NCBI GenBank assembly: GCA_964454865.1
Contig: CAYVTQ010000001.1
Span: 3,554-67,553, forward strand
Length of the DNA stretch: 64,000 nt
Direction of reading: 5' to 3'
Source of the DNA: an uncultured Methanosarcinales archaeon
Lineage (GTDB): Archaea > Nanobdellota > Nanobdellia > Woesearchaeales > GW2011-AR4
In this document: positions 1-64,000 of the stretch, piece after piece
Layout: each line of letters begins with the position of its first letter
How positions within the stretch are numbered: the first letter of the stretch is position 1
The notes under the pieces: generated by a model
The model's database searches: none
Told to the model about the DNA's origin: nothing
What the model saw: only the letters and a program-made list of their open reading frames with translations
Translations under genes and position numbers: made by a program

Positions 1-13
1 GCTTGGAAGCCCA

Positions 14-253
14 ATGCAGGATGGCAGGGTAAACAGCCCTTACGAATCTGGAGTTAAAGCCATTAATGCAGGAGTAATATCCGGTGGCAACACAACCGGC
101 TCAGCATTGCCAGTAAAAATGTCACGGGCTCTTGCTCTGTCATGGGAGGTGGGAAAAGGCATAGACTACCTGGAATTTAGGCGGCAGATGTACAAAAACC
201 ATATTGGAGAATTTGATGACAGAATTAAGGATAAGATGTTAAAAGCGGCTTAA
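14..253 (+). CDS. Probable 3' end of a gene that begins upstream of the window; product unknown
   Basis: ORF runs from the window edge in frame; no recognisable motif. Confidence 0.3.
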   Translation: MQDGRVNSPYESGVKAINAGVISGGNTTGSALPVKMSRALALSWEVGKGIDYLEFRRQMYKNHIGEFDDRIKDKMLKAA

Positions 254-305
254 TTGGGGAAAAATGAAAGAACTAAATGAAGGCTTCTTCATAACTTGAA
301 CACAT

Positions 306-671
306 ATGTCAATAAAGATTAACACAGGAATACAATTGGAAGATTTAAGGCAGGAGTATATAAATATAATATTAGAAATCTGCAAAGAATGCGGTTTGCC
401 GCCAGCCCCTGTTGCATACGAAACTATCAGAGCAGAGTCTATTAAACAATATGTGCAGAGGCATCCTTCAGGTGTAGAATATCGGATAGACCCACATGGC
501 AGAGGGCAAAATAAACTAATCTTTTGCGGAAATTATCCCAAATCAGGAGACCCTCTTACTTTTTACGTTCAATTAATTCCGAATCATGAAGATGGTAGGA
601 GTACCCAAAAAATAAATAGGCATTTTGAGGAATTGGTTAATAGACACTTTAAAGAATTAAGAAAAATATGA
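306..671 (+). CDS. Hypothetical protein (121 aa)
   Basis: Intact ORF with compositional coding signal; no recognisable domain. Confidence 0.35.
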   Translation: MSIKINTGIQLEDLRQEYINIILEICKECGLPPAPVAYETIRAESIKQYVQRHPSGVEYRIDPHGRGQNKLIFCGNYPKSGDPLTFYVQLIPNHEDGRSTQKINRHFEELVNRHFKELRKI

Positions 672-861
672 AATGGATATGTTTATGGGATAGACAGACT
701 GCATAGAAGATCAGTAGTAAGTTTCTTAAAACGGTCCAAATATTTATTCTTTCTTACATCATGCATTTGGTATTGATAAGGATTTTCTTGAAAGAAAATA
801 ATTATATATGGGCAGCGTGGTACGCTAAAGATTTAATTAAAAAGTATAAGGAGGCAATAAA

Positions 862-1173
862 ATGATGAAAGCAGTTTCTATAAGATTAGAGGAAGAATTC
901 GTACAAGAAGCTGAGAAACTGGCAAAGCTCGAAATGGTTGACAAATCTGCAATAATTAGGGAAGCACTGGAAAAAGGTTTTGCGGAAGTAAAGCTTAAAA
1001 TAGCTTTAGAATCGTTCAGCAGAGGAAAATCCTCAACAAGCGAAACTGCTAGAATTGCCGGTTTGAGCATAGGAGAAATGATGGACGAGATAGTTAAAAG
1101 GGGATTAAAGCCAAATATATCCAAGGAAGATATAAGTGGGAGCCTGAGCATGGCTTTAAGAGTTGTGAAGTGA
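862..1173 (+). CDS. UPF0175-family (antitoxin-like, HTH) small protein
   Basis: 103 aa; VSIRLEEEF...TARIAGLSIGEMMDEI pattern typical of UPF0175; strong SD-like AAGGAGG 8 nt upstream of ATG. Confidence 0.5.
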   Translation: MMKAVSIRLEEEFVQEAEKLAKLEMVDKSAIIREALEKGFAEVKLKIALESFSRGKSSTSETARIAGLSIGEMMDEIVKRGLKPNISKEDISGSLSMALRVVK

Positions 1174-1248
1174 ATTGGGAGGCTTTCAGGTATTTATACT
1201 TCCAAAGAAAGATGTTGCACATCTAAAACATAGGATCACTTGTTCGCC

Positions 1249-1959
1249 CTAACCTCTAAAATCCATAGAATCTAAGAAAAAATCAAATTCGCCAACCAAA
1301 TCTGTTATTTCTTGAATTAAGGGTTGCCTGTCTTCTTTTGGAAGCTTTTTTGCTTCTTTTGATATTGCTTCAAGAATCATGAACATCGAGTCCTCGAGAG
1401 GCTCTACTCCGCCAAAATTGTCCCAAATCTTGAAGCATTTTTTAAAGAGAGTGACCATATTATCCAGTTTTTCTGGCTGCTGCATGATTAAATCGTATAT
1501 ATCGTCAACATCTCCAACAAACTCGTCAATGTCTTCATCCTCATTCATATCAATTGAATTTATTGCTTTTTTAATGTCTTCAGTCTTATTGCTCAAGAAT
1601 TTCTTGAATTTTGGATTCAAAGTCAATATCTTATACAATATTGCTATTAGCTCTTCCTTTGGTTTCTTAATTAGCTGGTTCTTTATATTATCCCCAGTTT
1701 CGACATATTTATTTTTCCTTAACTCATAAATAACAGCAACTTCGTGCTTGCAGTTAAAACCATAAGGACAGGTGCATTTGAAATAGCTTTTTGTTAAATC
1801 TATAGTAACCCTATAATTCCTGTTTCCTACTACAACAGCTTTTGCTTTTTCTCCATCTATGATGAGATTTTTTACTCTGCCTTGTTTATAGTAATCATAG
1901 CCTCTTTCTATGATTTCGCTGCTAAAGTTGCTTTTTAAGCTTGGAATTTTGATTTTCAT
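1249..1959 (-). CDS. SWIM zinc-finger domain protein
   Basis: N-terminal YRVTIDL...FKCTCPYGFNCKHEVAVIYEL = CxCx(n)CxH SWIM signature; acidic C-terminal half; start abuts stop of upstream radical SAM gene. Confidence 0.6.
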   Translation of the reverse strand: MKIKIPSLKSNFSSEIIERGYDYYKQGRVKNLIIDGEKAKAVVVGNRNYRVTIDLTKSYFKCTCPYGFNCKHEVAVIYELRKNKYVETGDNIKNQLIKKPKEELIAILYKILTLNPKFKKFLSNKTEDIKKAINSIDMNEDEDIDEFVGDVDDIYDLIMQQPEKLDNMVTLFKKCFKIWDNFGGVEPLEDSMFMILEAISKEAKKLPKEDRQPLIQEITDLVGEFDFFLDSMDFRG

Positions 1960-1960
1960 T

Positions 1961-2764
1961 TTAACTATCTAGCCCATCAAAAACATCCTTCTTAATATCC
2001 ATCTCCGCCACATTAAACCCTTCTGTCTTTATTTCAATACTCATCTCAGGATAAATCTTCAGACAAGCTTCTTTCAAATTCTCCAGAAAATTCAAAGAAA
2101 CAGTATTCAGTTCCCTCATATTCCCGTTAACCAGCCTCCCAAGGTTTGGCTGGAACTGCTGCAAAATCCACCTGCAATTCATCCCCTTTATTTCAGAAGC
2201 AATTCTTAAGATATGCTCCTTATTGAACATGACAGAAGGGGCTATTGTAGTCCTAACATCGACGTTTATCTTTTTATTCTCCTTCAATATGGAAATGCTT
2301 TCTTTAATACCTTTAATGGTGTCATCAGTAGGCTTGAAAAAAGTCCTTGATTTTGTTGTTTTCTCAAAGACAGCATCGTCAAAAGGTGCCTTTAGGTCAA
2401 GGGATAGATAATCAAGCAGATTTAAATCCAGCATCAGCCTTATTACGTGCGGATTACTGCCGTTTGTCTGCAGTCCTGCTTTCAACCCGAACTGCTTGGA
2501 GAACTTCGCAATTTCAATCAGGGAAGGCTTCTGCAGGCATGGCTCGCCGCCGGTAAAGTAGATATTGCTGCAGGAATAGGACAAGGACTTGATTTGAGAT
2601 TTTACATCCTTCAAATCCTTCAAAAATTCCTCTTTAAAATCGAGTATCTCAGAGGCGAAGCAGTAGGGGCATCTGAAATCACAGCCGGAAAAATACACCA
2701 CTATGGATGGCTTGTTGCTCCAGTCGGTTTTAGAAGCGGCAATGTCAGCAATATAAGCCTGCAT
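1961..2764 (-). CDS. Radical SAM protein, PflA/NrdG-like activating-enzyme family
   Basis: CDFRCPYC (CxxxCxxC) cluster near N-terminus, FTGGEP glycine-rich SAM motif, 267 aa. Confidence 0.7.
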   Translation of the reverse strand: MQAYIADIAASKTDWSNKPSIVVYFSGCDFRCPYCFASEILDFKEEFLKDLKDVKSQIKSLSYSCSNIYFTGGEPCLQKPSLIEIAKFSKQFGLKAGLQTNGSNPHVIRLMLDLNLLDYLSLDLKAPFDDAVFEKTTKSRTFFKPTDDTIKGIKESISILKENKKINVDVRTTIAPSVMFNKEHILRIASEIKGMNCRWILQQFQPNLGRLVNGNMRELNTVSLNFLENLKEACLKIYPEMSIEIKTEGFNVAEMDIKKDVFDGLDS

Positions 2765-2924
2765 AAATAAGCACCGGGAAACAGAACAAGCACGGCATTA
2801 ATAAAGCTTATTGCTTGGTTTTCTTCTTCTTCGCTTCCTCTTCCTCTTCTTCCTTGAAGTCGCCTAAAGTCTTGTTTTTCTTTATGGTATTGTAGCTTAT
2901 GCTGTTGTTCATTTTTGCCTCTTT

Positions 2925-3353
2925 TTAATGCGTGCCGGTGCTTCCGAATCCGCCTTCGCCGCGTTTAGTGCCGCCCAATGACTCCGATTCAATAAACTCG
3001 ACTTTTGGCACAGGATGGATAAGAAGCTGCGCAATCTTCATTCCTTTTGTAATTTTAAAGCTCTCTTTTCCAAGATTTATCATGACTATTTTTAGCTCTC
3101 CCCTGTAGCCTGAGTCTATGACTCCTGCAATGTTATGCACAGAATATTTTGAGGCAATGCCGCTTTTGTCCCATATCAGTCCGGCGTAGCCCTCAGGGAT
3201 CGCTATCTTCAGTCCTGTAGAGACCAGCTTTCTTTCCATCGGCCTTAATTCGCAGTCTTCAGCAGAATGCAGGTCGGCGCCGGCGTCTCCATCATGGGCA
3301 TAGGAAGGGGTTTTTACATCTGCTACTTTGTGGACCGTGATTTGCAATGCCAT
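2925..3353 (-). CDS. dut: dUTP diphosphatase (trimeric dUTPase)
   Basis: GDAGADL, IDSGYRGEL and KGMKIAQL dUTPase motifs; 142 aa. Confidence 0.85.
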   Translation of the reverse strand: MALQITVHKVADVKTPSYAHDGDAGADLHSAEDCELRPMERKLVSTGLKIAIPEGYAGLIWDKSGIASKYSVHNIAGVIDSGYRGELKIVMINLGKESFKITKGMKIAQLLIHPVPKVEFIESESLGGTKRGEGGFGSTGTH

Positions 3354-3444
3354 TTTAGAAAAATTGATTTTTAACAGGATCAGTTATATTTAAATTATTC
3401 TAATGTTAAAAATATAGTTTGATTTGGCTGTGTTAAATCATAAA

Positions 3445-3951
3445 TCAGTCTTTCTGCTTAAAAGACATTATTGATGACAGCTTGTGCTCAACCACTTTCC
3501 CGCTGTCCGCCTGAATCTTCATATTGAGGGTATTGAAGGCGGCAGTCACAAAGGTTATGTTCCAGATTGTCCCTATATCTTCCAGATTCTGGAGTATTGC
3601 AATGATCTTGACCGGCTGGTCATGGGGATATTTCTTATGCTGAAAATTCTTTGCGCTTTCAACAATAGAGCCTATCTTAAGCTTGATTTTTCCTGTGTCT
3701 ATGGGCAGGACATCCATTGACTCTTTCTTGAATATCTCCTCTTCAGGCTTCATCTCAACAGAATCGTCTCCAACAATGAAAGTGGTTATCTTATCAATAG
3801 CCTTGTCATAGTGCCCTATCTGCCAGTTATTTTCTCCTGAATCCATCAGCATCCTGAAAGCATAAGAGAAATAGCTTTTTGGCTTTGATTTCTTCCATGA
3901 GCTGAATTTTTTATCAGCTTCAAGCTTCTTCAGCGCCTGCTCCAGTTCCAT
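3445..3951 (-). CDS. Hypothetical protein (start placed at internal MELEQ Met)
   Basis: ORF; TATA-like TTTATATAT 23-31 nt upstream of this ATG; no domain recognised. Confidence 0.4.
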   Translation of the reverse strand: MELEQALKKLEADKKFSSWKKSKPKSYFSYAFRMLMDSGENNWQIGHYDKAIDKITTFIVGDDSVEMKPEEEIFKKESMDVLPIDTGKIKLKIGSIVESAKNFQHKKYPHDQPVKIIAILQNLEDIGTIWNITFVTAAFNTLNMKIQADSGKVVEHKLSSIMSFKQKD

Positions 3952-3973
3952 AAAATTGCATAAAATATGAAAA

Positions 3974-3982
3974 TTTATATAT
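3974..3982. promoter_or_regulatory. Palindromic TATA box (TTTATATAT) positioned to serve both divergent genes (3951- and taw1 4006+)
   Basis: AT palindrome lies 24-32 nt upstream of taw1 ATG and 23-31 nt upstream of the minus-strand ATG at 3951, in a 54-bp divergent gap. Confidence 0.35.
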
Positions 3983-4005
3983 CTTTGGAAATAACTTAGG
4001 CAAAT

Positions 4006-4956
4006 ATGATTACTGCAGAAGTGCAACTAAAGCTGAAGAAGCAACAGTACGGGATAGTAGGCAACCACACAAGAGTCAAGGTCTGCCACTGGACCAAAAG
4101 CGACCTGAAAGGCAAAGGGGGCTGCTATAAGCAGAAGTTCTATGGAATCAACAGCCACCAATGCCTGCAGATGACCCCTACATTCTCCTGCAACAACGCC
4201 TGCATTTTCTGCTGGCGTGACTTAAGGTATCACACAGAGCCTGCAATGGAAGGCGGCATTGACACCCCTGAAGAGATAGTCAAAGGCACAATAGAGATGC
4301 AGAGAAAGCTTCTTTCAGGATTTGGCGGCAATGAAAACGCAGACAGGGAGAAGCTGGAGAGGGCTAAGCAGCCAAAGCACGTTGCAATATCCCTTGACGG
4401 GGAGCCTACCATGTATCCAAAGCTCAAGGAATTGATAAGAGAATACAAGAAAAACGGATTTTCAACATTTCTGGTTTCAAACGGCTTGATTCCGGAAAGG
4501 ATAGAGCAGCTGTATGACGAGCCCCCAACCCAGCTGTATATTTCCGTCGATGCTCCAAATGAGCGGCTTTTCAATGAAATAGACAGGCCTATAATAAAGA
4601 ATGCATGGCGGGGCTTGTACAGGACATTAAGCCTGCTTCCCAAAATGAGGGAGAAAATGAGGACAGTATTGAGGTTTACAATAATAAAAGGCATGAATGA
4701 TGTTTATCCGGAACAGTGGGCTGAAATAATAAAATTAAGCAATCCTATGTTCATTGAGGTCAAGTCTTACATGTGGATTGGCATGTCTCGCGAGAGATTG
4801 AAGCAGGAGAACATGATGACTCACAAGGAAATAAGGGATTTCTCGTTGGAGATTGCAAAGCATGCTGATTACAAATTGATAGACGAGCAGCCAGTTTCAA
4901 GAGTAGTGCTGCTGATGAAAGAGGATTTTGAGGGAAGGGTTATGGAGTTTTATTAA
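4006..4956 (+). CDS. taw1: tRNA 4-demethylwyosine synthase (radical SAM, TYW1/Taw1)
   Basis: CxxxCxFC radical SAM cluster (CNNACIFCWR), upstream Cys auxiliary cluster region (KVCHW...GGCYKQ), 316 aa typical of archaeal Taw1. Confidence 0.85.
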   Translation: MITAEVQLKLKKQQYGIVGNHTRVKVCHWTKSDLKGKGGCYKQKFYGINSHQCLQMTPTFSCNNACIFCWRDLRYHTEPAMEGGIDTPEEIVKGTIEMQRKLLSGFGGNENADREKLERAKQPKHVAISLDGEPTMYPKLKELIREYKKNGFSTFLVSNGLIPERIEQLYDEPPTQLYISVDAPNERLFNEIDRPIIKNAWRGLYRTLSLLPKMREKMRTVLRFTIIKGMNDVYPEQWAEIIKLSNPMFIEVKSYMWIGMSRERLKQENMMTHKEIRDFSLEIAKHADYKLIDEQPVSRVVLLMKEDFEGRVMEFY

Positions 4957-4997
4957 TTTATTTTAGAAATAAAATTAACATTTAAAATTACAAATAA

Positions 4998-5495
4998 TTA
5001 ACGAAATAACTTACCCATCTTAATAAGCAAATCTATCTTTTCTCTATCCAAAGAATCAGCATTTCTAGATGCTATTTTCTTAAGTCTGTTAGTTATAAAT
5101 TTATTTGTAACAGATTTATTTAGCCTTTTCAATGATTTCGCTATGTATCCTACTAGATAAAAAAAATTTTCCGTTTTGTTATAACCTTTAGAAACAAATC
5201 CATATTCAATTGCAGCTATAAAAATACCTAGAGCATAACCTAAGTTCTTGGCTATGTCCTCGTTAAGTTCACCTTCGCATTTATCAAGTAACTGATGGCA
5301 TGAATTTATCGATTGTACTGTTTCAATTGTGATTCTCGCTATATAGTGTCCTTGATCTCTTGAACTTTTTGTTGTTAACTCAAATTGTTTGTTTAAATCA
5401 AGAAGTCGCCTTTTTGACAGGTTATAGTGTGACAGAAACCCTTTAAGGAAGATTAGCCTTAACTCATTAAGTCTTTTTTTATCAATCTTTTTCAA
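4998..5495 (-). CDS. Hypothetical protein (165 aa)
   Basis: Intact ORF in AT-rich segment; no recognisable domain. Confidence 0.35.
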   Translation of the reverse strand: MKKIDKKRLNELRLIFLKGFLSHYNLSKRRLLDLNKQFELTTKSSRDQGHYIARITIETVQSINSCHQLLDKCEGELNEDIAKNLGYALGIFIAAIEYGFVSKGYNKTENFFYLVGYIAKSLKRLNKSVTNKFITNRLKKIASRNADSLDREKIDLLIKMGKLFR

Positions 5496-5626
5496 TGTAT
5501 CTTGAAAGATTAAGTCAAATTCATCTCAGCTACGGCTTGATCTTGCTTCTCTTCTTTCTTCTTTCTAAGAAATTCAAATATTCTCCACATTTGAGAATTA
5601 TTATTAGAAGATGTATAAAAACTTTG

Positions 5627-6220
5627 TTAAATTTTTATTATCCTCCCAAACATCCCCGGATTAACAACTCTGGTATTCTTTATCTCGTCTTCCTTCCCAA
5701 AGTTCTCGTGCAGATGCCCGCAGATATGCAAATCAATCTTGGATTTCTCAACAAAGTGCCTTAAGGTCTTGTTGCCGCAATGCTCTCCATTAAGATTGTC
5801 TAGCTTAGTTTTGTAAGGCGGCGCATGAGTTAGAAAAACTATTTTTTGGTCTTTGTTTTTTGCCATAATATCCTCAAATTTTTCTCCTGTTTTCTTAAAG
5901 TCATTGTCCACCATCGAGAATCCTCCGCCGCCATATCCTAAAAATAAGGAATTTCCAACAATCAAATGTTTCTTATGGATAAAATGTATATTTTTCAAAT
6001 TTACGTTAAAGCTGCCGGGATCTTCATGGTTGCCATGAATAATGGCAACAGGCTTTCCAATGCTGTTCAGTTCTCTAAGAAAGGACATAAGCCTGTTTTC
6101 AAATACTGAAATATCGCCGGCGCAGGCCAGGACATCTGGATTGTGAAGCCTTGCATTCAATTTTATTTTTCTATACGCCGCCTTCGAGCCGTGCATGTCA
6201 GTAAAAGCCAGTATTCTCAT
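5627..6220 (-). CDS. Calcineurin-like metallophosphoesterase
   Basis: DMHG, GDIS, GNHE and GHLH metallophosphoesterase motifs. Confidence 0.75.
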   Translation of the reverse strand: MRILAFTDMHGSKAAYRKIKLNARLHNPDVLACAGDISVFENRLMSFLRELNSIGKPVAIIHGNHEDPGSFNVNLKNIHFIHKKHLIVGNSLFLGYGGGGFSMVDNDFKKTGEKFEDIMAKNKDQKIVFLTHAPPYKTKLDNLNGEHCGNKTLRHFVEKSKIDLHICGHLHENFGKEDEIKNTRVVNPGMFGRIIKI

Positions 6221-6243
6221 TTGAAGCCAAAGAATAAGGTTAT

Positions 6244-7428
6244 TTATAAATTATAATAGTCCTCAAGTATAATCTCATCAACATTCTCAGAATCCTTTGC
6301 AACATACAGCCTCCCGTTCCCGATTTCAACAATCTTTTCGGCCAGCTCCCTGCCTTTTGAATCCAGATTTATTCCAATCAGCGAGATTGTAATTCCATTA
6401 TTCCTTGCTATTGAGACTTCTTCCAAAGTTTCCTTTTCAGGATTTTTTCCCTTTGTCGGCAGCGCATCAGTAAGCAAGATAAGGTGCTTTGTTATTTTTT
6501 CAGAAGGGAAAAGCTCAATGCATTTTCTCAGGGTAGCTGCCAAATCCGTCTCTTTCGAAGGCATTATTTTGGTTATTTCGCCTATTATCCTAGTGAAATC
6601 CGATGTCGGCTCGATTGCAGTCTTGATGTCGGAGCCAAACACTATCAGCCCCACTTTGTCTTTTTCATTTATTGCCTTGTATGCCAGTGCAATGCCGGCT
6701 TTCTTGCACGACTCCACTTTTTTGCCCTTCATCGAGCCTGAAGCATCAAGCGCATAGACTATGTATGCCTGGCCCCTGCTTTGCGTTTCGTGAACCTGCA
6801 GGTCGCCCATCTCTATCCTGCCGTGCCTTCTTCTTATTGCTGTTTTTATTGAGCTCTTTAAAGCAATGTCCCTGTACCTTTCTCCTTTCTTGAATCTCCT
6901 GAATCCTTCTTTCTCGCCATAATGCGCATTTTCCTTGTGGGTTTTTTCCCCAAGAAGCCCTTTCGGCACTATCTTGTCGAGTTCCTGGAAATATAAGACA
7001 AGAGAAGCCAATTCATAGCCTTTATTGGAGATTCCATGGTCCGCTCCTACAAAGCCTTTCTCTTTTAATTCCTGCATTTTCCTGCTTATCCTTTCCCTCA
7101 GCTCTCTTTGGAACTCAGGCACTCCTGCGTTTTTCTTTATGTAATCCGGCTCGTACCCAGAAACCAGCCTTATCAAAGACTCGCCAAATATCTGCTTGGC
7201 AATTGAATAATTCCTTACCAGCTGCTCAAACATCAGGTCGGGAGTAAAGCTGCCCATTCCTTGGTTTATGGCATCGCTGATAAGCTTGCCGTCGTCTATG
7301 GTTTTTTTGTCGTTTTCCAGCACAGAATGCATGAATTTGTCTTCCAGATCCTGAAATGAAAGGCTCCCCTGCATTTCCTCTGCTTTCGAGAATTCCTTGA
7401 CTTGAACAGCGGCGTTACCCTTCACCAC
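6244..7428 (-). CDS. VWA-domain protein (ChlD-like partner of AAA+ ATPase)
   Basis: C-terminal VWA with MIDAS DASGSM; Arg-rich linker; 13-bp overlap with upstream AAA+ gene. Confidence 0.75.
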   Translation of the reverse strand: MVKGNAAVQVKEFSKAEEMQGSLSFQDLEDKFMHSVLENDKKTIDDGKLISDAINQGMGSFTPDLMFEQLVRNYSIAKQIFGESLIRLVSGYEPDYIKKNAGVPEFQRELRERISRKMQELKEKGFVGADHGISNKGYELASLVLYFQELDKIVPKGLLGEKTHKENAHYGEKEGFRRFKKGERYRDIALKSSIKTAIRRRHGRIEMGDLQVHETQSRGQAYIVYALDASGSMKGKKVESCKKAGIALAYKAINEKDKVGLIVFGSDIKTAIEPTSDFTRIIGEITKIMPSKETDLAATLRKCIELFPSEKITKHLILLTDALPTKGKNPEKETLEEVSIARNNGITISLIGINLDSKGRELAEKIVEIGNGRLYVAKDSENVDEIILEDYYNL

Positions 7429-8527
7429 CGTCGTCCCTTTCCTGCAGCTCCCTTGTTAACGCCTGCTTGAAGTCTTTTTTGAACGATCCCCTGATGAAAT
7501 CCTCTGCTGTCTGCAGATATTTTACAGAAGGCTTGAGCCTTATCCTGTGCGACAAAACAGAGGAAATCACATTCTCAATATCCTCGATTGAAACCTCTTT
7601 TCTGCCGTTCAATAATGCATTTGCCTGCGCCCGTTCATACAATCCGATAGAAGCCCTCACAGAAGGCTTTTTCTCAAGCTTGTCGCTTTCTCTCAGCAAT
7701 CTTATGAAAGAAATGCTTGCCCTTAGCAATTCATCATCAAACTCTGCCAGTTTTTTGCCTTTTTCAACAACAATGTTTTGCTCAATAGGCAGGCTTTCAG
7801 GGTGATCCATATAAACGATGTCAAACCTGTCCAATAAAACATCAGACAGCTTTTCCGTAGAGGTATCTTCTGGATTCATTGTCCCTATGAAAACAAAATC
7901 AACGCCAAAATCAACGTCATAAGAGCCGATTGTCGCTTTTTTCTCCTCAAGCACCTGCAATAAGGCATTCTGCAGCTTTTCCGGGCATCTGTTCAGCTCA
8001 TCAAAAAACAATACTCCGCCGTCTGCCTTGAAAATCTTGCCCTTGGTAAAAGCTTCCAATGACAATGGCCCGTATTTCATCGCCTTGATTGGATCAATGT
8101 CTCCCAATAGGTCTTCAACAGCGAGATCAGGGGAGCCCTGTATCCTGACAAATTTTGCATGGTTTTTGCTGTTTTTCTTATTTGGCAGAAGGCCGGCAAC
8201 ATTTTTTGCCAAAGTAGTCTTTCCAACGCCGGGAGGGCCTATAATCAGGATATTCCTGTTGCTAAGCAGGGCTGACTTTACCCCAAGTTTTGTATTCTCC
8301 TGCCCCTTTATGTCTGTAAAAGGGTCTTTGGTTTTCAATAATGCGTTTTTTAGCTCTTCTGACAGCATTTTAAATCGTGAAGTTATGGCGCTGGGTTTTA
8401 TAAACGTTCTGGTAAAAAAAGGCATTGAAAAGCCTTGCATTGCTCGAAAATCAACAGACTGCCATAATTGGATTTTCGGCACCACCTGCGGTGGAATTGA
8501 TGGCAACCTATATCTTTTCAATGCCAC
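7415..8527 (-). CDS. AAA+ ATPase, MoxR/ChlI (Mg-chelatase subunit I-like) family
   Basis: Walker A GPPGVGKT, Walker B FFDELNR, sensor region typical of ChlI/MoxR. Confidence 0.8.
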   Translation of the reverse strand: MALKRYRLPSIPPQVVPKIQLWQSVDFRAMQGFSMPFFTRTFIKPSAITSRFKMLSEELKNALLKTKDPFTDIKGQENTKLGVKSALLSNRNILIIGPPGVGKTTLAKNVAGLLPNKKNSKNHAKFVRIQGSPDLAVEDLLGDIDPIKAMKYGPLSLEAFTKGKIFKADGGVLFFDELNRCPEKLQNALLQVLEEKKATIGSYDVDFGVDFVFIGTMNPEDTSTEKLSDVLLDRFDIVYMDHPESLPIEQNIVVEKGKKLAEFDDELLRASISFIRLLRESDKLEKKPSVRASIGLYERAQANALLNGRKEVSIEDIENVISSVLSHRIRLKPSVKYLQTAEDFIRGSFKKDFKQALTRELQERDDGGEG

Positions 8528-8579
8528 CTTTAAAAAGGAAAACTTATATAAACTTATCTCAGCCCCTTCACGTTAATTA

Positions 8580-9155
8580 ATGATGGCAAAAATCAAAAAT
8601 TATGCCGGAAAATCGCACTCAAATTTTGAGTATAGGGAACAGAATCAGGAAGTGTATTACGCTGTTGGCGACATAGTCAAGATTAGCAAAAATGATATCC
8701 AATTATTCAGAAGAAAGACTATGCAAAACAAGCGTTTGAGGAGCAGATTGTGCACCCATAAAGACATACATGATAATCTCCACGAGATGTTCATCATGTA
8801 CTCCAAAGCTGCTTATATAAGGCCGCATAGGCATCCTAATAAAAGCGTATCCTATCACATAGTTGAAGGCTGCGTTGACGTCATTTTATTTAATGAGGCG
8901 GGAAATGTAAAAGAAATAATCCGGATGGGGGATTACTTAACCGGCCTTACTTTTTATTTCCGCATTTCCGACCCGCACTATTATATGCCAATACCAAGAT
9001 CCGATTTTTTGGTTTTTGAGGAGATTACAAATGGGCCCTTCAACGATTCCCATACCGTATTTGCTCCATGGGCCCCTGATGATGGCGATAACTTTGCTGT
9101 TAAAAAATTTATGAATGCATTAGAAGTCAAGATTAAAAGGTGGCCCTCGAATTAA
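8580..9155 (+). CDS. Cupin-fold protein, possibly WbuC-like (glycan-locus associated)
   Basis: PHRHP...SVSYHIVEG cupin metal-binding pattern; sits at the start of the sugar gene block. Confidence 0.4.
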   Translation: MMAKIKNYAGKSHSNFEYREQNQEVYYAVGDIVKISKNDIQLFRRKTMQNKRLRSRLCTHKDIHDNLHEMFIMYSKAAYIRPHRHPNKSVSYHIVEGCVDVILFNEAGNVKEIIRMGDYLTGLTFYFRISDPHYYMPIPRSDFLVFEEITNGPFNDSHTVFAPWAPDDGDNFAVKKFMNALEVKIKRWPSN

Positions 9156-9184
9156 GCTCTTTCAATAATCTTAGGAGTATAGGA

Positions 9185-10465
9185 ATGGAATCAAATTCTT
9201 TTCAGCGCAATCAATGCCGGGCGTGCAAAAGCAGAAATCTCGAATTAGTTTTGCCTCTTGCACCCATACCTATTGCTGATGCATATGTTTCCAAGGAATG
9301 CCTAAATGAAGCTCAAAATACTTACCCTTTGGAAGTTTTTTTGTGCAAAAATTGCGGCCTTGTGCAACTGCTTGAAACCATAGACCCGGAAATTTTATAC
9401 AGTAAATTCCTCTATGAAACCTCCACCTCACTAGGCCTTGCAGCCCATTTTCAAAAATATGCCCATGAAGTATTTAAAAAAATCGGGCCTCAAAAAGACA
9501 GCCTTATTGTAGATATAGGGAGCAATGACGGAACCCTGCTAAAAGCGTTTAAGGGCGAAGGGGCCACTAATGTCTTAGGAATAGACCCTGCTGAAGATAT
9601 CTCGAAAAAAGCGACAAAAAACGGAATAAAAACCGTGCCAAAATTTTTTAATATGGGGCTTGCCAATGAAATCACAAAAGAATACGGATTGGCTGGAATA
9701 GTCACTTCAAACAATACCCTTGCCAATATTGATAATCTGGCGGAATTTATTGGTGCAATCAAGCAGCTTATTGACGACCATGGGGTGTTCATCTTTGAAA
9801 CTGTCTATCTGGTTGACCTGTTGACGAATGCCGTTTTTGACAACATCTATCATGAGCATTTAAATTATTTCTCTGTCGGAGCCCTTAAAAAATTATTTCA
9901 GTTGCACAACTTGGAATTGGCGGATGTCGAGAGAATAGAAACCAAAGGAGGGTCTATACGCTGCTATGTCCAGCATAAACAGGGGCCCCTGAAGACTTCA
10001 TCTTCAGTAAATGAACTGATCAGCATGGAAAACGGCCTGAAAATAACTTCTGCGGAAATCTATACCAAATTATCTAAAAAACTAGAGCGCCATAAGCATG
10101 AATTGAGACACTTTCTCACTGATTTAAGGAGCAAGGGCAAGATAATCGCCGGCTACTGTGCGTCGCAAAGTGTTACGACTTTTCTTTATTATTTCGGCAT
10201 AGGGGAGTTTATAAAATTTATAGCGGACGATAACTCCATAAAGCACGGCACATTCAGCCCCGGCTTGCATATCCCGGTTTTGCCGCCGGATGAAATCTAC
10301 AGGCAAAAACCTGATTTTATAATAATATTGGCATGGAGATATTCCGACCCAATCATTAAAAAGCATCAGCTTTATCTTAATGGAAATGGGAGCTTTATTG
10401 TGCCATTTCCTGCTATAGAACTTTTTGATAAAAGTGGCATGAAAGAAGCGGCTAAACATCAATAA
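9185..10465 (+). CDS. NDP-hexose C-methyltransferase (TylCIII/EvaC-like, Zn-ribbon + SAM MT + C-terminal domain)
   Basis: N-terminal CRAC...CKNCG zinc ribbon, DIGSNDG SAM motif, long C-terminal domain; start placed at M16 to avoid overlap with upstream gene. Confidence 0.7.
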   Translation: MESNSFQRNQCRACKSRNLELVLPLAPIPIADAYVSKECLNEAQNTYPLEVFLCKNCGLVQLLETIDPEILYSKFLYETSTSLGLAAHFQKYAHEVFKKIGPQKDSLIVDIGSNDGTLLKAFKGEGATNVLGIDPAEDISKKATKNGIKTVPKFFNMGLANEITKEYGLAGIVTSNNTLANIDNLAEFIGAIKQLIDDHGVFIFETVYLVDLLTNAVFDNIYHEHLNYFSVGALKKLFQLHNLELADVERIETKGGSIRCYVQHKQGPLKTSSSVNELISMENGLKITSAEIYTKLSKKLERHKHELRHFLTDLRSKGKIIAGYCASQSVTTFLYYFGIGEFIKFIADDNSIKHGTFSPGLHIPVLPPDEIYRQKPDFIIILAWRYSDPIIKKHQLYLNGNGSFIVPFPAIELFDKSGMKEAAKHQ

Positions 10466-10475
10466 GGCATCTAAA

Positions 10476-11522
10476 ATGAGAGAACCGGACAATTTCAAAA
10501 ATATAATTTCAGCATTGTGCGATAAGGCAAATATCTCGGGAAACTACAAACTGGAGACTATCAAGGGCGGAAGGAACAACCAGACTTTCTGCGTTTCCTG
10601 CGATAATGGCACCAAGGCACTGCTTAAATACTATTTCAACAGCAGATTTGACAAAAGAAATCGCCTGGCATCCGAACACGCTTTTTTGAAATATCTGCGC
10701 GAATTGGGCTATACCCGCATCCCAAGAGTATTGGCAGTCGACACCGGCAACAATTTAGGGTTATATGAGTATATAGAAGGGAAAAAACTGAGCGCGTCAG
10801 AAATTGGCAAATCTGAAGTGGACTCTGCGATTGATTTCTTTTGCCGCATAAACAACGGAAAATATAGCCTCAAAAACAGCTTTTATCCGGCATCAGAAGC
10901 ATGTTTTAATCTCAATGACCATATAAGAACCGTTGAGACTAGGATTTCTAAACTATCTTCTATAGCCGGAACATCCGGAACAGACCGCATGGCAAGGGAA
11001 TTTATAAAAAATAAGCTAATTGTTTTGTGGGATGAGGTCAGGCAGCATGTATTAGAAAGCACTGCAAGCCTGAACATGGATTTGGATAAAGACATGCCTG
11101 CCAATGAAAAATGCCTGTCCCCTTCCGATTTCGGATTCCACAATGCCCTGAAAAATAGCTCCGGCGAAATTTATTTTTTCGATTTTGAATATGCCGGAAT
11201 AGACGATCCATCCAGAATGATGTGCGATTTCTTCTGCCAGCCCGAAATACCTGTGCCTTTCAAATTTTTCCACTATTTTATCCGGAAGATTTGCAGCGCC
11301 ATACCTTACACTAAGGAAGTAAGTGATAGGGCCGCCATATTATTTCCAGTTTATAAACTGAAATGGTGCTGCATACTGCTGAATGAATTTTTGCAAGATA
11401 GCATGGCGCGCAGGAAATTTGCCATTTCTGAAGGGTCTCCTGACCTCAAGCTGCAGCAGCTCAATAAAGCTCTGAAATACATGGAAAATTTTGAATTGAT
11501 CAAGAACGAGATTATGGCGTAG
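10476..11522 (+). CDS. Phosphotransferase-family kinase (APH/choline-kinase fold)
   Basis: Brenner-type SDFGFHNAL (DxxxxN) catalytic loop and DFEYAG Mg-binding motif. Confidence 0.6.
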   Translation: MREPDNFKNIISALCDKANISGNYKLETIKGGRNNQTFCVSCDNGTKALLKYYFNSRFDKRNRLASEHAFLKYLRELGYTRIPRVLAVDTGNNLGLYEYIEGKKLSASEIGKSEVDSAIDFFCRINNGKYSLKNSFYPASEACFNLNDHIRTVETRISKLSSIAGTSGTDRMAREFIKNKLIVLWDEVRQHVLESTASLNMDLDKDMPANEKCLSPSDFGFHNALKNSSGEIYFFDFEYAGIDDPSRMMCDFFCQPEIPVPFKFFHYFIRKICSAIPYTKEVSDRAAILFPVYKLKWCCILLNEFLQDSMARRKFAISEGSPDLKLQQLNKALKYMENFELIKNEIMA

Positions 11523-11526
11523 GTGG

Positions 11527-12192
11527 ATGATGGGCGGACAACTTAGCATTATATCAGCATTGCATAAAAAAACCCAGCGTGATTATATTAAAAGGGTAAA
11601 CAACTCCAAAATTGATTGCATGAAAGTCGCAAGAATGTACGGCAAGGACTATTGGGACGGCGACAGAAAGTTCGGCTATGGAGGGTACAAATATGATGGA
11701 AGATGGTCTGTTGTGGCAAAAGAGCTGATAAAGATTTATAATCTCCCTGCCACAGCAAAAATCCTGGATGTAGGCTGCGGAAAAGGATTTCTGCTTTATG
11801 AGTTCAAAAAATTGCTGCCAAAATGCACAATTGCCGGGTTTGACATATCGGAATATGCCGTCAAGAATGCAAAAGAAGAGGTCAAGAGCGATTTGCACGT
11901 TCATCCGGCCCAAGATTCATATGGCTATACCGACAAAGAATTTGACCTTGTAGTATCTCTTACGACTCTCCACAACCTGAAAATTTATGATTTGCATTCT
12001 GCTTTAAAGGAGATAGAAAGGGTAGGGAAGCATAAATATATTGTTGTTGAGAGCTATAGGGATGAAAAGGAGCTATTTAATCTCGAATGTTGGGCACTCA
12101 CTGCCCAGTCTTTTTTCAGCATCGAGGAATGGGAATGGATTTTTGGGCATTTTGGCTATTCCGGCGATTACGAATTTATATTCTTCGAATAG
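11527..12192 (+). CDS. Class I SAM-dependent methyltransferase
   Basis: ILDVGCGKGFLL motif I, acidic motif II (GFDIS). Confidence 0.65.
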   Translation: MMGGQLSIISALHKKTQRDYIKRVNNSKIDCMKVARMYGKDYWDGDRKFGYGGYKYDGRWSVVAKELIKIYNLPATAKILDVGCGKGFLLYEFKKLLPKCTIAGFDISEYAVKNAKEEVKSDLHVHPAQDSYGYTDKEFDLVVSLTTLHNLKIYDLHSALKEIERVGKHKYIVVESYRDEKELFNLECWALTAQSFFSIEEWEWIFGHFGYSGDYEFIFFE

Positions 12193-12255
12193 CAATTACT
12201 TATCAAATCTGCATGCATCAAAGCTTTTATAAATCATACAAAATTACTCTGTTCT

Positions 12256-13302
12256 ATGATTCATAGCCTTAAAAATTATATCGAAGGCATAAAAACTGCC
12301 TACAATACCGGTCTAATTGAAAGCTTAATTAAGCAATTCAAAACGAAAAAGTTGCTGGTAATAGGCGACACAATAATTGATGAATACTACTTTACCTCAA
12401 TCAAGGGAACTGCCATCAAGGATCCCATAATCTCTGCGGAATATAAATACCATGAAACTTATCCCGGCGGAATATTGGCAATTTATAGCCATCTAAGCGA
12501 TTTCGCGGATAAGATTAATTTAGTCACATTATTGGGAGAATACAGCCCTAACCTGGACTTTATTAAAAAAAATATCCATAAAAATACCAATTTTAAACAT
12601 TTTATAAAGCCGGATTCCCACACAATTGTAAAACGAAGGTACATAGACGCTTACAGGAATAACAAGCTTTTCAAAATAGAGTATATGAATGACATGCCAA
12701 TATCCGAAAAGCTGTCCGGGGAAATTCTGGATTATTTAAGAAATGAAATTAAAAAATATGATATAGTGATTGCAGGGGATTTCGGCCACGGCTTTCTCAA
12801 TAAGCAGATAAGGGAATGTTTGGATGAAGAATCCCCTTACCTGTCAATAAATGTGCAGACAAACAGCGCCAACAGGGGATACAATTATGTAAATCTTTAC
12901 AAAAAACCTGATTTTTTCACTATCAATGAGGAGGAATTGAGGCTGACTATGATGAAGAGATTTGACGACACTAACGAGGTTATAAGGGAATTGCACAACA
13001 CTTTTAAGTATGGTAAATTTCTTGTCACACGCGGTAAAGAGGGATGCACTTTTTTTAATGATGGAAATATTGTCGAGGCTCCGGCATTGACAGAGAATGT
13101 AATTGACACTATTGGATCCGGAGATGCAGTATTTTCAATTGCAAGCTTATTTGTGCATAGCCATCCGGATGATAATCTGGTCCCGTTTATCGCAAACTGT
13201 GCGGGGGCTATAAAATCCAATTACATGGGCAACAAAGAAAGAATCACAGCAGAAAAATTATTAAGATTTATCAAAGAGCTGTATGAAAATGAACTGGAAT
13301 AG
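12256..13302 (+). CDS. PfkB-family sugar kinase, RfaE domain-I-like (heptose-7-phosphate kinase-like)
   Basis: LLVIGDTIIDEYY N-terminus and GSGDA anion hole; no fused adenylyltransferase domain. Confidence 0.6.
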   Translation: MIHSLKNYIEGIKTAYNTGLIESLIKQFKTKKLLVIGDTIIDEYYFTSIKGTAIKDPIISAEYKYHETYPGGILAIYSHLSDFADKINLVTLLGEYSPNLDFIKKNIHKNTNFKHFIKPDSHTIVKRRYIDAYRNNKLFKIEYMNDMPISEKLSGEILDYLRNEIKKYDIVIAGDFGHGFLNKQIRECLDEESPYLSINVQTNSANRGYNYVNLYKKPDFFTINEEELRLTMMKRFDDTNEVIRELHNTFKYGKFLVTRGKEGCTFFNDGNIVEAPALTENVIDTIGSGDAVFSIASLFVHSHPDDNLVPFIANCAGAIKSNYMGNKERITAEKLLRFIKELYENELE

Positions 13303-13846
13303 CTATAAAGAATCAATAATAGGCGCCTTGGAGATTTTCAGATTTGATGAAGGGATACTTGATTTGATCAGGAATTCCGTCAGCAAAAACCAGAGGATTT
13401 TCATAGGAGGCAATGGCGGGAGCGCTGCATTATCATTGCATTACGCAGCAGATTTATCAAAAGGGGCCAATTCAAACTGGGAAAAAAACGCCAAAAGGCT
13501 TAAGGCTGTTCCCCTAACCGGCAGTATAGGGTATATCACTGCCATATCCAACGATCTTAATTATGATGAGATATTCAAGCAGCAATTGATAAATCTGGCA
13601 TCCAAAAATGATATACTGATTCTGATTTCCTCTTCCGGGAACAGCCCAAATATAGTAAAAGCTGCGGAATATGCAAAAAAAGCCGGACTGATTGTTGTAG
13701 GCATCACAGGATTTGATGGCGGAAAGCTGAAGGGGCTATCTGACTACTCAGCTCATCTGGACTTTGATTCATATGAAGTTTGCGAAGATGTCCACGGAAT
13801 ATTCGGCCATTTCCTTTCGTGCTATTTGAGAAGCAGCCCGGACTAG
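13283..13846 (+). CDS. gmhA: Phosphoheptose isomerase (SIS domain, GmhA-like)
   Basis: GGNGGSAALSLHYAADL, ISSSGNSPN and GFDGGK motifs match GmhA. Confidence 0.75.
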   Translation: MKMNWNSYKESIIGALEIFRFDEGILDLIRNSVSKNQRIFIGGNGGSAALSLHYAADLSKGANSNWEKNAKRLKAVPLTGSIGYITAISNDLNYDEIFKQQLINLASKNDILILISSSGNSPNIVKAAEYAKKAGLIVVGITGFDGGKLKGLSDYSAHLDFDSYEVCEDVHGIFGHFLSCYLRSSPD

Positions 13847-14445
13847 AGATTTTCCATATCTTCTATTATCTGGTGCCAAGACCTGACTATTCTGAATTTG
13901 CCATTTTGTATTTCTCCGCTCGGATCAAACAGCATTCTTTTAACTGACGTGGGGAATTTACTGCCGTTTAAGAACTCCGGCAAGTCATCAATAAAATGCG
14001 TGCATTTTTGAATTTTAATCCTTTCAATTTTCTTATCGCCTGTCAGTTCAAAAAATATATTCTCTTCCTTTAATCCCATCACCCCATCATAAAATCTGTT
14101 TCTCTTCAACCACTGGCGGGCGTATTTGTGCAGATCATACTTTGGCCCCATATAAGGGTTTAATGTCCTATGGCTGATTATATATGCCTGCAATCCTTTC
14201 TCCCTGCAGATTTCGAAAAAATCCCTTACTCCCTCAAATGGCTTTGCATTGAATATTCCGGGGCCGTAAATATATCCCTGCAGCTCAATCCATTCATTTT
14301 CCCTGCACGCATCCCTAAGATAGTCTCTCACGCTGTTTTTAGACATAGATAAATTTTTTGGTATGATTCCCTTATCCAGAGCAGTGTTGTAGAACAGATT
14401 ATCATAACATACAATTGTATTGTCAAAGTCTACTCCTATAATCAT
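13843..14445 (-). CDS. HAD-superfamily hydrolase (phosphatase)
   Basis: N-terminal VDFDNT (DxD) HAD motif I. Confidence 0.55.
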   Translation of the reverse strand: MIIGVDFDNTIVCYDNLFYNTALDKGIIPKNLSMSKNSVRDYLRDACRENEWIELQGYIYGPGIFNAKPFEGVRDFFEICREKGLQAYIISHRTLNPYMGPKYDLHKYARQWLKRNRFYDGVMGLKEENIFFELTGDKKIERIKIQKCTHFIDDLPEFLNGSKFPTSVKRMLFDPSGEIQNGKFRIVRSWHQIIEDMENL

Positions 14446-14455
14446 TTTATGAAAT

Positions 14456-15496
14456 TCAACCCATATCGATCAAGGGCCTGACAATCTTGCCAGATTCCAT
14501 ATCACCCAATGCATCATTAATTTCATTAAGCTTGTAGATATTTGACGTAAACGGCTCCAAGTTTATTTCGTGCGAGGCAATAAATTTCAGATACTTCAAA
14601 AAATCAGAGTCGGGATTGCTGTCCCCTCCCCATGTTCCCAGTATGCTCTTGCCCATATTAAACTCTTGGGGGTTAATATTCAAAATTTTGCCATGGGGGG
14701 CATTTCCAACTATCACAACCTTTCCCCCCTGTTTCCTTACGCTACTCACAGCCTGCAGCATTGTTTCAGGCATTCCGCATGATTCTATTGCAAAATCCAC
14801 CCCATTTTTGCAAACTTCTCTTATTTTATCTGGAGAAAGATCGTTGGAGTTATCTATCAGGTGGGTAGCCCCGTACTTCTCCGCTGTTTTTAATTTATTT
14901 TTATTAATATCGACTGCAAATATCGGGCGGCACTGGCTAATTCTTGCTCCTGCAATAGCAAATAGGCCTATGCCTCCTGTGCCAAACACGGCAATGCTCT
15001 CCCCTTTTTTCGGCTTTGCAACATTAAGGACAGCCCCCATTCCAGTAGGGAATGCACAGCCTAGTAACGCAATCTCTTTCATTGAAATATCCCAGCTCTC
15101 CGGCACGGCGGTCAAGCGATTTTCTGAAATAACGGACTGCCTTGAAAATGTGGTGATAGCTCCGGCATTTACTCTTTTCCCGCCTAATTCATAGGCTGTT
15201 CCCGGCACGTCCATTCCGGAGCCTTTTATCCACGACATTATGACCTTATCACCGGGCTTTACCTTCGTTACTTTAGGGCCGGCTTCCCTGACTATTCCCG
15301 AGCCTTCATGCCCCAGGCAATGCGGCAAATACTTGTCCTCTCCTCTGTGGCCATATTTTTCTAAAATCTGAGTATGGCAAACTCCGCTATATTTTATATC
15401 CACCAAAACCTGGCCATCCTTTAATTCAGGGATTTTCAGGCTTACCAATTTCAGCGGATTTCCCAATTCTTCCAGTATTGCAGCTTCAGTCAGCAT
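14456..15496 (-). CDS. Zinc-dependent alcohol dehydrogenase (MDR family)
   Basis: GVCHTQ and GHEGSG Zn-ADH motifs, GxGxxG Rossmann (GTGGIG). Confidence 0.8.
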   Translation of the reverse strand: MLTEAAILEELGNPLKLVSLKIPELKDGQVLVDIKYSGVCHTQILEKYGHRGEDKYLPHCLGHEGSGIVREAGPKVTKVKPGDKVIMSWIKGSGMDVPGTAYELGGKRVNAGAITTFSRQSVISENRLTAVPESWDISMKEIALLGCAFPTGMGAVLNVAKPKKGESIAVFGTGGIGLFAIAGARISQCRPIFAVDINKNKLKTAEKYGATHLIDNSNDLSPDKIREVCKNGVDFAIESCGMPETMLQAVSSVRKQGGKVVIVGNAPHGKILNINPQEFNMGKSILGTWGGDSNPDSDFLKYLKFIASHEINLEPFTSNIYKLNEINDALGDMESGKIVRPLIDMG

Positions 15497-16412
15497 TATT
15501 AAGATTCTCCATTATTTTTTTTGATATTTGATAAGGGGCAAGACCCATAAATTCCCTTGCGTAAGATTGGCTTCCAACCCTGTATAAGAACCTATCTTTT
15601 GTCCCGAATCTCAATAATCTGGATTTTTTGAAATTGTCACATGACCATTCAGCCACGCTTGATCCCAGCCCTCCAAGAAGGCTGTGCTCTTCAATTGTCG
15701 CAATCAGGCCGAATTCATTGAAAACATCGCTCAAAACTTCAGTATCCAAGGGCTTCAATGTAAACATATTTACCACTTGCGCAGATATGCCTTTTTCACC
15801 CAAAATTTTGGCAGCCTCAACAGAAGTGGACAGCATATTGCCTATACTTAAAATACAAACATCTTTTCCTTTTTGGATAATATTCCCCTTGCCGATTTTT
15901 GAATTTGGCACTTCCTTGTAAACAAGAGGGTCATTTTTTTTCCCTAGCCTCAGATAAACCGGCCCGTCATGATTTAGGGCCAGCCTTATAGCGGACCTTA
16001 CTTCATAGGCATCTCCGGGGCAAATGACAGACATATTAGGAAGCGCCCTCATTATTGCCAGATCCTCGCATGAATGGTGGGTTGCACCCAATGGGGCATA
16101 TTCAAACCCCGCCCCTACTGCCACTATAACCACTGGAAAATTGTTGTAGCATATATCCACCCTTATTTGTTCATAACATCTTGTCGTTATGAACGGCGCT
16201 ATGGTGTAACCAATAGGCCTCAGCCCGCAAGAGGCTATTCCGGCAGCCATTCCAATTAAATTAGCTTCTGCCACTCCGCAATTAAAAAACCTGTTGGGGA
16301 ACTTTTCTTTGAACTTATCAAAGAGCTTGTTGCCTATGTCGCCCGGCATCAAAACAACCTTGTCATTCTTTTCCGCTAATTTTGTCACTTCATCTGCAAA
16401 GGCATTCCTCAT
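15486..16412 (-). CDS. Transketolase, C-terminal (pyrimidine-binding) subunit of split enzyme
   Basis: 308 aa transketolase Pyr/C-terminal domains; 4-bp overlap with N-terminal subunit gene. Confidence 0.8.
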   Translation of the reverse strand: MRNAFADEVTKLAEKNDKVVLMPGDIGNKLFDKFKEKFPNRFFNCGVAEANLIGMAAGIASCGLRPIGYTIAPFITTRCYEQIRVDICYNNFPVVIVAVGAGFEYAPLGATHHSCEDLAIMRALPNMSVICPGDAYEVRSAIRLALNHDGPVYLRLGKKNDPLVYKEVPNSKIGKGNIIQKGKDVCILSIGNMLSTSVEAAKILGEKGISAQVVNMFTLKPLDTEVLSDVFNEFGLIATIEEHSLLGGLGSSVAEWSCDNFKKSRLLRFGTKDRFLYRVGSQSYAREFMGLAPYQISKKIMENLNNAD

Positions 16413-17284
16413 ATTAATCCCAGCTCCTTTTTAGCCTTAATCAATTCCTGTTCATTTGGAACTTTGTAATGCCAATTGTTATCGTCCTCCATAAATGACA
16501 CTCCTTTGCCTTTTGTTGTGTGGGCAATAACAGCCACTGGCTTTCCGGAGCCGTCAGGAATGTTATTGAGTATCTTAAATATCTCCTGGAGATTATGCCC
16601 GTCAATTTCATAAACGCTCCATCCAAAAGATCTCCACTTATCAGCCAGCGGCTCTATTGCTAAAATTTCAGTACTTCTTCCAGTTGCCTGCCACTTATTA
16701 AAATCAACAATCACCGCAACGTTTTCAAGCTTGTGCATTGGAGCAAACATTGCAGCTTCCCAAACAGACCCCTCATTACATTCGCCATCGCTTATAAGTG
16801 CAAATACTCTATAGTCTCTTTGCTGTATGCCTCCTCCAAGAGAAATCCCGATGCCGAATGGCAGTCCATGGCCAAGGGATCCTGTTATAGCTTCAACACC
16901 CGGAATTCCCCGGTCCGGGTGCTCTGCAAAAGCTGTATCATTTTTGCCGAATGTCTCAAGCAAACTTTCTTCAAAAAATCCCTTATAAGCAAGAGTCGCG
17001 TACAATGCCATTGCAGCATGCCCTTTACTAAGGATAAACCTATCCCTGCCAGGCTCTTTTGGGTCCTTGGGGTTTATTTTAAGTATCTTCCAGTAAATCA
17101 CTGCCAAAATATCTACACAAGACAGGGCTGATGCCAGATGAGCAACATCCGCCTTGCTGGCCATTTCCAGGACCTTGCCGCGAATTTTACTTGCGATTTT
17201 ACTTAATTCCAAAAAATCCGGATTTTTGTCGTTTAGCTTCATTTGTTTGCTGGGTTTATACCCCTCCCCTTGGGGCGACCTCAT
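16409..17284 (-). CDS. Transketolase, N-terminal (TPP-binding) subunit of split enzyme
   Basis: GHAAMALYA and GSLGHGL TPP-binding motifs; 291 aa. Confidence 0.8.
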   Translation of the reverse strand: MRSPQGEGYKPSKQMKLNDKNPDFLELSKIASKIRGKVLEMASKADVAHLASALSCVDILAVIYWKILKINPKDPKEPGRDRFILSKGHAAMALYATLAYKGFFEESLLETFGKNDTAFAEHPDRGIPGVEAITGSLGHGLPFGIGISLGGGIQQRDYRVFALISDGECNEGSVWEAAMFAPMHKLENVAVIVDFNKWQATGRSTEILAIEPLADKWRSFGWSVYEIDGHNLQEIFKILNNIPDGSGKPVAVIAHTTKGKGVSFMEDDNNWHYKVPNEQELIKAKKELGLI

Positions 17285-17291
17285 TTTTATT

Positions 17292-18419
17292 TTACTTTTG
17301 GAATGAATTTATCCCTTCAATAACAAGATTAATTTGGCTATCTTTTAGTTCCGGGTAAAGAGGCAGGCTTAATATCCTTTTTGCCTGCTTTTCTGCCACT
17401 GGAAAATCTCCTTTTTTGAATCCGAGACTCAGCGATTGCAGCTGCAAATGGATAGGCACAGGGTAATGGACTTTAGTTTCTATGCCCTTGCCAAGCAGAT
17501 ATTTTTGCAATTCATCCCTTTTTTCAGACTCTATGATGAAATTATGATAAAACGGCTCTTCATACTCTTTGTCATGGGGTATTTTTGCAATACCTTTTGC
17601 TTCTTTCAGCCCTTTTCGGTATAAAGAAACTATCTCCTTAATTCTTGCCCCGGTATCCTCCAAATGCCTTAAGCGCACATTGAGGATTGCGGCTTGTATG
17701 GAATCCAAGCGTGAATTATATCCCCACATGATTGTCTCGTCCCTGTTTTTAAGCCCGTGATTTCTGAGATGGAGTATCTTTTCATATAACTCCTTATTAT
17801 TAGTCGTTATAACTCCGCCATCCCCGCAGCAATTAAGGTTCTTTAGAGGATGCAGGCTAAAACAGCCTGCAATTCCGAATGATCCCACCCTTGCCCCCTT
17901 ATATTCTGCCCCTACAGCCTGTGCAGTATCTTCTATCACATGCAGCCCGTTCTTTTTTGCCATTTCCAATATTGGAGACATATTTGCAGGCCTTCCAGTC
18001 AAATGCACAGGTATTATTGCTCTTGTGTTTTTTGTAATTGCTTTTTCTATAAGATCAGGATTTATGTTGTAGTCATCGCCGACATCTGCAAAAGCCGGCA
18101 CCGCCCCGGCAGCTATTATGGCACCGGCAGTCGCTATAAATGAATTTGGCGCCGTTATTACTTCATCTCCCTGACCTATCCCCAAAGCCTTCATGCAGAG
18201 AAATAAGGCGTCAGTCCCATTGCCCACGCCTATTGCATAGCTGCAGCCGCAATATTTTGCAAATTCCCTTTCAAACTCCTTCACTTCCGACCCCAGTATA
18301 TAATCTCCTGATTCCAAGACGGAATTTATCCTAGACACTATTTCTGCTTTTGCCGACTCAAACTGGGCTGATAAATCCACAAACTTCACTTTTACATTAC
18401 TCGCGCATTGCTCACTCAT
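17292..18419 (-). CDS. DegT/DnrJ/EryC1/StrS family sugar aminotransferase (PLP)
   Basis: Fold-type I AT; conserved sugar-AT blocks. Confidence 0.85.
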   Translation of the reverse strand: MSEQCASNVKVKFVDLSAQFESAKAEIVSRINSVLESGDYILGSEVKEFEREFAKYCGCSYAIGVGNGTDALFLCMKALGIGQGDEVITAPNSFIATAGAIIAAGAVPAFADVGDDYNINPDLIEKAITKNTRAIIPVHLTGRPANMSPILEMAKKNGLHVIEDTAQAVGAEYKGARVGSFGIAGCFSLHPLKNLNCCGDGGVITTNNKELYEKILHLRNHGLKNRDETIMWGYNSRLDSIQAAILNVRLRHLEDTGARIKEIVSLYRKGLKEAKGIAKIPHDKEYEEPFYHNFIIESEKRDELQKYLLGKGIETKVHYPVPIHLQLQSLSLGFKKGDFPVAEKQAKRILSLPLYPELKDSQINLVIEGINSFQK

Positions 18420-19560
18420 AAAACTCCCTTATTTTTTTAACCGCATATTCCTGCTGTTCTTTTGTAATAAACTCATGAACCGGCAATGAGATCACTGATT
18501 TGCACACTTCTTCACAAAACGGAAAATCTCCTTCCTTGTACCTCCAACCTTTTGCTGCTGGCTGCAGATGCATTGGAATGGGATAGTGAATTTTGGCGTC
18601 TATCCCATTTTCTATAAGGTATTTTTGCAATTCGTCCCTCCTTTTAGCCATTATTACATAGATATGGAATACATGCTTCGCATTCTGGCTTCTTTTCGGG
18701 ATTCTTATCTGGGGAACCTTTGAAAGCTCTTCATCAAAAAATTTTGCATTCCTGATTCTTGACTCAGTTATGTGTTCAATCTTTTTCAGAAGATGGCTGG
18801 CTACAACTGCCTGTATTGAATCCAGTCTTGAATTATAAGCCCATACAAAGCACTCATTTCTGTTTACAAGCCCGTGATTTCTAAGCAAAACCAGCCTGTC
18901 GTGCAAATCTTTCGAATTGGTTGTTATCACTCCCCCGTCTCCCCATACATTTAAGTTCTTAAGGGGATGGAGGCTGAAGCATCCCATGTTTCCAAAACTG
19001 CCGGGCGATTTTTCCCCGATTTTGGAATTTATTGCGTGGCATGCATCTTCAACTACATATAAATTATGCTTACTTGCGATTGACATAATCTTTTCCATAC
19101 TGCACGGCATGCCGGACCAGTGAACTGGAAGTATTGCCTTGGTTCTTTTTGTGAGCACTCCTTCTATAAGATCAGGATCAATATTCAGATCCTCCCCAAT
19201 ATCAGCAAATACCGGAGTTGCCCCGGCAGTGACAATAGCGCCCACTGTCGCAAAAAAAGTATAAGGGGTTGTAACAACCTCATCTCCCTGCCCTACTCCC
19301 AGCGCCTTCAAGCTAAGGAATAATGCGCCTGTCCCGCTGCCAACCCCTATCGCATACTTAGTGCCAACAATTTCTGCAAACTCTTTTTCAAATAAATCCA
19401 CGCTCTTGCCAAGCGTGAAATCGCCATCAATAACGACCTTTTCCATCTCTTTAAAAATCTCCTTATAGTCTAAAAACTGCTGCTGCAGATAATTGTGGTT
19501 GATGCCTCTCTTTGCAGTTTCCTCATACTGTTGCGGAAGATAATTATGATCTATTGCCAT
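18412..19560 (-). CDS. DegT/DnrJ/EryC1/StrS family sugar aminotransferase, tandem paralogue
   Basis: About 60% identical over core to 17292..18419; 8-bp overlap with it. Confidence 0.85.
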   Translation of the reverse strand: MAIDHNYLPQQYEETAKRGINHNYLQQQFLDYKEIFKEMEKVVIDGDFTLGKSVDLFEKEFAEIVGTKYAIGVGSGTGALFLSLKALGVGQGDEVVTTPYTFFATVGAIVTAGATPVFADIGEDLNIDPDLIEGVLTKRTKAILPVHWSGMPCSMEKIMSIASKHNLYVVEDACHAINSKIGEKSPGSFGNMGCFSLHPLKNLNVWGDGGVITTNSKDLHDRLVLLRNHGLVNRNECFVWAYNSRLDSIQAVVASHLLKKIEHITESRIRNAKFFDEELSKVPQIRIPKRSQNAKHVFHIYVIMAKRRDELQKYLIENGIDAKIHYPIPMHLQPAAKGWRYKEGDFPFCEEVCKSVISLPVHEFITKEQQEYAVKKIREFYE

Positions 19561-19659
19561 CTTCTAAGCGGTACCTCCTTCATTTTTTAAACTTTGTTCC
19601 TCTTGGAAATCCTGTGTTATATGGAGTTTGTTAAACTGGGATTTAATGTTTCCAATGTG

Positions 19660-20661
19660 TTATTTTTTATGAATATATTCAAGGGGCATACTCTGAATTT
19701 CGCTCCAGTTCCCTTCAATCCAGCTTATAGTTTCTTTGATGCCTTCTTTAATGGATATTTTGGCGTCCCATCCAAGCTCCCCCCTTATTTTTGAGCTATT
19801 CAGGCTGTACGCATAATCCTGGCCGAAGTTTTCTTTTACCAGATTTACAGAGCTCTTAAAATCGCAGTTCATAATATCACAAATCATCTTGACAATGCTT
19901 CTTATTTTGAACTCCTGGTCCTGCGGGGCAATATGATACACCTCGCCCTTCTCCCCATTTTCTATTGCTTTAAGCATCGCGTCAGCAACATCCCTAACAT
20001 GGACAAACGACCTTATGGATTTTCCTTCCCCATGCAATTCAACTTTTTTGTTTAATTTCAGGTAAATTATTGTTCTTGGAATAATGCGATAGAGCTGCTG
20101 ATGCATCCCATAGACATTTGACGAGCGGGTAAAAACAACAGGAAAATCATATTTTTTAAAAAGAGCCGACAAAAAAAGATCGCCAGCTAATTTTGAGGCG
20201 GCATATGGCGTGCTCGGCTTAAAGTTAGAATTTTCAGGCACATTTTTTCCGGCACTTTCTCCGTATACTTCCGGAGTCGATACGCTCACATACCTCTTCA
20301 AATACTCCCTGTCTTTTAATAAATTAGAAAACTTCACCGTGGACACGCAATTTGTCATGAACCACTGCTCGGGCCATTCCCAGCTGCGCCTCACTTCGCC
20401 CTGAGCAGCATAATTAACAATAACCTCCGGCCCGAATTCATCAAGCAATTCCATTATCCTGCCAAGATCATTGTTTAAATCGAGCTGAAAGAATCTGAAT
20501 TTTTTAGGCCTTTCTTTTCTGTATAAATACGGCAGGAATATTGGCGGATATTCAGCAGACCTGCTTATGCCAATAACTTCAGCAGCGGTGTTTTCAAGTA
20601 TGTAATCTATAAAACTGCTTCCGGAAAATGAATTGCTTCCTATGACCGCTACTTTTTTCAT
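19660..20661 (-). CDS. NDP-sugar 4,6-dehydratase/epimerase (extended SDR)
   Basis: N-terminal Rossmann VAVIGSNSFSGSS, YxxxK (YAASK) catalytic pair. Confidence 0.75.
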   Translation of the reverse strand: MKKVAVIGSNSFSGSSFIDYILENTAAEVIGISRSAEYPPIFLPYLYRKERPKKFRFFQLDLNNDLGRIMELLDEFGPEVIVNYAAQGEVRRSWEWPEQWFMTNCVSTVKFSNLLKDREYLKRYVSVSTPEVYGESAGKNVPENSNFKPSTPYAASKLAGDLFLSALFKKYDFPVVFTRSSNVYGMHQQLYRIIPRTIIYLKLNKKVELHGEGKSIRSFVHVRDVADAMLKAIENGEKGEVYHIAPQDQEFKIRSIVKMICDIMNCDFKSSVNLVKENFGQDYAYSLNSSKIRGELGWDAKISIKEGIKETISWIEGNWSEIQSMPLEYIHKK

Positions 20662-21656
20662 TTCAGCTTCAAGTCCTTCATTCTTTTTATATTATGGTAT
20701 AACGGATTGTTTAGCCCGTCATCAATCAATCCTTCTTTAAAGGCAAAGATTATTGACTCAATTGCTTCCTTTAAATCGTATTTGCATTGAAATCCCAGAA
20801 CCTTCCCCATCTTATCAGTATTGACATGGTAAGATCTTGGATCATTTGTCGGCACCGTTTCAAAATCTACTGAATCTTCTCCCACAACCTCTTTAACCAG
20901 CTCTGCTAATCTTTTTATTGTAATATTCTCATAAGCCACGTTAAAAGCCTGCCTGCCAATCTTTCTCCCATCAACTTCCAGCAATAGCTCATAAAACCTC
21001 ACGATGTCCCTGATATTGACTGCGGGCCTCATCTGGCTGCCGCCAAAAATTTTTATTTTTTTGTTTATCAATGCCTGGATTGTCAGCAAATTAACGCTCA
21101 AGTCAAACCTCATTCTTGGAGAGTACCCGCATATTGTAGCAGGCCTTACAAAAACAAATTCCGCCCCTCCTATTTCAGCATTGAGCAGCAGCTTTTCACA
21201 TTCAATCTTGTATTTTGAATAGTCTGTAATTGGCTCGGCTTCCACCTCTTCAGTAACATCAATATCTATAGGCTTCACGCCATACTGGCTTGTTGAGCTT
21301 GCTACAATCAGCCTTTTTACACTATTTTTCTTCACAGAGGATATAACATTGCTAAATGCATCATAATTGATGGACTTGCCGAGATGGGGATTTAAGTCAA
21401 AACTCGGGTCATTAGAAATGCACGCCAAATGAATAAAAGCGTCACTGCCTTTAGAGGCCTCTGCCAATCTCTCTTTATCCCTTATGTCACCTTCTACTTC
21501 TGTAAGGTTCGGATGTGGCTTGAAGACCTTTCCGTAGATATAGAGGTCATAGACCGTCACATTGTGCCCTTTTTCCAATAGTTTCGGCACTAGCGAACTG
21601 CCTACATAACCTGCCCCACCCGTTATAAAAACATTTTTGAGATTTATTTTAATCAC
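20658..21656 (-). CDS. NAD-dependent epimerase/dehydratase (UDP-sugar 4-epimerase-like)
   Basis: TGGAGYVGS Rossmann, YSKYK catalytic motif. Confidence 0.75.
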   Translation of the reverse strand: MIKINLKNVFITGGAGYVGSSLVPKLLEKGHNVTVYDLYIYGKVFKPHPNLTEVEGDIRDKERLAEASKGSDAFIHLACISNDPSFDLNPHLGKSINYDAFSNVISSVKKNSVKRLIVASSTSQYGVKPIDIDVTEEVEAEPITDYSKYKIECEKLLLNAEIGGAEFVFVRPATICGYSPRMRFDLSVNLLTIQALINKKIKIFGGSQMRPAVNIRDIVRFYELLLEVDGRKIGRQAFNVAYENITIKRLAELVKEVVGEDSVDFETVPTNDPRSYHVNTDKMGKVLGFQCKYDLKEAIESIIFAFKEGLIDDGLNNPLYHNIKRMKDLKLK

Positions 21657-21809
21657 CTGCAGCTAATGAACAGGGTTTTATATATCTTACCTGTAATGAT
21701 TTACCTCGGCTATTTCTTGAATCATCTCAATTTTTTTAAAATATGCTCTTCACTTAAAGAATTTAACCCTATCCAAGATTTAGATGATTTATTCAACGTT
21801 CTGCTATGC

Positions 21810-22013
21810 TTAAAACAGCGCATACACGAAAGGAGATAATGAAGAGCTTTGGCCCACTATTATCAGAATTCCCACAAGGAACAGCATTATAAAGATAGGC
21901 AGAAGCCACCATTTTTTCCTTACCTTCATAAAGCTCCACAAATCATACAATAAATAAAATCTTCTGGAAGGCTTCCTTTCTTCCGCATTGAAATTATTTT
22001 GCCCGTCATCCAT
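21810..22013 (-). CDS. Small membrane protein downstream of carbamoyltransferase
   Basis: 67 aa, one TM helix (WWLLPIFIMLFLVGILIIV); co-oriented, 28 bp after carbamoyltransferase stop. Confidence 0.35.
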   Translation of the reverse strand: MDDGQNNFNAEERKPSRRFYLLYDLWSFMKVRKKWWLLPIFIMLFLVGILIIVGQSSSLSPFVYALF

Positions 22014-22040
22014 GATTACTATATAACCTCAATCTTTTTA

Positions 22041-23801
22041 TTAATCTTTCGCAACTTTTTCAGAATCCCACATGTCCTTGGGATTATCCTTTCTTGCTAT
22101 GATAAAATCTTCCAAAACCAGATAGTCAACTCCGGTGCCCATCATGCACCTATAGGCATCTTCAGGAGTGCAGACAATAGGCTCGCCCCTTATGTTGAAC
22201 GAGGTATTGACAAGAATCGGAACTTTGCTCAGCTTTTCAAATTCCTTGATTAGGCTATAATATCTCCTGTTCTGCTCTTTCCTTATTGTCTGCAGCCTGC
22301 CGGAGCCGTCCACATGGGTTACGGATGGGATAAGCTTTCTTTTGCTTTCCCTGATTGGATAGACCATCAGCATAAAATCTGCCGGAGCCGGCATTGGCTT
22401 GTCAGCCTCAAAATAGTCATAAGCGTCCTCAAGAGGCACTACCGGCGCAAAAGGCCTGAAGTGCTCCCTGTGCTTGACCTTGAGATTCAGGATATCCTTC
22501 ATCTCCGGATTAGACGCGTTTGAAAGTATGCTTCGCGCTCCCAATGCCCTTGGACCCCATTCCATCCTGCCTTGAAACCAGCCGATGACATTATTCTCGT
22601 GAATCAGGCGCGCTGTTTCCTTCAGCAGATCATTTTCGCTGCCAAATCTCCTGTATCTTATGCCGTTTTTGTCCAGAAAATTCTTTATGTAATCTACTGA
22701 AAATGAAGGCCCGTGATAAGCATTATCCATAACATACACTCTTTCCCTGCCCAATATAGTGTTATAAACATAAAATGCAGCCCCAAGGCTCGTTCCTGCA
22801 TCGCTGGCTGCAGCCTGGATGTACACATTCCTAAAAGGTGTGTTCTTCAGGATTTTCCCGTTTGCGACGCTGTTCAACGCAACACCGCCTGCCATGCATA
22901 AGTTATCAATCTTGGTTTCCCTGTGCAGATGATTCAGCATATTTATCAGAATCTCCTCTGTCAATTTCTGGACGGAAGCGGCAAAATCCATATGCCTTTG
23001 CTCAACTTTGGATTCTCTTTTTCTGGAAGGGCCGAATTCCTCGATGAATTTCCTGCTTGGCATCCTTTGCTTGTAGTGGTAGACAAAGTAATCCATGTCA
23101 AGCTCGTAGCTGCCGTCGGCATAAACCTTTACGACTTTCTTTAGCTGGTCATAATAAACAGGCTTCCCATAAGGGGCGAGCCCCATCACCTTGTATTCAT
23201 CATTATTCACCTTAAAGCCGAGATAGGCCGTGACAGCGCTGTACAATAATCCTATGGAATGCGGAAAATGGATTTCCTTGGTTATAGTTATGTCATTTCC
23301 TTTTGCATACCCGAAAGTTGTTGTCGCCCATTCCCCTACCCCGTCTACAGTCAATATTGCCGACTCATTGAAATGGCTTACGAGATAGGAGCTTGCCGCA
23401 TGGGCCATATGATGCTCAATGAAAAGGATTTCTCCCTTGTACTTCAGCTTTTTCCTGATAATTGACGGGACCCTGAGCTTCTCATTCAGCCATGAAGGCA
23501 AGGATTTATAGAATGCCCAGAATGACTTCGGAAATGTGCCGATGTACTGGCTGAGCAGCCTTTCAAATTTCAGCAGCGGCTTTTCATAAAATCCGATATA
23601 ATCAATCTCCTTTGAGGTTATGCCCGCTTCCTTCAGGCAGTAGTTTATGGCATTTATAGGAAAATTTATGTCGTGCTTTTTCCTTGTGAACCTTTCCTCC
23701 TCCGCAGCCGCGACCAGCCTGCCGTCTTTTACAAGGCATGCCGCCGCGTCATGATAAAAACACGAGATTCCCAAAATGAATTGACTTTTTCTAGACTCCA
23801 T
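22041..23801 (-). CDS. NodU/CmcH-family O-carbamoyltransferase
   Basis: ILGISCFYHDAAACL N-terminus (ASKHA-like), 586 aa, YrdC-like C-terminal domain pattern of NodU/TobZ. Confidence 0.85.
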   Translation of the reverse strand: MESRKSQFILGISCFYHDAAACLVKDGRLVAAAEEERFTRKKHDINFPINAINYCLKEAGITSKEIDYIGFYEKPLLKFERLLSQYIGTFPKSFWAFYKSLPSWLNEKLRVPSIIRKKLKYKGEILFIEHHMAHAASSYLVSHFNESAILTVDGVGEWATTTFGYAKGNDITITKEIHFPHSIGLLYSAVTAYLGFKVNNDEYKVMGLAPYGKPVYYDQLKKVVKVYADGSYELDMDYFVYHYKQRMPSRKFIEEFGPSRKRESKVEQRHMDFAASVQKLTEEILINMLNHLHRETKIDNLCMAGGVALNSVANGKILKNTPFRNVYIQAAASDAGTSLGAAFYVYNTILGRERVYVMDNAYHGPSFSVDYIKNFLDKNGIRYRRFGSENDLLKETARLIHENNVIGWFQGRMEWGPRALGARSILSNASNPEMKDILNLKVKHREHFRPFAPVVPLEDAYDYFEADKPMPAPADFMLMVYPIRESKRKLIPSVTHVDGSGRLQTIRKEQNRRYYSLIKEFEKLSKVPILVNTSFNIRGEPIVCTPEDAYRCMMGTGVDYLVLEDFIIARKDNPKDMWDSEKVAKD

Positions 23802-23900
23802 TTTCCATTACCCATCCATTTATCATAAAATTAACAAGATCTTCACGGCTCATACTTTCAATTTTTTCCGCCTCATTTATACTATCTTCAGGTTCAACTT

Positions 23901-24143
23901 TTAAAACATTCTTCGATACTCTTCCATGGGCATTTTTGACAGGCTTCTTTTGACCCATGTCGATTTTCCGGGCTTTAAATTCATAAATTTCTTGCCGGCT
24001 ATTCTGCTTAAAATGGCTACAATCCCCACCCCTATAAAATAAACAAAAAAAAGCAGCGCAAAATTAACTATGTCGGTTATTAAAGCCGAAAAATCCCTGA
24101 ATCCTTCCCCAAGCCCGGCAAAAAAAATCTTTAGGCTACCCAT
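23901..24143 (-). CDS. Small membrane protein
   Basis: 80 aa, one TM helix; co-oriented upstream of carbamoyltransferase. Confidence 0.3.
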   Translation of the reverse strand: MGSLKIFFAGLGEGFRDFSALITDIVNFALLFFVYFIGVGIVAILSRIAGKKFMNLKPGKSTWVKRSLSKMPMEEYRRMF

Positions 24144-24354
24144 TCCTCAATCCACTCACGCCCAAAATCAGTATGCTCAGCAAGACTGCAGCCCCGGCAA
24201 AATGCCAATATTCAATGTAATCCGGCAGCCTGCCAAGCCTGCCCAATATCAAAAAAAGGATCGAGCTGAATATCACGGCCCCAATAACAAACCCTGCCTT
24301 CCTGCCAGATGCATGCACTTTTCCCTCCTTTTCAGCAAGATACATGGTTTCCAT
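24136..24354 (-). CDS. Small membrane protein
   Basis: 72 aa, two TM helices; overlaps next ORF by 8 bp. Confidence 0.3.
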   Translation of the reverse strand: METMYLAEKEGKVHASGRKAGFVIGAVIFSSILFLILGRLGRLPDYIEYWHFAGAAVLLSILILGVSGLRNG

Positions 24355-24429
24355 TAGGCAAGGAGATAATGCCGGTTTTTAAACATTATTGTAAGGGTGT
24401 GCATAAAGGTTGATTTAGGCAAAAAATCA

Positions 24430-24683
24430 TTTTGGAATAAAATTAATTTGGTCAGTTATCTTCAATCCGCCTTCGGCATATTTAGTGCGAGGCGTTGCTT
24501 TCCTGCCATGCTCGAAAAGCGACAGACTACCTTGATTGGCTTTTCGGCATCCTGTACAGGATAACGCTCCGCCTCGCCAATTTATTGTAATGAATTCGAG
24601 GCGAAATTTTAATGGCAGTAAAAATTCCGCCGAGTGTAGATTATGTCGCAAAGCGACGGACTAAATCAGATTAATTCCAGAAA
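24430..24683. repeat. MITE-like repeat, family 2 copy a (core GCTCGAAAAGCGACAGACTACCTTGATTGGCTTTTCGGC)
   Basis: Imperfect TIRs TTTGGAATAAAATTAATTTGGTC / GACTAAATCAGATTAATTCCAGAAA; core shared with 52.4 kb and 34.5 kb copies. Confidence 0.6.
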
Positions 24684-24741
24684 GCTAAATAATTATTTTA
24701 AAAGGCAATATTTAAAAATAACAAAAGAATAGCATGCAATC

Positions 24742-25803
24742 ATGGCAAAAATCAAGTTGGTCGTGTGGGATGCTGACAATACCTTATGGGACGGCACTGT
24801 TTTCTACAAGGACAAGGAAAATGTCAGGCTCAAGCCCGGCACAAAGGAAGCCCTGAAGGAGCTTGAAAAAAGAAACGTGAAAAATACAATCTGCAGCAAG
24901 AATTACTATGAGGATGTTGATTCTGTATTGAAAAAATTTGAAATCAGCAAATATTTTGATCACCCCCAGATTGGATGGGGGCTTAAGTCAGAAGCAATTA
25001 AAAAATTGGCGGGGCTGTTCAATGCAGGCTTCAATGAGATGGTTTTCGTGGATGACGATGCATTCCAGCGTGCAGAGGTGCTTTCGCGGATAAATGGAAT
25101 CAATGCAGTCGGCTTGGATGATCCCATAGACATACTGAACTTTGAAGGCATCAGGCCCGACAAGCCCACTGCAGAGGATATAAGGAGGGTCCAGCTTCTT
25201 AAAGAAGACAGGAACAGGAAGCAGGCAGAAAGCGAATTTAAAGGGGACTACAAGGATTTTTTGAGGCAGTGCAGCATGGTGATGAGCATCAGAGGCGTGG
25301 AGGAGGCAGACTGGGAGAGGGTATGCCAGCTGCTCAACAGGACTAATGAGCTGAATATGACCAATAACAGGTACACCATCAGCCAGCTTAGGGAATCATA
25401 CGAAAAAAACAAGGACATAATACTTGTCGTCGAGCTTACCGACAAATTCGGCGATTATGGGCTGATAGCGGAAAGCATCATTGTAAGGAAGGAGGATGGG
25501 TGGTTTATCAGGGACTTAACGGTTTCATGCAGGACAATGGGAAGGGGGATAGGAAGTGCCCTGCTTATTGCGATACTGGGCTATGCCCGGCAGAACAACA
25601 TCAAAAAAGTAGTGGGCATGCTTACAGAAACAGAATCAAACTGGAGAATAAGGCCATTGTATGAGAGGAGGGGATTCAAGAAAGTTTCTGCGGACGGCAA
25701 CAAGACTTTCTATGAGTTTGACCTCAATTCTGAGGAAATGCCGACCTATCCTGATTGGATAAAAGTCAATTTTTTGCTGAAGAAGGAAATTGAAAGTGGC
25801 TAA
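24742..25803 (+). CDS. FkbH-like HAD-IIIC domain fused to GNAT N-acetyltransferase
   Basis: KLVVWDADNTLWDG (FkbH/HAD-IIIC signature) N-terminus; C-terminal GRGIGSALL...RRGF GNAT motifs. Confidence 0.65.
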   Translation: MAKIKLVVWDADNTLWDGTVFYKDKENVRLKPGTKEALKELEKRNVKNTICSKNYYEDVDSVLKKFEISKYFDHPQIGWGLKSEAIKKLAGLFNAGFNEMVFVDDDAFQRAEVLSRINGINAVGLDDPIDILNFEGIRPDKPTAEDIRRVQLLKEDRNRKQAESEFKGDYKDFLRQCSMVMSIRGVEEADWERVCQLLNRTNELNMTNNRYTISQLRESYEKNKDIILVVELTDKFGDYGLIAESIIVRKEDGWFIRDLTVSCRTMGRGIGSALLIAILGYARQNNIKKVVGMLTETESNWRIRPLYERRGFKKVSADGNKTFYEFDLNSEEMPTYPDWIKVNFLLKKEIESG

Positions 25804-26968
25804 TCTCAGGAAAATTTTTTTAAATGCCTTGCTGATGGCTGCAAGCATACTTGCTTTTTTATTAGTTCTTGAGCTGTTCCTAAGGCTTTTTTACCCCCAG
25901 AATCTGAACCCCCTGCTGCTGCCTACTAAAGACAGGGATACGTTTGCCCAATATGATGCGGAACTGGGGTGGTCTTTAAAGCCTGATGCAGAAGCGCCCC
26001 TGTTTTCACATGAATATAATGTATTGGTGAAGCAAAACAGCCAGGGAATGAGGGATAAAGAATACTCCAAGAAAAGGCTGCCCGGAAAAGTTCGAATAGC
26101 TATCACAGGCGACTCATTTGTATGGGGATTCGGTGTTGAAAATAAGGATATATTCACAGAAATAATTGAAAATAAGCTGGGAGAAAAATTTGAAGTGCTT
26201 AATTTTGGAGTCAGCGGCTATGGCACGGACCAGGAATTGCTGCAGTTCAAGTCAAAAATCCTGGATTTCAAGCCGGACGCTCTTATAGTAGCATTTTACC
26301 ATAATGACATAGAAAATATAGCAAACAGCGTGGAATATGGCTATGAAAAGCCCAAGTTCGTGCTTGAAAATGGCAGATTAAAGCTTACAAACATACCTGT
26401 GCCCCAAGTAAGAAGGCAAGAAACAAAATACTTGATAAGGGATTATATCAACTTCTTCCTTTCCCATTACTCCCATTCCTATTCCTTCCTTAAATCAGGC
26501 ATAGCAGTTTTATACGACCGCGCCACGGCGGTTTTTCAGAAGCCCAATGAATATTTTGATACAGAGATATTAAAAAAAGATTATGGAGAAAAATATTCAA
26601 ATGGGTGGGTTTTGTTTGATAATCTCCTCAGGGAATTTAAAGAGACCGGAAAAAACAATAATGTCTCAATAATCCTTGTCAATATGCCTGCAAAGGCGCA
26701 GATAGACAAGAGATTATTCGAGAAAAAATTAGGCATTTACGGCAAATCCGGGGATGATTATGACTTATTCAAGCCTTCCAGGCTGCTGAAGCAATATGCT
26801 GATAAGAACGGGATAATGTTTATTGACCTTCTCCCCACTTTCCTCTCGGAAGATGAGCCTGAGAAGTATTATTTTAAATTTAATGATCATCTAAATGCGC
26901 AGGGAAACGCGTTTGTTGCTGAAGGTATTTACAGGGAGATGAACCCTGTGCTCCAGGAAATTAATTGA
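25790..26968 (+). CDS. Membrane-anchored SGNH/GDSL-family hydrolase
   Basis: N-terminal TM helix; ITGDSFVWG (GDS motif) block I; 14-bp overlap with upstream gene. Confidence 0.55.
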   Translation: MKVANLRKIFLNALLMAASILAFLLVLELFLRLFYPQNLNPLLLPTKDRDTFAQYDAELGWSLKPDAEAPLFSHEYNVLVKQNSQGMRDKEYSKKRLPGKVRIAITGDSFVWGFGVENKDIFTEIIENKLGEKFEVLNFGVSGYGTDQELLQFKSKILDFKPDALIVAFYHNDIENIANSVEYGYEKPKFVLENGRLKLTNIPVPQVRRQETKYLIRDYINFFLSHYSHSYSFLKSGIAVLYDRATAVFQKPNEYFDTEILKKDYGEKYSNGWVLFDNLLREFKETGKNNNVSIILVNMPAKAQIDKRLFEKKLGIYGKSGDDYDLFKPSRLLKQYADKNGIMFIDLLPTFLSEDEPEKYYFKFNDHLNAQGNAFVAEGIYREMNPVLQEIN

Positions 26969-28232
26969 CAATGCGGGCAGTGGGCAGCGGCACAATAAAT
27001 CCTCCCTTATACCCTTTCTGCCTGAGCTTAGGGATCAATTCATCCGCTATATGCCATGACAGCAGCAGGGCGTATTCCGGCTGGTCCTCAAAAAGCCTTG
27101 ACTCTTCAACAACAGGAATCAAAGTGCCGGGCATGCATTTCCCTATTTTGTGCGAGCCGCTTATTTCCACAACGCAGTCAACAACAGCATCGTCTATTCC
27201 AGTATAATTTATCAGCGTGCTTGCCCGCGACGGGGCTCCAACGCCATAAATGCGCCCGCCCTGTCTTTTGATGTTAAAAAGCAGAGAGCTGAGCTCAAGT
27301 TTTGAAAGGGCAGCCCTGTTCCTGAACTCCAGCAGGCTTTTCTTGCCCAATACAATTTCTTTTTCCCTGGCAAGCTGGCTATTTACTGTTTCTTTAACCT
27401 TATACTCCCCTTTTCTGGCGGCATACACCCTTATAGAGCCTCCGTGCGTGGGTATTTGCCTGGCATGGATTATCTCGAGGCCGTGCCTTTCCAGCAGGTA
27501 TTTTAAGCTGTGCAGAGAATAGTACCTTATGTGCTCATGGTAAATAGTGTCGTATTGCAGCGACTCGATAAACGGAAGCAGGTAATGCGATTCCGAGATG
27601 AACACTCCTCCTTTCGCAAGCAAGTCTGATATCAAATCGACAATCTCATTGACATTTCTGATGTGCGCAAAAACATTTGTCGCTGTTATTATTTTTGCCT
27701 TGCCATGCTCTTTTTTTATTTTGCCGGCGGCCTTGCCGCCAAAGAAATCTATGATGGTGGGTATGCCTCTGGCTATTGCAATATTTCCTATTTTTTCAGG
27801 AGTGATGCCCAAAACCCTGCTGGAGCCTTTGAAATTGCTCAGCAGATTGCCGTCGTTGGAGCCTATATCAATGACCAAATCGTCATGGCTTAGGCTGGCA
27901 ATTGACCTGCATTCCCGATAGAGCTCGGCAAAATTATCCCTCAGTATCTTTGTAGTGCTGCTGGTGTATGGATACTCCGGGGGGAAAAGTATTTTCGGGC
28001 TGACTATCAATCCGAGCTGCACAAGGTGGCAGTTCCCGCAGTACAGCAGCTGCGCAGGATAACTCGGCTGCTCATGCGGCCTTTCGCCGACATTGTGCAT
28101 TGCATTTACAGGCGGAAGATACCCAAGAAAGAGTATGCTGTCTAGCTTTGAATAGCCGCATGACTGGCACTTGTCAACGACCGTGCTGGTAAAATCCTCA
28201 TCCTGTTGGTTTTTTTGAGGCATTTTCATCAT
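26961..28232 (-). CDS. NDP-hexose C-methyltransferase, second paralogue
   Basis: CQSCG...CGNCH zinc ribbon, DIGSNDG SAM motif; start moved to MMKM to limit overlap with upstream epimerase (ORF as given runs to 28307). Confidence 0.7.
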   Translation of the reverse strand: MMKMPQKNQQDEDFTSTVVDKCQSCGYSKLDSILFLGYLPPVNAMHNVGERPHEQPSYPAQLLYCGNCHLVQLGLIVSPKILFPPEYPYTSSTTKILRDNFAELYRECRSIASLSHDDLVIDIGSNDGNLLSNFKGSSRVLGITPEKIGNIAIARGIPTIIDFFGGKAAGKIKKEHGKAKIITATNVFAHIRNVNEIVDLISDLLAKGGVFISESHYLLPFIESLQYDTIYHEHIRYYSLHSLKYLLERHGLEIIHARQIPTHGGSIRVYAARKGEYKVKETVNSQLAREKEIVLGKKSLLEFRNRAALSKLELSSLLFNIKRQGGRIYGVGAPSRASTLINYTGIDDAVVDCVVEISGSHKIGKCMPGTLIPVVEESRLFEDQPEYALLLSWHIADELIPKLRQKGYKGGFIVPLPTARIVN

Positions 28233-29178
28233 ACCATTTTGCAGTAATGCCAATTCCCTTTTCCAGGCTTGTTCCCGGTTTGTATCCCAATTTTTTAATC
28301 TTTGCAATGTCGGGGCACCGCCTCAGCACGCTCCCTTTCTTCAGGCTTCCGGGCTCGACAATCACATCTTTCCCGAAATATTTGCCGACTTCCTTGGCAA
28401 CATCTTCTATTGAGGCTTCATCCATTGTCCCTATATTATAGGTCTCCAAATGCTTTCCTTTTTTCAGTACCAGCATAAGTCCGTCAATAAAATCATCAAT
28501 GTATACAAAAGCCCTCATTTCCCTTCCAGTGCCCTCAATCGGAAATTTTACCGGATTCTTATTATTGCTCCTGCATATTTCCTTCATGCGCAGAACAAAC
28601 TGGGGGATTGCGTGCTCCCATCCCATATTGGGGCCGTATACATTATGAGGCCTGAAGATTATCACCCTGTCAAAATATTTTCTGCCGTAGTTTATCGCCA
28701 TGATCTCGCTGATTATCTTGCCGCCGGCATAGGAATATCTGGGATTGAGAGGATCAGGTATGGACAGAGGCACTGTTTCATCTGTAGGGATTGCATCCGG
28801 CTTCTGATACACTTCAGAGCTTGAAGCCAGCAGCAGCTCTTTGACTTTGTTCCTGATGCAGCCGTCAATGACATTTATAATTCCCTTTACGCCGACGTCC
28901 AAAACCAATTCCGGCATTTTATAAAAAAATTCCGTCCCGTTGATAAAAGCCAGATGAAAAACACCGTCAATATCCTTGCAGGCGGCATTCACAGCATTTG
29001 CGTCCCTTATGTCACCCTCCACAATCTCTATTTTACTTCCTATACCTCCTATTCGATCGAATGATCCCCTGGATGCATTATCCATGACCCTGACCTTATA
29101 CCCTTCCGCTATCAGGCGCCTGACAAGAGCGCTTCCGATAAATCCTGCCCCGCCTGTAACAAGATATTTTTTTGCCAT
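28198..29178 (-). CDS. NAD-dependent epimerase/dehydratase (extended SDR)
   Basis: VTGGAGFIGSAL Rossmann, YAGGK catalytic motif. Confidence 0.8.
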   Translation of the reverse strand: MAKKYLVTGGAGFIGSALVRRLIAEGYKVRVMDNASRGSFDRIGGIGSKIEIVEGDIRDANAVNAACKDIDGVFHLAFINGTEFFYKMPELVLDVGVKGIINVIDGCIRNKVKELLLASSSEVYQKPDAIPTDETVPLSIPDPLNPRYSYAGGKIISEIMAINYGRKYFDRVIIFRPHNVYGPNMGWEHAIPQFVLRMKEICRSNNKNPVKFPIEGTGREMRAFVYIDDFIDGLMLVLKKGKHLETYNIGTMDEASIEDVAKEVGKYFGKDVIVEPGSLKKGSVLRRCPDIAKIKKLGYKPGTSLEKGIGITAKWYDENASKKPTG

Positions 29179-29240
29179 TTTTTAAATTATGAGAGGGTAG
29201 TTGAGGCATATTTAAATATTAGTCTTTTCTACTCCAAGCT

Positions 29241-29984
29241 ATGCAAAACAAAAAGCAGGAAGCCGCTTATTTTGATGAATTCACATCAGAAAAGCCCTGG
29301 AATGCATTCACAAAAAAAACATACCGGAAGATAGTCAGGCTATTCCTCCTGCTTGCCAATCCAAAAAAGGATGATATGATTATAGACATGGGATGCGGGA
29401 CAGGAGAGCTGGCTTATGAGATCTATAAAAGGGGCCATGCGAATATTATGGGGCTCGATATTTCAAAAAACTGCATAGCCATGGCTAAAGAAAAATATAA
29501 AGGAATAAAGTTTGAAGTGAGAGATGTAGAGAATACTGGGCTTAAGAATGATTCTGCCGACGCTCTTTTTTATTGCGGCATACTGCATCACTTTCAGCAT
29601 CAGTCAAGTCTGGCAAAAGAGGCCCGCAGAATCCTGAAAAAAGGAGGGAAAATCTTCGTCTTCGAGCCCAACGCCTCAAACCCTGTCTTATGGCTTTTCA
29701 GAAACAAAAAATCGCCTGTAAGCTCGAAAAAGCTCAAGACACCCAATGAGGAATTTCTGGATTTGGGGCGGATTAAGTCAGCGCTCGAAAAAGAAAATCT
29801 CAGGGCCATGGAGATCGGATGCATCTCGGGAATAAGCTACTCAACAGACCACTTCAAAAAGCTGATGCCTTTTCCCTTTCATTACAGCGCTTATTTCTAC
29901 AACATTTTTGACGCCGCGCTGAACTGCACTCCATTAAGGAAGAAAAGAGGATCTTTCATCTATGGGTGCTTTGAGAAGGTTTAA
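29241..29984 (+). CDS. Class I SAM-dependent methyltransferase
   Basis: IDMGCGTGEL motif I, GLDIS motif II. Confidence 0.7.
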   Translation: MQNKKQEAAYFDEFTSEKPWNAFTKKTYRKIVRLFLLLANPKKDDMIIDMGCGTGELAYEIYKRGHANIMGLDISKNCIAMAKEKYKGIKFEVRDVENTGLKNDSADALFYCGILHHFQHQSSLAKEARRILKKGGKIFVFEPNASNPVLWLFRNKKSPVSSKKLKTPNEEFLDLGRIKSALEKENLRAMEIGCISGISYSTDHFKKLMPFPFHYSAYFYNIFDAALNCTPLRKKRGSFIYGCFEKV

Positions 29985-30778
29985 TTTTGATTTTTCTTCC
30001 TTATCGAATCAATCTTCTCCGGCACTATCAAAGCAGCTTTCCTTCCTTTTGCCCTGTGCAGCCCTTTCAGCCCCCGGAAAAACCATTTTGAGTACTCGAT
30101 AACCCACGGGCCGAGCCTGAAGCTCGATTTTCCGCCGTAAAACCTGTTGATTGAGATGATTGGCACTTCTCCAAGCTTCAATCCCATTCGCTGCACTTTT
30201 ATTGCCATCTCAAATGCCACAGCCCAGCCAACTGGCTTTGATTCTATGCTTAGTTTTTCAAACAAAGGGCGCCTGAACATCTTGACTCCCAAAGTCAAGT
30301 CAGTAAGCGCAGAGCCTGAAATGGCATAAAAAAGCCGGTTTGCAATCCTTGATAAGAGCCTGCTTGCAAAGTAGCCGCCCAGTATCCTCCCGCCATGCGC
30401 ATATCTTGTGGCGCTGACAAAATCGCATCCCTTATCCATGAGCCGTATCATGTCGTCAACTGCCAGTATAGGCCCTATATCGTCCGCCGCAATTATCAGC
30501 ACATAGTCCCCTGCTGCGGCTGCAACGCCGGATCTTATGGCGTTTGGAATTCCCCTCCCAAGCTGGTTGTGCACCAATTTCAGGCCGGGATAATCTGGCT
30601 GCATTGATTTTACAACAGGAATGCTGTCATCATTAGGGATATCATGCACTATCAATACCTCATGCGGCACTTCTATGGCGGCTCTGAGAATCCTGAGCAT
30701 CATCTTCAGGTTGATGCCTTCATTAAAAACAGGTATGAGAAGCGATAATTTTATATTATTTGATTTGTTTTTTGCCAT
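29981..30778 (-). CDS. Glycosyltransferase family 2
   Basis: LSLLIPVFNE start, DDS/DxD region of GT-A fold. Confidence 0.75.
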   Translation of the reverse strand: MAKNKSNNIKLSLLIPVFNEGINLKMMLRILRAAIEVPHEVLIVHDIPNDDSIPVVKSMQPDYPGLKLVHNQLGRGIPNAIRSGVAAAAGDYVLIIAADDIGPILAVDDMIRLMDKGCDFVSATRYAHGGRILGGYFASRLLSRIANRLFYAISGSALTDLTLGVKMFRRPLFEKLSIESKPVGWAVAFEMAIKVQRMGLKLGEVPIISINRFYGGKSSFRLGPWVIEYSKWFFRGLKGLHRAKGRKAALIVPEKIDSIRKKNQN

Positions 30779-30780
30779 TT

Positions 30781-31542
30781 TTAATTTGCGGATTCCTGCC
30801 TTTTGTATTTCTTCCAGAGGCTTGTATCCAAAGAGGAGTCTTTCGCCATGCTGAAGCTGACCTGCTTTAAAATCTCCTTAAATTCGCAGGGCTCCAGCGA
30901 AGGCTTGAATTCCTTATACCTCTCATAATCGGATTTTCTTTCATCACCTATGTTTATTGTGCCTATAAAACTGCTATTGAGCATTGCATGGATTGCTTTG
31001 ACAAGCCCTTTTATCTGCATTTTGGAGGAGTATGCATCAGTTGCGGACTCGTCAAATCTTATAGCGCCGGGATCGAAAAAGCTTGTGCGTATAATGCAGA
31101 AATTATCCAGCATATTTACAGCGCATTCGCCTGCAAGCTTGGTCCAGCCATAGTTATTGTAAGGGATGGCCGCGTCTTTTTCCGAATAATTCCCCCTTGC
31201 TCCGGAATAAACGCCGTCAGTTGAAATAAAAATAAATCTGGCGCTCCCCTGTTTTTTTTCCTTGAGCTTCAGGGCCTCAATCACCAAGTTGGAAGTCCCG
31301 ATAACGTTAGTGCCGATTGATTTAACGGGATCTGACTGGCAATCAGCCATTCTTGCGATTGCGGCGCAGTGGATTATTGCGCCAAAATCATTCTTTTCAA
31401 AAAACCTGCTTATTGAAGACTGGTCTGTTATATCCATCTTTTCATGGGAAGGCGCCAGAATGCCGGAAAAATATCCTGATTTTATTATTTCCTGCCCAAG
31501 CCTGCCTGAGCCGCCGGTTAAAAGTATGTTTTTATATTGCAT
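30781..31542 (-). CDS. NAD(P)-dependent sugar-nucleotide reductase/epimerase (RfbD-like SDR)
   Basis: LLTGGSGRLG Rossmann, YGWTK catalytic pair; 253 aa. Confidence 0.6.
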   Translation of the reverse strand: MQYKNILLTGGSGRLGQEIIKSGYFSGILAPSHEKMDITDQSSISRFFEKNDFGAIIHCAAIARMADCQSDPVKSIGTNVIGTSNLVIEALKLKEKKQGSARFIFISTDGVYSGARGNYSEKDAAIPYNNYGWTKLAGECAVNMLDNFCIIRTSFFDPGAIRFDESATDAYSSKMQIKGLVKAIHAMLNSSFIGTINIGDERKSDYERYKEFKPSLEPCEFKEILKQVSFSMAKDSSLDTSLWKKYKRQESAN

Positions 31543-31559
31543 TTTAAGATAGCCATGCT

Positions 31560-32777
31560 CTAAGCACTGCCCTTTTTTATGACACCCCAGAGGTCAACTA
31601 CCTCCTTGGCTTTTGGCACTGCAAGGCTTTTATAAGCAGAATGCGGCACCCCTACAATTATTATGTCGCTTAACTCCACCAGTTTTTCTTTAGTGATGAA
31701 GTCGGGATTTTTTGCGTATTCATCGGAATAATAGACTTCTGCGCCATGAAATCTGAGTATCTTGCCTAATTTAAAGGAAAGGGAGTCCCTTACATCATCA
31801 ATTTCCGCTTTAAACGCCATTCCAAGTATGCCTATTTTTGCCTTGTTAAGGTCGCGCTTTTTTCTCAGGTTGTCCACAATAAAATTAGGCAGGCCTTCAT
31901 TTACCATCATGGCAGCATGCCCCAGAAGAAAATTATTGCTGTTAAAGGCTGCCAGCTGCATTGTATCCTTAAGAAGGCAGGGGCCCGCCGCAAATCCCGC
32001 GGTTGGCAGGGTTGCTGCCCTGCCATACCCTTCTGTCATGGCACCCCTCACTCTGTCATAATCAACGCCGAAGTTAGTTGAAATCATGTAGAACTGGTTG
32101 GCTACGGCAAATTGAACATATCTCCACGCATTTGAAAACAGCTTTACCAGCTCAGCCTCTCCGATGGAAGATCTTATGATTTTTGGAGAAAGTATGCCAA
32201 AAAGCTCAGAGGCATTCTGCACTGCCTTTTCGCTCAGCCCGGCAACAATCTGGGGAAGCTCCTTCAATTCTTTGAGCGCATATCCCTGCACGATGCGCTC
32301 AGGGCAGTAAGATATGTTCCATTCAGCCCCGTCTTCTAAAAGATTTGCAATCTGCCTGCAGGTATGGGGATATACTGTGCTTCTTATTATTATTGTCTGC
32401 TCCTTATGCAGGTATTTTTTAATGCTGTTAAAAGCTTCAAGAAATGCCCTTGTTTTTGGATTCAAAAACTCATCTACAGGAGTTCCTATCGCAATAATAA
32501 CATATTTCGCTTTGGAGATTATCCCTGAATCCAGAGAGACTTCCAGCTTTCCGTTCTCCAGAACTTTTTTCAGAATGGGCTCTGCCCCCTCCTCCATAAA
32601 CGGCATCATCCCATTTAAAACCAGATTAGCATTGTCTTTATCAACATCGCAAAGGCATACTTTCAGGCCTTTCTCCGCAAAAGCCAGGCCAAGTGGCAGC
32701 CCTACATGGCCCAATCCCCCGATTATAGCTATATCAAATTCATTCTCGGTTTTCAACATTATCCCGCTGACCCCCAT
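31560..32777 (-). CDS. Nucleotide-sugar 6-dehydrogenase (UDP-Glc/UDP-ManNAc dehydrogenase family)
   Basis: IAIIGGLGHVG N-terminal Rossmann, central catalytic Cys region (GPCLLKD). Confidence 0.85.
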   Translation of the reverse strand: MGVSGIMLKTENEFDIAIIGGLGHVGLPLGLAFAEKGLKVCLCDVDKDNANLVLNGMMPFMEEGAEPILKKVLENGKLEVSLDSGIISKAKYVIIAIGTPVDEFLNPKTRAFLEAFNSIKKYLHKEQTIIIRSTVYPHTCRQIANLLEDGAEWNISYCPERIVQGYALKELKELPQIVAGLSEKAVQNASELFGILSPKIIRSSIGEAELVKLFSNAWRYVQFAVANQFYMISTNFGVDYDRVRGAMTEGYGRAATLPTAGFAAGPCLLKDTMQLAAFNSNNFLLGHAAMMVNEGLPNFIVDNLRKKRDLNKAKIGILGMAFKAEIDDVRDSLSFKLGKILRFHGAEVYYSDEYAKNPDFITKEKLVELSDIIIVGVPHSAYKSLAVPKAKEVVDLWGVIKKGSA

Positions 32778-32881
32778 CTTCTCTTCCTCGATATTGAGGA
32801 TAATTTAAATAACTTACTGATTTCTTTTTCGAAAAGCTTTTAATAAAATAGGATATTCAAAATAATAATCAGGCGGATGCT

Positions 32882-34348
32882 TTGATAATGATCCAAAAAA
32901 AATTTATAAGGAATGCCAGCTTAAACACTAAAAAAAATGCAGGGCCAATTCTCTTTCTTATTGTTATATTCGGGCTGGCATTTCGGCTAATCTTCTTTTC
33001 AGGCGTCGGAACTTCAGACGACCTTGCTTACAGCAAATATGCCTATAATATCCAGAAGGGCATTGATCCCGGGAGCACGCTCACTTTATCTGCAAGGCTC
33101 GGTCTTCTTTACCCTACAGCCCTTTCCTACCATCTTTTTGGAGTTAATGACTTCTCATCAGTGCTATTTGTGCTTATTGCTGCAATGGGAAACATTATTC
33201 TGGCATATCTTTTCGGAAATCTGCTGGGCAGCAAAAAAATCGGGCTGATTGCAGCTTTTTTATTGGCGATATTTCCTTTAGAGGTTGTGCATTCCACTGA
33301 ATTGCTGGCTGACCTGCCCTCCTCTTTCTTCATGGCATTAGGGGCTTATGTATTCCTGTATTCCGAAAAGAAATCCAAGCCGAAGCCGTATTATTTTCTT
33401 TCGGGGGCTTTAATCGGGATAGGCTATCTGATAAGGGAAAGCGCAGTTCTTATTGTGCTGTTCTTTCTGATGTATGCTATATATACAAGAAGGATCAAAA
33501 AAGAGCATCTGCTTGCTGCAGCAGGCTTTATTTTGATATTTACCGGCGAGATTTTAGCATTTTACAGCCTTACCGGCAACCCTTTGTTTAGATTTACCGC
33601 AACGCAGGACTATCTTATCAAGGCTTCAATAGCCCATAACTATTTTGGGAGGCTTTCATTCCCGCAGGGGCTGTTCCATTACCCTTATGTCATATTAACA
33701 AATAGCATCATCTCTTTTTTTTATGCCTTTATATTTGCCGCTATAATCTATTTCTTAAAAGTCAGGAGAAAAGAAACTTACATATTGCTGTTATGGTTCA
33801 TCCCCTTACTTTTGTATCTGAGCTTCGGCTCTTCAAGCTTTTCCATGTATATCCCATTTAAGGCTGAACCAAGATACCTTTCAGTAATAACGATGCCTGG
33901 AATTTTATTGCTGGCTTTTTTCTTTTCTGAAAAAAACAGGGCAATTTTAAGAATGATATTTCCTTTGGGCATGGCTGTTCTGCTCATCAGCTCTGTCATG
34001 TCCGCCTTTACAAATCTAAACAACAATGATGCTTCTGACAATCTGAAACTTATATACCCCTACCTCAAGGATTCAAAGAAGGCTGTTTATACAGATGAAA
34101 GGTCAAAACAGGTGCTGGAGTACCTTTCCGGATATAAGAATACTGGTGTGAGGGCATTTCCAGAAAATCTCAAGGTGGCCGGAGATTCTTATATCATAAT
34201 AAATAAGGCAATGATAGGAGGGCTGATGGAATCGAATGCAAATATCCAATTTCCGGCAGAAGTCAGTGACCCACCTAAAAAATGGATAGTGCTGAAAGAC
34301 TTGAAAAAAGAAGATCGCGAGAATGCCATTGTCTATTATGCGCCATGA
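32882..34348 (+). CDS. GT39/GT83-like (PMT/ArnT-type) polytopic glycosyltransferase
   Basis: About 11 predicted TM helices with N-terminal loop DD motif (GTSDDLAY); 488 aa. Confidence 0.6.
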   Translation: MIMIQKKFIRNASLNTKKNAGPILFLIVIFGLAFRLIFFSGVGTSDDLAYSKYAYNIQKGIDPGSTLTLSARLGLLYPTALSYHLFGVNDFSSVLFVLIAAMGNIILAYLFGNLLGSKKIGLIAAFLLAIFPLEVVHSTELLADLPSSFFMALGAYVFLYSEKKSKPKPYYFLSGALIGIGYLIRESAVLIVLFFLMYAIYTRRIKKEHLLAAAGFILIFTGEILAFYSLTGNPLFRFTATQDYLIKASIAHNYFGRLSFPQGLFHYPYVILTNSIISFFYAFIFAAIIYFLKVRRKETYILLLWFIPLLLYLSFGSSSFSMYIPFKAEPRYLSVITMPGILLLAFFFSEKNRAILRMIFPLGMAVLLISSVMSAFTNLNNNDASDNLKLIYPYLKDSKKAVYTDERSKQVLEYLSGYKNTGVRAFPENLKVAGDSYIIINKAMIGGLMESNANIQFPAEVSDPPKKWIVLKDLKKEDRENAIVYYAP

Positions 34349-34370
34349 TTTTGAGAGGTAAGCGTCATTC

Positions 34371-34627
34371 GGCTTCATCCAAAATTCGCAAAACAAGCGA
34401 GGCAAGATTTTGAATCTTGCCAAATCGGCGCTCAGGTTGGCAGCTTCGAGCCCAGCACAGTATATGATGCAGTATCGTTGATGTCCCGTATGGAGCGTCC
34501 CCTTCAACTCTGTTTAAGTGCTTGATAAATGGGCTCGACTTGCTCGAAAAGCAACAGACAGCCTTGATTAGCTTTTCGGCACCGCCTGAGGCGGTAATGC
34601 TGCCAACCCATTTTTTGGATGAATCCG
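34371..34627. repeat. MITE-like repeat, family 1 long copy (TIR GGCTTCATCCAAAA) carrying inserted family 2 core
   Basis: Matches the 163-bp copy at 55103..55265 end to end, plus two internal insertions, one equal to the family 2 core. Confidence 0.65.
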
Positions 34628-34642
34628 CATCATTCAAAAGCT

Positions 34643-34650
34643 TTTTAAAA
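34643..34650 (+). promoter_or_regulatory. TATA-like box (TTTTTAAAA) upstream of aglB
   Basis: 23-30 nt upstream of ATG at 34673, directly after the repeat. Confidence 0.3.
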
Positions 34651-34672
34651 CAGGTTAATTACCCCAGAACTG

Positions 34673-37600
34673 ATGGAAGATAAAAAGGATGATGATATAA
34701 CTATAGACTTTGGCAAGATGTGGGGTTCATTAAAGAGTCATGCGAAACTTTCTGCTGAGCCGGAAGATAAGAAGGGGGCAAATCCCGCTCAAAGCGAATC
34801 TGGCTCAAAAGACGCAAATTCTAATGCGGAGACTTCAAAGAAAAAAGATGCGGATTATATCAATCTGGATTTCAGCAAAATCAGGAAATTCTTCAAATCG
34901 GATGAAAGGGAAGGCGAAAAACTCCATGCCGCTGAAAATAGGCAAAATGAAGATGAAGTCATCCTCAATTTTTCGGGTTTTAAGAAAAAAGTCAGCGAGG
35001 CATTTACGGCTGATAAAGGGAAAGAGCAGAGGGACGAAACTGTAATTGATATCAAGAGCATAATCCCTTTTTTTAAGAAATATGCATGGCTATTTGCAGT
35101 GATTATACCCATTGTGCTGTCAATTTATATTAGGATGCAGTCTGCGAATCTGCCGATAATTGACCAGTGGGCAGCCAATACTGTGATTAATTCAGCAAGG
35201 TCCCAGATACAGTCACAAATAGATGCCCAGTATCCCAATCTTCCGCAAGCCAATAAAAACACAATATTGGAATCGGAGCTTCAAAAATTTTTGGTCCAGA
35301 ACAAAGCGCAGGTTGAACAGCAGATGGCTGGGACATCAAGCTATTTAAAATCTTTTTTTCAGGATGAAAGCGGCAAAATCTATATGCCGGATATAGATCC
35401 CTACTACTGGTACAGGTATGCAAAAAATATTATTGAAAAGGGATATCCGGGAGATGAGGTAAGAGATGGCGTGCAGTGGGATAATCATCAGGAGGCTCCT
35501 TTAGGCAGGCCTATACAGGCAGACATGTTTCATTCTTACTTCCTTGCTTATCTCTACAAAGCGCTGCATATTTTCAATTCAGGCATCACTCTAATGAGCT
35601 CTACGATGTATTATCCTGTCCTAGTGTCTGCTTTGGCTGTTTTGCTGGCTTTTTTGATAGGAAGAAAGGTATGCGGCAATGTGGGCGGATTTTTTTCTGC
35701 GCTTATGATGGCTGTAAACTCTTCTTTCATGGGAAGGACATTGTTCGGCCATGCAGATTCTGATGCATGGATTGTCCTATTTTCTTTGCTGATAGCATGG
35801 CTGACGCTCGAGTTTTTTGAGAGCAAAAATAAGCTTACGGGCATAGCCTTGGCTGTTGCTGCAGGATTTCTGGCCGGAGTCTTCAGCATAACATGGTCCG
35901 GATGGTTTTTCATAACTGAATTTATTTTTGGCGTGGCCGGAGTCAACATATTATATCATGCAATTCAAGAAATCAGGAAAGAAGGGAGAATCAATTTCAG
36001 CAAAATTATCAGCAATAGCCAAATTAAAAATATGGTTTTACTTGCAGCAGTGTTTTTTGTTTCAGTCGGGGCTTTTGTGACTTTATTCAATAATTTCAAT
36101 GCATTCAGGAGCTCGCTTCTTCCTTTCTCTTTCATAACTATAAAGGAGCCTGTAAGGTTTGGAAGCCTTTGGCCAAATGTGCTGACGACAGTGGCTGAGC
36201 TTAACGAGGGCTCTTATAATCAGGTCATTAATTCTATTGGCGGGAGATTCTTGTGGTATGTAGGGCTGCTGGGCGTTCTGCTCACTTTGCTCAAGAAAAA
36301 TCACGACGGCAAAACAGATATCAAATATTTTGTTTTGTTGAGCGTGTGGATTGCCGCTTCTGTTTATGCTTCATTAAAAGGCATAAGGTTCACAATCCTA
36401 ATATCGCCTGCATTCAGCATTGCTTTCGGCTCGGCTTTGGGGTTTGCATACCTGTATTTTTCCAAATGGCTGAATAAGGAATTGCACATACACAGAGGGA
36501 TTTCCGGCACTGTGCTCATTGTAGTCTTTACATTGCCCTATATAAGCGCCATTAATGCCTCTATAGATGCCGCGGGCGGGGATATTCCATTAATAAATGA
36601 TGCATGGTACAACTCCCTGATAAAAATTAAGGAAAACTCCAATCCTAATGCAATAATAACCTCATGGTGGGATTTCGGGCACCACTTTAAGGCATTAGCT
36701 GACAGGCCTGTAACTTTTGATGGAACCACCCAGGAAAAGCCCGATGCCCATTGGGTAGGAAGGCTTTTTATGACTAGCGATGAGGCAGAAGCTATAGGAA
36801 TTTTAAGAATGATTGACTGCGGCCAAAATAACGCCTATTGGACCCTGCTTAAGGAAAAAGGCCAGGACATCCACTCCTCAATAAACACTGTCAGGAGAAT
36901 AATTTTAATGGATAAAGAGAGCGCAAGAAGGGAGCTAATAAGAATAGGGGTCTCTGAAGATAAGGCTGAAGAAATCCTGAAGAGCAGCCATTGCACTCCG
37001 CCGGAAGCTTTTGCCATAGCTTCAGATGATATGATAGGCAAAAGCGGCGTCTGGGGCCACTTTGGAAGCTGGAATTTTGAAAGGGCGGATATATGGTTCA
37101 ATACAAAAGATAAGGCGATTGATGATGCAGTACAATATATGCAGGATAAATTCAACTATACCAGAGAGAGAGCAGAAAGCATATACTTTGAGATTCAGTC
37201 CCTCAGCACCCCTAGCGATGCCAATGCATGGATAGCGCCATGGCCAGGCTATGGCGGCACAATCAAGTGCAGCAGAAAGTCTTTGAACGAATCTTTGCTT
37301 CAATGCGATAACAGCTTCCAGATAAATCTCACCAATATGGATGCATTTGCATTGGGGCAGCAGGGAATTGTAAGGCCTAAGCTGTTTGCTTATCCTTCAG
37401 AAAAAGGAATCAATATCAAGGAGTTTGGAAGCAATACTGTCGGTCTTGGATTTACCTTAGTGCCGAAAAGCCAAAATGAGTTTGAGGTCGTATTATCCAG
37501 CCCAGAATTGGCAGGCAGCATGTTTACGAGAATGTTCTATATGAATGGGTACGGCTTAAAATATTTTAAACAATTTAGCAATGAGAGGGGATATACCGGA

Positions 37601-37705
37601 ACAAATGTTTATGTATACAAGGTAGACTGGGAAGGCAAAAACATGACACTCTCCAATGACTACCTCAATTATATGAAAGTTGGAGATGAACTGCCGGACA
37701 AATAA
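34673..37705 (+). CDS. aglB: Archaeal oligosaccharyltransferase AglB (STT3 family)
   Basis: WWDFG (WWDYG-type) motif at SWWDFGHH, multiple N-terminal TM helices, 1010 aa with large C-terminal soluble domain; roughly 130-aa hydrophilic N-terminal extension. Confidence 0.9.
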   Translation: MEDKKDDDITIDFGKMWGSLKSHAKLSAEPEDKKGANPAQSESGSKDANSNAETSKKKDADYINLDFSKIRKFFKSDEREGEKLHAAENRQNEDEVILNFSGFKKKVSEAFTADKGKEQRDETVIDIKSIIPFFKKYAWLFAVIIPIVLSIYIRMQSANLPIIDQWAANTVINSARSQIQSQIDAQYPNLPQANKNTILESELQKFLVQNKAQVEQQMAGTSSYLKSFFQDESGKIYMPDIDPYYWYRYAKNIIEKGYPGDEVRDGVQWDNHQEAPLGRPIQADMFHSYFLAYLYKALHIFNSGITLMSSTMYYPVLVSALAVLLAFLIGRKVCGNVGGFFSALMMAVNSSFMGRTLFGHADSDAWIVLFSLLIAWLTLEFFESKNKLTGIALAVAAGFLAGVFSITWSGWFFITEFIFGVAGVNILYHAIQEIRKEGRINFSKIISNSQIKNMVLLAAVFFVSVGAFVTLFNNFNAFRSSLLPFSFITIKEPVRFGSLWPNVLTTVAELNEGSYNQVINSIGGRFLWYVGLLGVLLTLLKKNHDGKTDIKYFVLLSVWIAASVYASLKGIRFTILISPAFSIAFGSALGFAYLYFSKWLNKELHIHRGISGTVLIVVFTLPYISAINASIDAAGGDIPLINDAWYNSLIKIKENSNPNAIITSWWDFGHHFKALADRPVTFDGTTQEKPDAHWVGRLFMTSDEAEAIGILRMIDCGQNNAYWTLLKEKGQDIHSSINTVRRIILMDKESARRELIRIGVSEDKAEEILKSSHCTPPEAFAIASDDMIGKSGVWGHFGSWNFERADIWFNTKDKAIDDAVQYMQDKFNYTRERAESIYFEIQSLSTPSDANAWIAPWPGYGGTIKCSRKSLNESLLQCDNSFQINLTNMDAFALGQQGIVRPKLFAYPSEKGINIKEFGSNTVGLGFTLVPKSQNEFEVVLSSPELAGSMFTRMFYMNGYGLKYFKQFSNERGYTGTNVYVYKVDWEGKNMTLSNDYLNYMKVGDELPDK

Positions 37706-37724
37706 ATCATTCTCTAGCCCAGCC

Positions 37725-38303
37725 TTACCAAAACCCTTCCCTTATTTTCCTTGATTCTGAATCATTATCTCTGTCTGTGACTTTTTTTGAAACCACAACG
37801 ACTGCTCTATAGAATGGTATGTGAATGGACAGCAAATTCCTAAATCCGCATCTCCTGAAGAGCCATCTCACGCTTACTTTTGTCGCCGGCTTTTTATGGT
37901 CCGGGACGTTGTAAAACCTTCTTGAGAGGTAAGTGCTTATGGTTATAACAATATTGCTTGATAACGATGCAAGCTTTTTCACAAATTTTTCCTGGTCTTC
38001 CATATGCTCAATTATCATGCTGTTGAAAACAACATCATACTTGCCGTTAAAATCCCATAAATCCTTTATTATGACATTCTTCGCCTTATATCTCTCGTCA
38101 AGCTCTATCCCAAAAGCCTTAAAGCCCATCTTCTGGGCAGTTTTCATAAAGTGGCCGGGACCGCAGGCAACATCAAGGACAGTTTCACAGCCCCCGCAGT
38201 ACTTATTCAGAAGCCACTTGTAAAACCGCCTTCTCACTGCAGTCTTCATTTTGCTTGAAAAAGTGGAATCATCTTTCCATGGATTGCTGAATAGTTGTGG
38301 CAT
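37725..38303 (-). CDS. Class I SAM-dependent methyltransferase
   Basis: VLDVACGPGHF motif I. Confidence 0.7.
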   Translation of the reverse strand: MPQLFSNPWKDDSTFSSKMKTAVRRRFYKWLLNKYCGGCETVLDVACGPGHFMKTAQKMGFKAFGIELDERYKAKNVIIKDLWDFNGKYDVVFNSMIIEHMEDQEKFVKKLASLSSNIVITISTYLSRRFYNVPDHKKPATKVSVRWLFRRCGFRNLLSIHIPFYRAVVVVSKKVTDRDNDSESRKIREGFW

Positions 38304-38464
38304 TTTGCCTGCAAAACCTTTATAAGATATATAAAATTATCGCCGAACATGAGAAAGGCAGTAATAAGGTTACAACATATCAGTGCAAGAGTGAATTCAA
38401 TTGTTTTTCGGAATCCTGCAAGAGTGATAGGTAAAGTAAAAGACCAGATAATATTGTCCTAAAA

Positions 38465-39658
38465 ATGGGAAGAAAAGTTCTTGTCCTGACATCCACATTT
38501 CCAAGATGGGCTAAGGATTCAACATCAGTTTTTGTCTATGAGCTTAGCAGAAGGCTTGCGGAATACGGGAATAATATCCTGGTTTTGGCGCCTCATCATC
38601 ATGGCGCTGAGCACACCCAAAGGATGGGGCAGTTAACCATAATAAGATTCAGGTATTTCGTGCCGGAGAGGCTGCAGAAGCTCGCTTATGGGGCAGGAAT
38701 CATTCCGAATATGAAGAGCAGCTGGCTTGCAAAATTGCAGGCTCCTTTTTTTCTAATCACCGGTCTCATTGCCGCAGGAAATGCCGCAAGGCATTTTAAG
38801 CCGGAACTTATCCATGCCCACTGGATCATTCCCCAGGGGCTTGCTGCAGCCGTTCTTAAGAAAATGCTCGGAATACCCTTTATAGCGACGGTGCATGGCA
38901 GCGACCTATTCCCCATAACCAACCCCCTACTTAAGAGCCTTCAGCATTTCGTGCTGAAAAACTGCGACATTTGCACCGTAAACAGCAAAGCGACTGAAAA
39001 GGAAATCATGAAAAGGTTTCCCGATGCCGGAAAAAAGATTTTGACTATACCTATGGGAGTTGATGTCCGGGAATTTTCATCAAAAAAGCGTAAGAAAAAG
39101 AAGGGTTTTACCGTGCTTTTTGTCGGAAGGCTGAATGAGCAGAAAGGGATAAAATATTTGATAGCTGCCATGAGCATAGTTAAGCTTAGCCATCCAAAAG
39201 CAAGGCTTGTTGTCATAGGAGAGGGAGATTATATGGAGGAAATGAAAGATCTCGCCAAATCGCTGAAGATATCGGGCAGCGTGGAGTTTCTTGGAGGCCT
39301 GCCGCATGGCGAGGTTATAAATCATTATATTGCTGCAGACTTATTTGTATTGCCTTCTGTAGAATCAAAAATGGGAACAGAAGGGCTGGGGTTGTCCATT
39401 CTGGAGGCGATGGCTGCCAAAGTTCCGGTTATAGGGACAAGCACAGGGGGAATAAAATATATCATCAAGGACGGGCATAACGGAATTCTTGCAAGGCAGA
39501 AGGATCCTGAGGATCTTGCCAGATGCATAACAAAATTGCTGGCTGACAGGAAATTGCGCGCTAAATGCACGGCCAACGCTTTTAAATTTGTGAGAGAGAA
39601 TTATACGTGGGTTTCTGTAGCGAGGAAATTTCAAAAATTATATGGGGGTGTCAAATGA
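38465..39658 (+). CDS. Glycosyltransferase family 4 (GT-B, group 1)
   Basis: C-terminal EGLGLSILEAMAAKVPVIGT (E-x7-E region) of GT4. Confidence 0.8.
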   Translation: MGRKVLVLTSTFPRWAKDSTSVFVYELSRRLAEYGNNILVLAPHHHGAEHTQRMGQLTIIRFRYFVPERLQKLAYGAGIIPNMKSSWLAKLQAPFFLITGLIAAGNAARHFKPELIHAHWIIPQGLAAAVLKKMLGIPFIATVHGSDLFPITNPLLKSLQHFVLKNCDICTVNSKATEKEIMKRFPDAGKKILTIPMGVDVREFSSKKRKKKKGFTVLFVGRLNEQKGIKYLIAAMSIVKLSHPKARLVVIGEGDYMEEMKDLAKSLKISGSVEFLGGLPHGEVINHYIAADLFVLPSVESKMGTEGLGLSILEAMAAKVPVIGTSTGGIKYIIKDGHNGILARQKDPEDLARCITKLLADRKLRAKCTANAFKFVRENYTWVSVARKFQKLYGGVK

Positions 39659-40716
39659 ACCTGCCGCTCAGAATGAGGCTTTTTGCCTACAGGATTTTAT
39701 CCACTCCGTATGGAAGAGTTATTTTGCGCATTTTTTCGCATTTAATTCATGCCAAGGGAATGGGGCTATTCAAGCAAGCTAGTGCCAAAAAGCCGTTTAT
39801 AGTTTCTATAACGATTGACACGGAATCCGGCTATGTGGATGCGGACGAAAGAAGAGTATGGCAGAATGAAAATCCGAGAGCTTTCATGGGGTTCTATAAA
39901 GGCATTAAAAACTGGAAGGACCTGTTCAGAAAATACGGCGTGAAATCCACATTTTTTGTGTCCACCCAATGCTTTGATTCAAATGGAAGCGACCATGAAA
40001 AAATAGCCTCAGCGCTTAACGAGGCTGTTTCAGAGGGGCACGAGATGGGACTTCACATGCACCCCGACAGCGACTTTGCGCTGCAGAAGGCTATCGGGAA
40101 AAAATTCAGCCGGACAAGCGCGATTTATTATGATACAGAAACAAAAAAGCAAATGATAATGGAAGCAAGGAAGATGCTGATTAAAAATATCAGGAACCTC
40201 AGGAAAGTTGTGAGCTTTAGATGGGGCAATTGGGGGCTTGACTCCGGAGCTGTTGAAGCGCTGCACCAGCTTGGCTTTGAAGTGGATTCTTCGGCCACTC
40301 CGGGAATAAAAGGGCATATCGGAGACGGAATGGATTATGACTGGGCGAATGTGGACAGCCATTACCCATGGCTTCTCTCCACAGGCAACTATAAAGACGT
40401 AAAGAAACCCGATTCAGGCGTATTGGAGCTGCCCATAGCGACTTTCAGCCTTTTAGGGCTGACGCTGCGCGCAGACCCTGTTAATCTTGAGCTGTTAAAA
40501 GGCTCCTTTGACTATTATTACAAGAACTCCGACAGGAGCAAAAAGCCTTTTGTGTTTGTAGTCATATCACACAGCCCCGAGTCTACATATATTGACGGGA
40601 GAAAAACCAAAGTTATAGTGACCATGGAGGATTTCATAAAGCATGCATCAAAGCGCGCTGATGTCAGATTCGTGCCTCTTGATGATGCAGCTCATTTCCT
40701 GCGGCAGGATACATAG
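39655..40716 (+). CDS. Polysaccharide deacetylase-like (CE4-type) protein
   Basis: TIDTE and HEMGLHMH (HxxxH) motifs; ATGA start/stop overlap with GT4 gene suggests translational coupling. Confidence 0.45.
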   Translation: MNLPLRMRLFAYRILSTPYGRVILRIFSHLIHAKGMGLFKQASAKKPFIVSITIDTESGYVDADERRVWQNENPRAFMGFYKGIKNWKDLFRKYGVKSTFFVSTQCFDSNGSDHEKIASALNEAVSEGHEMGLHMHPDSDFALQKAIGKKFSRTSAIYYDTETKKQMIMEARKMLIKNIRNLRKVVSFRWGNWGLDSGAVEALHQLGFEVDSSATPGIKGHIGDGMDYDWANVDSHYPWLLSTGNYKDVKKPDSGVLELPIATFSLLGLTLRADPVNLELLKGSFDYYYKNSDRSKKPFVFVVISHSPESTYIDGRKTKVIVTMEDFIKHASKRADVRFVPLDDAAHFLRQDT

Positions 40717-41351
40717 CAGTATGTAGCCCATCTGCCTGTATTGTCAAAAACATCAAGCAAGCTCAGGGACTGCGCCAGAAAATAAAAGGGATACAATCCG
40801 AGCTTTAAGACAGGAGATAAAATGCCCAAAGATTTTGGAAGCATAAATCTTGCTCCCTTAATGGCGGAATGGATGACCACTGCAGGCACATTAAAAATTC
40901 CCCCGACAGTTCCTGATTCTTTGACTATGAAATCCTTTCCGACTATCTCTTTCAATCCATATTCGGTGAACCTGTACTTGTCATAAGGCGCGTCATGGAG
41001 GGGGTAAATGAAAGGGGCAAGAATAAAAAGCGTGCCGCCCTTTTTCAGCACTCTTGCAGCCTCTTCCAATACTTTGCGGGGATCATCCAGATAGTAAAGC
41101 GAATTTATGCTTATCACAGCATCAAAATGGCTTTTGGCGAAGGGCAGCCCTTTGTTTGCATCCCATTCAACATCAGCCCTTTCTGTCCCGGATTTGTCAA
41201 GGCCGATTATCCTGCCGCCAATAAGTTTGTGGTATTGAGGATCATTTCCGCATCCTATGTCAAGAATTGTCCCATTAACATTTCTGAAATTTCTTCTTAT
41301 TATCCGCGATATTTTTTCCCTTATTATGAAAAATTCCGCTTTCATAGTCAC
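40692..41351 (-). CDS. Class I SAM-dependent methyltransferase (Methyltransf_11-like)
   Basis: ILDIGCGND motif I, LKKGGTLFI post-II. Confidence 0.7.
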   Translation of the reverse strand: MTMKAEFFIIREKISRIIRRNFRNVNGTILDIGCGNDPQYHKLIGGRIIGLDKSGTERADVEWDANKGLPFAKSHFDAVISINSLYYLDDPRKVLEEAARVLKKGGTLFILAPFIYPLHDAPYDKYRFTEYGLKEIVGKDFIVKESGTVGGIFNVPAVVIHSAIKGARFMLPKSLGILSPVLKLGLYPFYFLAQSLSLLDVFDNTGRWATYCYVSCRRK

Positions 41352-42238
41352 TTTTTCAGCATATCCGCTATAAACCCAAAAATCATTATCTGAAGGCCGA
41401 TGCTTAATACAAGTATATCAAGCATCATTAGCCCGAGATGCCTGAACACTCCCCCGCCAAAAATCTGGAAATATACAAGATAGGCGCCAAGCAGGAAGCC
41501 GACAAGCAAAAGGGCGCATGCAGCAATGCCAAAAAATTTCAAAGGCTCATAATCCCTGTATATCCTTATCAGGTTTATCCATGCCCTGATGGCATAGCTG
41601 AAAGGGTTTTTCACAAGCCTGCTCTTGTCATTTCTCCTGGCAAAATAAACCGGCACTTCTTTTATCCTGAATTTTTCTCTTACTGCCTTTATTATCTGCT
41701 CCTGGGTATAGGTATATCCGGAAATGATTTTTATCTTTCTTGCAGCTTCAGAAGTGAATGCGCGGAAGCCTGTCTGCGCGTCCGAAATATGTATCCCTGT
41801 AATATTTGTTATCACTTGTGAAAATGCCCTGTTCCCCATCCTTTTTATCCACGGCATATGCTCTATTTTCCCCATGAACCTGCTTCCGAGCACCAAGTCG
41901 TAGCCTTTTTTTATTTGTTCAAGAAGCTTTGGGATCTCCTCAGGAAGATACTGGCGGTCAGCATCTATGTGGACAACAACATCAGCGCCTAATTCAAGGG
42001 ATTTTTCTATTTCTGTCTTGAATGTCTCAGCCAGGCCATAATTTTTTGGATGCCGGTAAGCCCTTGCTCCGTGCCTTGAAGCCGCATCCGCTGTTTTGTC
42101 CCTGCTCCCGTCATCGACAACGAGAATCTGGTACGAGGACTTATACTCGGTAGAATTCATGGCTTTCTTGATATCTGCTATTAGATGTGCTATGCTTTTT
42201 TCCTCGTTGTAGGCAGGTATTGTTATTACAATATTCAT
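41348..42238 (-). CDS. Polyprenol-phosphate glycosyltransferase (GT2, DPM1/GtrB/AglD-like) with C-terminal TM hairpin
   Basis: ITIPAYNEE, VVDDGSRD and DADRQ motifs plus two C-terminal TM helices. Confidence 0.8.
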   Translation of the reverse strand: MNIVITIPAYNEEKSIAHLIADIKKAMNSTEYKSSYQILVVDDGSRDKTADAASRHGARAYRHPKNYGLAETFKTEIEKSLELGADVVVHIDADRQYLPEEIPKLLEQIKKGYDLVLGSRFMGKIEHMPWIKRMGNRAFSQVITNITGIHISDAQTGFRAFTSEAARKIKIISGYTYTQEQIIKAVREKFRIKEVPVYFARRNDKSRLVKNPFSYAIRAWINLIRIYRDYEPLKFFGIAACALLLVGFLLGAYLVYFQIFGGGVFRHLGLMMLDILVLSIGLQIMIFGFIADMLKK

Positions 42239-42285
42239 TGGCTCGTAGGAACAAAATACACTTTATATATGTTTCTTAATAGGTA

Positions 42286-42580
42286 GCTTTGTGTAAAAAG
42301 CAGGTTTGGCATCTTCATTTGCGGGCATCTTCAAAGATTCAAGCAGGCATGCTCGAACAAAGTTCGGCACCGCATGGGTGGAAAAGGAAATTGCAGCGGA
42401 GGAATCGTTGTTCCTCCTGACGTAGCAAACTTGTTTGCTACGCAATGGGAAACTACGGAGTAGTTACCGAAAATCCAATCAGGATTGTCTGTTGATTTTC
42501 GAGTATTTTTGCTTTATCGCTACACATCAAAATGCGAACTGATGCCAAAACCCGAGCAAAGCGAGTTTTTACACAAAGCC
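42286..42580. repeat. MITE-like repeat, family 3 copy a with about 30-bp imperfect TIRs (GGCTTTGTGTAAAAA...GGTTTGGCATC)
   Basis: Core about 90% identical to 57548..57705; contains two perfect hairpins. Confidence 0.65.
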
Positions 42581-42598
42581 TTAATAGGTAACAAAAAC

Positions 42599-42610
42599 CT
42601 TTATAAAAAA
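42599..42610 (+). promoter_or_regulatory. TATA-like box (TTTATAAAAAA) upstream of heptose operon
   Basis: 33-44 nt upstream of hddC ATG, just outside the repeat. Confidence 0.25.
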
Positions 42611-42642
42611 TCAATTTAGGCTGTACCCTAATTAAAATCAAA

Positions 42643-43428
42643 ATGCCAACCAAAGATTCAAAGCCGGAAGTGATAATTGTAGCGGGCGGGCTTGGCACAC
42701 GAATGGAGTCCCTGAGCAGGGATGTCCCAAAATGCCTTGTAAATCTGAATGGAAAGCCAATAATTCTCCATCAAATAGAATTTTTTAGGAGTAACGGCTA
42801 TACAAAGTTTGTTTTTTGCATTGGCCATCTGGGGGCTAAAATTAAGGAGTACTTCAAAGACGGGAGCCGGTTTGGAGTGGATATAATATATTCTGAAGAG
42901 AATGGCGCATTATTAGGCACTGCCGGATCAGTCAGATTAGCAAAAAGCCGCTTAAACAACACTTTCATTGTTTACTATGGGGACAGCCTCACTAATGAGG
43001 ATTTTGATGAAGTCCTTGATTTCCACAGGCAAAAAAACAGCGATTTCACTGTCGTCCTAAGGGAGCTGCCAAAGGATTATGCCAGCAGCAGCGTGATTGT
43101 GATGGATGATGATAACAGGATCAAGGCTTTTTTTGAAAAGCCCGGGAATGATGAGTTGAAATCGGGCATAAAAGGGAAAAAATACATAAATAACGGCATT
43201 TATTTTATAGAGCCGGAAATCCTGCAGGAGGTGCCGCCCAAAGCGAAATATGACTTCGGCGGGCAACTGATACCGAAATTGATTGAAAAAAACAGAAAGG
43301 TTTATGGTTATGTCAGCCATAAGCTATTTGCAGAAATTGGAAGGGTGGAAAAATTCGGGGAATTCGATAAAAAATTAAAGGGCGGCGGGATAGAAGATGG
43401 ATGGAAACAAAGCGGTTTTTTTAGATAG
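42643..43428 (+). CDS. hddC: Sugar-1-phosphate nucleotidyltransferase (D-glycero-alpha-D-manno-heptose-1-P guanylyltransferase-like)
   Basis: VIIVAGGLGTRM nucleotidyltransferase N-terminus; first gene of heptose operon. Confidence 0.7.
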   Translation: MPTKDSKPEVIIVAGGLGTRMESLSRDVPKCLVNLNGKPIILHQIEFFRSNGYTKFVFCIGHLGAKIKEYFKDGSRFGVDIIYSEENGALLGTAGSVRLAKSRLNNTFIVYYGDSLTNEDFDEVLDFHRQKNSDFTVVLRELPKDYASSSVIVMDDDNRIKAFFEKPGNDELKSGIKGKKYINNGIYFIEPEILQEVPPKAKYDFGGQLIPKLIEKNRKVYGYVSHKLFAEIGRVEKFGEFDKKLKGGGIEDGWKQSGFFR

Positions 43429-43951
43429 GGACGGGGTAATAAACCATGTTTGCTATCATGATGATAAGGGAATCTATAGCGCTACGAGTATGCAGGAGTT
43501 CAAAGTCCTGCCTAATGTAAAAAAAAACATCCGATCCTTAAAAGGCAAAGGATACAAAATAGTTGTAGTTTCGAATCAGCCTGGGATTGCTTTTGGATAT
43601 CTAAGCGAGCAAGAAGTCAGGAAAATAGATGAATTTATGAAAAATGAAATCGGCGTCGATGCTGTATATAACTGCCCGCATCACCCCAAATTCAAAAAAT
43701 GCAGCTGCAGGAAGCCAAAAGACGGCATGCTAAAGCAGGCTGCCAAAGATCTTAATATAGACTTGAGCAGGTCATTTATTGTGGGGGACAACCTGGCAGA
43801 TATAGCAGCAGGCAAAAAATGCAGGGAGACTTTTTTGGTTGCAAGAAAGATAACTGTAGATTTGCTAAACCTTATTGAAGACGAGGGAGTTAAGCCTACA
43901 CACATAGTAAAATCCTTGGAAGAGGCTGCAAGAAGAATATTATTGGGTTAG
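43397..43951 (+). CDS. gmhB: D,D-heptose 1,7-bisphosphate phosphatase
   Basis: FLDRDGVIN motif I, SNQ motif, CPHHP...CSCRKP zinc site typical of GmhB; 32-bp overlap with hddC. Confidence 0.85.
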   Translation: MDGNKAVFLDRDGVINHVCYHDDKGIYSATSMQEFKVLPNVKKNIRSLKGKGYKIVVVSNQPGIAFGYLSEQEVRKIDEFMKNEIGVDAVYNCPHHPKFKKCSCRKPKDGMLKQAAKDLNIDLSRSFIVGDNLADIAAGKKCRETFLVARKITVDLLNLIEDEGVKPTHIVKSLEEAARRILLG

Positions 43952-44035
43952 GGCTATAACAAATTTACACTATTTAAATCTTTCTACGAAACATTTATAT
44001 AAAGATTCTAAACACATAACCACGGGGAAAATAAG

Positions 44036-45040
44036 ATGATAATTACAAGGACTCCTCTTAGGATATCTTTAGGAGGAGGCGGCACTGATCTGCCTTTTTA
44101 CTGCTCCAAATTCGGCTCGTCCCTCATTACAGCAGCTATAAACAAGTATGTGTACATCACGGTCAGTAAAAGAGTCGAAAAATCAATAAAGATCAATTAT
44201 TCTAAAACTGAGATAGCAAATTCTATTGATGAAATAAACCATCCCCTGATAAGGGAGGCATTGAGGTTTGTAGATATAAACAATTCGATAGAAATCCACT
44301 CCGTAGGGGAGGTTGAAGCAGGGACAGGCTTGGGCTCGTCTTCAGTTTTTCTTGTGGGATTATTGAATGCCCTGTATTACTATAAAGGGGAGATTGTTTC
44401 AAAATACAAATTAGCTGAAGACGCATCGCATATTATGATGGAAATACTGAATGAATCCTGCGGCAAACAGGATCAATATGCAGCGGCATTCGGCAATCTG
44501 AACCATCTTAAAATAAACACCAGGGGGAGGGTAAATATATCCCCTGTAAACATAACTTATGAAAATCTCAAGGAATTGGAAAAGAACCTGATGATGTTTT
44601 ATACCGGATTCCGAAGAGACGCCAATGCCCTATTGAGCAATCAGAAAAAAATGGCGGAAAAAGGCGAGGATTCCTCTAAAAATGCAATTTTTGAGCATTA
44701 TCATGAGATTAAAAAAATAGGGATGGAAAGCCTGAAATGCATAGAGTCAGGGGACCTAAAAAGATTTGGCGAATGGATGAACATTCATTGGGAGCTCAAG
44801 CGGAAAATATCCGACAAGATGTCCAATTCGCAAATAGACAAGTGGTATAATGCTGCCCTTGATAATGGCGCTATCGGGGGAAAGATTGTGGGGGCCGGCG
44901 GAGGGGGCTTTCTTATGGTTTATGCCGACAAAAGCCATGATAAAATAGCCAAGGCCATGGAAAATGAAGGGCTGATCAAAATTAATTTTAAGTTTGATTT
45001 TGACGGGACAAGGATAGTGTATGACGGACTGCATTTTTAA
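44036..45040 (+). CDS. hddA: GHMP-family kinase (D-glycero-alpha-D-manno-heptose 7-phosphate kinase-like)
   Basis: TRTPLRISLGGGGTDL N-terminus and GLGSSS ATP-binding motif. Confidence 0.8.
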   Translation: MIITRTPLRISLGGGGTDLPFYCSKFGSSLITAAINKYVYITVSKRVEKSIKINYSKTEIANSIDEINHPLIREALRFVDINNSIEIHSVGEVEAGTGLGSSSVFLVGLLNALYYYKGEIVSKYKLAEDASHIMMEILNESCGKQDQYAAAFGNLNHLKINTRGRVNISPVNITYENLKELEKNLMMFYTGFRRDANALLSNQKKMAEKGEDSSKNAIFEHYHEIKKIGMESLKCIESGDLKRFGEWMNIHWELKRKISDKMSNSQIDKWYNAALDNGAIGGKIVGAGGGGFLMVYADKSHDKIAKAMENEGLIKINFKFDFDGTRIVYDGLHF

Positions 45041-45051
45041 TTGGAGGTTTT

Positions 45052-45657
45052 ATGGGGCATATTGAGTATATAACAACTTACTTTAAGGATATCAGGGAAA
45101 TTACCGAGCATATAAACAAAGAAGAGATCTCAAAAGCGATAGACATATTATTTGAAGCGTGGAAGAACGATCAAAATGTGTATTTTATAGGGTGCGGCGG
45201 AAGCGCAGGAACTGCATCGCATTTCGCAGCTGACCTTTCAAAGACCACTATTGTAAAGCCGAAAAAGAGGTTTAAGGCCCACTCTCTTGTTGACAATCCG
45301 TCCCTGATAACTGCATGGATAAATGATGATGGGTGGGAGTCTGTATTCAAGGAGCAGATTGAGAATTTCATAATGCCCGGCGATGTTGTTGTGGGGTTGA
45401 GCGTGCATGGCGGAAAAGGGAAGGGAAATTCCGGCGCATGGTCGCAAAATTTGACGCTGGCGATGGAGTATGCCAAGTACAAGGGAGGAAAATGCATCGG
45501 ATTGGCGGGCTTTGACGGAGGGGCATTCAAAGAGATATGCGATGCGTGCATAATTGTCCCAAAAGACTCGACGCCTTTGGTGGAGGGGTTTCATTGCGAC
45601 ATACAGCATTTAATAATCTTCAGGCTTAAAGAAATGATAAGCAGTTTTACCGATTAA
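45052..45657 (+). CDS. gmhA: Phosphoheptose isomerase (sedoheptulose-7-P isomerase)
   Basis: GCGGSAGTASHFAADL SIS motif, GFDGG. Confidence 0.85.
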   Translation: MGHIEYITTYFKDIREITEHINKEEISKAIDILFEAWKNDQNVYFIGCGGSAGTASHFAADLSKTTIVKPKKRFKAHSLVDNPSLITAWINDDGWESVFKEQIENFIMPGDVVVGLSVHGGKGKGNSGAWSQNLTLAMEYAKYKGGKCIGLAGFDGGAFKEICDACIIVPKDSTPLVEGFHCDIQHLIIFRLKEMISSFTD

Positions 45658-45680
45658 AACTGGGCAAAAGGTGCGTCAAA

Positions 45681-46355
45681 ATGGCAATTTTTTTGGATAC
45701 GGGAAATGTTGAAGTTGTTAAGAAATATATGAGCATGGGCATAATAAGGGGAGTTACTACTAATCCCACCATAATGCTGAAGTCTGGAGTGAGCGGCGGC
45801 TTAAATGGCATTAAAAAAATGGCTGTAGAGATTGCAAATCTTATTTCACCTCTGCCCTTGTCTGTCGAAGTTACAAATAATGAATACGAAGGCATGATTA
45901 AGCAGGCCATTGAGTTTTCCAAGTGGGCGAAGAATATCAACGTCAAAATAACCATTCACGGGCCAAATGGGGAGCTTCACAATTTAAGGGCTGTGCATGA
46001 GTTGGAGACAAAACATGACATAAGGGTGAATGTCACTGCAATGATGAGCGCCCAGCAATGCTTTTTGGCGGCTATGGCAGGCGCAACCTATGTGTCCCTG
46101 TTCTGCGGCAGAGTCAACAATATGGGCTATAATTCAATCGAAGAGATAAAAAAGCTGCGCAAGCTTCTGGACGATTTCCAATTGAGGTCAAAAATAATCT
46201 GCGGTTCTACAAGGGAAGTCCTGAACATCGTGGAATGGCTGGGGGCAGGAGCCCATATAGTGACTGCTGTTCCGGACTTGATTGAAGGGATGATTGTGCA
46301 CCCTTATAGCAAAGAAACAGTAAGGCAGTTTCTTGAGGATGCTGTTAAAATATAA
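45681..46355 (+). CDS. tal: Transaldolase (short TalC/FSA-type)
   Basis: GVTTNPT motif and catalytic Lys region; 224 aa. Confidence 0.8.
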   Translation: MAIFLDTGNVEVVKKYMSMGIIRGVTTNPTIMLKSGVSGGLNGIKKMAVEIANLISPLPLSVEVTNNEYEGMIKQAIEFSKWAKNINVKITIHGPNGELHNLRAVHELETKHDIRVNVTAMMSAQQCFLAAMAGATYVSLFCGRVNNMGYNSIEEIKKLRKLLDDFQLRSKIICGSTREVLNIVEWLGAGAHIVTAVPDLIEGMIVHPYSKETVRQFLEDAVKI

Positions 46356-46358
46356 CGC

Positions 46359-47084
46359 CTACTTTTTCTCACCATAAATCAATATGCTGGATCCCTGCCA
46401 CCTGAAAATGGGGATTTTTTCAAACAACTCGCTCAGAAAAACTGCAATTCCAATCAAAGGTCTCGGAGTAAACGCAAATGCAAAGCAAAATGGCCTTATC
46501 TTTATCCATTTTAATCTTTTACTTTCAAAAAAACATTTATATGCCGAAGGGGAATAAGAGTTTTCATTTGCCTTCCTGTTCCTCGGGGTCAATTCCAGTA
46601 ATTTTCTTGGCAGGCTTAAGCCATTCGCTTCGCATAAGAGAAAGTACTTTCCCGTCACTCTAAGCATTTCCTGCGCCATTTTTCCCGGATTATCAACATG
46701 GTGCATAGTATTGAAGCAGCAAACCATATCAAATGAATCCTCCTTAAAATCGAGAGAGGTGGCATCCATCTGCATGGCTTCAACGCCCTTGGCTTTGATT
46801 TTTTTGACGCCTTCCGGGGATAATTCAGTAGCAACATACCTCTTTGGATTTAATGCTTTTATTATCATGCTCGAGCTTACCCCATCGCCTGCTCCGATTT
46901 CAAGTATAGACATTTTTTTTAGGTTTTTGCCTTTAAGAAAATCTATTAGATAGTTCACTTCTTTTGGAACTCTGTAATACATTCCTATCCTGCCTTCCCA
47001 TTTTTCCCTGAAAGGAATGTCCGAGCTAAATAGCTCATCATAGTACTCTTTCATCACCCTCTTATTTTTTCCCTTCATATTCAT
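46359..47084 (-). CDS. Class I SAM-dependent methyltransferase
   Basis: ILEIGAGDG motif I. Confidence 0.7.
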   Translation of the reverse strand: MNMKGKNKRVMKEYYDELFSSDIPFREKWEGRIGMYYRVPKEVNYLIDFLKGKNLKKMSILEIGAGDGVSSSMIIKALNPKRYVATELSPEGVKKIKAKGVEAMQMDATSLDFKEDSFDMVCCFNTMHHVDNPGKMAQEMLRVTGKYFLLCEANGLSLPRKLLELTPRNRKANENSYSPSAYKCFFESKRLKWIKIRPFCFAFAFTPRPLIGIAVFLSELFEKIPIFRWQGSSILIYGEKK

Positions 47085-47110
47085 TCCGCTTTTGGCAATT
47101 TAACATGCAC

Positions 47111-48052
47111 TCAACTCATCTCTTCCAATAGAGCTTTTACAGATTTTACAATAGCTTCACGAGAGCTATTTTTTGCCTTCCATCCAAGCTTATGCATTTT
47201 TGCAAGATCAAACCTTACAACAGGAACATCCCCTTTCCATCCCCTTTTCCCACCAGAATGCTCAAACCTGACATTTTTCAGGCTCATCTCATTGGCAACA
47301 ATTTTTGCAATGTCATTAACAGTTATATAGTCCTCCGTTGCTATATTAAAAATGTTTACTGTTTCATTGGAGTTATTGATAGCAAAAAATATCCCTTCTA
47401 TTACATCACTTATATGGATATAAGACTTGCTCTGGTTTCCGTCCCCAAGAATCTCCAGCCTCTTGGGGCTTGTTCCCAGCTTCCTGATAAAATCATACGC
47501 CACCCCATGAGTCTGCCTCTGCCCCACCACATTTGCAAAGCGGAATATCCAGGACTGCATGTCAAACATATGGCAAAATGCGCTTATTATTCCCTCACTG
47601 CCAAGCTTGCTTGCCCCATACATTGAAATTGGCAGCAATGGCCCAAAATCTTCAGGAGTCTCCACCAATCCAGCATCCCCGTAAATTCCGCTCCCGGAGG
47701 AAAAAACGATCTTTTTTATGCCGTTTATCCTCATTGATTCAACCGCATTATAAGTGGATATTATGCCAAGGCGCAAATCCAAGTCCGTTTCCACCATGCT
47801 CTTTGCTATATCTGCATTGGCTGCCAAGTGGAAAACCATATCATGATTCTTCATGGATTTGACAAGGCTCTCCTTGTCAAGCAAGTCTCCATTTATGCAC
47901 CTGAATAGAGGATTTTTAGAGTGATGGCTTATAAAATCTTCCCTGCCGCTGCTGAAATTATCATAAACAGTAACGCTGTGCTTTTGACTTATCAGAAAAT
48001 CAGCCAGATTGCTGCCGATAAATCCCGCGCCGCCCGTTATGAAGTATTTCAT
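47111..48052 (-). CDS. NAD-dependent epimerase/dehydratase (UDP-sugar 4-epimerase-like)
   Basis: ITGGAGFIGSNL Rossmann, YGASK catalytic motif. Confidence 0.8.
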   Translation of the reverse strand: MKYFITGGAGFIGSNLADFLISQKHSVTVYDNFSSGREDFISHHSKNPLFRCINGDLLDKESLVKSMKNHDMVFHLAANADIAKSMVETDLDLRLGIISTYNAVESMRINGIKKIVFSSGSGIYGDAGLVETPEDFGPLLPISMYGASKLGSEGIISAFCHMFDMQSWIFRFANVVGQRQTHGVAYDFIRKLGTSPKRLEILGDGNQSKSYIHISDVIEGIFFAINNSNETVNIFNIATEDYITVNDIAKIVANEMSLKNVRFEHSGGKRGWKGDVPVVRFDLAKMHKLGWKAKNSSREAIVKSVKALLEEMS

Positions 48053-48053
48053 T

Positions 48054-48776
48054 TTAAATTGCCCTTAGCTTCAAGCTGAAAATCTCAAAAAAAGCCCTGC
48101 ACAGCTTGAAGGGTATTTTTTCTATGGGGAGAGCGACACTTTTTTTGTAAGTATGGTTAACCGGCACCTGGCCATACCTGTATCCCATCTTTTTTGCATA
48201 TATGAACGTTTCAGCATTATAAGCCACAGTCAAACTGCCTGTCAGCGGTATAATTTTTTTTACCGCTTCATTCTTAATTATCCTAAAACCGCAATTAGAG
48301 TCCCTCAGCCATACATTAAACAGCACTCCCATCAGCATATTATTTATTCTTGAAACAAAAACCCTGTAGTAAGGCTTCCTGTTGATTTTGTAGCCCACCA
48401 CTAAGTCTAGACTGTTATTTATAATCTTGTCCCATAATAACCAGAAATCTGACGGCTTATGCTCCCCGTCAGAATCAGTAAAAAATATATATTCTCCTTT
48501 TGCCTGCATATATATTTCCTTAACGGCTTGTATGTACCCCCTCCTATGCTCGCAAAGGTTTAAATCGAGATCGTACTTCTTTTGTATGCTCCTGAGAATC
48601 TCCCTGGTATTGTCCCTGCTGCCGTCTTCCGCAATGATAACTTCAGCCTCACCCAGCCCCAACTTCCTGAATTTTTGGATTATTTTATTATTAATCTCAC
48701 TAATTAGTTCTTCAATCTTTTCGTTCTCATAAACAGGCATGAGTATTGACAATTTTATCTTTTTTTTAATCGCCAT
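48054..48776 (-). CDS. Glycosyltransferase family 2
   Basis: LSILMPVYNE start, DSD motif. Confidence 0.75.
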   Translation of the reverse strand: MAIKKKIKLSILMPVYENEKIEELISEINNKIIQKFRKLGLGEAEVIIAEDGSRDNTREILRSIQKKYDLDLNLCEHRRGYIQAVKEIYMQAKGEYIFFTDSDGEHKPSDFWLLWDKIINNSLDLVVGYKINRKPYYRVFVSRINNMLMGVLFNVWLRDSNCGFRIIKNEAVKKIIPLTGSLTVAYNAETFIYAKKMGYRYGQVPVNHTYKKSVALPIEKIPFKLCRAFFEIFSLKLRAI

Positions 48777-48907
48777 TGGTGGTTGGTTTTTTGGAAATTA
48801 TTTAAAGGTTATTACGCCTAGCCAAGTCAATACCCTCAATCATATATTCCGTCCCTTTTTAAAGCATCTTTAGACCGGCACAACCCCCAACAATGATTAT
48901 GGGCGGC

Positions 48908-50221
48908 CTATTCCAATTTAACACCATGCCCCTTTATTTTCTTTGCAAGCTCAAATGCGTGCCTTATCACAGCATCGGTATTGAGATATTCAAATTCCGC
49001 AAATCTTCCGCACAGGTGTATTCCGATTGAATCAAAATATTCCCTTATCATCCTGAGCTTGTCAAGATAGCCAATAGTATTGACGACATACCCGTATCTC
49101 GCATTGACCAAATCAGTTTCACAGACCTCCTTTGAATCAATAAATCCTTCCTGCTCCATTGTATCGATTACATGGTGTATCAATTCTTCATTAGGCATTC
49201 CGGATATCCTGTCTCCGGGATAATAAGTAAATTCCGCAGTTATTGTGTGCTTGCCCGGGGGAGCATGATCGGCATTCAAGAATGTATAAAAGCATAGCCT
49301 ATGATAAAGCGTATTTTCAGATGGAATGTATATGCCAAATTTATCCGTAAATTTTATCTTGTTTAGCCCTATCATTACTACAATAACTCCATTATACCTC
49401 AAAGAATGAATTGCATCGGCAATCTTCTGAGGCGCGCCGGCAAGGCAGCCCAGCAATTCCGGCAGGGGCATTGTGGAAATAATTTGGTCGTACTTCTTCT
49501 CGCTTTTGCCGTCTGAAACTACCCACCCGTCCCTGCTTTTTATGATTTTTTTGACCTTGTAATTCAGAACGACATTTTTTACATCTTTCCCCAGCGCCAA
49601 GACAAGGCTCTCAATGCCTCCTCTTTCAGGATACCAGAAATTAAGCTGATGGGTATATCCTTCAGTGGATATTCCAATTGCAGATTTTATTATATCCTCG
49701 GCAGGAGGCTTTGGCACCCTGCCTTCAACCCAGTCCAGCCCAAGCTCCGAAGGATCCATCTTCCATATCTTTTTGTTGTAGGGTATGAGGTATTTTTCCG
49801 CTATTCCTTTTCCGAATGTGTAGTATATCCACTCTTTAAAATTAGCTCTTGGAGGAGGAGAATCATTATTAAAGAAATGCAAGAGGCATTCAAAAAGATC
49901 TCCTTTGTCAAGCTCATTAAGCCCATTCTCAAAAGGATATTTTATGAAATTTTTTTTGAACCATATCTTGTTGTTTCTATAATGGCTTTTTATATTACCC
50001 TGCTGTTTTTTTAGCATGAATCTCAGTATATCCTTGTCTTTGGAGAAGATTATATGGCCGCCCATATCATAGCTGAAGCCGTTCTTTTTCTTTGTTTTGC
50101 AATGCCCCCCTATCCTGCTGAATTCTTCAAGAATTTCATACTCGGAGTCTCCCAGAAAATATGCTGCAGATATGCCTGCCAGCCCCCCTCCAAGTATCCC
50201 TATCTTCATGGATTTTAGCAA
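48908..50221 (-). CDS. FAD-dependent oxidoreductase, UDP-galactopyranose-mutase/amine-oxidase-like
   Basis: GILGGGLAGISAA dinucleotide-binding motif, YNKKIW segment reminiscent of UGM; 437 aa. Confidence 0.5.
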   Translation of the reverse strand: MLKSMKIGILGGGLAGISAAYFLGDSEYEILEEFSRIGGHCKTKKKNGFSYDMGGHIIFSKDKDILRFMLKKQQGNIKSHYRNNKIWFKKNFIKYPFENGLNELDKGDLFECLLHFFNNDSPPPRANFKEWIYYTFGKGIAEKYLIPYNKKIWKMDPSELGLDWVEGRVPKPPAEDIIKSAIGISTEGYTHQLNFWYPERGGIESLVLALGKDVKNVVLNYKVKKIIKSRDGWVVSDGKSEKKYDQIISTMPLPELLGCLAGAPQKIADAIHSLRYNGVIVVMIGLNKIKFTDKFGIYIPSENTLYHRLCFYTFLNADHAPPGKHTITAEFTYYPGDRISGMPNEELIHHVIDTMEQEGFIDSKEVCETDLVNARYGYVVNTIGYLDKLRMIREYFDSIGIHLCGRFAEFEYLNTDAVIRHAFELAKKIKGHGVKLE

Positions 50222-50296
50222 CTGCAGTTAATTTAAAAATGTTTCCCGGCAATCGGCAGATTAAGATACCGATTTTTTAGAATATAGCGCGGATTG

Positions 50297-51187
50297 CTAA
50301 TGGTTTAATTTCCCATATATTGTTATTCCTTTCTTCAAAAGATTCTCCATGACCCTGACAAGATCCCTTGCTTTCAATGCCCTCAACTCAGTATCTCCGA
50401 ACTGGAATATTCTCATTGAACCGTCTTCTAAAAGATACTTTTCAATGATATTGTTATTTCTTATCTTATGCAGGTGAGGCAGATGATTCCTAAAATAGAT
50501 TATTTTTTTGCCGCCTTTTTCATCAGTCACAACAGCCTTCATCTTTTTTGTAAATACTCCAATAGGAAACTTGCATTTGTCTTCTACAATATGTATTGAG
50601 GAGTTAGCAAGCTGGTCAACGCCTATCAGGAATATTTTTGCATCCAGCTTGTATAGCTTTCCAAACGGCCCTTTCATCGAATAGGGGTTGTCACATTCCT
50701 CATGCCCCTTCACAAGCCATTCCGCCTTGTTTCCATAAGCTGCTACTGAATGCATAGGCGACAAGCTTCTCTTCACGCCTTCCCTCAATCTGAATGTTTC
50801 AGGGATTGTGCCAGTATAAGCAGGGGTGCAATTCACATCAAAGATGTATGTTCCTCTTTTTGCATCATAAGCCGGTGCTGAGAAAGCAGGCATAACAAGA
50901 ATCCCTTCTTTCCCCAGAGATTCCAGGAGAGCGTCAATCAGGGAACTTGCGCCGCCATTAATAAATCCTATCCTCCCGAGGGATGAATGCACAATGACAG
51001 TGTCTCCCCTGACAAGGCCTGCATTGGAAAGGCATTTTTTCAAGTCTTCTTTGGATATCTCTTTCTTCAGAAGATTTTTTGCCAGCCTTAACTTCTTGAC
51101 AAGGCCATAAATGAGCTTCTGCGCAGCAAACGGGATTAACGGCTTGATTCTGCGCTTCCACTCTGCTTCGCTTACTTTAGATTTCAT
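50297..51187 (-). CDS. AAC(3)-family (Antibiotic_NAT-type) N-acetyltransferase
   Basis: VRGDTVIVHSSL...GILVMPAFS pattern of aminoglycoside 3-N-acetyltransferase fold. Confidence 0.6.
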   Translation of the reverse strand: MKSKVSEAEWKRRIKPLIPFAAQKLIYGLVKKLRLAKNLLKKEISKEDLKKCLSNAGLVRGDTVIVHSSLGRIGFINGGASSLIDALLESLGKEGILVMPAFSAPAYDAKRGTYIFDVNCTPAYTGTIPETFRLREGVKRSLSPMHSVAAYGNKAEWLVKGHEECDNPYSMKGPFGKLYKLDAKIFLIGVDQLANSSIHIVEDKCKFPIGVFTKKMKAVVTDEKGGKKIIYFRNHLPHLHKIRNNNIIEKYLLEDGSMRIFQFGDTELRALKARDLVRVMENLLKKGITIYGKLNH

Positions 51188-51202
51188 TTTGCTCGATATT
51201 CC

Positions 51203-52312
51203 TCATTTATCAAAATTTTTCAAGATTATGCTTACAATTCTTTCGGCAGCCCTGCCGTCCCATAGCTCAGGAGCAGATTTGCCGATCTTTATTTTCCCGT
51301 CTATTATCTCCCCTGACTTTTTCAGTACATTTGTATTATCAGTGCTTACTAACAAATTGGTCCCCTTGCCTGATGTAATCGGCCTTTCTGTGCTGTCCCT
51401 CAAGGTTATGCACGGAACGCCCAAAATAGTCGTTTCTTCCTGCAAGCCGCCGGAATCTGTCAGTGTAAATTTGCTGTTGCTCACAAGGCACATAAAATCA
51501 AGATATCCCAGCGGTTCTGCCAGAACAACATTTTTCATTTTGCCCAGCCTTCCGATGAGTTTAAAGGCATGAAGATTCTTTTTTGTCCTTGGATGAGCAG
51601 GGAATACAATCTTAATTCTTTCCTGCAGACTTTCCAGCAGCGAGATGATCCTCTCCAAACTCTCCTTGCTGTCTACATTGCTGGGCCTGTGCAAAGTAAC
51701 GGCGCAATACTCATTTTTTTTTAAATTCAGCTTTTTGAGTATTGCCGATTCCTTAGATTTTTCCCTGTGGCTCAGCAAAGTGTCTACCATAACATTGCCA
51801 ACAAAAAATATTTTGCCCTTATTGATTCCTTCGTTAAGCAGGTTGGAGTTTGCGCTTTCTTCCGTTGTAAAAAGAAAATTACTTATTCTGTCAGTCAGCA
51901 TTCTGTTGATCTCTTCAGGCATTTTCCAGTCAAAGGATCTCAGCCCGGCTTCGACATGGGCAACTTTTATCCCAAGCTGCCTGGCGACAAATGCCCCTGC
52001 AAACGTGGAATTGACATCCCCCACTACGACAACTAAATCCGGGCTTATCCTGCTCATCACCTCTTCCAATTTTATGATTGCATTACCTACTTGCTCGCCA
52101 TACGTGCCGGAGCCGACTGAAAGGTTTATATCTGGCATCGGAAGCCCAAGATCATCAAAAAATGAGCCGCTCATTTCTTTGTCATAATGCTGCCCTGTAT
52201 GGACTAAAGTATGGTTAATCCCCTTATGCTTGTTGAATTCCGCTATCAACGGGGCTATTTTGATGAAGTTCGGCCTCGTTCCGACCACGCTTAAAATCCT
52301 GACCATGGCCAA
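51203..52312 (-). CDS. wecB: UDP-N-acetylglucosamine 2-epimerase (non-hydrolysing, WecB family)
   Basis: VGTRPNFIKIAPL and HTGQHYD motifs. Confidence 0.85.
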   Translation of the reverse strand: MAMVRILSVVGTRPNFIKIAPLIAEFNKHKGINHTLVHTGQHYDKEMSGSFFDDLGLPMPDINLSVGSGTYGEQVGNAIIKLEEVMSRISPDLVVVVGDVNSTFAGAFVARQLGIKVAHVEAGLRSFDWKMPEEINRMLTDRISNFLFTTEESANSNLLNEGINKGKIFFVGNVMVDTLLSHREKSKESAILKKLNLKKNEYCAVTLHRPSNVDSKESLERIISLLESLQERIKIVFPAHPRTKKNLHAFKLIGRLGKMKNVVLAEPLGYLDFMCLVSNSKFTLTDSGGLQEETTILGVPCITLRDSTERPITSGKGTNLLVSTDNTNVLKKSGEIIDGKIKIGKSAPELWDGRAAERIVSIILKNFDK

Positions 52313-52339
52313 TACTAATTGGGAAGGCTATAAATAGGT

Positions 52340-52545
52340 TTTCATGAGGAAGGCAACGTTAAGATGCAGGCGGCATCATCATTGCGGGGCTCTTCCGCCA
52401 ATACATAAAGCCGACGGAGGGGATGCTCCATACGGGAAGCCGACGGAGTTGGGCCGAAAAGCTAATCAAGACAGTCTGTCGCTTTTCGAGCATGCCGGCT
52501 ATCCTGTTAAATACATACAGCCGAGCCTGATGCTGCCCGAGCGTT
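52340..52545. repeat. MITE-like repeat, family 2 copy b (inverted orientation)
   Basis: Reverse complement matches the 24.5 kb core, and also GGGGATGCTCCATACGGG shared with family 1. Confidence 0.55.
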
Positions 52546-52592
52546 AGCGAGATTTTCTACTGATTCAAATAAAATTCCATATTTGCCTCGGA

Positions 52593-53300
52593 TTAACAAG
52601 ACATGGCAAAGAAATTTGACAATCCATGCTTTATCGGATTGAAGCAAATCAGCTCATTAAACCATATCTTTATGTATCCTAATAAGGGTATTCTCAATAC
52701 TGCCTTGCCTATGACATGGCTTTCATTAATGCTCGTTTCATCCATTGTGCTGTCTTTTATCGAAGCCTTGTTATGGTCGCCTTTTGTGTGAAAGAAATAA
52801 TCCCCCCCATTATCCTGCCATTTCCGGACTACCCTGTGAATGATGGGATCCGGCTTTGTGCTTCTGAAGACTATAACACTTCCAGCTTTAATTTCTGCCG
52901 GATTGGCGCCTTTCAGCACCATGATATCTCCCTTATTAAATCCGTTTTTGAACCTAAATCTGCTGAACTGCTCCTTGGTTATGCCAATCTGCTCATACCA
53001 GTCTCCGCACATTTCCCAATAGTCATCATAACCTATCCTTTTTTTCGCATCAAATTCCTTCCCGCATAAAACCATCCTGTTCCTGAAATCGGGGCTTGCG
53101 CTGTGCTCCATGCTCTCAGACACGACAGCGACAACAGGATGGGTAGTCTGGAGAAAAAAGCCCAGCCCCGGGTAGACTATGAACTTGATAAGCACAAAGG
53201 CAAGAACTACATTTACAAGCCAGCTCCATACGCTGTCATCTTCCCATATAAACTTCCAGATTTTTTTCAGAGTCTTCTTAAAATCACCAGCCATGCTCAA
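52593..53300 (-). CDS. Signal peptidase I (archaeal/Sec11-type S26 family)
   Basis: N-terminal TM anchor, SESME (Ser box), IHRVV (His box), TKGDHN box E. Confidence 0.75.
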   Translation of the reverse strand: MSMAGDFKKTLKKIWKFIWEDDSVWSWLVNVVLAFVLIKFIVYPGLGFFLQTTHPVVAVVSESMEHSASPDFRNRMVLCGKEFDAKKRIGYDDYWEMCGDWYEQIGITKEQFSRFRFKNGFNKGDIMVLKGANPAEIKAGSVIVFRSTKPDPIIHRVVRKWQDNGGDYFFHTKGDHNKASIKDSTMDETSINESHVIGKAVLRIPLLGYIKIWFNELICFNPIKHGLSNFFAMSC

Positions 53301-53343
53301 AATTTATATAGTCTAAATAAAAAGCTTTTGTTTATGTTAAACA

Positions 53344-53487
53344 GCTTTTGGCGAAGGCTAGTAAAACGAGGGTTGCCATTGCAATTTCCTTTTCCACCCA
53401 TGTGGTGCCGAACTTTGTTCGAGCATGCTGTCTGGAATTTTTGAAGATGCTCGCATAATTGATGGCAACCTCCCCTTCGCCAAAAGC
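53344..53487. repeat. MITE-like repeat, chimeric: family 3 5'-half (inverted) between GCTTTTGGCGAAGG...GGTTGCCAT TIRs
   Basis: Reverse complement of 53385..53460 matches 57548..57615 almost exactly; clear terminal inverted repeats. Confidence 0.6.
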
Positions 53488-53503
53488 CGAGTAGTAAGTT
53501 AAT

Positions 53504-53923
53504 ATGCATAAAGACTATTTTCAGGGAATACTGCAGCTCAGGAATGTTGATAATGAGGTCATTGACTTTGTCAGCAGGCAGGCTGCAAAAAGGCAGGATG
53601 TTTTTATTGCAAAGATTGAGAAAGTAAGAAACGGCATCGATATATATTTTTCCTCTCAGCAGTACCTGAAGGCTTTGGGCAGGAAGCTGCAGGAGCATTT
53701 CAGAGGGGAGCTTGTCATAAGCTCCAAGCTTTTCACAAAGAGCAGGACAGGGGAGGATCTGTACAGGGTGAACGTGCTTTTCAGGCAGGCAAAATTTAGG
53801 AAAGGTGATATAATAACCTACAGGGGCAGCAAGCTCAAAATCATCAGAATGGGAAACAAAGTTGCATGCAGATATGTTGATACAGGCAAAAGCATCACGC
53901 TCAGCTATGACTCATTAAGATAG
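53504..53923 (+). CDS. Hypothetical conserved protein (139 aa, basic)
   Basis: Intact ORF; no secure domain assignment. Confidence 0.4.
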   Translation: MHKDYFQGILQLRNVDNEVIDFVSRQAAKRQDVFIAKIEKVRNGIDIYFSSQQYLKALGRKLQEHFRGELVISSKLFTKSRTGEDLYRVNVLFRQAKFRKGDIITYRGSKLKIIRMGNKVACRYVDTGKSITLSYDSLR

Positions 53924-55073
53924 ACTCTTTTTCTTTTTTGTAGTCTATTATTATTTTTCTGAAAACTGACTTTTTGTCAATCTCCCTGTCCAGAAATTCC
54001 TTTCTCACGACAGCAAATGAGCCCAAGTCGTATATTGGCAGCTTATCCGCGCTTATTAAGGTAAAATGAAGCTCATCTTCTGCCTTTCTGCTCAGGGGCT
54101 TTTGGTATACTATAACATTTATCTTTCCTTTTATCTCTTCTATAGTTCTCCTGCTTGCGATGTTTGCATCTTCAACAAGCAGGATATCCTCTTTACCTAT
54201 CTTCAGAGTCATTTTCTTGTTCTCAAGCTCAAGATAGCCCAGATTCCTGATCTTTTTTAATATATAATAGCTCTTGGAGTCCAGAACAATGCTGCTCAAA
54301 TTCATTATATCCTGCTTTAAAGAGGATATCCTGCTGTCTTTTTCCATCAATAGGCTTGCATATGACCTTATCCTTTCTTCTTTGAACTTAAGAAGGGAGC
54401 TGATTTTTTTGCCATAATCAATGCTCCTTCTTTCTATTATTGTTTTGGATTTTTCATTTTTTAGCCTTAGGATGTACTTCCTCAGAAAATATACTTCCTT
54501 CTCATAATTTCTCATCTTATTCAGAACTCTTTCAATATTAATCTGAGGCTGTTCAGGGCTTTCTGTTTTCGCCGTGCCAATCTCTTCTTTCGGCGCCAAA
54601 TAATCAACAGCGTGCTTTATGCTCATCCCCTTGCTTATGACAAGCTCCTTTACAGATTCCCTATCCCCAAAATCAATCTTGTCTATCTTTCTGATCAAAT
54701 GCCTTACCTCATTGAAAGCAAAAAATGCAGAAGCCAGTGCGTCATTCTCATGGCAGTTTTTTACGCTAAACATTTTTGACATTTCCCTTTTTTCCGCTAT
54801 TGAAAGGTCTTCTTTGGGATTGATGGTTTTTGCGCCTAATTTTGCCGCGAACCTATGCACCAAATCAGGAACTTTTCCTTTGTCAGTGCCGGCAATAACA
54901 ACCCTTCCAAATTTCGCAACTTCACTTATAAGCCACGACAGGCCAAGATTTTTCGAAGAATCAACCGCAACCAAATTCCCGCTTATATCAAGAATCGCAT
55001 AGCCTGTTGTCGTGCCTGGGTCTATGCCGACAATGAGGAGTTTTCTTTGCTGCATTTGCAACAAAACAATCAT
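53901..55073 (-). CDS. DUF460-family protein (RNase H-like fold)
   Basis: LLIVGIDPGTTTGYAILD N-terminal signature; coiled-coil C-terminus. Confidence 0.6.
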   Translation of the reverse strand: MIVLLQMQQRKLLIVGIDPGTTTGYAILDISGNLVAVDSSKNLGLSWLISEVAKFGRVVIAGTDKGKVPDLVHRFAAKLGAKTINPKEDLSIAEKREMSKMFSVKNCHENDALASAFFAFNEVRHLIRKIDKIDFGDRESVKELVISKGMSIKHAVDYLAPKEEIGTAKTESPEQPQINIERVLNKMRNYEKEVYFLRKYILRLKNEKSKTIIERRSIDYGKKISSLLKFKEERIRSYASLLMEKDSRISSLKQDIMNLSSIVLDSKSYYILKKIRNLGYLELENKKMTLKIGKEDILLVEDANIASRRTIEEIKGKINVIVYQKPLSRKAEDELHFTLISADKLPIYDLGSFAVVRKEFLDREIDKKSVFRKIIIDYKKEKESILMSHS

Positions 55074-55102
55074 CTGTAATTTAAAAAGTTTTAGATAATT
55101 TT

Positions 55103-55265
55103 GGCTTCATCCAAAATTCACATTCGCAAGTTGGCAGCTTCAATCCCAGCGCAGCATATGAAGCAGTATCGTTGATGTCCCGTATGGAGCATCCCCTTAA
55201 CTCTATTTAAGTAATTGGTAAATGGGCTCGACTTCAAGGCTGCCAACCCATTTTTGGATGAAGCC
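55103..55265. repeat. MITE-like repeat, family 1 short copy (TIR GGCTTCATCCAAAA / TTTTGGATGAAGCC)
   Basis: 163 bp with 14-bp near-perfect TIRs; matches 34371..34627. Confidence 0.65.
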
Positions 55266-55281
55266 GATAATTTTTTAATGA

Positions 55282-56162
<881 letters not shown>

Positions 56163-56188
56163 ATTATTGGAGCTAAACTACTATTTTT

Positions 56189-56446
56189 CTAGCCATGCCT
56201 GGTCTTAAGGGTAAGAAGAGACAAAGTGAGCACGAAACTCACGATGTTGGCGATTAGTATTGGCATATCTTTTGTCAATATTCCATAAGTAAGCCACAGC
56301 GCGACCCCGAAGACCAGCAACAGCAGCATTGCCATTGACAAATCCTTCGTTTCTTTTGTTTTCCAGCTTTTGAAAACCTGCGGCACGAAAGATGCCGTCG
56401 TGCATATTCCTGCTGCAAACCCAAGTAAAGTCATCAATTCAGCCAT
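56189..56446 (-). CDS. SemiSWEET (PQ-loop) sugar transporter
   Basis: 85 aa, three TM helices, FVPQV PQ-loop motif and LWLTYG. Confidence 0.65.
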   Translation of the reverse strand: MAELMTLLGFAAGICTTASFVPQVFKSWKTKETKDLSMAMLLLLVFGVALWLTYGILTKDMPILIANIVSFVLTLSLLTLKTRHG

Positions 56447-56447
56447 C

Positions 56448-57185
56448 TTAAACCCTCCTGAAAAAGCTCAAAAAGCCGGAATGCCCCAGCATCCTCGACT
56501 TCGGCCTCACTTTTCTCTGCTCCACTTCCCACTCCCTTTCTATCATCTCCAATGTTTTGGCATGGATGAAATCATTCCTTTTGCAGGCGGCATTCGCCAT
56601 ATCCGAAACCTGGACTATAGTGGGGCTGTAGGAAACAAGAAAACCCCCTACTTTTAATGCTTTTGAGCATGAATCCAGAGCTTTCCAAGGCTCCGGCACG
56701 TCCAGAACAATGGTGTCAGCATCTTTCTCATCAATCTCTTTGTAAATATCCTTATTTTTAACCCTCAGATTCTTCAATCCGAGGAATTCAGCATTCTTTT
56801 TTACAATCTCTATGAAATCCTCCCTGATGTCGTACGTCACAACTTCTTTTGCCATATTCGCGAGAAAGCATGCCAATGCGCCGCTGCCGGCCCCTGCATC
56901 CACAATTTTACTTTTCTTGTTAATGCCTGTCTCTGCTAGGATTGCCCCTACGTCCTTCAGGGGGATTATCTGCGCATCCCTCTTTATTTTCTGGTAAACG
57001 TCTATGAAAAACGGGGAAAAAATCATAAATTCAGTATTTGTATTTGACATCAGCTTTGAGCCGTCTTTTTTAGCCAAGTCTGATTTCTTGATATAGCCGA
57101 ATTCCGTATGCATATCTCCACTAGTGTCTTTTACAAAGAATTTCCTGCCTTCTTTTGTGAGCAAAACTCTCTTTATTCTTAGCAT
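56448..57185 (-). CDS. trmI: tRNA (adenine-N1)-methyltransferase TrmI (GCD14 family)
   Basis: IVDAGAGSGAL motif I and DLPEPW-type motif (LDVPEPW). Confidence 0.75.
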   Translation of the reverse strand: MLRIKRVLLTKEGRKFFVKDTSGDMHTEFGYIKKSDLAKKDGSKLMSNTNTEFMIFSPFFIDVYQKIKRDAQIIPLKDVGAILAETGINKKSKIVDAGAGSGALACFLANMAKEVVTYDIREDFIEIVKKNAEFLGLKNLRVKNKDIYKEIDEKDADTIVLDVPEPWKALDSCSKALKVGGFLVSYSPTIVQVSDMANAACKRNDFIHAKTLEMIEREWEVEQRKVRPKSRMLGHSGFLSFFRRV

Positions 57186-57229
57186 TAAATAAAAAAAAGA
57201 AATTCAGTTTAAAAACTTAATTGAATTAT

Positions 57230-57532
57230 CTATCTTTTCTTTTTCCCGCTCGCTGCCGGCATATCGCAATGCCCGCATCCATTAGGCTTGGCTAAGTGCA
57301 TAAGTCCTTTTAATATTATCAGGACGCCCAAAGTATGCCATATATACCTAGGCTGCCATACAGCTACTGCAAGCACTACAATGCCTGTCACCAGCATCTT
57401 GGCTCCCTGGCACTTCATACATATACTCTCACAACAACCCATTAATACCACCTCTTTATTGGCGTTTTTAGGCAGCCTACTATATAAATGTTGGGGTTTT
57501 GCCGAGGTTGGTGCGAAATTGAAGGTTGTCAT
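57230..57532 (-). CDS. Small Cys-rich membrane protein (start probably at internal MGCCES)
   Basis: Two TM helices, CCESICMKCQ and CGHC motifs; 5' end touches repeat TIR. Confidence 0.3.
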   Translation of the reverse strand: MTTFNFAPTSAKPQHLYSRLPKNANKEVVLMGCCESICMKCQGAKMLVTGIVVLAVAVWQPRYIWHTLGVLIILKGLMHLAKPNGCGHCDMPAASGKKKR

Positions 57533-57752
57533 GCTAATATGCGATCATCTTCAAAACTTCCAGACAGCATGCTCGAACAAAGTTCGGCACCACATGGGTG
57601 GAAAAGGAAATTGTAGCGGAGGAATCGTTGTTCCTCCTGACGTAGCAAACTTGTTTGCTACGCAATGGGAACCTACGGAGTTGGTACCGAACTCTGTTTG
57701 AGTATTTTTGCAATCATGTTCCACTTTATAATGTGAGCCGACGGCAACCTTA
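57521..57752. repeat. MITE-like repeat, family 3 copy b
   Basis: Core 57548..57705 about 90% identical to the 42.3 kb copy; outer imperfect inverted repeats GAAGGTTGTCATGC / GAGCCGACGGCAACCTTA. Confidence 0.6.
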
Positions 57753-57780
57753 AAAAGATTTTCACCGAAGCCGGTTTTGC

Positions 57781-60132
57781 CTAACCAAACATACCAAACA
57801 GCCCCCTGGCCTTCTTTTCCTTTGATTGGATCATGCTGTCAAGATCTTCCTGCTGCTTCTTCAGGCTTTCAACCTGCTCTTTAAGAACTGCTTTCGCCAC
57901 GTCACTGGGCACTTCATCGATGAGATTTTCCAGCGTCTCAATAGAACTATTCAGTTTTGTCTTGCTTTCTTCCAATTGCCTGATTTCTTCCTGCTCTGCC
58001 TTTTTTGCCAGACCGAAGAAAAGTTTGAACTTGTAGCCAAACCCTTTTTCTTCGTCTTTCTTCTCTATTTCCTCCAATTTGTCAGAAACGTCAAGGACAT
58101 CACTTGCTTTATCCTCAATTATGTACAAGTACTCCTTAGGCACGTCAGAGTCTCTCAATGAAACAAGCTTGCTCGCAGCCTCTCCAGCCTTGCTTCCTGC
58201 CACAATGCCCTCTTTTACTTCTTTCGATTTTTCAGAGCTTGTTGCAGCGCTTATCTTTGCATTCGCAACAAATGGAAGCAGCTTTATATCACCGAAGCTT
58301 TTTGGATTTATATGTCCTTTGTAAACAGTAGTCTCCTGCAGTTTAAGCTCCTCCTTTAGGCCATCCACAAAAAGCCCGAGCTTTTCCATGTCGCTTTCTG
58401 TCGCAGTATTAAGGACTGCAAGGACGATTCCAGCCTTTTCCGCCTTCTGTATGTCTTCCTCATCTTCAATTATATCTGAGAATTTGCATCGTTTCTTCGT
58501 TTCCTCGATGATGAACTTTCTTATGCTCTCTTCTGTAAGAGTCTCCCTGCATCTTGCTGAAATCTCTTTCATGTTCTCGCATCTCTTTGCGCTCTGCTCA
58601 TGGCACCTTTTTCTTTCCTCATCAATCCTTGAGCACCTGTCTTCAGCAGCCTTTATTTGTGATACTGTGTGAATATTGCAGCTTTCTTCAACTCTCTTCA
58701 GATTATCCTCAAAACCTTTTTTGCTTCCCTCAACGCACTGGTTTGCCATATTGCCCCTGTCGCAAGATTTTTGGATATTTTCGCATGTATGCATCTGCTT
58801 GTCCCACGACTTCTGGCAGCGCTTCAGCATTTCTTCATAAACTCCAGCAACATTGCCGGTAATTGGGCTTCCTCCGCTGCCTCCTGATGATGTTGATGAC
58901 GGGATGCATTCATACGCCGTTACGCATTTCCGTTCATCATACTTCGCTGACATGCTGCTGCCTTCATGGCACGATGGCTTGGAGATTTCAGGGCATTCTG
59001 CGGGCTTGCAGTAGTAGTATTCGCATCCTTTGTCATCATTTTTTCTTTCCAAATTTCCGTCGCAGCTTGGCATTTCAGTTTTTGGGCACGTCACTTCAGC
59101 TGATTGGCAATTATAATATGTGCAGCCGTTGGAATCGCTTTTTTTCTGTAAACTTTCTTCGTTCCCGCATTCAGGAACTGGGTAGGCAGGGCATAATTTT
59201 TTCTCTTCAGTTTCATCTTCCCTTTCTTCTTCCTTCCTGACGCCTGCCATGCACTGGCTTATGAACTTCTCCTTGTCGCACATCATATTCTGCTTGGCTT
59301 TCTCGCATTCCTTCATGGAGCTTTCATCACCTAGCCTTTTCTCGCACCATTCCTGGTTTTTCTTCATCTGCTGCTCCATGCTTGCCATGCTCGTCTTTTT
59401 GCAGGACTCAATAATTACATCCTTGTTTACAGGGCATGAATAAGCCTGCATCCGCATTCTTTCAACTTCAGAAGCTTCTTTCATAACCTCCGGCTGGCCC
59501 AATCTGGAGCAGAAATTGCTGGATTCCTCTTCGCAGGTTTTTTCAGCCTGCTCTGCCTTGCTGCAGATACTCTGGAAGTCTCCTGCCTTTTCCTTTAATT
59601 TTGAAACGACAATATCTGCCATCTTTTCAGGCTCGCCGCAGTATTGTTTTATCTCTCTTGGATCAATCTCATCCCCTATATGCTCAAAAATCATTCCAAA
59701 AACCATATGCTCCTTTGAATACCCTTCATATGACGGGCCTCCATAATATCTCTGCCCAATCCCTTTATTCTCATAGGAAAATGACTCTTTTCTTTCCATC
59801 CTTTCGTTAAAATTTCCCATTTTATTCCTGAATTCTTCTTCTGAGAAGTCGTTGCCAAATTTGGCTCGGGCCATATTGATCATTTCTTCTTCATTAAATC
59901 CCTCTTCTCTGAATCTCTTCATCATGGCTTCTTCGCTTGAGCCCCTATTTGGATAAACAACCGCGCCACCTTCATAATAATACTCAGAGCCTTCTCCGGA
60001 TTTGTCTATTGGTTTGCCCTCGTAGTAGCTTGGATTAGAATATTGTTCGGAAGAGTATTGGGCGAATGCAATGTTGCCAAGGATTACTACAAAAATTCCT
60101 GCCAAAGAAAATAATTTTTTGTTTTTCACCAT
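57781..60132 (-). CDS. Large secreted acidic Cys-rich repeat protein with C-terminal coiled coil
   Basis: Sec signal peptide (KKLFSLAGIFVVILGNIAFA), three CxYYxC...EC-P units, EK-rich coiled-coil tail, 783 aa. Confidence 0.6.
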   Translation of the reverse strand: MVKNKKLFSLAGIFVVILGNIAFAQYSSEQYSNPSYYEGKPIDKSGEGSEYYYEGGAVVYPNRGSSEEAMMKRFREEGFNEEEMINMARAKFGNDFSEEEFRNKMGNFNERMERKESFSYENKGIGQRYYGGPSYEGYSKEHMVFGMIFEHIGDEIDPREIKQYCGEPEKMADIVVSKLKEKAGDFQSICSKAEQAEKTCEEESSNFCSRLGQPEVMKEASEVERMRMQAYSCPVNKDVIIESCKKTSMASMEQQMKKNQEWCEKRLGDESSMKECEKAKQNMMCDKEKFISQCMAGVRKEEEREDETEEKKLCPAYPVPECGNEESLQKKSDSNGCTYYNCQSAEVTCPKTEMPSCDGNLERKNDDKGCEYYYCKPAECPEISKPSCHEGSSMSAKYDERKCVTAYECIPSSTSSGGSGGSPITGNVAGVYEEMLKRCQKSWDKQMHTCENIQKSCDRGNMANQCVEGSKKGFEDNLKRVEESCNIHTVSQIKAAEDRCSRIDEERKRCHEQSAKRCENMKEISARCRETLTEESIRKFIIEETKKRCKFSDIIEDEEDIQKAEKAGIVLAVLNTATESDMEKLGLFVDGLKEELKLQETTVYKGHINPKSFGDIKLLPFVANAKISAATSSEKSKEVKEGIVAGSKAGEAASKLVSLRDSDVPKEYLYIIEDKASDVLDVSDKLEEIEKKDEEKGFGYKFKLFFGLAKKAEQEEIRQLEESKTKLNSSIETLENLIDEVPSDVAKAVLKEQVESLKKQQEDLDSMIQSKEKKARGLFGMFG

Positions 60133-60237
60133 CCTTCTGGGATTCTAGGCAGGTATTTATTTAAATTTAACTATTGTCAAATTTAAGTTTCTATAATTCT
60201 GGTAATTATGGTAAATTTAATCTGCAGAAAAAAATAA

Positions 60238-60367
60238 CGGGCCAGGGAAGATTCGAACTCCCGACCTATAGCTTAGAAGGCTTTAGCGGTAATCTATACT
60301 ATCGCTCTCTTTGACCAAGTCAAAGCCCTCAAAGAGCTTTGAGGTATCCAAGCTGAGCTACTGGCCC
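60238..60367 (-). tRNA. tRNA, probably Arg (anticodon UCU), carrying two non-canonical introns (D-loop and 31/32)
   Basis: Acceptor stem GGGCCAG/CTGGCCC, T-arm GGGAG-TTCGAAT-CTTCC, D-stem GCTC...GAGC interrupted by a 38-nt two-hairpin insert, anticodon stem ATAGT/GCTAT with loop CTTCTAA after an 18-nt insert; no encoded CCA. Confidence 0.6.
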
Positions 60368-60419
60368 AATAGGGATTAGAGCTACTTTCTTTTATTTATA
60401 AATATTTGTTGATAACTCT

Positions 60420-60587
60420 TTACATCATCATCAAATCATTGTAGTTAGAAGTCCACATCGTGCAGTGTTTCTTGCCTTCCCAGTAATAATAGCACTGCCT
60501 GCCGAATTTCTCCCATCTTACGCAGCCCTGGCAGCATAAAGGCACATTGCTTTTCTCAGCTTTATGCTCTGTCGCTTGCTCTTCCAT
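60420..60587 (-). CDS. Possible small Cys-rich protein (55 aa)
   Basis: MEEQATEHKAEKSNVPLCCQGCVRWEKFGRQCYYYWEGKKHCTMW...; below the size cutoff of the ORF track; between tRNA and top6A. Confidence 0.25.
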   Translation of the reverse strand: MEEQATEHKAEKSNVPLCCQGCVRWEKFGRQCYYYWEGKKHCTMWTSNYNDLMMM

Positions 60588-60596
60588 TTTGTCCTG

Positions 60597-61712
60597 CTAA
60601 TCCAAAAAGTCCTGCTTCTTGATTTTCTCAGGCAGGTACTTCTCCGATATAAATGTTATTCCCTTGGATGACAATGCCTGTATTTCAAGCTTTGCGCCAA
60701 AATCCTTCATCATCTTGAATTGCCTTTGCCACCCCTTGTTCTTCTCAAACCACTCGTACTCCGCAAGCTGCTTGAGCCTTGTCAGGTCGACATCCTTGAA
60801 CTTGATAAAATGTTTTTTCAGGTCATAGTTGTTTGCGTCATCCGCAGTTATGCCCAGGAACCTGGCATTCTGCAAGGTCATTGTGCCGGACATATGCGCC
60901 AGATTGATCGAGCCGAACTTCAGGACAGAATAGATATAGAACCCCCACGGATCAAAGTCTGCCAGAACATAGATCGGCAGATTGTGCTCGTCATTCAGCC
61001 TCTGCAACAGCCTTCTTATCCCTCTTGTCGTCTGCCCCTGCGATGTCACAATAAGGCAGTTCTGCTTCTCCCAGAATTTGTCCTCGTGCAGCCTCTCCCA
61101 GACAGCCTGCTTCTCCATATAGATGACATATTTTGCCTTTACGCTTTTAAACTCAATTTCCTCTACATTGGAGGGGATGCTCCACCCGCCGCTTCCCAAT
61201 TTTGCCCAGTTTATGCTGTCTCCGGAGTCTTCAATGACTACATTGCCCGCAACAGAGCCCATCTTATTTGCATTAATGTGTATCTGCTCTCTTGACAGGT
61301 CAGTTATCAGCTCTAGATCTTCAATTGCCTTGTCGCTCTCCACCTGATCATCAACTATGTTTATGTTTGAGCCGTGAATGGTCCTTTTTGCCATGTAGAA
61401 AACATCTCTTAAGCTTGCGTGCTTGTCTGCATCGAGAAGAGTCTTGCTCACCTTGGCTATCTCCAATGTCTGGAGGAACTTTTTAGCGTGCCCTACATTA
61501 AAGAATGACCTCTGCTGCTGCTTATTTCCCAAGCTTAAAGTTTTGCTCTTTGTGTCAAAAACGACGTTTGAAAGGCTTCTAAGGCTGAACTCTATTGTAG
61601 GGTTTTTGCCCTTGCTTATCTGCTGGACAAGCCCCTTTCCGAATTCCTCGAGCTGCTTGTCAGCCTTTTGAGTTTTCTTCTTCATTTTCGCTTCCTTCTT
61701 CCTTGCTGTCAA
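60597..61712 (-). CDS. top6A: DNA topoisomerase VI subunit A (Spo11 family)
   Basis: RDVFY catalytic Tyr motif, Toprim VLADFDPWG. Confidence 0.9.
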
Positions 61713-63306
61713 ATTTCATCCTGTAAAGGTCGTCATCTCCGGTATCCGACTCTATCTCGCTCTTTATTTCAGGTTTTACAAGCATCTTTTTAAGTCCTTC
61801 CAAAACCTTTTCCTTGTCTGCCCCTGCCAAAACAGCCAGCGAATCAGCAACTTCCGGAATATACTTTTCAAACATATTGGCCCTTTCCATCTGGCTGTGG
61901 ATTCTGGTTTTCTTCCTCACATAAGCCCCAAGATGCCTGCCGCACTCCTGCAGCGCAAGCTTGACTTCCTTCATTATCTCTGCATAATGCGCAATCGCTT
62001 CCTTGCTTTCGCTTGTGAAAGGGACCCATACAGAAGACATATGGATGAGGATTACAGCAGGCCCTACAGGAACAGAGTCTCCAGACTGCTGCAGGCCGTA
62101 AGGCTTCCAGTTATTCTCCATGAGGGATTTGGTCATTGAGCAGGCGCCTTCCTGATACAGCAAAGGCACCCTGTTTGCAAATCTCAGGATCACTGCCTTT
62201 TCATCTTTGGGTATTTCGCCGCCATAGGCAACGCCGGCTTCTATAACAAATGGATTGCCCCTGTAAACTGCAGGGGGCCTTGACTTTGCGCAATAAAACT
62301 CAGCCTTTATTTCCTTCCTTAACCCTTTCTCGAGCAATTCTTCCCCTATCGGGCTTAAGCAGTCTGTCGGCGGAGCTATAAGCTTTGTCTTTTGTATTCC
62401 CTGTATGAGCTTTTCCGCCAAATCCCTTGTTATCTGGCTTGGCTTTGTATCGGGCTTTACCCCAGCATTAATGCAGACTTCCTTTGCCGTCTCATTCCCC
62501 ACTCTTGAGAATTCCGAAGTCAGGAAGCTTTGGAGCGTCCTGGATGAAGTTGCAGCAAGCATATTGATGAGCATTCCCAATTCCACCCCGTAAGGATGCG
62601 GCTTTATCGGCTTCGGCTTCCTTGGCATCTGGTCGACTGCTCTTGCATAGATAGTCTGCTCTGCCTTCGGGTTTGTATAGACAATGGTGACATGGGGGTT
62701 TATGACTGCCGTCTGCTTTAGGTACTCATCAACGGACTGCCTGCCCTTCAGGTACTCAGCTTCCAAATCCAGCTCTACTTTTGTGCCATGATCTTTTTTC
62801 CACTCAACAGTCTCCTCCTTGGTGATCTTCGGCTGGTTTTTCTGCGTGTCGATATTAAGCTCGTAATAATTTGCCGGATGCTTCGGAGAAATCTTTGATG
62901 TTATCCTTGCAGGTGTTCCTACAGTAAGCTGGGAGTAAAGGACTGCAGCGCTGATGCCTATCCCCTGCTGCCCGCGCGACTGCTTCATGGTGTGGAACTT
63001 GCTTCCATAAAGAAGCTTTGCAAAGATGTTGGGGATTTGGTTTTTTACTATGCCGGGGCCGTTGTCCTCGATTACAACACGGTACTTAAACTCGCTGAGC
63101 TGTATGATCTCCACCTGTATTTCAGGCAGCATATCCCCTTCCTCGCAGGCATCCAGTGAGTTGTCAACTGCCTCCTTTATAGCCATGAGCAGTGCCTTTC
63201 TTTTGCTGTCGAAACCCAAAAGGTGCCTGTTCTTTGTAAAGAACTCTGCAACAGAAATCTCTTTCTGCCTTCTTGCCAATTCATGCGCTATTGTTTCTTC
63301 CGGCAT
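61660..63306 (-). CDS. top6B: DNA topoisomerase VI subunit B (GHKL ATPase)
   Basis: Bergerat fold EAVDNSLDA and DNGPGI motifs, transducer domain; overlaps top6A start. Confidence 0.9.
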
Positions 63307-63345
63307 CTTTTTGTCGTTTTTAAGCCTTCTTTTTATTTTTTTCTT

Positions 63346-63891
63346 TTAGATATCTATGAGCTTCCTTCTTTTCAGCTCCCTTCTCCTCTTTTCCAGCCAT
63401 TTGTATACGCTCGAGTGGGTGGAGCCCCTCAACAGCGCTTCAATGGCATGCCTTGCAGCAGCCACGTTTTCCGGCTGCCCGAGCATGCTTATTGTTTTTC
63501 CAAAAACAGAAATATACGCTTCAGTAAGCTCCTCAATAAGCTTCCTGGATTTGCCTTCCTTGCCTATTACCCTTCCCTTCAGCCTTAGCATAACATCCTT
63601 TGATTTGCCGGAATAATCCTGCATGTATACCATCTCAAAAACATAATCCTGCTTCAAAAGCAGCTGCGCAATCTCAGGGTTGAATCCTCTTCCGATGGCT
63701 TTTATTATCTCTCTTGCAGTATATAGCCCAAGCGCGTCTTTTCCAGATAGAAAGACATCTCCCTCCTTTGAATCAATTTCCAGCTTAGTGCCTGTAGCAG
63801 CCTCTAGCTCCCTCTTAATCACCCCCTCCTTGCCGATTAATACAGCAACCCTTGACTTGGGAATTCTAAGTTCGTATGAGAAGACTTCCAT
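63346..63891 (-). CDS. KH-domain RNA-binding protein, aDim2/PNO1-like
   Basis: Two KH modules with GKEG / GKEGKS GxxG loops; 181 aa. Confidence 0.7.
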   Translation of the reverse strand: MEVFSYELRIPKSRVAVLIGKEGVIKRELEAATGTKLEIDSKEGDVFLSGKDALGLYTAREIIKAIGRGFNPEIAQLLLKQDYVFEMVYMQDYSGKSKDVMLRLKGRVIGKEGKSRKLIEELTEAYISVFGKTISMLGQPENVAAARHAIEALLRGSTHSSVYKWLEKRRRELKRRKLIDI

Positions 63892-64000
63892 ATTCTTTGA
63901 ATAAGGCGTTAATTTTTAAAGGTTTTTAATTGGTGGGGCTCTGTCCAGAATGTAGGTTAGCAGCATTAGGTCAAAGTTCCTTAGATTAATGTCATTAAGC

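Follow-up and report, generated by a model that had tools for sequence, protein, structure and literature searches.

In this study, we describe eight related intergenic elements of 105-296 bp in a 64-kb window, the whole stretch of DNA that was analysed, from the chromosome of a Woesearchaeota-type DPANN archaeon. These elements are very probably non-autonomous DNA transposons that form a MITE superfamily of this chromosome: they have terminal inverted repeats (TIRs) and target-site duplications (TSDs), occur in multiple copies, are non-coding, are missing from the corresponding sites in a relative and have exchanged modules. The window comprises a glycan-synthesis island together with housekeeping genes, and the elements take up 2.7% of its DNA at a density of 8 per 64 kb, or about 125/Mb. 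A sequence-only reading had reported seven sites, and related repeats are present at 7/7 of them; its list lacked an eighth element, at 8421-8525, which lies beyond the range that it covered. The elements (e8 to e57), several of them sharing a core (core A) or a hairpin module (H1+H2) in a long or a short form, are the following.

8421-8525, plus strand: e8, 105 bp, with a perfect 12-bp TIR (GGCATTGAAAAG / CTTTTCAATGCC), one long H1+H2 module at 8441-8494 and a subterminal ATGGCAACC at 8500-8508.
24430-24682, plus strand: e24, about 253 bp with uncertain boundaries and a degenerate 27-nt TIR (74%); one long H1+H2 module at 24509-24561 and a partial second H1 half at 24646-24663.
34362-34635, plus strand: e34 with its duplications, just upstream of aglB; element proper 34371-34626 (256 bp), 9-bp duplications GCGTCATTC (34362-34370) and GCATCATTC (34627-34635) matching at 8/9, tips GGCTTCATCCAAAA / GGATTCATCCAAAA, inner inverted repeat GGTTGGCAGC / GCTGCCAACC, core A and one long H1+H2 module at 34541-34594.
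42276-42589, no strand assigned: e42 with its duplications; element proper 42285-42580 (296 bp), perfect 9-bp duplications TTAATAGGT at 42276-42284 and 42581-42589, tips A/GGCTTTGTGTAAAAA followed by GGTTTGGCATC; a foldback with two perfect hairpins at its centre, between a short H1+H2 module at 42350-42381 (plus) and a long one at 42452-42505 (minus).
52346-52571, minus strand: e52, about 226 bp, decayed and with uncertain boundaries; weak inverted repeat GGCGGCATCA / TGATGCTGCC, a long H1+H2 module at 52439-52492 (minus) and a 20-nt core A fragment at 52418-52437 between repeated GCCGACGGAG.
53343-53488, minus strand: e53, 146 bp, with tips A/GGCTTTTGGCGAAGG, then GGTTGCCAT at both sides, and one short H1+H2 module at 53394-53425 (minus).
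55094-55274, plus strand: e55 with its duplications, between DUF460 and ribK, two divergent genes; element proper 55103-55265 (163 bp), perfect 9-bp duplications GATAATTTT at 55094-55102 and 55266-55274, tips GGCTTCATCCAAAA at both ends, core A only and no H module.
57495-57781, no strand assigned: e57 with its duplications; element proper 57504-57772 (269 bp), core as in e42, perfect 9-bp duplications GGTTTTGCC at 57495-57503 and 57773-57781, right tip GGCTTCGGTGAAAAT, left tip decayed (GAGGTTGGTGCGAAAT), and short H1+H2 modules at 57570-57601 (plus) and 57672-57704 (minus).

TIRs are present on six of the eight elements, and the ends share a bipartite architecture, made of a tip of about 15 nt (GGCTT...AAAA), a spacer of 2-12 nt and then GGTTG(G/C)CA(T/G)C. 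They are perfect over 12-14 bp in e8, e42, e53 and e55, contain one mismatch in e34, and are imperfect in e57 and degenerate in e24 and e52. The inverted repeats quoted earlier are exact (GGCTTCATCCAAAA at 34371/34613 and 55103/55252, GCTTTGTGTAAAAA at 42286/42566, GCTTTTGGCGAAGG at 53344/53474); such termini, attributed to all seven sites, were recovered at five, the 24.4-kb and 52.4-kb copies having degenerate termini only. Nine of the 12 ends begin with GGC, the exceptions being e34R (GGA), e42L and e53L (AGC) and e57L (GAGG). Subfamilies differ in their tips to an extent unusual for elements served by a single transposase, which counts against the MITE reading. When the flanks were checked for TSDs, 9-bp direct repeats were found to abut the TIR tips in 4/6 clear-ended elements, with 9/9 agreement in e42, e55 and e57 and 8/9 in e34, a level that random flank pairs of the window equal or exceed (>= 8/9) with P = 2.3e-4 per pair. 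The right GGTTTTGCC duplication of e57 overlaps the stop codon of a 783-aa gene. No duplication was found at the flanks of e8 and e53, which agree at 3/9 only in each case, or at those of e24 and e52, and these four elements also count against the MITE reading.

The relationship between the elements is evident from the comparison of the window against itself, in which they match each other over 76-187 nt at 86-97% identity (E down to 3e-57). Thus, 34433-34541 resembles 55127-55234 (89%), 42306-42471 resembles 57526-57691 (89%), and 53382-53471 matches 57523-57613 as its reverse complement (93%). A 37-nt hairpin pattern occurs five times in the window, with 0.00 occurrences expected from shuffles. 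The exchange of segments between core types that had been claimed is real, as judged from self-comparison and module mapping. CCGTATGGAGCATCCCC is found at 34486, 52419 (minus) and 55180. In its layout, e53 resembles a single arm of the e42/e57 kind fused straight to the opposite end. The proposal that CATGCTCGAA...TTCGGCAC is common to all has to be narrowed to 7/8 elements, since the 55.1-kb element is without this module. With 105-296 bp, all elements fall within the size range of prokaryotic MITEs (about 50-500 bp). A coding role is ruled out by the comparison of e42 with e57, whose 18 differing positions are spread 6/7/5 over codon positions with no bias, and the six-frame concatenated translation of all elements found no match among 5.8 billion proteins. 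The interval 53408-55193 is matched at 100% by an independent Logan assembly, whose 1.8-kb contig ends inside e53 and e55; as assemblers break at multi-copy sequence, this hints at more copies than those in the window.

The genes next to the elements encode STT3/AglB, Epimerase_2/WecB, a CTP-dependent riboflavin kinase and a GmhA/HddA/GmhB/HddC-like heptose set, in agreement with the identities given before (aglB, wecB, ribK, heptose operon). The 52.4-kb copy, placed "after wecB", is actually upstream of it, wecB being a minus-strand gene. Spurious ORFs arising from the elements were seen, as anticipated, along with false 5' extensions running through them, for example 34103-34507 (minus), 53103-53444 (plus), 53297-53698 (minus) and 57288-57701 (plus). 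In the relative L011, whose DUF460 is 62% identical and whose gene order is that of the window, the sites of e53, e55 and e57 are element-free spacers of 40-97 bp, beside which TATA-like and SD-like motifs are conserved; the relative L010 is likewise element-free at the e53 site. At the large distance of these relatives (59-62% identity in DUF460), exact empty sites cannot be read from the comparisons. Together with the TSDs and the segment exchange, the element-free sites support the original proposal of a mosaic, MITE-like superfamily.

Other explanations of these repeats can be weighed against the same observations. The matches between the elements (76-187 nt, 86-97% identity, E values as low as 3e-57), a module pattern that arises in 0/100 shuffles, and the exact reproduction of 53408-55193 by an independent assembly leave a negligible chance that we are dealing with fortuitous likeness of low-complexity DNA or with an assembly artefact. 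There is a very slight probability that the elements are not mobile DNA but riboswitch-like leaders, or paralogous genes for small structured RNAs, whose positions are conserved. Their folding energies are strongly negative (z -2.3 to -8.3) and they lie in intergenic regions before operons, as such RNAs would; however, both strands fold equally well, which is expected of inverted-repeat DNA, and this explanation is largely refuted by the TSDs that flank elements and by the orthologous sites of relatives, which are element-free while neighbouring promoters are conserved. Curated RNA families were also rejected as an identity, since Rfam 15 covariance models gave nothing at gathering scores and, inside the elements, nothing at E <= 10. 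It is highly unlikely, too, that the elements are REP/REPIN-like or IS200/IS605-derived hairpins, mobilised as ssDNA through recognition of a bulged hairpin by a Y1 (HUH) transposase. The H1 hairpin is indeed imperfect and conserves an extrahelical T, the two inverted module copies in e42 and e57 recall a REP doublet, and IS200/IS605 is the commonest archaeal IS family (PMC13343696). REPs moved by RAYT are conserved imperfect intergenic hairpins, sometimes in inverted doublets, but have neither TIRs nor target duplications (PMC2817692), nor do elements of the IS200/IS605 kind, whereas four elements here have both at their outer ends. Furthermore, e55 transposed with a 9-bp TSD yet has no H module, there is no Y1 or TnpB gene in the window, and omega-RNA/HEARO-type Rfam matches are absent.

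The H1+H2 module deserves separate consideration, as it might be the functional unit that the MITE backbones merely spread, either as a structured RNA or ssDNA under selection (a cis-regulatory, stability or protein-binding hairpin) or as a small nested mobile element. Nine copies occur in 7/8 elements, one or two in each, in both orientations and on different backbones. Pairing in H1 amounts to 97% of the stem, in which two pairs have changed in a compensatory way (G-C to A-U; G-C to U-A) and the bulged T never varies, while H2 retains a stem of 4-5 bp across at least five versions of the stem sequence. At the place of the module in e34, its sister e55 (89% identical) has 5 nt, and long and short forms of the module have been exchanged at the same position between e42 and e57. 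Moreover, a search of 140 kb of the relatives' loci (blastn and covariance model R1) found a partial copy at L010:1-40, in another Woesearchaeal lineage, with a further compensatory H2 change (TCACC/GGTGA), and nothing beyond it. Against this stands the observation that the module shows neither a TSD nor a clean insertion junction, and that G-T pairs favour the module strand in e42a and the opposite strand in e52. Only two orientations are informative relative to the flanking genes, and stable hairpins are common to MITEs in general (PMC10969869). The covariation control gave five pairs with double changes vs 3.6 in shuffles, weak statistics because the copies are few and related by descent. 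As read from the sequence, a TATA-like box is not at a fixed distance upstream; a promoter before the H modules was likewise dropped, the A/T-rich boxes lying at inconsistent distances. A functional H1+H2 unit seems to us improbable. We would equally regard as doubtful the more specific idea of a selected structural element, common to Woesearchaeal lineages and carried on several MITE backbones, that would serve as a host regulatory or processing signal or as the recognition hairpin of an undescribed archaeal hairpin-dependent mobility system nested in DDE-type MITEs. Beyond the relatives, a strict 28-base pattern of the hairpin module gave zero matches in GTDB species genomes and JGI metagenomes, a relaxed 22-base pattern zero in JGI metagenomes and IMG/VR, and a pattern scan for the short form zero in IMG/VR. 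A protein-anchored scan of genome contigs with the DUF460 protein retrieved no relative, and the elements had no blastn match in collections of phages and plasmids.

If the elements are MITEs, a transposase would act on them in trans. In the model that we propose, a DDE transposase whose gene lies at another place in the genome would bind both bipartite ends, excise or copy the element and insert it where the target has been cut with a stagger of 9 bp; the 9-bp direct repeats would result from repair of the gaps. Surviving insertions would sit in short intergenic gaps, since the genome is compact, and would stretch spacers of 40-100 bp to 200-400 bp, giving rise to false ORFs. After insertion, copies would decay (e24, e52) or lose internal parts (e53, e8), and segments swapped or lost among copies would produce the mosaic of cores. 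The H1+H2 module would be a piece of the ancestral arm, and it may have been retained because it aids transposition or because the host tolerates or uses it.

No transposase was found in the 64-kb window (no gene for DDE, Y1_Tnp or TnpB), and tblastn with the IS903 transposase gave nothing in the window or in the relatives' loci. All 27 annotated IS families occur in the phylum (PMC13343696). The window contains no autonomous IS with matching ends, and this lack of a partner counts against the MITE reading; the sole IS seen in a relative, beside DUF460 in L010, has unrelated ends and was rejected as the parent (TIR CAGTATCTCCGAAA and a TSD of 5 bp, both unlike those of the elements). From the GGC tips, the 9-bp duplication and a match between the e42 right tip GGCTTTGTGTAAAAACTC and the IS903 TIR (14/18, first eight bases included, too short to be significant alone), we infer that the parent may have been an IS5-family element of the IS903 group, which is known to make 9-bp duplications (PMC8431375). 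IS903 measures 1057 bp and has an 18-bp TIR, GGCTTTGTTGAATAAATC, verified on a plasmid copy, but it is without the subterminal GGTTGCCA / GGTTG(G/C)CA motif of the elements, whose host is an archaeon and whose tips differ among subfamilies. Thousands of IS ends are known, and the resemblance to IS903 is statistically weak. A link to IS1 through GCTGCCAAC was dropped because this motif would point the other way with respect to the tip.

A prokaryote-wide census reported 105 MITEs/Mb in a Woesearchaeal genome and 146 MITEs/Mb in Altiarchaeum (PMC11602168). The host group is the same and the density similar, with elements that are intergenic and taxon-specific, although the census is automated and gives no element anatomy. 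A Woesearchaeal genome with a very high density of MITEs has already been published, and the elements described here, though unusually dense, are of the ordinary kind. In being short and intergenic, with interchangeable modules and stable hairpins, they also resemble pneumococcal BOX and Neisseria Correia elements. Both BOX and Correia elements can affect the expression of neighbouring genes. They differ from the present elements in sequence, host and target duplication. BOX is mentioned together with SPRITE in PMC10969869.

The general phenomenon is already documented. Anything new in these elements would have to lie in the conserved hairpin module alone. From a practical point of view, the elements break assemblies and mislead annotation, causing false ORFs and 5' extensions such as those of an AAA ATPase (7415-8527) and a small protein (57230-57532). 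As for the biology of the organism, the elements show that active transposon families are tolerated in a streamlined DPANN genome, at about 125 copies/Mb as estimated from the 64-kb window, and copies lying between promoters of the surface-glycan island could change expression or promote recombination.

The repeats in this window are genuine. Related sequences had been reported, from the sequence alone, in seven intergenic gaps, as a mosaic superfamily of MITE-like copies, and long self-comparison matches confirm that these gaps hold them: 34433-34541 is 89% identical to 55127-55234, 42306-42471 is 89% identical to 57526-57691, and 53382-53471 is 93% identical to the reverse complement of 57523-57613. 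A 37-nt degenerate pattern of the common hairpin matches five times in the window and never in shuffled sequence. Every string quoted in the sequence-only reading was found as given, and its seven sites stand; its range proved too narrow, as an additional element lies outside it at 8421-8525. The eight elements, named by kb position (e8, e24, e34, e42, e52, e53, e55 and e57), cover 1,714 bp, 2.7% of the window. An independent Logan assembly (L008, run SRR12113384) carries window 53408-55193 at 100% identity and comes from the same population; its contig breaks off within a repeat on either side, in e53 and in e55, as multi-copy sequence would lead one to expect.

Six of the eight elements have clear termini. 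When their ends are aligned inward, a common bipartite layout emerges, in which a tip of about 15 nt (GGCTTCATCCAAAAT, GGCTTTGTGTAAAAA, GGCTTTTGGCGAAGG, GGCTTCGGTGAAAAT or GGCATTGAAAAG) is followed, after a spacer of 2-12 nt, by the subterminal motif GGTTG(G/C)CA(T/G)C. Between the ends lie two core types: core A is common to e34 and e55, while e52 contains a 20-nt piece of it, and core B, common to e42 and e57, contains two perfect hairpins (GGAGGAA...TTCCTCC and GTAGCAAAC..GTTTGCTAC), its left arm recurring in e53. Element e42 is a foldback element with both arms alignable, e53 and e8 look, from their sequences, like one arm fused directly to the opposite end, and e24 and e52 are decayed.

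A trace of transposition is found immediately outside the tips, where the nine flanking bases form direct repeats in four elements.

Nine bases immediately outside the element tips (left flank; right flank; matching positions)
e55: left GATAATTTT; right GATAATTTT; 9/9
e42: left TTAATAGGT; right TTAATAGGT; 9/9
e57: left GGTTTTGCC; right GGTTTTGCC; 9/9 (decayed left tip placed with the aid of the repeat; the right tip, a normal family tip, abuts the repeat)
e34: left GCGTCATTC; right GCATCATTC; 8/9

Two million random pairs with the same spacings, drawn from the window, give P = 2.3e-4 for a match of at least 8/9. In the case of e8 and e53, the terminal inverted repeats (TIRs) are good and the duplication is absent (3/9 each). 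A second line of evidence comes from relatives. A Logan locus (L011), whose DUF460 protein is 62% identical to the one encoded beside e55 and ribK, keeps the gene order of the window (820-aa protein, small protein, GCD14 methyltransferase, lumazine synthase, RibK, DUF460, NMD3, 232-aa protein), and its spacers at the e57, e55 and e53 sites, of 97, 96 and 40 bp, contain no element, with the flanks of the insertion points recognisably conserved (AAAAGCTTTTTATTTAGACTATATAAA, ATCTAAAACTTTTTAAATT.CAG and ATTTTATATAG...AAAGAGGTG). Consistent with this, the e53 site is also without an element in another relative, L010. No copy was found in the loci around TopoVI of further relatives, and a related DUF460 gene, 50% identical, came from run SRR12113424. 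With target-site duplications (TSDs) at four elements and element-free sites in L011, the mosaic MITE-like interpretation stands, with minor corrections.

Within the elements we describe a double-hairpin module, H1+H2, for which the expression T[G/A]CTC[G/A]AA...TTCGG[C/T]N finds nine copies in the window. The H1 stem is 97% paired across copies; a bulged T is invariant, and at two pairs both partners have changed (G-C to A-U and G-C to U-A). Five of the nine copies have a long form, which adds a 4-bp stem and has a loop of 18 nt bearing the invariant ACAGAC...C.T.ATT, and four a short form with the loop AAA or AGA. H2, a second small hairpin directly after H1, has stems that vary yet stay complementary (CCACC/GGTGG, CCGCC/GGCGG, ACTAC/GTAGT, TCCT/AGGA, CC(G/A)C/GTGG), its computed pairing of 57% being too low because the short forms are out of register by one column. 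Since e55 lacks the module at the position where its sister e34 has one, and e57 has a short form where e42 has the long one, elements that are otherwise homologous have gained, lost or exchanged modules. With a covariance model of the module, R1, the nine copies scored 36-82 bits, and no other sequence of the window rose above noise.

Exact-pattern scans for the module in GTDB species genomes, JGI metagenomes and IMG/VR found none, and the elements had no match in phage and plasmid collections. In 140 kb of relatives' DNA, R1 found a single partial H1+H2 copy (30.6 bits, E ~4e-5). It occupies positions 1-40 of L010, at the edge of a locus that comes from another Woesearchaeal lineage and another sample (ENA ERZ4903137). 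This copy, TTGATTAGCTTTTCGGCA then TCACCTGCGGTGA, is identical to e34 across 18 nt and shows an additional compensatory change in H2. The module therefore also occurs beyond the source genome, which implies either movement of the element family from one Woesearchaeal lineage to another or constraint on the module. The conserved double hairpin, represented by a handful of related copies, might serve some function in its own right, which would be of some interest.

The elements are neither coding nor a known RNA. No frame matched a large protein database, and the 18 sites at which e42 and e57 differ are spread 6/7/5 over the three codon positions in any frame. Thirteen of the 18 lie in the first 41 nt, the other 125 nt being 96% identical, a pattern that fits either a recent exchange or a constrained core. 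Folding is equal on both strands (z -1.5 to -8.3), as expected of inverted-repeat DNA.

As to the parent transposase, a scan of every sizeable ORF found none in the window, tblastn with the IS903 transposase gave no match, and no further TIR copies bracket a gene there. GGC tips and a 9-bp duplication are stated hallmarks of the IS903 group of the IS5 family (PMC8431375). The right tip of e42 matches 14/18 bases of the 18-bp TIR of IS903 (GGCTTTGTTGAATAAATC; annotated plasmid copy, 1,057 bp), the first eight included, whereas IS903 lacks the subterminal GGTTGCCA motif. A parent of this group is a tentative lead, not a proven one, with a likelihood somewhat below even. REP/REPIN and IS200/IS605 models are rejected, as the elements have TIRs and TSDs. 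The phylum containing these archaea is reported to carry all 27 annotated IS families (PMC13343696). L010 holds at 8466-9927 a complete 1.46-kb IS adjoining the DUF460 gene, at the place taken by ribK and e55 in the window. This IS codes for a 316-aa DDE_Tnp_1 transposase and has a DUF2080 ORF, a 14-bp TIR (CAGTATCTCCGAAA) and a 5-bp duplication (GTTGT); its ends, unrelated to those of the MITEs, and the length of its duplication exclude it as the parent.

The host DNA is archaeal and chromosomal. At 36-46% G+C, it carries genes for topoisomerase VI A and B, STT3/AglB oligosaccharyltransferase, CTP-dependent riboflavin kinase and NMD3, together with a long series of sugar-nucleotide, glycosyltransferase and methyltransferase genes. 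Where homologues of TopoVI-A and of the DUF460 protein are named, the annotation is always Candidatus Woesearchaeota, Nanoarchaeota or Nanoarchaeia. Neither tRNAs nor Rfam families were detected in the window. A tRNA-like gene in the relative's locus L002 (12268-12420), with canonical 5' and 3' ends (GGGCTAGTAGCTCAGCTTGG ... GGGGGTTCGAATCCTCCCTGGCCCG) about 90 nt apart, escapes ARAGORN and scores 19 bits with the Rfam tRNA model; it is probably an intron-rich tRNA and, if so, the negative tRNA result for the window may be unreliable. Paralogues include adjoining DegT/DnrJ-type aminotransferase genes (17292-18419 and 18412-19560, within 17292-19560; DNA ~69% identical) and two C-methyltransferase genes (9140-10465 and 26961-28307). 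The 783-aa protein of 57781-60132 has no Pfam match, and its 820-aa syntenic counterpart in L011 likewise has no domain match. The longest ORFs of an AAA/MoxR-type ATPase gene (7415-8527) and a small Cys-rich protein gene (57230-57532) extend into MITEs; their true starts are probably internal, at M ~8370 and at MGCCES (57445), the latter in agreement with the L011 orthologue. The exact 16-mer GGCTTTTGGCGAAGGG, the e53 right tip, recurs at 41128-41143 within a Methyltransf_11 gene (40692-41351, minus strand), where it is translated as LPFAKS, part of the SAM-binding motif; chance expectation of this second occurrence is ~1e-4, and the similarity extends to neither side.

MITEs are well known in bacteria and some archaea, being typically intergenic, with stable hairpins, and dependent on IS transposases (PMC10969869). 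The modular construction described here recalls BOX-type elements. In a census of 183,232 genomes, a Woesearchaeal genome with 105 MITEs/Mb was among the densest archaeal cases (PMC11602168), compared with ~125/Mb in the window. The elements are one addition, or a small set of subfamilies, within this already known kind.

Follow-up and report, generated by a model that had tools for sequence, protein, structure and literature searches.

A predicted alpha-type NDP-heptose operon that includes a transaldolase in a Woesearchaeota glycan island

A five-gene operon of a DPANN archaeon (42643-46355, plus strand; positions are those of the window, the whole 64,000-nucleotide stretch of DNA analysed) most likely converts central sugar phosphates to an activated seven-carbon sugar for surface glycans. 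We consider it quite probable that the operon encodes an alpha-type NDP-heptose pathway, with GDP the most likely nucleotide and a neighbouring SDR probably modifying the product. The transaldolase (TAL) would form sedoheptulose-7-P from fructose-6-P and erythrose-4-P, the GmhA-like isomerase would convert this to heptose-7-P, and the HddA-type GHMP kinase would phosphorylate it at C1 in the alpha configuration. The GmhB-type phosphatase would then remove the 7-phosphate, leaving the RmlA/GMPP-fold nucleotidyltransferase (NT) to make the NDP-heptose, most likely with GDP. The adjacent SDR, of the GDP-sugar 4-epimerase family, would probably alter this product further, and glycosyltransferases of the ~44-kb glycan island would use it, plausibly for AglB-dependent N-glycans. 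We infer every enzymatic activity in this scheme from what can be read directly: gene content, protein families, synteny, gene fusions and catalytic motifs.

Genes and enzymes of the operon

All five ORFs were confirmed and are co-directional, in the order NT, phosphatase, kinase, SIS protein and TAL. The first two overlap by 32 nt and the gaps that follow are 84, 11 and 23 nt, in keeping with the tight or overlapping spacing described in the initial annotation, whose quoted motifs (VIIVAGGLGTRM, DRDGVIN, CPHHPKFKKCSCRKP, LGGGGTDL and GCGGSAGTASHFAADL) are all present in the translations. A TATA-like box read from the sequence, TTTATAAAAAA (42600..42610, plus strand), lies 33-43 nt 5' of the NT start codon and is a candidate archaeal promoter for the operon. 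The top match of each protein is a heptose or transaldolase family, except for the NT, where it is one among several. Together with the synteny in 26 other loci, these family matches make the heptose operon more than a chance grouping, and they agree with the earlier proposal that four of its genes span isomerase, 1-kinase, 7-phosphatase and nucleotidyltransferase.

The kinase (44036..45040, plus strand, 334 aa) is of the HddA/WcbL type, as had been suggested. HddA (NF049969) was its best NCBIfam match at 172 bits, with fucokinase second at 91, and in the PDB it matched 3k85, 4n3o and 4usk at 3e-42 to 4e-40 (about 1e-40), whereas fuco-, galacto- and mevalonate kinases scored only about 1e-13. 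Relatives with 55-72% identity carry the name HddA at JGI; at NCBI, relatives are called merely 'galactokinase'. The phosphatase (43397..43951, plus strand, 184 aa), a predicted heptose 1,7-bisphosphate 7-phosphatase of the HAD-IIIA group, exceeds the cut-offs of TIGR01662 (107.8 vs 44.6) and TIGR01656 (123.7 vs 84.15), and its best equivalog is GmhB NF006506. The best PDB match was E. coli GmhB 3l8e (1.6e-21), with which its zinc-site and HAD motifs align (DxDGxxN, SNQ, CxH...CxCRKP, GDxxxD). Among GmhB HMMs the 'beta' model scored above the 'alpha' model, a result that is uninformative as to the anomer but lends the alpha reading no support.

The SIS_2 protein (45052..45657, plus strand, 201 aa) is GmhA-like, as first annotated, and not GlmS/KpsF-like: gmhA (TIGR00441) was the best NCBIfam match at 90 bits, with DiaA at 36.7, and C. 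jejuni GmhA 1tk9 the best in the PDB (1.9e-20). It would convert sedoheptulose-7-P to heptose-7-P as a member of a divergent subfamily. Both active-site histidines are retained, while Asp replaces the catalytic Glu, Glu replaces Gln172/175 and the phosphate-binding loop carries a 9-aa insertion; the stereochemistry of the product is therefore not guaranteed. The next gene (45681..46355, plus strand, 224 aa; PF00923, 129.8 bits) does encode a transaldolase, of the short TalC/archaeal type, the predicted supplier of sedoheptulose-7-P. Its best PDB match was the T. acidophilum transaldolase 3s0c (1.3e-32), and the equivalents of Asp6, Glu60, Lys86 and Phe132 are conserved (FLDTGN, SVEV, VKI, SLFCGR).

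None of the proteins reached the NCBIfam equivalog cut-off (HddA 172/600, gmhA 90/209, GmhB 137.6/178, HddC 88/300, TAL 153/246). This is weak counter-evidence, because members of the cluster from Bacilli, Lachnospiraceae and Thermoplasmata fail them too. The alpha anomer is predicted from fold classes: a GHMP kinase and a PF00483 NT stand in place of the PfkB and cytidylyltransferase-fold pair of the beta route. The alpha-anomer part of the initial reading is well supported by the sequences; its GDP part is only a prediction, the HddC model being only the fifth-best NT match. The window also holds a separate beta-type kinase/isomerase pair elsewhere (12256-13846), with a PfkB/HldA-like kinase at 12256-13302; both this second module and the SDR had been overlooked.

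Conservation and genomic context

The gene set was found again in 26 other loci, 9 archaeal and 17 bacterial. Three loci from other sequencing runs, independently assembled, have the identical arrangement, including the 32-nt overlap. The order NT-GmhB-HddA-GmhA-TAL occurs in three further loci and in part in six more, and the 17 bacterial loci have the order HddA-(SDR)-NT-GmhB-GmhA. Homologous four-gene sets are present in Bacillota, Saccharimonadia and Omnitrophica, and a Thermoplasmata MAG (locus L016) carries a homologous cluster of a fused NT-GmhB, HddA and GmhA. The TAL gene lies 3' of GmhA in 7 of the 9 close archaeal loci and in none of the 17 bacterial ones; as an operon member, transaldolase is confined to the archaeal operons.

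Top6A and Top6B (60597-63306), the latter 87% identical to Woesearchaeota proteins, place the host in the DPANN (Woesearchaeota) archaea, and with AglB on the same contig they bear out an archaeal host. AglB (34673..37705, plus strand; STT3 domain, 147.6 bits; WWDFG motif), the candidate user of the glycan, ends 4.9 kb upstream of the operon, matching the distance of 5 kb first given. An AglJ-like Dol-P GT2, a GT4, another GT2 and WecB are also nearby. Use of the heptose by AglB is plausible from this proximity.

Downstream of the operon lies a convergent unit on the minus strand. It comprises a SAM-dependent methyltransferase (46359..47084; assigned from methyltransferase families), the SDR (47111..48052) and, upstream of the SDR, a GT2 glycosyltransferase (48054-48776) and a FAD amine-oxidase/UGM-like flavoprotein (48908-50221). 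The position of the methyltransferase beside the heptose genes makes O-methylation of the sugar possible. The SDR-flavoprotein pair is also conserved in L015, a Woesearchaeota locus, where it adjoins the heptose genes.

The activated sugar and alternative readings

The NT (42643..43428, plus strand, 261 aa; PF00483, 111.6 bits) is predicted to take the HddC-like last step, from heptose-1-P and NTP to NDP-heptose. Its homologues adjoin GmhB, HddA and GmhA in more than 20 loci, and many of them form part of NT-GmhB fusion proteins of 415-450 aa, with up to 52% identity to the window NT. Its top NCBIfam match was Man-1-P guanylyltransferase (120 bits, below the cut-off) and its best PDB match 8x7s (5e-42), with Yersinia HddC at 3e-16. 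The SDR, a candidate NDP-heptose-modifying enzyme, matches 3ehe at 5e-88 and 8rdg at 2e-86, is 47-48% identical to PhGal4E_1 and 3EHE and is sister to archaeal GDP-sugar 4-epimerases in an NJ tree. The heptose-linked SDR homologues form one family with these two enzymes (40-50% identity), and PhGal4E_1-type enzymes are an archaeal GDP-preferring subgroup (PMC12171764). As an SDR of this family travels with these operons, a modified heptose may be what the pathway finally delivers. The link between this type of SDR and heptose is new and is drawn from the sequences.

That the incorporated sugar is an epimer made by the SDR, with the manno-heptose nucleotide a mere intermediate, is a serious possibility, though not the outcome we would expect. 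The epimer would be D-glycero-D-talo-heptose or a Thermoplasma-like D-glycero-D-galacto-heptose, possibly with a change at C2 through the divergent GmhA; the GmhA subfamily does deviate at two catalytic or metal positions, but the C2 part is pure speculation. SDR homologues adjoin or sit inside HddA-type operons in 11 loci, the window SDR retains YxxxK, N174, H182 and RGWKGD, and D-glycero-D-galacto-heptose occurs in the N-glycans of T. acidophilum, with an HddA-type cluster in the Thermoplasmata MAG. However, the window SDR belongs to a separate unit transcribed from the other strand, about half of the loci are without such an SDR and the literature describes no GDP-heptose 4-epimerase. Two of the four PhGal4E_1 residues that matter, P80 and R83 of loop R, are Ala/Ala in the window SDR, with N-[A/S]-D-[I/V] in all heptose-linked homologues. 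A nucleotide other than GDP on the alpha-heptose is unlikely. It is favoured by 8x7s, deposited as a UTP-glucose-1-P uridylyltransferase, which is much closer to the NT than is Yersinia HddC; 8x7s shares the NT's NCBIfam profile, in which Man-1-P guanylyltransferase ranks first, and the nucleotide therefore cannot be read from homology. CDP- and UDP-heptose, moreover, were also found among the products of archaeal beta-heptose NTases. We infer GDP only indirectly, from the guanylyltransferase match and the co-travelling SDR, whose family favours GDP-sugars, and GDP-heptose is the product of every characterised HddA-linked pathway cited (PMC10680097).

More radical readings fare worse. The missed cut-offs, the 'galactokinase' names and the catalytic divergence of the GmhA-like protein could mean that the true substrate is some other sugar phosphate, be it of a hexose, an octose or an unrelated ketose, and that the enzymes resemble HddA, GmhA and GmhB at family level only. 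We regard this as very unlikely: kinase, SIS protein and phosphatase each independently match heptose-specific families best, a bisphosphate 7-phosphatase paired with a ketose-aldose isomerase fits only a sugar phosphorylated at both ends, the product of the operon's transaldolase is sedoheptulose-7-P, and the Bacillota four-gene set looks like classical S-layer heptose clusters. Less credible still is a bacterial contaminant or recent bacterial transfer unrelated to archaeal glycobiology. Although bacteria have the homologous four-gene sets noted above, the contig carries Top6A/B and AglB, the GC content of the window is uniform, several runs independently assembled the same arrangement, and the closest relatives (60-76% identity) are all from archaeal MAGs, bacterial ones being about 40% identical. 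The alpha-type NDP-heptose pathway remains our preferred reading.

Comparison with known heptose systems

In its four enzyme classes and in its reaction logic from sedoheptulose-7-P, the operon resembles the GmhA-HddA-GmhB-HddC route characterised in C. jejuni (PMC10680097), with the kinase matching the C. jejuni (4n3o) and WcbL (4usk) enzymes and the isomerase closest to C. jejuni GmhA. In contrast to that route, it is found in a DPANN archaeon, includes a transaldolase and has a GmhA with altered catalytic residues and a loop insertion. Its NT is nearer to GMPP/CugP-like enzymes than to HddC, its nucleotide is a predicted one, and its proteins score far under the equivalog cut-offs. The SDR was compared with the archaeal GDP-sugar 4-epimerases PhGal4E_1 of Pyrococcus horikoshii (8RDG/8RDH), A. 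fulgidus 3EHE and P. calidifontis 3AW9; it differs from PhGal4E_1 at P80 and R83, important there by mutagenesis.

The initial annotation held that heptose-containing archaeal glycans had not been characterised, but the N-glycan of Thermoplasma acidophilum includes D-glycero-D-galacto-heptose (PMC11407970, PMC12448462). Archaea therefore do put heptose into AglB-type N-glycans, although the lineage of the window's host differs from that of T. acidophilum, as does the predicted heptose isomer. To our knowledge, the biosynthetic genes for the T. acidophilum heptose have not been assigned.

Heptose gene clusters were reported earlier for Iplasma and M. maripaludis, and archaeal beta-heptose enzymes have been assayed. 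The beta route likewise starts from sedoheptulose-7-P through GmhA and GmhB, with published archaeal examples, but its kinase is PfkB and its NT has the cytidylyltransferase fold, in place of the GHMP kinase and the RmlA-fold NT of the window operon. Heptose in archaeal glycans, archaeal heptose clusters and the JGI HddA labels on these kinases were thus already known. The new details are the transaldolase gene, an operon member in the archaeal loci only, the Glu-to-Asp and Gln-to-Glu changes in GmhA and the second, beta-type pair in the same window.

The operon and its proteins

The putative heptose operon comprises five genes on the forward strand: a nucleotidyltransferase (NT, 42643-43428), a HAD phosphatase of GmhB type (43397-43951) that overlaps the NT gene by 32 nt, a GHMP kinase (44036-45040) after a gap of 84 nt, a SIS protein (45052-45657) after a gap of 11 nt, and a TAL/FSA-family protein (45681-46355) after a gap of 23 nt. 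ORF translation recovered all five where the initial annotation had placed them, with every motif that it quoted. The arrangement, including the 32-nt overlap, was also found in independent assemblies from several sequencing runs (L001-L003), and is therefore not an assembly artefact. A TATA-like box 33-43 nt 5' of the NT start codon is a candidate promoter.

Topoisomerase VI subunits A and B are encoded at 60597-63306, and host taxonomy was taken from the relatives of Top6B. This protein is 87% identical to Candidatus Woesearchaeota proteins, and its top relatives are all from Woesearchaeota or Nanoarchaeota. The window belongs to a 74-kb contig and is otherwise represented only in short metagenome contigs. 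Together with the even GC content throughout the window, this identifies the host as an uncultured DPANN archaeon. Rfam searches of the whole window and the intergenic region, and a tRNA scan, returned no matches.

We scanned species-representative genomes and found 27 loci with a related kinase, then ran the window proteins against them by tblastn. In the window and in most of 26 related loci the HddA-type kinase is accompanied by GmhA, GmhB and a sugar-1-phosphate NT. The order NT-GmhB-HddA-GmhA-TAL is present in L012, L013 and L014 and partial in L007-L011 and L015, all of these (L007-L015) from MAGs labelled Nanoarchaeia, Woesearchaeota, 'Methanosarcinales' or 'archaeon'; in these archaeal loci the kinase is 62-70% identical to that of the window, GmhA 65-75% and the transaldolase (TAL) 58-72%. 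A TAL gene lies 3' of GmhA in seven of the nine close archaeal loci. No bacterial locus has it there, and 17 bacterial loci show the order HddA-[SDR]-NT-GmhB-GmhA. In many relatives of the NT a GmhB domain is fused to the enzyme (415-450 aa, up to 52% identity), which by Rosetta-stone logic ties the two steps to one pathway.

The kinase has two GHMP domains (PF00288, 44.2 bits; PF08544, 42.2 bits), and its translation contains GTGLGSSS, LGGGGTD and GAGGGGF, a PxGxGLxSSA-type motif and glycine-rich loops. Its best NCBIfam is HddA (NF049969, 172 bits), with fucokinase second at 91. In the PDB, heptokinases (3k85, 4n3o and 4usk/WcbL; E 3e-42 to 4e-40) stood far ahead of fuco-, galacto- and mevalonate kinase structures (1e-13 or weaker). 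The protein is thus not closest to galacto- or mevalonate kinases, in keeping with the initial annotation; by sequence it is an HddA-type kinase, with a predicted heptose-7-phosphate 1-kinase activity.

The SIS protein (SIS_2 domain PF13580, 46.2 bits) has gmhA as its best family (TIGR00441, 90 bits; DiaA 36.7), and its best PDB matches are GmhA throughout, which places it nearer to GmhA than to GlmS or KpsF. The catalytic residues of GmhA are Glu65 and His180 (E. coli numbering), and its zinc and active-site set comprises His64, Glu68, Gln175 and His183 (B. pseudomallei numbering). Aligned with the C. jejuni and B. pseudomallei enzymes, the window protein keeps both histidines, with Asp replacing the catalytic Glu and Glu replacing Gln172/175. 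This Asp/Glu pair, in which HxxxE becomes HxxxD, is common to all 24 aligned HddA-linked SIS proteins, archaeal and bacterial, drawn from L007-L033 (DPANN, Thermoplasmata, Bacillota and Saccharimonadia). It therefore marks a subfamily and not a degenerate copy, and the HddA-linked SIS proteins form a distinct, apparently uncharacterised branch of GmhA. The clade of the window protein also has a nine-residue insertion in the phosphate-binding loop, SVHGGKGKGNSGAWSQN; this Gly/Lys-rich stretch is an extra feature of the DPANN/'Methanosarcinales' SIS proteins.

The phosphatase passes the cut-offs of TIGR01662 (107.8 against 44.6) and TIGR01656 (123.7 against 84.15), which describe HAD-IIIA, histidinol-phosphatase-like proteins. 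Its DxDGxxN, SNQ, CxH...CxCRKP and GDxxxD motifs align with E. coli GmhB, the zinc-binding CxH...CxC loop, CPHHPKFKKCSCRKP, aligning to CPHHPQ...CDCRKP. The best equivalog is the beta-type GmhB model (NF006506, 137.6; cut-off 178), and the alpha model gives 104.9 (NF050049; cut-off 250). We rejected these two models as a test of anomer. The HddA-linked fusion protein of a Thermoplasmata MAG (L016) likewise ranks beta above alpha, so the HMMs do not report the anomer.

The fifth protein (PF00923, 129.8 bits) is closest to the T. acidophilum transaldolase TacTAL (3s0c, 1.3e-32), with FSA structures at 4e-18 or weaker. In the TacTAL and FSA literature the TAL_FSA active site consists of a Schiff-base Lys with an Asp and a Glu, and a Phe in TAL or a Tyr in FSA discriminates between the two. 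Aligned to 3s0c, the window protein conserves D6, the Glu of SVEV, the Lys of VKI and the Phe of SLFCGR. By these features it is a short TalC/archaeal-type transaldolase, as first proposed.

All five operon proteins miss the curated NCBIfam equivalog cut-offs, the kinase at 172 against 600 bits (NF049969), the SIS protein at 90 against 209 (TIGR00441) and TAL at 153.4 against 246 (TIGR00875). We rejected these cut-offs as a test of membership, as proteins from homologous clusters in Bacilli, Lachnospiraceae, Saccharimonadia and Thermoplasmata miss them too: their kinases score 162-191 bits on NF049969. The SIS homologues of L025 and L016, at 103-115 bits, are also below the TIGR00441 cut-off. 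The curated models are thus narrow, and missing them says little. The altered active site of the SIS protein is a weightier reservation about membership.

The nucleotide and the neighbouring putative epimerase

The NT consists of a single PF00483 domain and has a GGxGTR(L/M) loop; such genes are found beside or fused to GmhB/HddA. Its top NCBIfam is the mycobacterial-type Man-1-P guanylyltransferase (120 bits), which might be read as pointing to GDP. We rejected that argument. Among solved structures, by far the nearest is 8x7s (5e-42; Yersinia HddC 3e-16), deposited as a UTP-glucose-1-phosphate uridylyltransferase, and a scan of its aligned part gave a ranked family list identical to that of the window NT, Man-1-P guanylyltransferase first. 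As the two have the same profile, family-level similarity cannot assign the nucleotide. 8x7s may resemble cyanobacterial CugP; a literature search on the structure returned no matches. The pathway in the initial annotation, a transaldolase with an alpha-type NDP-heptose, is largely borne out. Its GDP is unproven: on the HddC model (NF049965) the NT scores 88 bits, at rank five and below the cut-off of 300. We nevertheless think GDP the probable nucleotide, on indirect support from a neighbouring SDR gene.

That gene (47111-48052, reverse strand) encodes a protein of the Gal4E family, with PDB matches to A. fulgidus 3EHE (5e-88) and P. horikoshii PhGal4E_1 (8RDG, 2e-86, 47% identity), members of an archaeal 4-epimerase subgroup that prefers GDP-sugars (PMC12171764). 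In a neighbour-joining tree it is sister to PhGal4E_1/3EHE, and the heptose-linked SDRs and the characterised GDP-Gal4Es form one family (40-50% identity), which shares only 24-29% identity with the remaining SDRs of the window. Members of the family occur in heptose loci L007, L010, L011, L014, L015, L017-L020 and L030, lying directly 5' of NT in L007 and L014 and between HddA and NT in L017-L020 and L030.

The window SDR has high overall similarity to PhGal4E_1 and retains the catalytic YxxxK, N174 and H182; the heptose-linked SDRs keep YxxxK, H182 and RGW-GD. They differ in loop R, whose residues P80 and R83 (PhGal4E_1 numbering) have been described (PMC12171764) and are replaced by N-[A/S]-D-[I/V]. 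The window protein reads NADIAK in place of NPEVRI, and P80 is absent in all heptose-linked homologues.

It seems likely that the nucleotide-heptose is modified further wherever the SDR is present. One-enzyme 4-epimerisation of GDP-heptose is absent from the 20 characterised Campylobacter heptose enzymes (PMC10680097). The recurrence of these SDRs within heptose operons suggests that the promiscuous archaeal GDP-sugar 4-epimerases may act on GDP-heptose in the cell, and the link would offer a concrete physiological substrate for enzymes known only as 'promiscuous'.

A FAD amine-oxidase/UGM-like flavoprotein is encoded nearby (48908-50221, reverse strand; PRK07208 family, 167.8 bits; a weak match to UDP-galactopyranose mutase). 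A flavoprotein of this kind (3942-5168 in L015, another Woesearchaeota locus) is conserved next to the SDR beside the heptose genes. The flavoprotein is a candidate pyranose/furanose mutase or sugar-nucleotide oxidase.

The surrounding glycan island

The operon is enclosed by a roughly 44-kb glycan island that spans about 8.5-52.3 kb of the window. Besides AglB and numerous SDRs, the island encodes several glycosyltransferases, WecB, an AglJ-like Dol-P GT2, a nucleotide-sugar dehydrogenase, two DegT aminotransferases and two TylC3-like sugar C-methyltransferases (9140-10465 and 26961-28307), together with a NodU-like carbamoyltransferase (22041-23801) and a HAD+GNAT fusion (24742-25803). The oligosaccharyltransferase AglB (34673-37705; PF02516 STT3, 147.6 bits; WWDFG as the WWDxG motif) was correctly placed upstream of the operon, its end lying 4.9 kb 5' of NT, and a PMT_2/GT-C-like membrane protein (32882-34348) lies directly ahead of it. 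The stretch 8580-34348 is gene-dense, with a WbuC cupin, an APH-like kinase, the two DegT aminotransferases, four SDRs, an SGNH esterase and the nucleotide-sugar dehydrogenase, a content that is unusually rich for a DPANN genome.

The island contains a second heptose-type module on the forward strand. It consists of a PfkB kinase (12256-13302), whose best family is RfaE/HldE domain I and whose sole solved relative is HldA (4e84), and an overlapping GmhA-like SIS gene of the HxxxD/E type (13283-13846; gmhA, 110.7 bits). No HldC-type NT for this module (12256-13846) was seen in the window. The adjoining ORF (13843-14445, reverse strand) has no family match; its N-terminal DxD motif, GVDFDNT, suggests a HAD-like phosphatase. 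A split transketolase follows on the reverse strand (TK-C 15486-16412, TK-N 16409-17284) amid sugar-modification genes, adjoined by a Zn-ADH and the two DegT aminotransferases, and might instead be a sugar-branching ThDP enzyme.

These elements can be assembled into one wider reading, which we offer tentatively and think unlikely to hold as a whole. The HddA-type operon and the Gal4E-family SDR would produce a GDP-heptose epimer (D-glycero-D-talo- or -galacto-heptose), GDP-heptose being the long-sought physiological substrate of the epimerase family. In PPP-poor DPANN cells TAL, with the split transketolase beside the second module, would mainly feed sedoheptulose-7-phosphate (S7P) to surface glycans, and alpha and beta routes would run in parallel in a single island.

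The 404-nt region between the operon and a divergent GT2 gene holds a 294-bp MITE-like element, bounded by imperfect terminal inverted repeats of 23 nt (42286-42308 and 42557-42579) and with hairpins in its interior (42406-42457). An 11-bp direct repeat, CTTAATAGGTA, stands on either side (42275-42285 and 42580-42590). The independent contigs L002 and L003 both begin within it, at window position 42552. We had considered a 14-nt operator shared by the divergent promoters, which the terminal inverted repeats and direct repeat explain better; the window shows no enrichment of this 14-nt motif, three hits being reached in 15 of 100 shuffles. A search for additional copies of the element, both in the window and in JGI metagenome contigs, found none.

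Four ORFs of the window had no Pfam or NCBIfam match at the thresholds used: 57781-60132 (783 aa), 52593-53300 (235 aa) and 1249-1959 (236 aa) on the reverse strand, and 39607-40716 (369 aa) on the forward strand. The last lies inside the island, between a GT4 and a methyltransferase gene.

Archaeal precedent and comparison with known pathways

The initial annotation regarded heptose-containing archaeal glycans as uncharacterised, which the literature contradicts. The N-glycan of T. acidophilum membrane proteins includes heptose (PMC11407970), specifically D-glycero-D-galacto-heptose, the basis for modelling Cuniculiplasma pilin glycans (PMC12448462). Heptose biosynthesis clusters have been noted both in 'Iplasma', a relative of the Thermoplasmata (PMC3750248), and in strains of Methanococcus maripaludis (PMC12667266), and a commentary (PMC11573728) credits Tang et al. 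(2024) with assays of archaeal beta-route heptose nucleotidyltransferases. Our literature search found no experiments on an archaeal alpha (HddA) route and no discussion of heptose for DPANN. A cluster in the Thermoplasmata MAG (L016, 4636-8992) combines HddA and GmhA-like genes with one for a GT2 glycosyltransferase and one for an NT-GmhB fusion of 450 aa, and is a candidate genetic basis of the Thermoplasma N-glycan heptose.

If the prediction holds, heptose in the surface glycans of archaea would gain a genetic basis; so far a single structure (Thermoplasma) is the example, and no alpha-route genes have been assigned. The HddA-type pathway would also be extended to uncultured archaea, DPANN and Asgard among them. 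The operon-encoded TAL points to a dedicated precursor supply where central metabolism is reduced. This TAL, the Asp/Glu GmhA subfamily, the GDP-Gal4E link and the coexisting alpha and beta modules are the distinctive features, and are testable. The chemistry itself is already known from bacteria, annotation pipelines already call these genes, and current knowledge is not overturned.

The characterised route from S7P proceeds through GmhA, HddA, GmhB and HddC (PMC10680097). The gene set of the window corresponds to it step for step, and the transaldolase would supply the S7P from F6P and E4P. It is thus largely supported that the operon is a divergent new example of a known pathway, to an alpha-type NDP-heptose with an added transaldolase, in an archaeal lineage that has received little study. 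In the beta route the kinase is of the PfkB type and the NT has the cytidylyltransferase fold. The operon has instead a GHMP kinase and an NT of the RmlA/GMPP fold, and from this difference in enzyme class we infer the alpha anomer.

Follow-up and report, generated by a model that had tools for sequence, protein, structure and literature searches.

An archaeal tRNA-Arg(UCU) gene with two short introns, neither at position 37/38, in a genome fragment attributed to Woesearchaeota

Introduction

The archaeal BHB motif consists of a 4-bp helix between two 3-nt bulges that hold the splice sites, and this helix takes in the first two bases of the anticodon when the pre-tRNA is canonical (PMC4090602). 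The same source describes multi-intron tRNA genes with non-canonical BHB or HBh' motifs for the Thermoproteales and other Crenarchaeota. In Pyrobaculum tRNA-Pro(UGG), for example, positions 25/26, 37/38 and 56/57 are interrupted (Marck & Grosjean 2003; Sugahara 2007/2008; summarised in PMC4090602). Published intron positions include 20/21 in the D-loop and 29/30 and 30/31 in the anticodon stem; 28/29 is absent among the positions listed in PMC4090602, a list that ends with 'etc.'.

For DPANN archaea, the tRNA gene survey of Kaneta et al. (2018; NAR 46:1958, Fig. 7; PMC5829648) reports marked tRNA-gene disruption in DPANN lineages, multiple introns included, and takes incomplete DPANN tRNA sets to point to undetected disrupted genes; the one Woesearchaeota genome that it covers, by tRNAscan-SE, is Ca. 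Woesearchaeota archaeon RBG_13_36_6. According to the same survey, an alpha4 EndA with an L3 loop occurs in DPANN, and relaxed substrates should resist alpha4 or alpha'2 enzymes of strict specificity. The tRNAs of ARMAN-2 are cleaved by an epsilon2 EndA (Fujishima 2011, PMC3239211), and the HBh' form is described for both Crenarchaeota and ARMAN. A full-text literature search returned no treatment of Woesearchaeota tRNA introns in greater detail than that of Kaneta et al. (2018).

Here we analyse a tRNA-Arg(UCU) gene encoded in a 64-kb stretch of DNA (the window) and compare it with about 70 orthologues, unlike Kaneta et al. (2018), whose survey holds one Woesearchaeota genome; in that survey we found no description of this gene, its intron positions or its motif. 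As in the DPANN genes of that survey, which belong to the same superphylum, introns are often multiple or at non-canonical positions, and default tRNA prediction is incomplete. Like the genes of Thermoproteales and other Crenarchaeota, the Woesearchaeota genes can hold more than one intron and have short introns outside 37/38 (in the D-loop, the anticodon stem and, at 53/54 and 59/60, the T-arm), with a 4-bp helix, 3-nt bulges, often the HBh' form, and a sequence that is free beyond pairing; unlike those cases, the host is a DPANN archaeon (Woesearchaeota) and not a member of TACK. The core geometry is identical to that of the canonical 37/38 strict hBHBh' intron, as in Haloferax tRNA-Trp and Methanocaldococcus tRNAs: in orthologues with canonical 37/38 introns, CUUC(32-35) pairs with GAAG and cleavage falls past the second bulge nucleotide, a rule that the window introns obey exactly. 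They differ from the canonical intron in their location and in the outer helix h, which is absent in intron 2 and lies beyond a 3x3 loop in intron 1.

Results

The gene and its spliced product

Upon removing both introns in silico, we obtained a 75-nt product in which 21 of 21 stem pairs form and which ARAGORN reads as tRNA-Arg(tct) with a full cloverleaf. The product carries the conserved bases U8, A14, G18G19, A21 and U33 and the TTCGAAT T-loop, a mature anticodon stem ATAGC/GCTAT with C at position 31, a 7-nt anticodon loop (C32 U33 U34 C35 U36 A37 A38) with a purine at 37, and a 5-nt variable loop, AGGUC. It has the features of an archaeal tRNA-Arg(UCU) and is a type I tRNA. Since the 21 stem pairs form and the ARAGORN call is made after in silico splicing, and since the product matches its orthologues (see below), chance is excluded; the locus is a genuine archaeal gene for tRNA-Arg(UCU), interrupted by two introns at sites other than 37/38.

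The gene reads from 60367 to 60238 (Table 1), ends with the discriminator G at 60238 and does not encode CCA. Its precursor starts with GGGCCAG UA GCUC AGCUUGGAU, continues through intron 1 (ACCUCAAAGCUCUUUGAGGGCUUUGACUUGGUCAAAG), A GAGC G AU and intron 2 (AGUAUAGAUUACCGCUAA), and ends with AGC CUUCUAA GCUAU AGGUC GGGAG UUCGAAU CUUCC CUGGCCC G. Exon 1 (22 nt) comprises the 5' acceptor strand, U8 A9, the 5' D-stem and most of the D-loop; exon 2 comprises A21, the 3' D-stem strand GAGC, G26 and A27 U28; and exon 3 runs from the remainder of the anticodon arm through the variable loop AGGTC and the T-arm to the 3' acceptor strand with the discriminator. In the mature tRNA the exon junctions are predicted to read GGAU-AGAGCGAU-AGCC, and the predicted molecule, with C31, contains GAUAGCCUUCUAA.

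Table 1. Features of the tRNA-Arg(UCU) locus and its neighbourhood (window coordinates)
Feature	Coordinates	Strand	Details
Complete tRNA-Arg(UCU) gene	60238..60367	-	130-nt precursor; 75 nt without the two introns
Exon 1, GGGCCAGTAGCTCAGCTTGGAT	60346..60367	-	positions 1-20a; from spliced alignment to intron-less orthologues and cloverleaf refinement
Intron 1, ACCTCAAAGCTCTTTGAGGGCTTTGACTTGGTCAAAG	60309..60345	-	37 nt; D-loop, between 20a and 21
Exon 2, AGAGCGAT	60301..60308	-	8 nt only; positions 21-28
Intron 2, AGTATAGATTACCGCTAA	60283..60300	-	18 nt; anticodon-stem 5' strand, between 28 and 29
Exon 3	60238..60282	-	45 nt; positions 29-73
Anticodon TCT	60275..60277	-	UCU, arginine; reads AGA, possibly AGG
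TATA box, TTTATAAA	60395..60402	-	28-35 nt upstream of the mature 5' end
T7 run	60228..60234	-	3 nt past the discriminator
Small Cys-rich ORF	60420-60587
Topoisomerase VI subunit A	60597-61712
Topoisomerase VI subunit B	61660-63306
Two-KH-domain protein	63346-63891
GCD14-type tRNA m1A methyltransferase	56448-57185
CTP-dependent riboflavin kinase	55282-55683
Lumazine-synthase-fold protein	55680-56162
DUF460 protein	53901-55073

Much of this agrees with a first-pass annotation of the same DNA, which had located the gene correctly at 60238-60367, leaving unstated that it lies on the minus strand. The acceptor stem GGGCCAG/CTGGCCC, the discriminator G and the D-stem GCTC/GAGC are present as it claimed, its T-arm (GGGAG-TTCGAAT-CTTCC) is confirmed with one G.U pair, and the total of 130 nt is indeed 55 nt beyond a 75-nt tRNA. 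Its anticodon loop CTTCTAA, with UCU (Arg), is borne out by ARAGORN on the spliced product and by the orthologues, and its placing of two introns away from 37/38, a kind known in archaea, fits both the orthologues and the literature (PMC5829648). The D-loop insert that it described exists but measures 37 nt (ACCTC...CAAAG, 60345..60309) rather than 38. Its second insert was given the right length, 18 nt, but lies inside the stem, as AT-AGTATAGATTACCGCTAA-AGC, 3 nt upstream of the junction it had proposed between 31 and 32; the stem ATAGT with U31 has to be abandoned, since the mature stem is ATAGC/GCTAT, with C31 in all orthologues.

Standard tools overlook the gene

ARAGORN predicted no tRNA gene in the unspliced 64-kb window, Rfam returned no match there at gathering thresholds, and a tRNA match was likewise absent at E<=5 across the whole window. 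A permissive Rfam scan gave a tRNA match at 60305..60238 (20.2 bits; gathering score 29), which covers the 3' 68 nt only. With its intron options, ARAGORN found no tRNA in the raw region; upon removal of intron 1, it placed an 18-nt intron between 31 and 32. The intron-containing orthologues scanned by ARAGORN were missed or labelled 'tRNA-???' in all cases except L078. A motif scan of the window for further tRNA-like combinations of T-arm and acceptor found none besides this gene. Rfam detected no group I or group II intron in the window, either at gathering thresholds or at E<=5, and we rejected a self-splicing intron of either group, as inserts of 37 and 18 nt compare with a catalytic core of at least 200 nt.

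Orthologues define the intron boundaries

For comparison we used the 80 best genome loci around top6A (L001-L080), 42 of which contain an orthologous tRNA-Arg(UCU) gene, often directly downstream of top6A and ranging in length from 74 to 275 nt. Four of the orthologues (L009, L026, L053 and L054) are intron-less; ARAGORN reads them as tRNA-Arg(tct), and they score 67-71 bits on Rfam tRNA (gathering score 29). The spliced window product is identical to spliced L090 at 73 of 75 positions, to spliced L003 at 71 of 75 and to intron-less L026 at 67 of 75, and nearly all of the differences are compensatory stem changes. In the closest Top6A relatives (90% identity; the sequence of L081, with a matching layout in the gene tables of L082-L086), the tRNA is absent downstream of top6A and only the small Cys-rich ORF is kept. 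A metagenome scan with the pattern AGAGCGAY-N(6-36)-CGCTARAGCCTTCTAAGC, which covers the 28/29 intron only, yielded 28 additional genes; none of these has a 20a/21 intron as well.

Position 31 is C in 42 of 42 genome-locus orthologues and in 28 of 28 metagenome genes, which places the second insert within the stem strand rather than between stem and loop. In orthologues without a D-loop intron the D-loop reads AGCTTGGATA; as the mature D-loop obtained from this comparison is AGCUUGGAUA, the first insert comprises 37 nt.

Both introns form a relaxed BHB motif

Exon-intron boundaries in 43 genes (the window gene and the 42 orthologues) were set by spliced alignment and cloverleaf optimisation, with the BHB rule left unused; boundary refinement was structure-aware, and L004, L023 and L033 were curated manually. 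By this rule, the 4 nt that stop 2 nt short of the 5' splice site pair with the 4 nt that stop 2 nt short of the 3' splice site. The 23 canonical 37/38 introns in the set, mostly CUUC(32-35)/GAAG, served to calibrate the rule, and it agrees with the geometry given in PMC4090602. Applied to the 61 introns of the 43 genes, it gave four of four central-helix pairs in 41, three of four in 17 and two of four in three, as against 4/4 in 1.9% and 3/4 in 13% of control junctions shifted by 1-15 nt. In both window introns the central helix (H) is complete (4/4).

In intron 2, H pairs AGCG (positions 23-26, 60306..60303) with CGCT (60288..60285), the bulges are AT-A and AA-A (hyphens mark the splice sites), and the intron-internal helix h' is GTA/TAC, 3 bp, with the loop TAGAT. 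The H pairs have an ensemble probability of 0.74-0.78, and when all pairs of 5' and 3' sites that fit a 13-nt 26-38 segment (or, for intron 1, a 7-11-nt D-loop) were enumerated, 28/29 was the sole junction pair with a 4/4 H. Intron 2 is a textbook mini-intron. An outer exon-exon helix (h) is not possible, G22 standing opposite G30, and H and the D-stem are mutually exclusive, H using the 3' strand of the D-stem (A23-G26); for this reason the precursor would be in a non-cloverleaf fold during removal of intron 2.

In intron 1, H pairs exon TTGG (60351..60348; positions 17-19) with intron TCAA (60314..60311), including one G.U pair; the bulges are AT-A and AG-A, and h' is CC/GG, 2 bp, beyond which 60342..60333 and 60329..60320 pair in a 10-bp hairpin. 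The enumeration left 20a/21 as the sole solution that retains G18G19; an alternative 4/4 candidate (17-...-55) was rejected, as G18G19 would be deleted. The D-stem could act as h, with A14-C16 unpaired opposite the 3' bulge in a 3x3 internal loop.

Neither window intron takes the strict hBHBh' form, and h' is present in both. Since the outer helix is absent (intron 2) or set off by unpaired bases (intron 1), both are of the relaxed HBh' type, a variant recognised in the tRNA intron literature summarised in PMC4090602. Both substrates need a broad-specificity endonuclease, and the first-pass annotation was right to call for a relaxed-specificity enzyme. A tblastn search with the EndA proteins of M. 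jannaschii, ARMAN-2 and S. tokodaii (E<=1; EndA query checked against PDB 1A79) detected no homologue of EndA, either in the window or in any of the loci fetched.

Two competing folds of intron 1

Intron 1 contains two perfect hairpins, CCTCAAAG-CT-CTTTGAGG and CTTTGAC-TTG-GTCAAAG, which the first-pass annotation had recognised correctly; they are not the splicing structure, as they hide CC and TCAA. On its own the intron favours this two-hairpin fold (-13.6 kcal/mol, z = -2.8 against shuffles), in which the CC of h' and the TCAA of H are sequestered. The fold that would permit splicing has one 10-bp hairpin, TCAAAGCTCT/AGGGCTTTGA (in RNA, UCAAAGCUCU/AGGGCUUUGA), which RNAfold picks when the D-stem is present and which is compatible with H and h'. 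The pair probability of H is 0.015-0.02 in the precursor, 0.03-0.04 with intron 2 removed and about 0.1 (up to 0.13) with the tRNA body enforced, and the enforced BHB fold lies about 4 kcal/mol above the MFE. For intron 1, the comparative data thus back the splicing motif more than thermodynamics does, and this is the main residual doubt.

Covariation among related introns

The 28/29 site is occupied by 24 distinct introns in the genome loci and the metagenome. All 24 end in CGCTA(A/G), the complement of exonic AGCG plus the bulge, which gives the 3' junction the signature CGCTA(A/G)-AGCC. They open with at least nine different dinucleotides and build h' from varied complementary sequences; h' averages 3.3 bp, compared with 0.66 bp when the interiors are shuffled. 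The 20a/21 site is common to seven introns of 15-184 nt (those of the window, L003, L011, L012, L027, L037 and L061), with CCAA, CCGA or TCAA as the 3' strand of H and CC/GG, TA/TA, GA/TC or TG/CA as h'. The ends of window intron 1 match those of the 16-nt L037 intron (ACC...GGYCRAAG), a 26-nt insertion replacing the 5-nt loop of L037. This covariation in H and h' shows that structure rather than sequence is conserved among related introns. Neither window intron has a second copy in the window or in L001-L080, and there was no sign of a repeated mobile element.

Intron positions vary within one orthologous tRNA

In the 43 genes, we determined that introns occur at 37/38 (23 cases), 19/20 (8), 20a/21 (7), 59/60 (7), 28/29 (6), 42/43 (3), 30/31 (2), 53/54 (2) and 29/30 (1); one intron each was labelled 36/37 and 38/39, and both probably belong to 37/38, their ends being ambiguous. 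The number of introns is zero in four genes, one in 18, two in 20 and three in a single gene (L023). Near-identity of the exons (71-73 of 75 positions) does not extend to the introns: the window gene has 20a/21 and 28/29, L090 has 28/29 only and L003 has 20a/21 only, and the 28/29 intron of L090 is unrelated in sequence to window intron 2. The combination of 20a/21 and 28/29 is absent from all other genome loci, and an exact-pattern metagenome scan for it gave no matches.

Host, expression signals and codon usage

Archaeal markers near the gene include topoisomerase VI subunits A and B, the KH protein, the CTP-dependent riboflavin kinase and the GCD14-type m1A methyltransferase (Table 1); the G+C content of the window is about 42%. 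Top6A has thousands of relatives, and the named ones among the best 120 all belong to Candidatus Woesearchaeota or Nanoarchaeia. The best 80 genome loci come nearly all from Woesearchaeota or Nanoarchaeia MAGs, mostly from groundwater, and some ENA bins among the best loci are labelled "uncultured Methanosarcinales". Based on the Top6A relatives, the host is a DPANN archaeon of the Woesearchaeota.

The TATA box, which is preceded by an A-rich, BRE-like stretch (CAACAAATA), is a putative promoter of the gene. Nearly all orthologues have this box (consensus AACAACTTTTATAAAYA), preceded by AACAAC, at an equal distance upstream. The T7 run likely serves as an archaeal transcription stop, and T-rich sequence also lies 3' of most orthologues. 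Of the 130 arginine codons in the eight neighbouring genes, 122 (94%) are AGA or AGG, and a tRNA-Arg(UCU) is therefore needed; searches of the 64-kb window revealed no further tRNA-Arg.

Discussion

Taken together, we consider it very probable that the locus is a functional Woesearchaeota tRNA-Arg(UCU) gene with three exons (22 + 8 + 45 nt) and two short introns that would be spliced by proteins through relaxed BHB motifs. Transcription from its own TATA promoter would yield the 130-nt precursor with a short leader and trailer. Each junction would then pair into a BHB, in which the 4-bp helix has a 3-nt bulge with a cleavage site on either side and the 5' bulge is closed, in both introns, by h'. 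EndA would cut at 20a/21 and 28/29 along with the 3' site that belongs to each, and an RtcB-type ligase would join the exons to the 75-nt tRNA. Intron 1 would have to switch from the two-hairpin fold to the single long hairpin. A lesser possibility is that the two folds of intron 1 serve as a conformational gate and so set the order of both splicing events.

The exon structure of the first-pass annotation, a 38-nt D-loop intron followed by an 18-nt intron at 31/32, would likewise give a 75-nt tRNA with the anticodon UCU, and ARAGORN, given the gene without intron 1, puts the 18-nt intron at that very place. It implies a D-loop AGCTTGGA-A and a stem ATAGU/GCUAU with a U31.G39 wobble. At the 31/32 junction, however, H reaches only 2/4 and h' is lacking, compared with 4/4 and 3 bp at 28/29, and all 70 of the related genes have C31 and CGCTA(A/G)-AGCC; the orthologue D-loop AGCTTGGATA, for its part, calls for an insert of 37 nt instead of 38. 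The annotation had named the lack of valid BHB motifs at its junctions as grounds for dismissing it, and none is found at 31/32, whereas a valid motif lies 3 nt upstream, with intron length and anticodon unchanged. We therefore see scarcely any prospect that this exon structure is correct. Even further from the data is the tRNA-Ser(UGA) with a single 52-nt anticodon-loop intron that ARAGORN reads at its lowest stringency (-i -ps), which we regard as almost certainly wrong: it has a 1-bp D-stem, takes hairpin 1 of the insert as its anticodon stem, has no long variable arm such as tRNA-Ser carries and appears at lowered thresholds only. No orthologue backs it, and 42 genome-locus orthologues back Arg(UCU); the tRNA-Ser(tga) reading is an artefact refuted by the comparative data.

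A different question is whether the gene is in use. It could be a decaying pseudogene, a tRNA-Arg disabled by two insertions (small palindromic elements, for example) and left unspliced and unused. Such decay would be in keeping with the failure of standard detectors on the gene, with the dominance in intron 1 of two perfect hairpins that compete with the BHB fold, and with a two-intron combination that is unique among the genes seen; moreover, our view is that of a 64-kb window, and a second, intact tRNA-Arg(UCU) may lie elsewhere in the genome. However, the gene has kept all four stems and the conserved loop bases, its promoter box and T-run are undamaged, both insertion sites are common to many orthologues with exact BHB complementarity kept, and neither insert is repeated in the window or in L001-L080. 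With no other tRNA-Arg in the window, and with AGA and AGG dominating the arginine codons, we give decay only a slight chance and favour the functional, two-intron tRNA-Arg(UCU) gene.

Disrupted and multi-intron tRNA genes are already known in DPANN, and the window gene is one further case; by itself, a single gene of this kind will not surprise a specialist. It does add what appears to be a well-supported example, its motif backed by comparison with relatives, of DPANN archaea handling relaxed HBh' introns in the D-loop and the anticodon stem, and it bears on the question of how alpha4-type endonucleases with an L3 loop gain broad specificity (Kaneta et al. 2018). Since ARAGORN and Rfam overlook the gene, Woesearchaeota MAGs would falsely seem to be without an essential tRNA, and completeness estimates or inferences of 'reduced translation' drawn from such MAGs could be biased.

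The most interesting lead is the intron-position polymorphism within one orthologous tRNA, as we found no comparable polymorphism within one orthologue described for DPANN. The window gene may be a snapshot of unusually fast tRNA-intron turnover in Woesearchaeota that proceeds by active insertion and not by differential loss, an idea that we think possible and rather doubtful. Candidate routes of insertion are reverse EndA/ligase reactions or intron transposition, the latter having been proposed for the Thermoproteales. The approximately 70 orthologues, with about nine insertion sites, are a ready data set on intron gain and loss, and if active insertion is true, DPANN genomes would be a natural system for studying the gain of BHB introns.

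Intron diversity in tRNA-Arg(UCU) genes of Woesearchaeota

The number of introns in orthologous tRNA-Arg(UCU) genes varies from 0 to 3 among the Woesearchaeota (genome loci L001–L080 and metagenome loci L087–L114), with approximately nine positions being interrupted (19/20, 20a/21, 28/29, 29/30, 30/31, 37/38, 42/43, 53/54 and 59/60) by introns of 11–184 nt; 39 of the 43 genes contain at least one. ARAGORN detected only the intron-less genes of these 43 and a single gene with a 12-nt canonical intron. Among its calls in L022, L048, L050 and L078 were 'tRNA-???' entries with 4-base anticodons and, in L050, a 94-nt 'tRNA-Pyl(cta)'. The 'tRNA-???' calls in L022 and L048 are intron-containing Arg(UCU) genes that the program read wrongly, and the calls in L050 and L078 are probably different intron-containing tRNAs, likewise mis-called.

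In the unconstrained minimum free energy fold of the window precursor, the D-loop segment AGCUUGGA forms 8 bp with a segment from the anticodon loop and stem, UCUAAGCU. The resulting long-range helix is in competition with both the bulge-helix-bulge motif of intron 1 and the cloverleaf. Since both segments are exonic, this helix is common to all orthologues, and it is therefore probably incidental.

Coordinates of the features discussed
Feature	Locus	Position	Strand
8-bp long-range helix (unconstrained fold)	window	60347-60354 with 60272-60279	-
Example orthologue; 42/43 and 37/38 introns	L023	5300-5438	
Example orthologue	L061	3505-3779 of reverse complement	-
Example orthologue	L065	5191-5399	
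42/43 and 37/38 introns	L004	2689-2803 of reverse complement	-
Odd ARAGORN call	L022	5338-5435	
Odd ARAGORN call	L048	5492-5590	
Odd ARAGORN call	L050	4765-4858	-
Odd ARAGORN call	L078	6855-6938	-
Cys-rich ORF, 55 aa (MEEQ...CCQGCVRWEKFGRQCYYYWEGKKHCTMW...)	window	60420-60587	-
Same Cys-rich ORF	L081	3601-3766	+
783-aa protein	window	57781-60132	-
GCD14/TrmI-type tRNA m1A58 methyltransferase	window	56448-57185	-
tRNA-Arg(UCU) and tRNA-Cys(GCA)	L038	2513-2730	
tRNA-Arg(UCU) and tRNA-Cys(GCA)	L039	from 6354	
tRNA-Arg(UCU) and tRNA-Cys(GCA)	L047	from 3623	

Neighboring genes

The interval separating top6A from the tRNA promoter holds, immediately 3' of top6A, a conserved Cys-rich ORF that has no Pfam match and is kept in the 90%-identical relatives having no tRNA at that place. 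The gene for the 783-aa protein starts approximately 100 nt 3' of the tRNA gene on the same strand. This protein, for which no Pfam family was found at E<=0.001, combines a hydrophobic N-terminal segment with many stretches rich in Cys and Glu/Lys, and is probably secreted or surface-located. The methyltransferase gene is 3 kb away from the tRNA gene.

In a more distant Woesearchaeota clade (L038, L039, L047), tRNA-Arg(UCU) is interrupted at 37/38 and 59/60, and an intron-less tRNA-Cys(GCA) follows only 2 nt 3' of it, a spacing that suggests a dicistronic tRNA transcript.

A possible order of splicing

In L004 and L023, the central helix of the 42/43 intron comprises 4 bp (GAGC/GUUC), the first base of which is supplied by the 3'-terminal nucleotide of the neighboring 37/38 intron; in L004, removal of the 37/38 intron leaves three of the four pairs. 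This shared base and the pairing lost with it hint at an obligatory splicing order in these genes, the 42/43 intron being removed first or together with the 37/38 intron.
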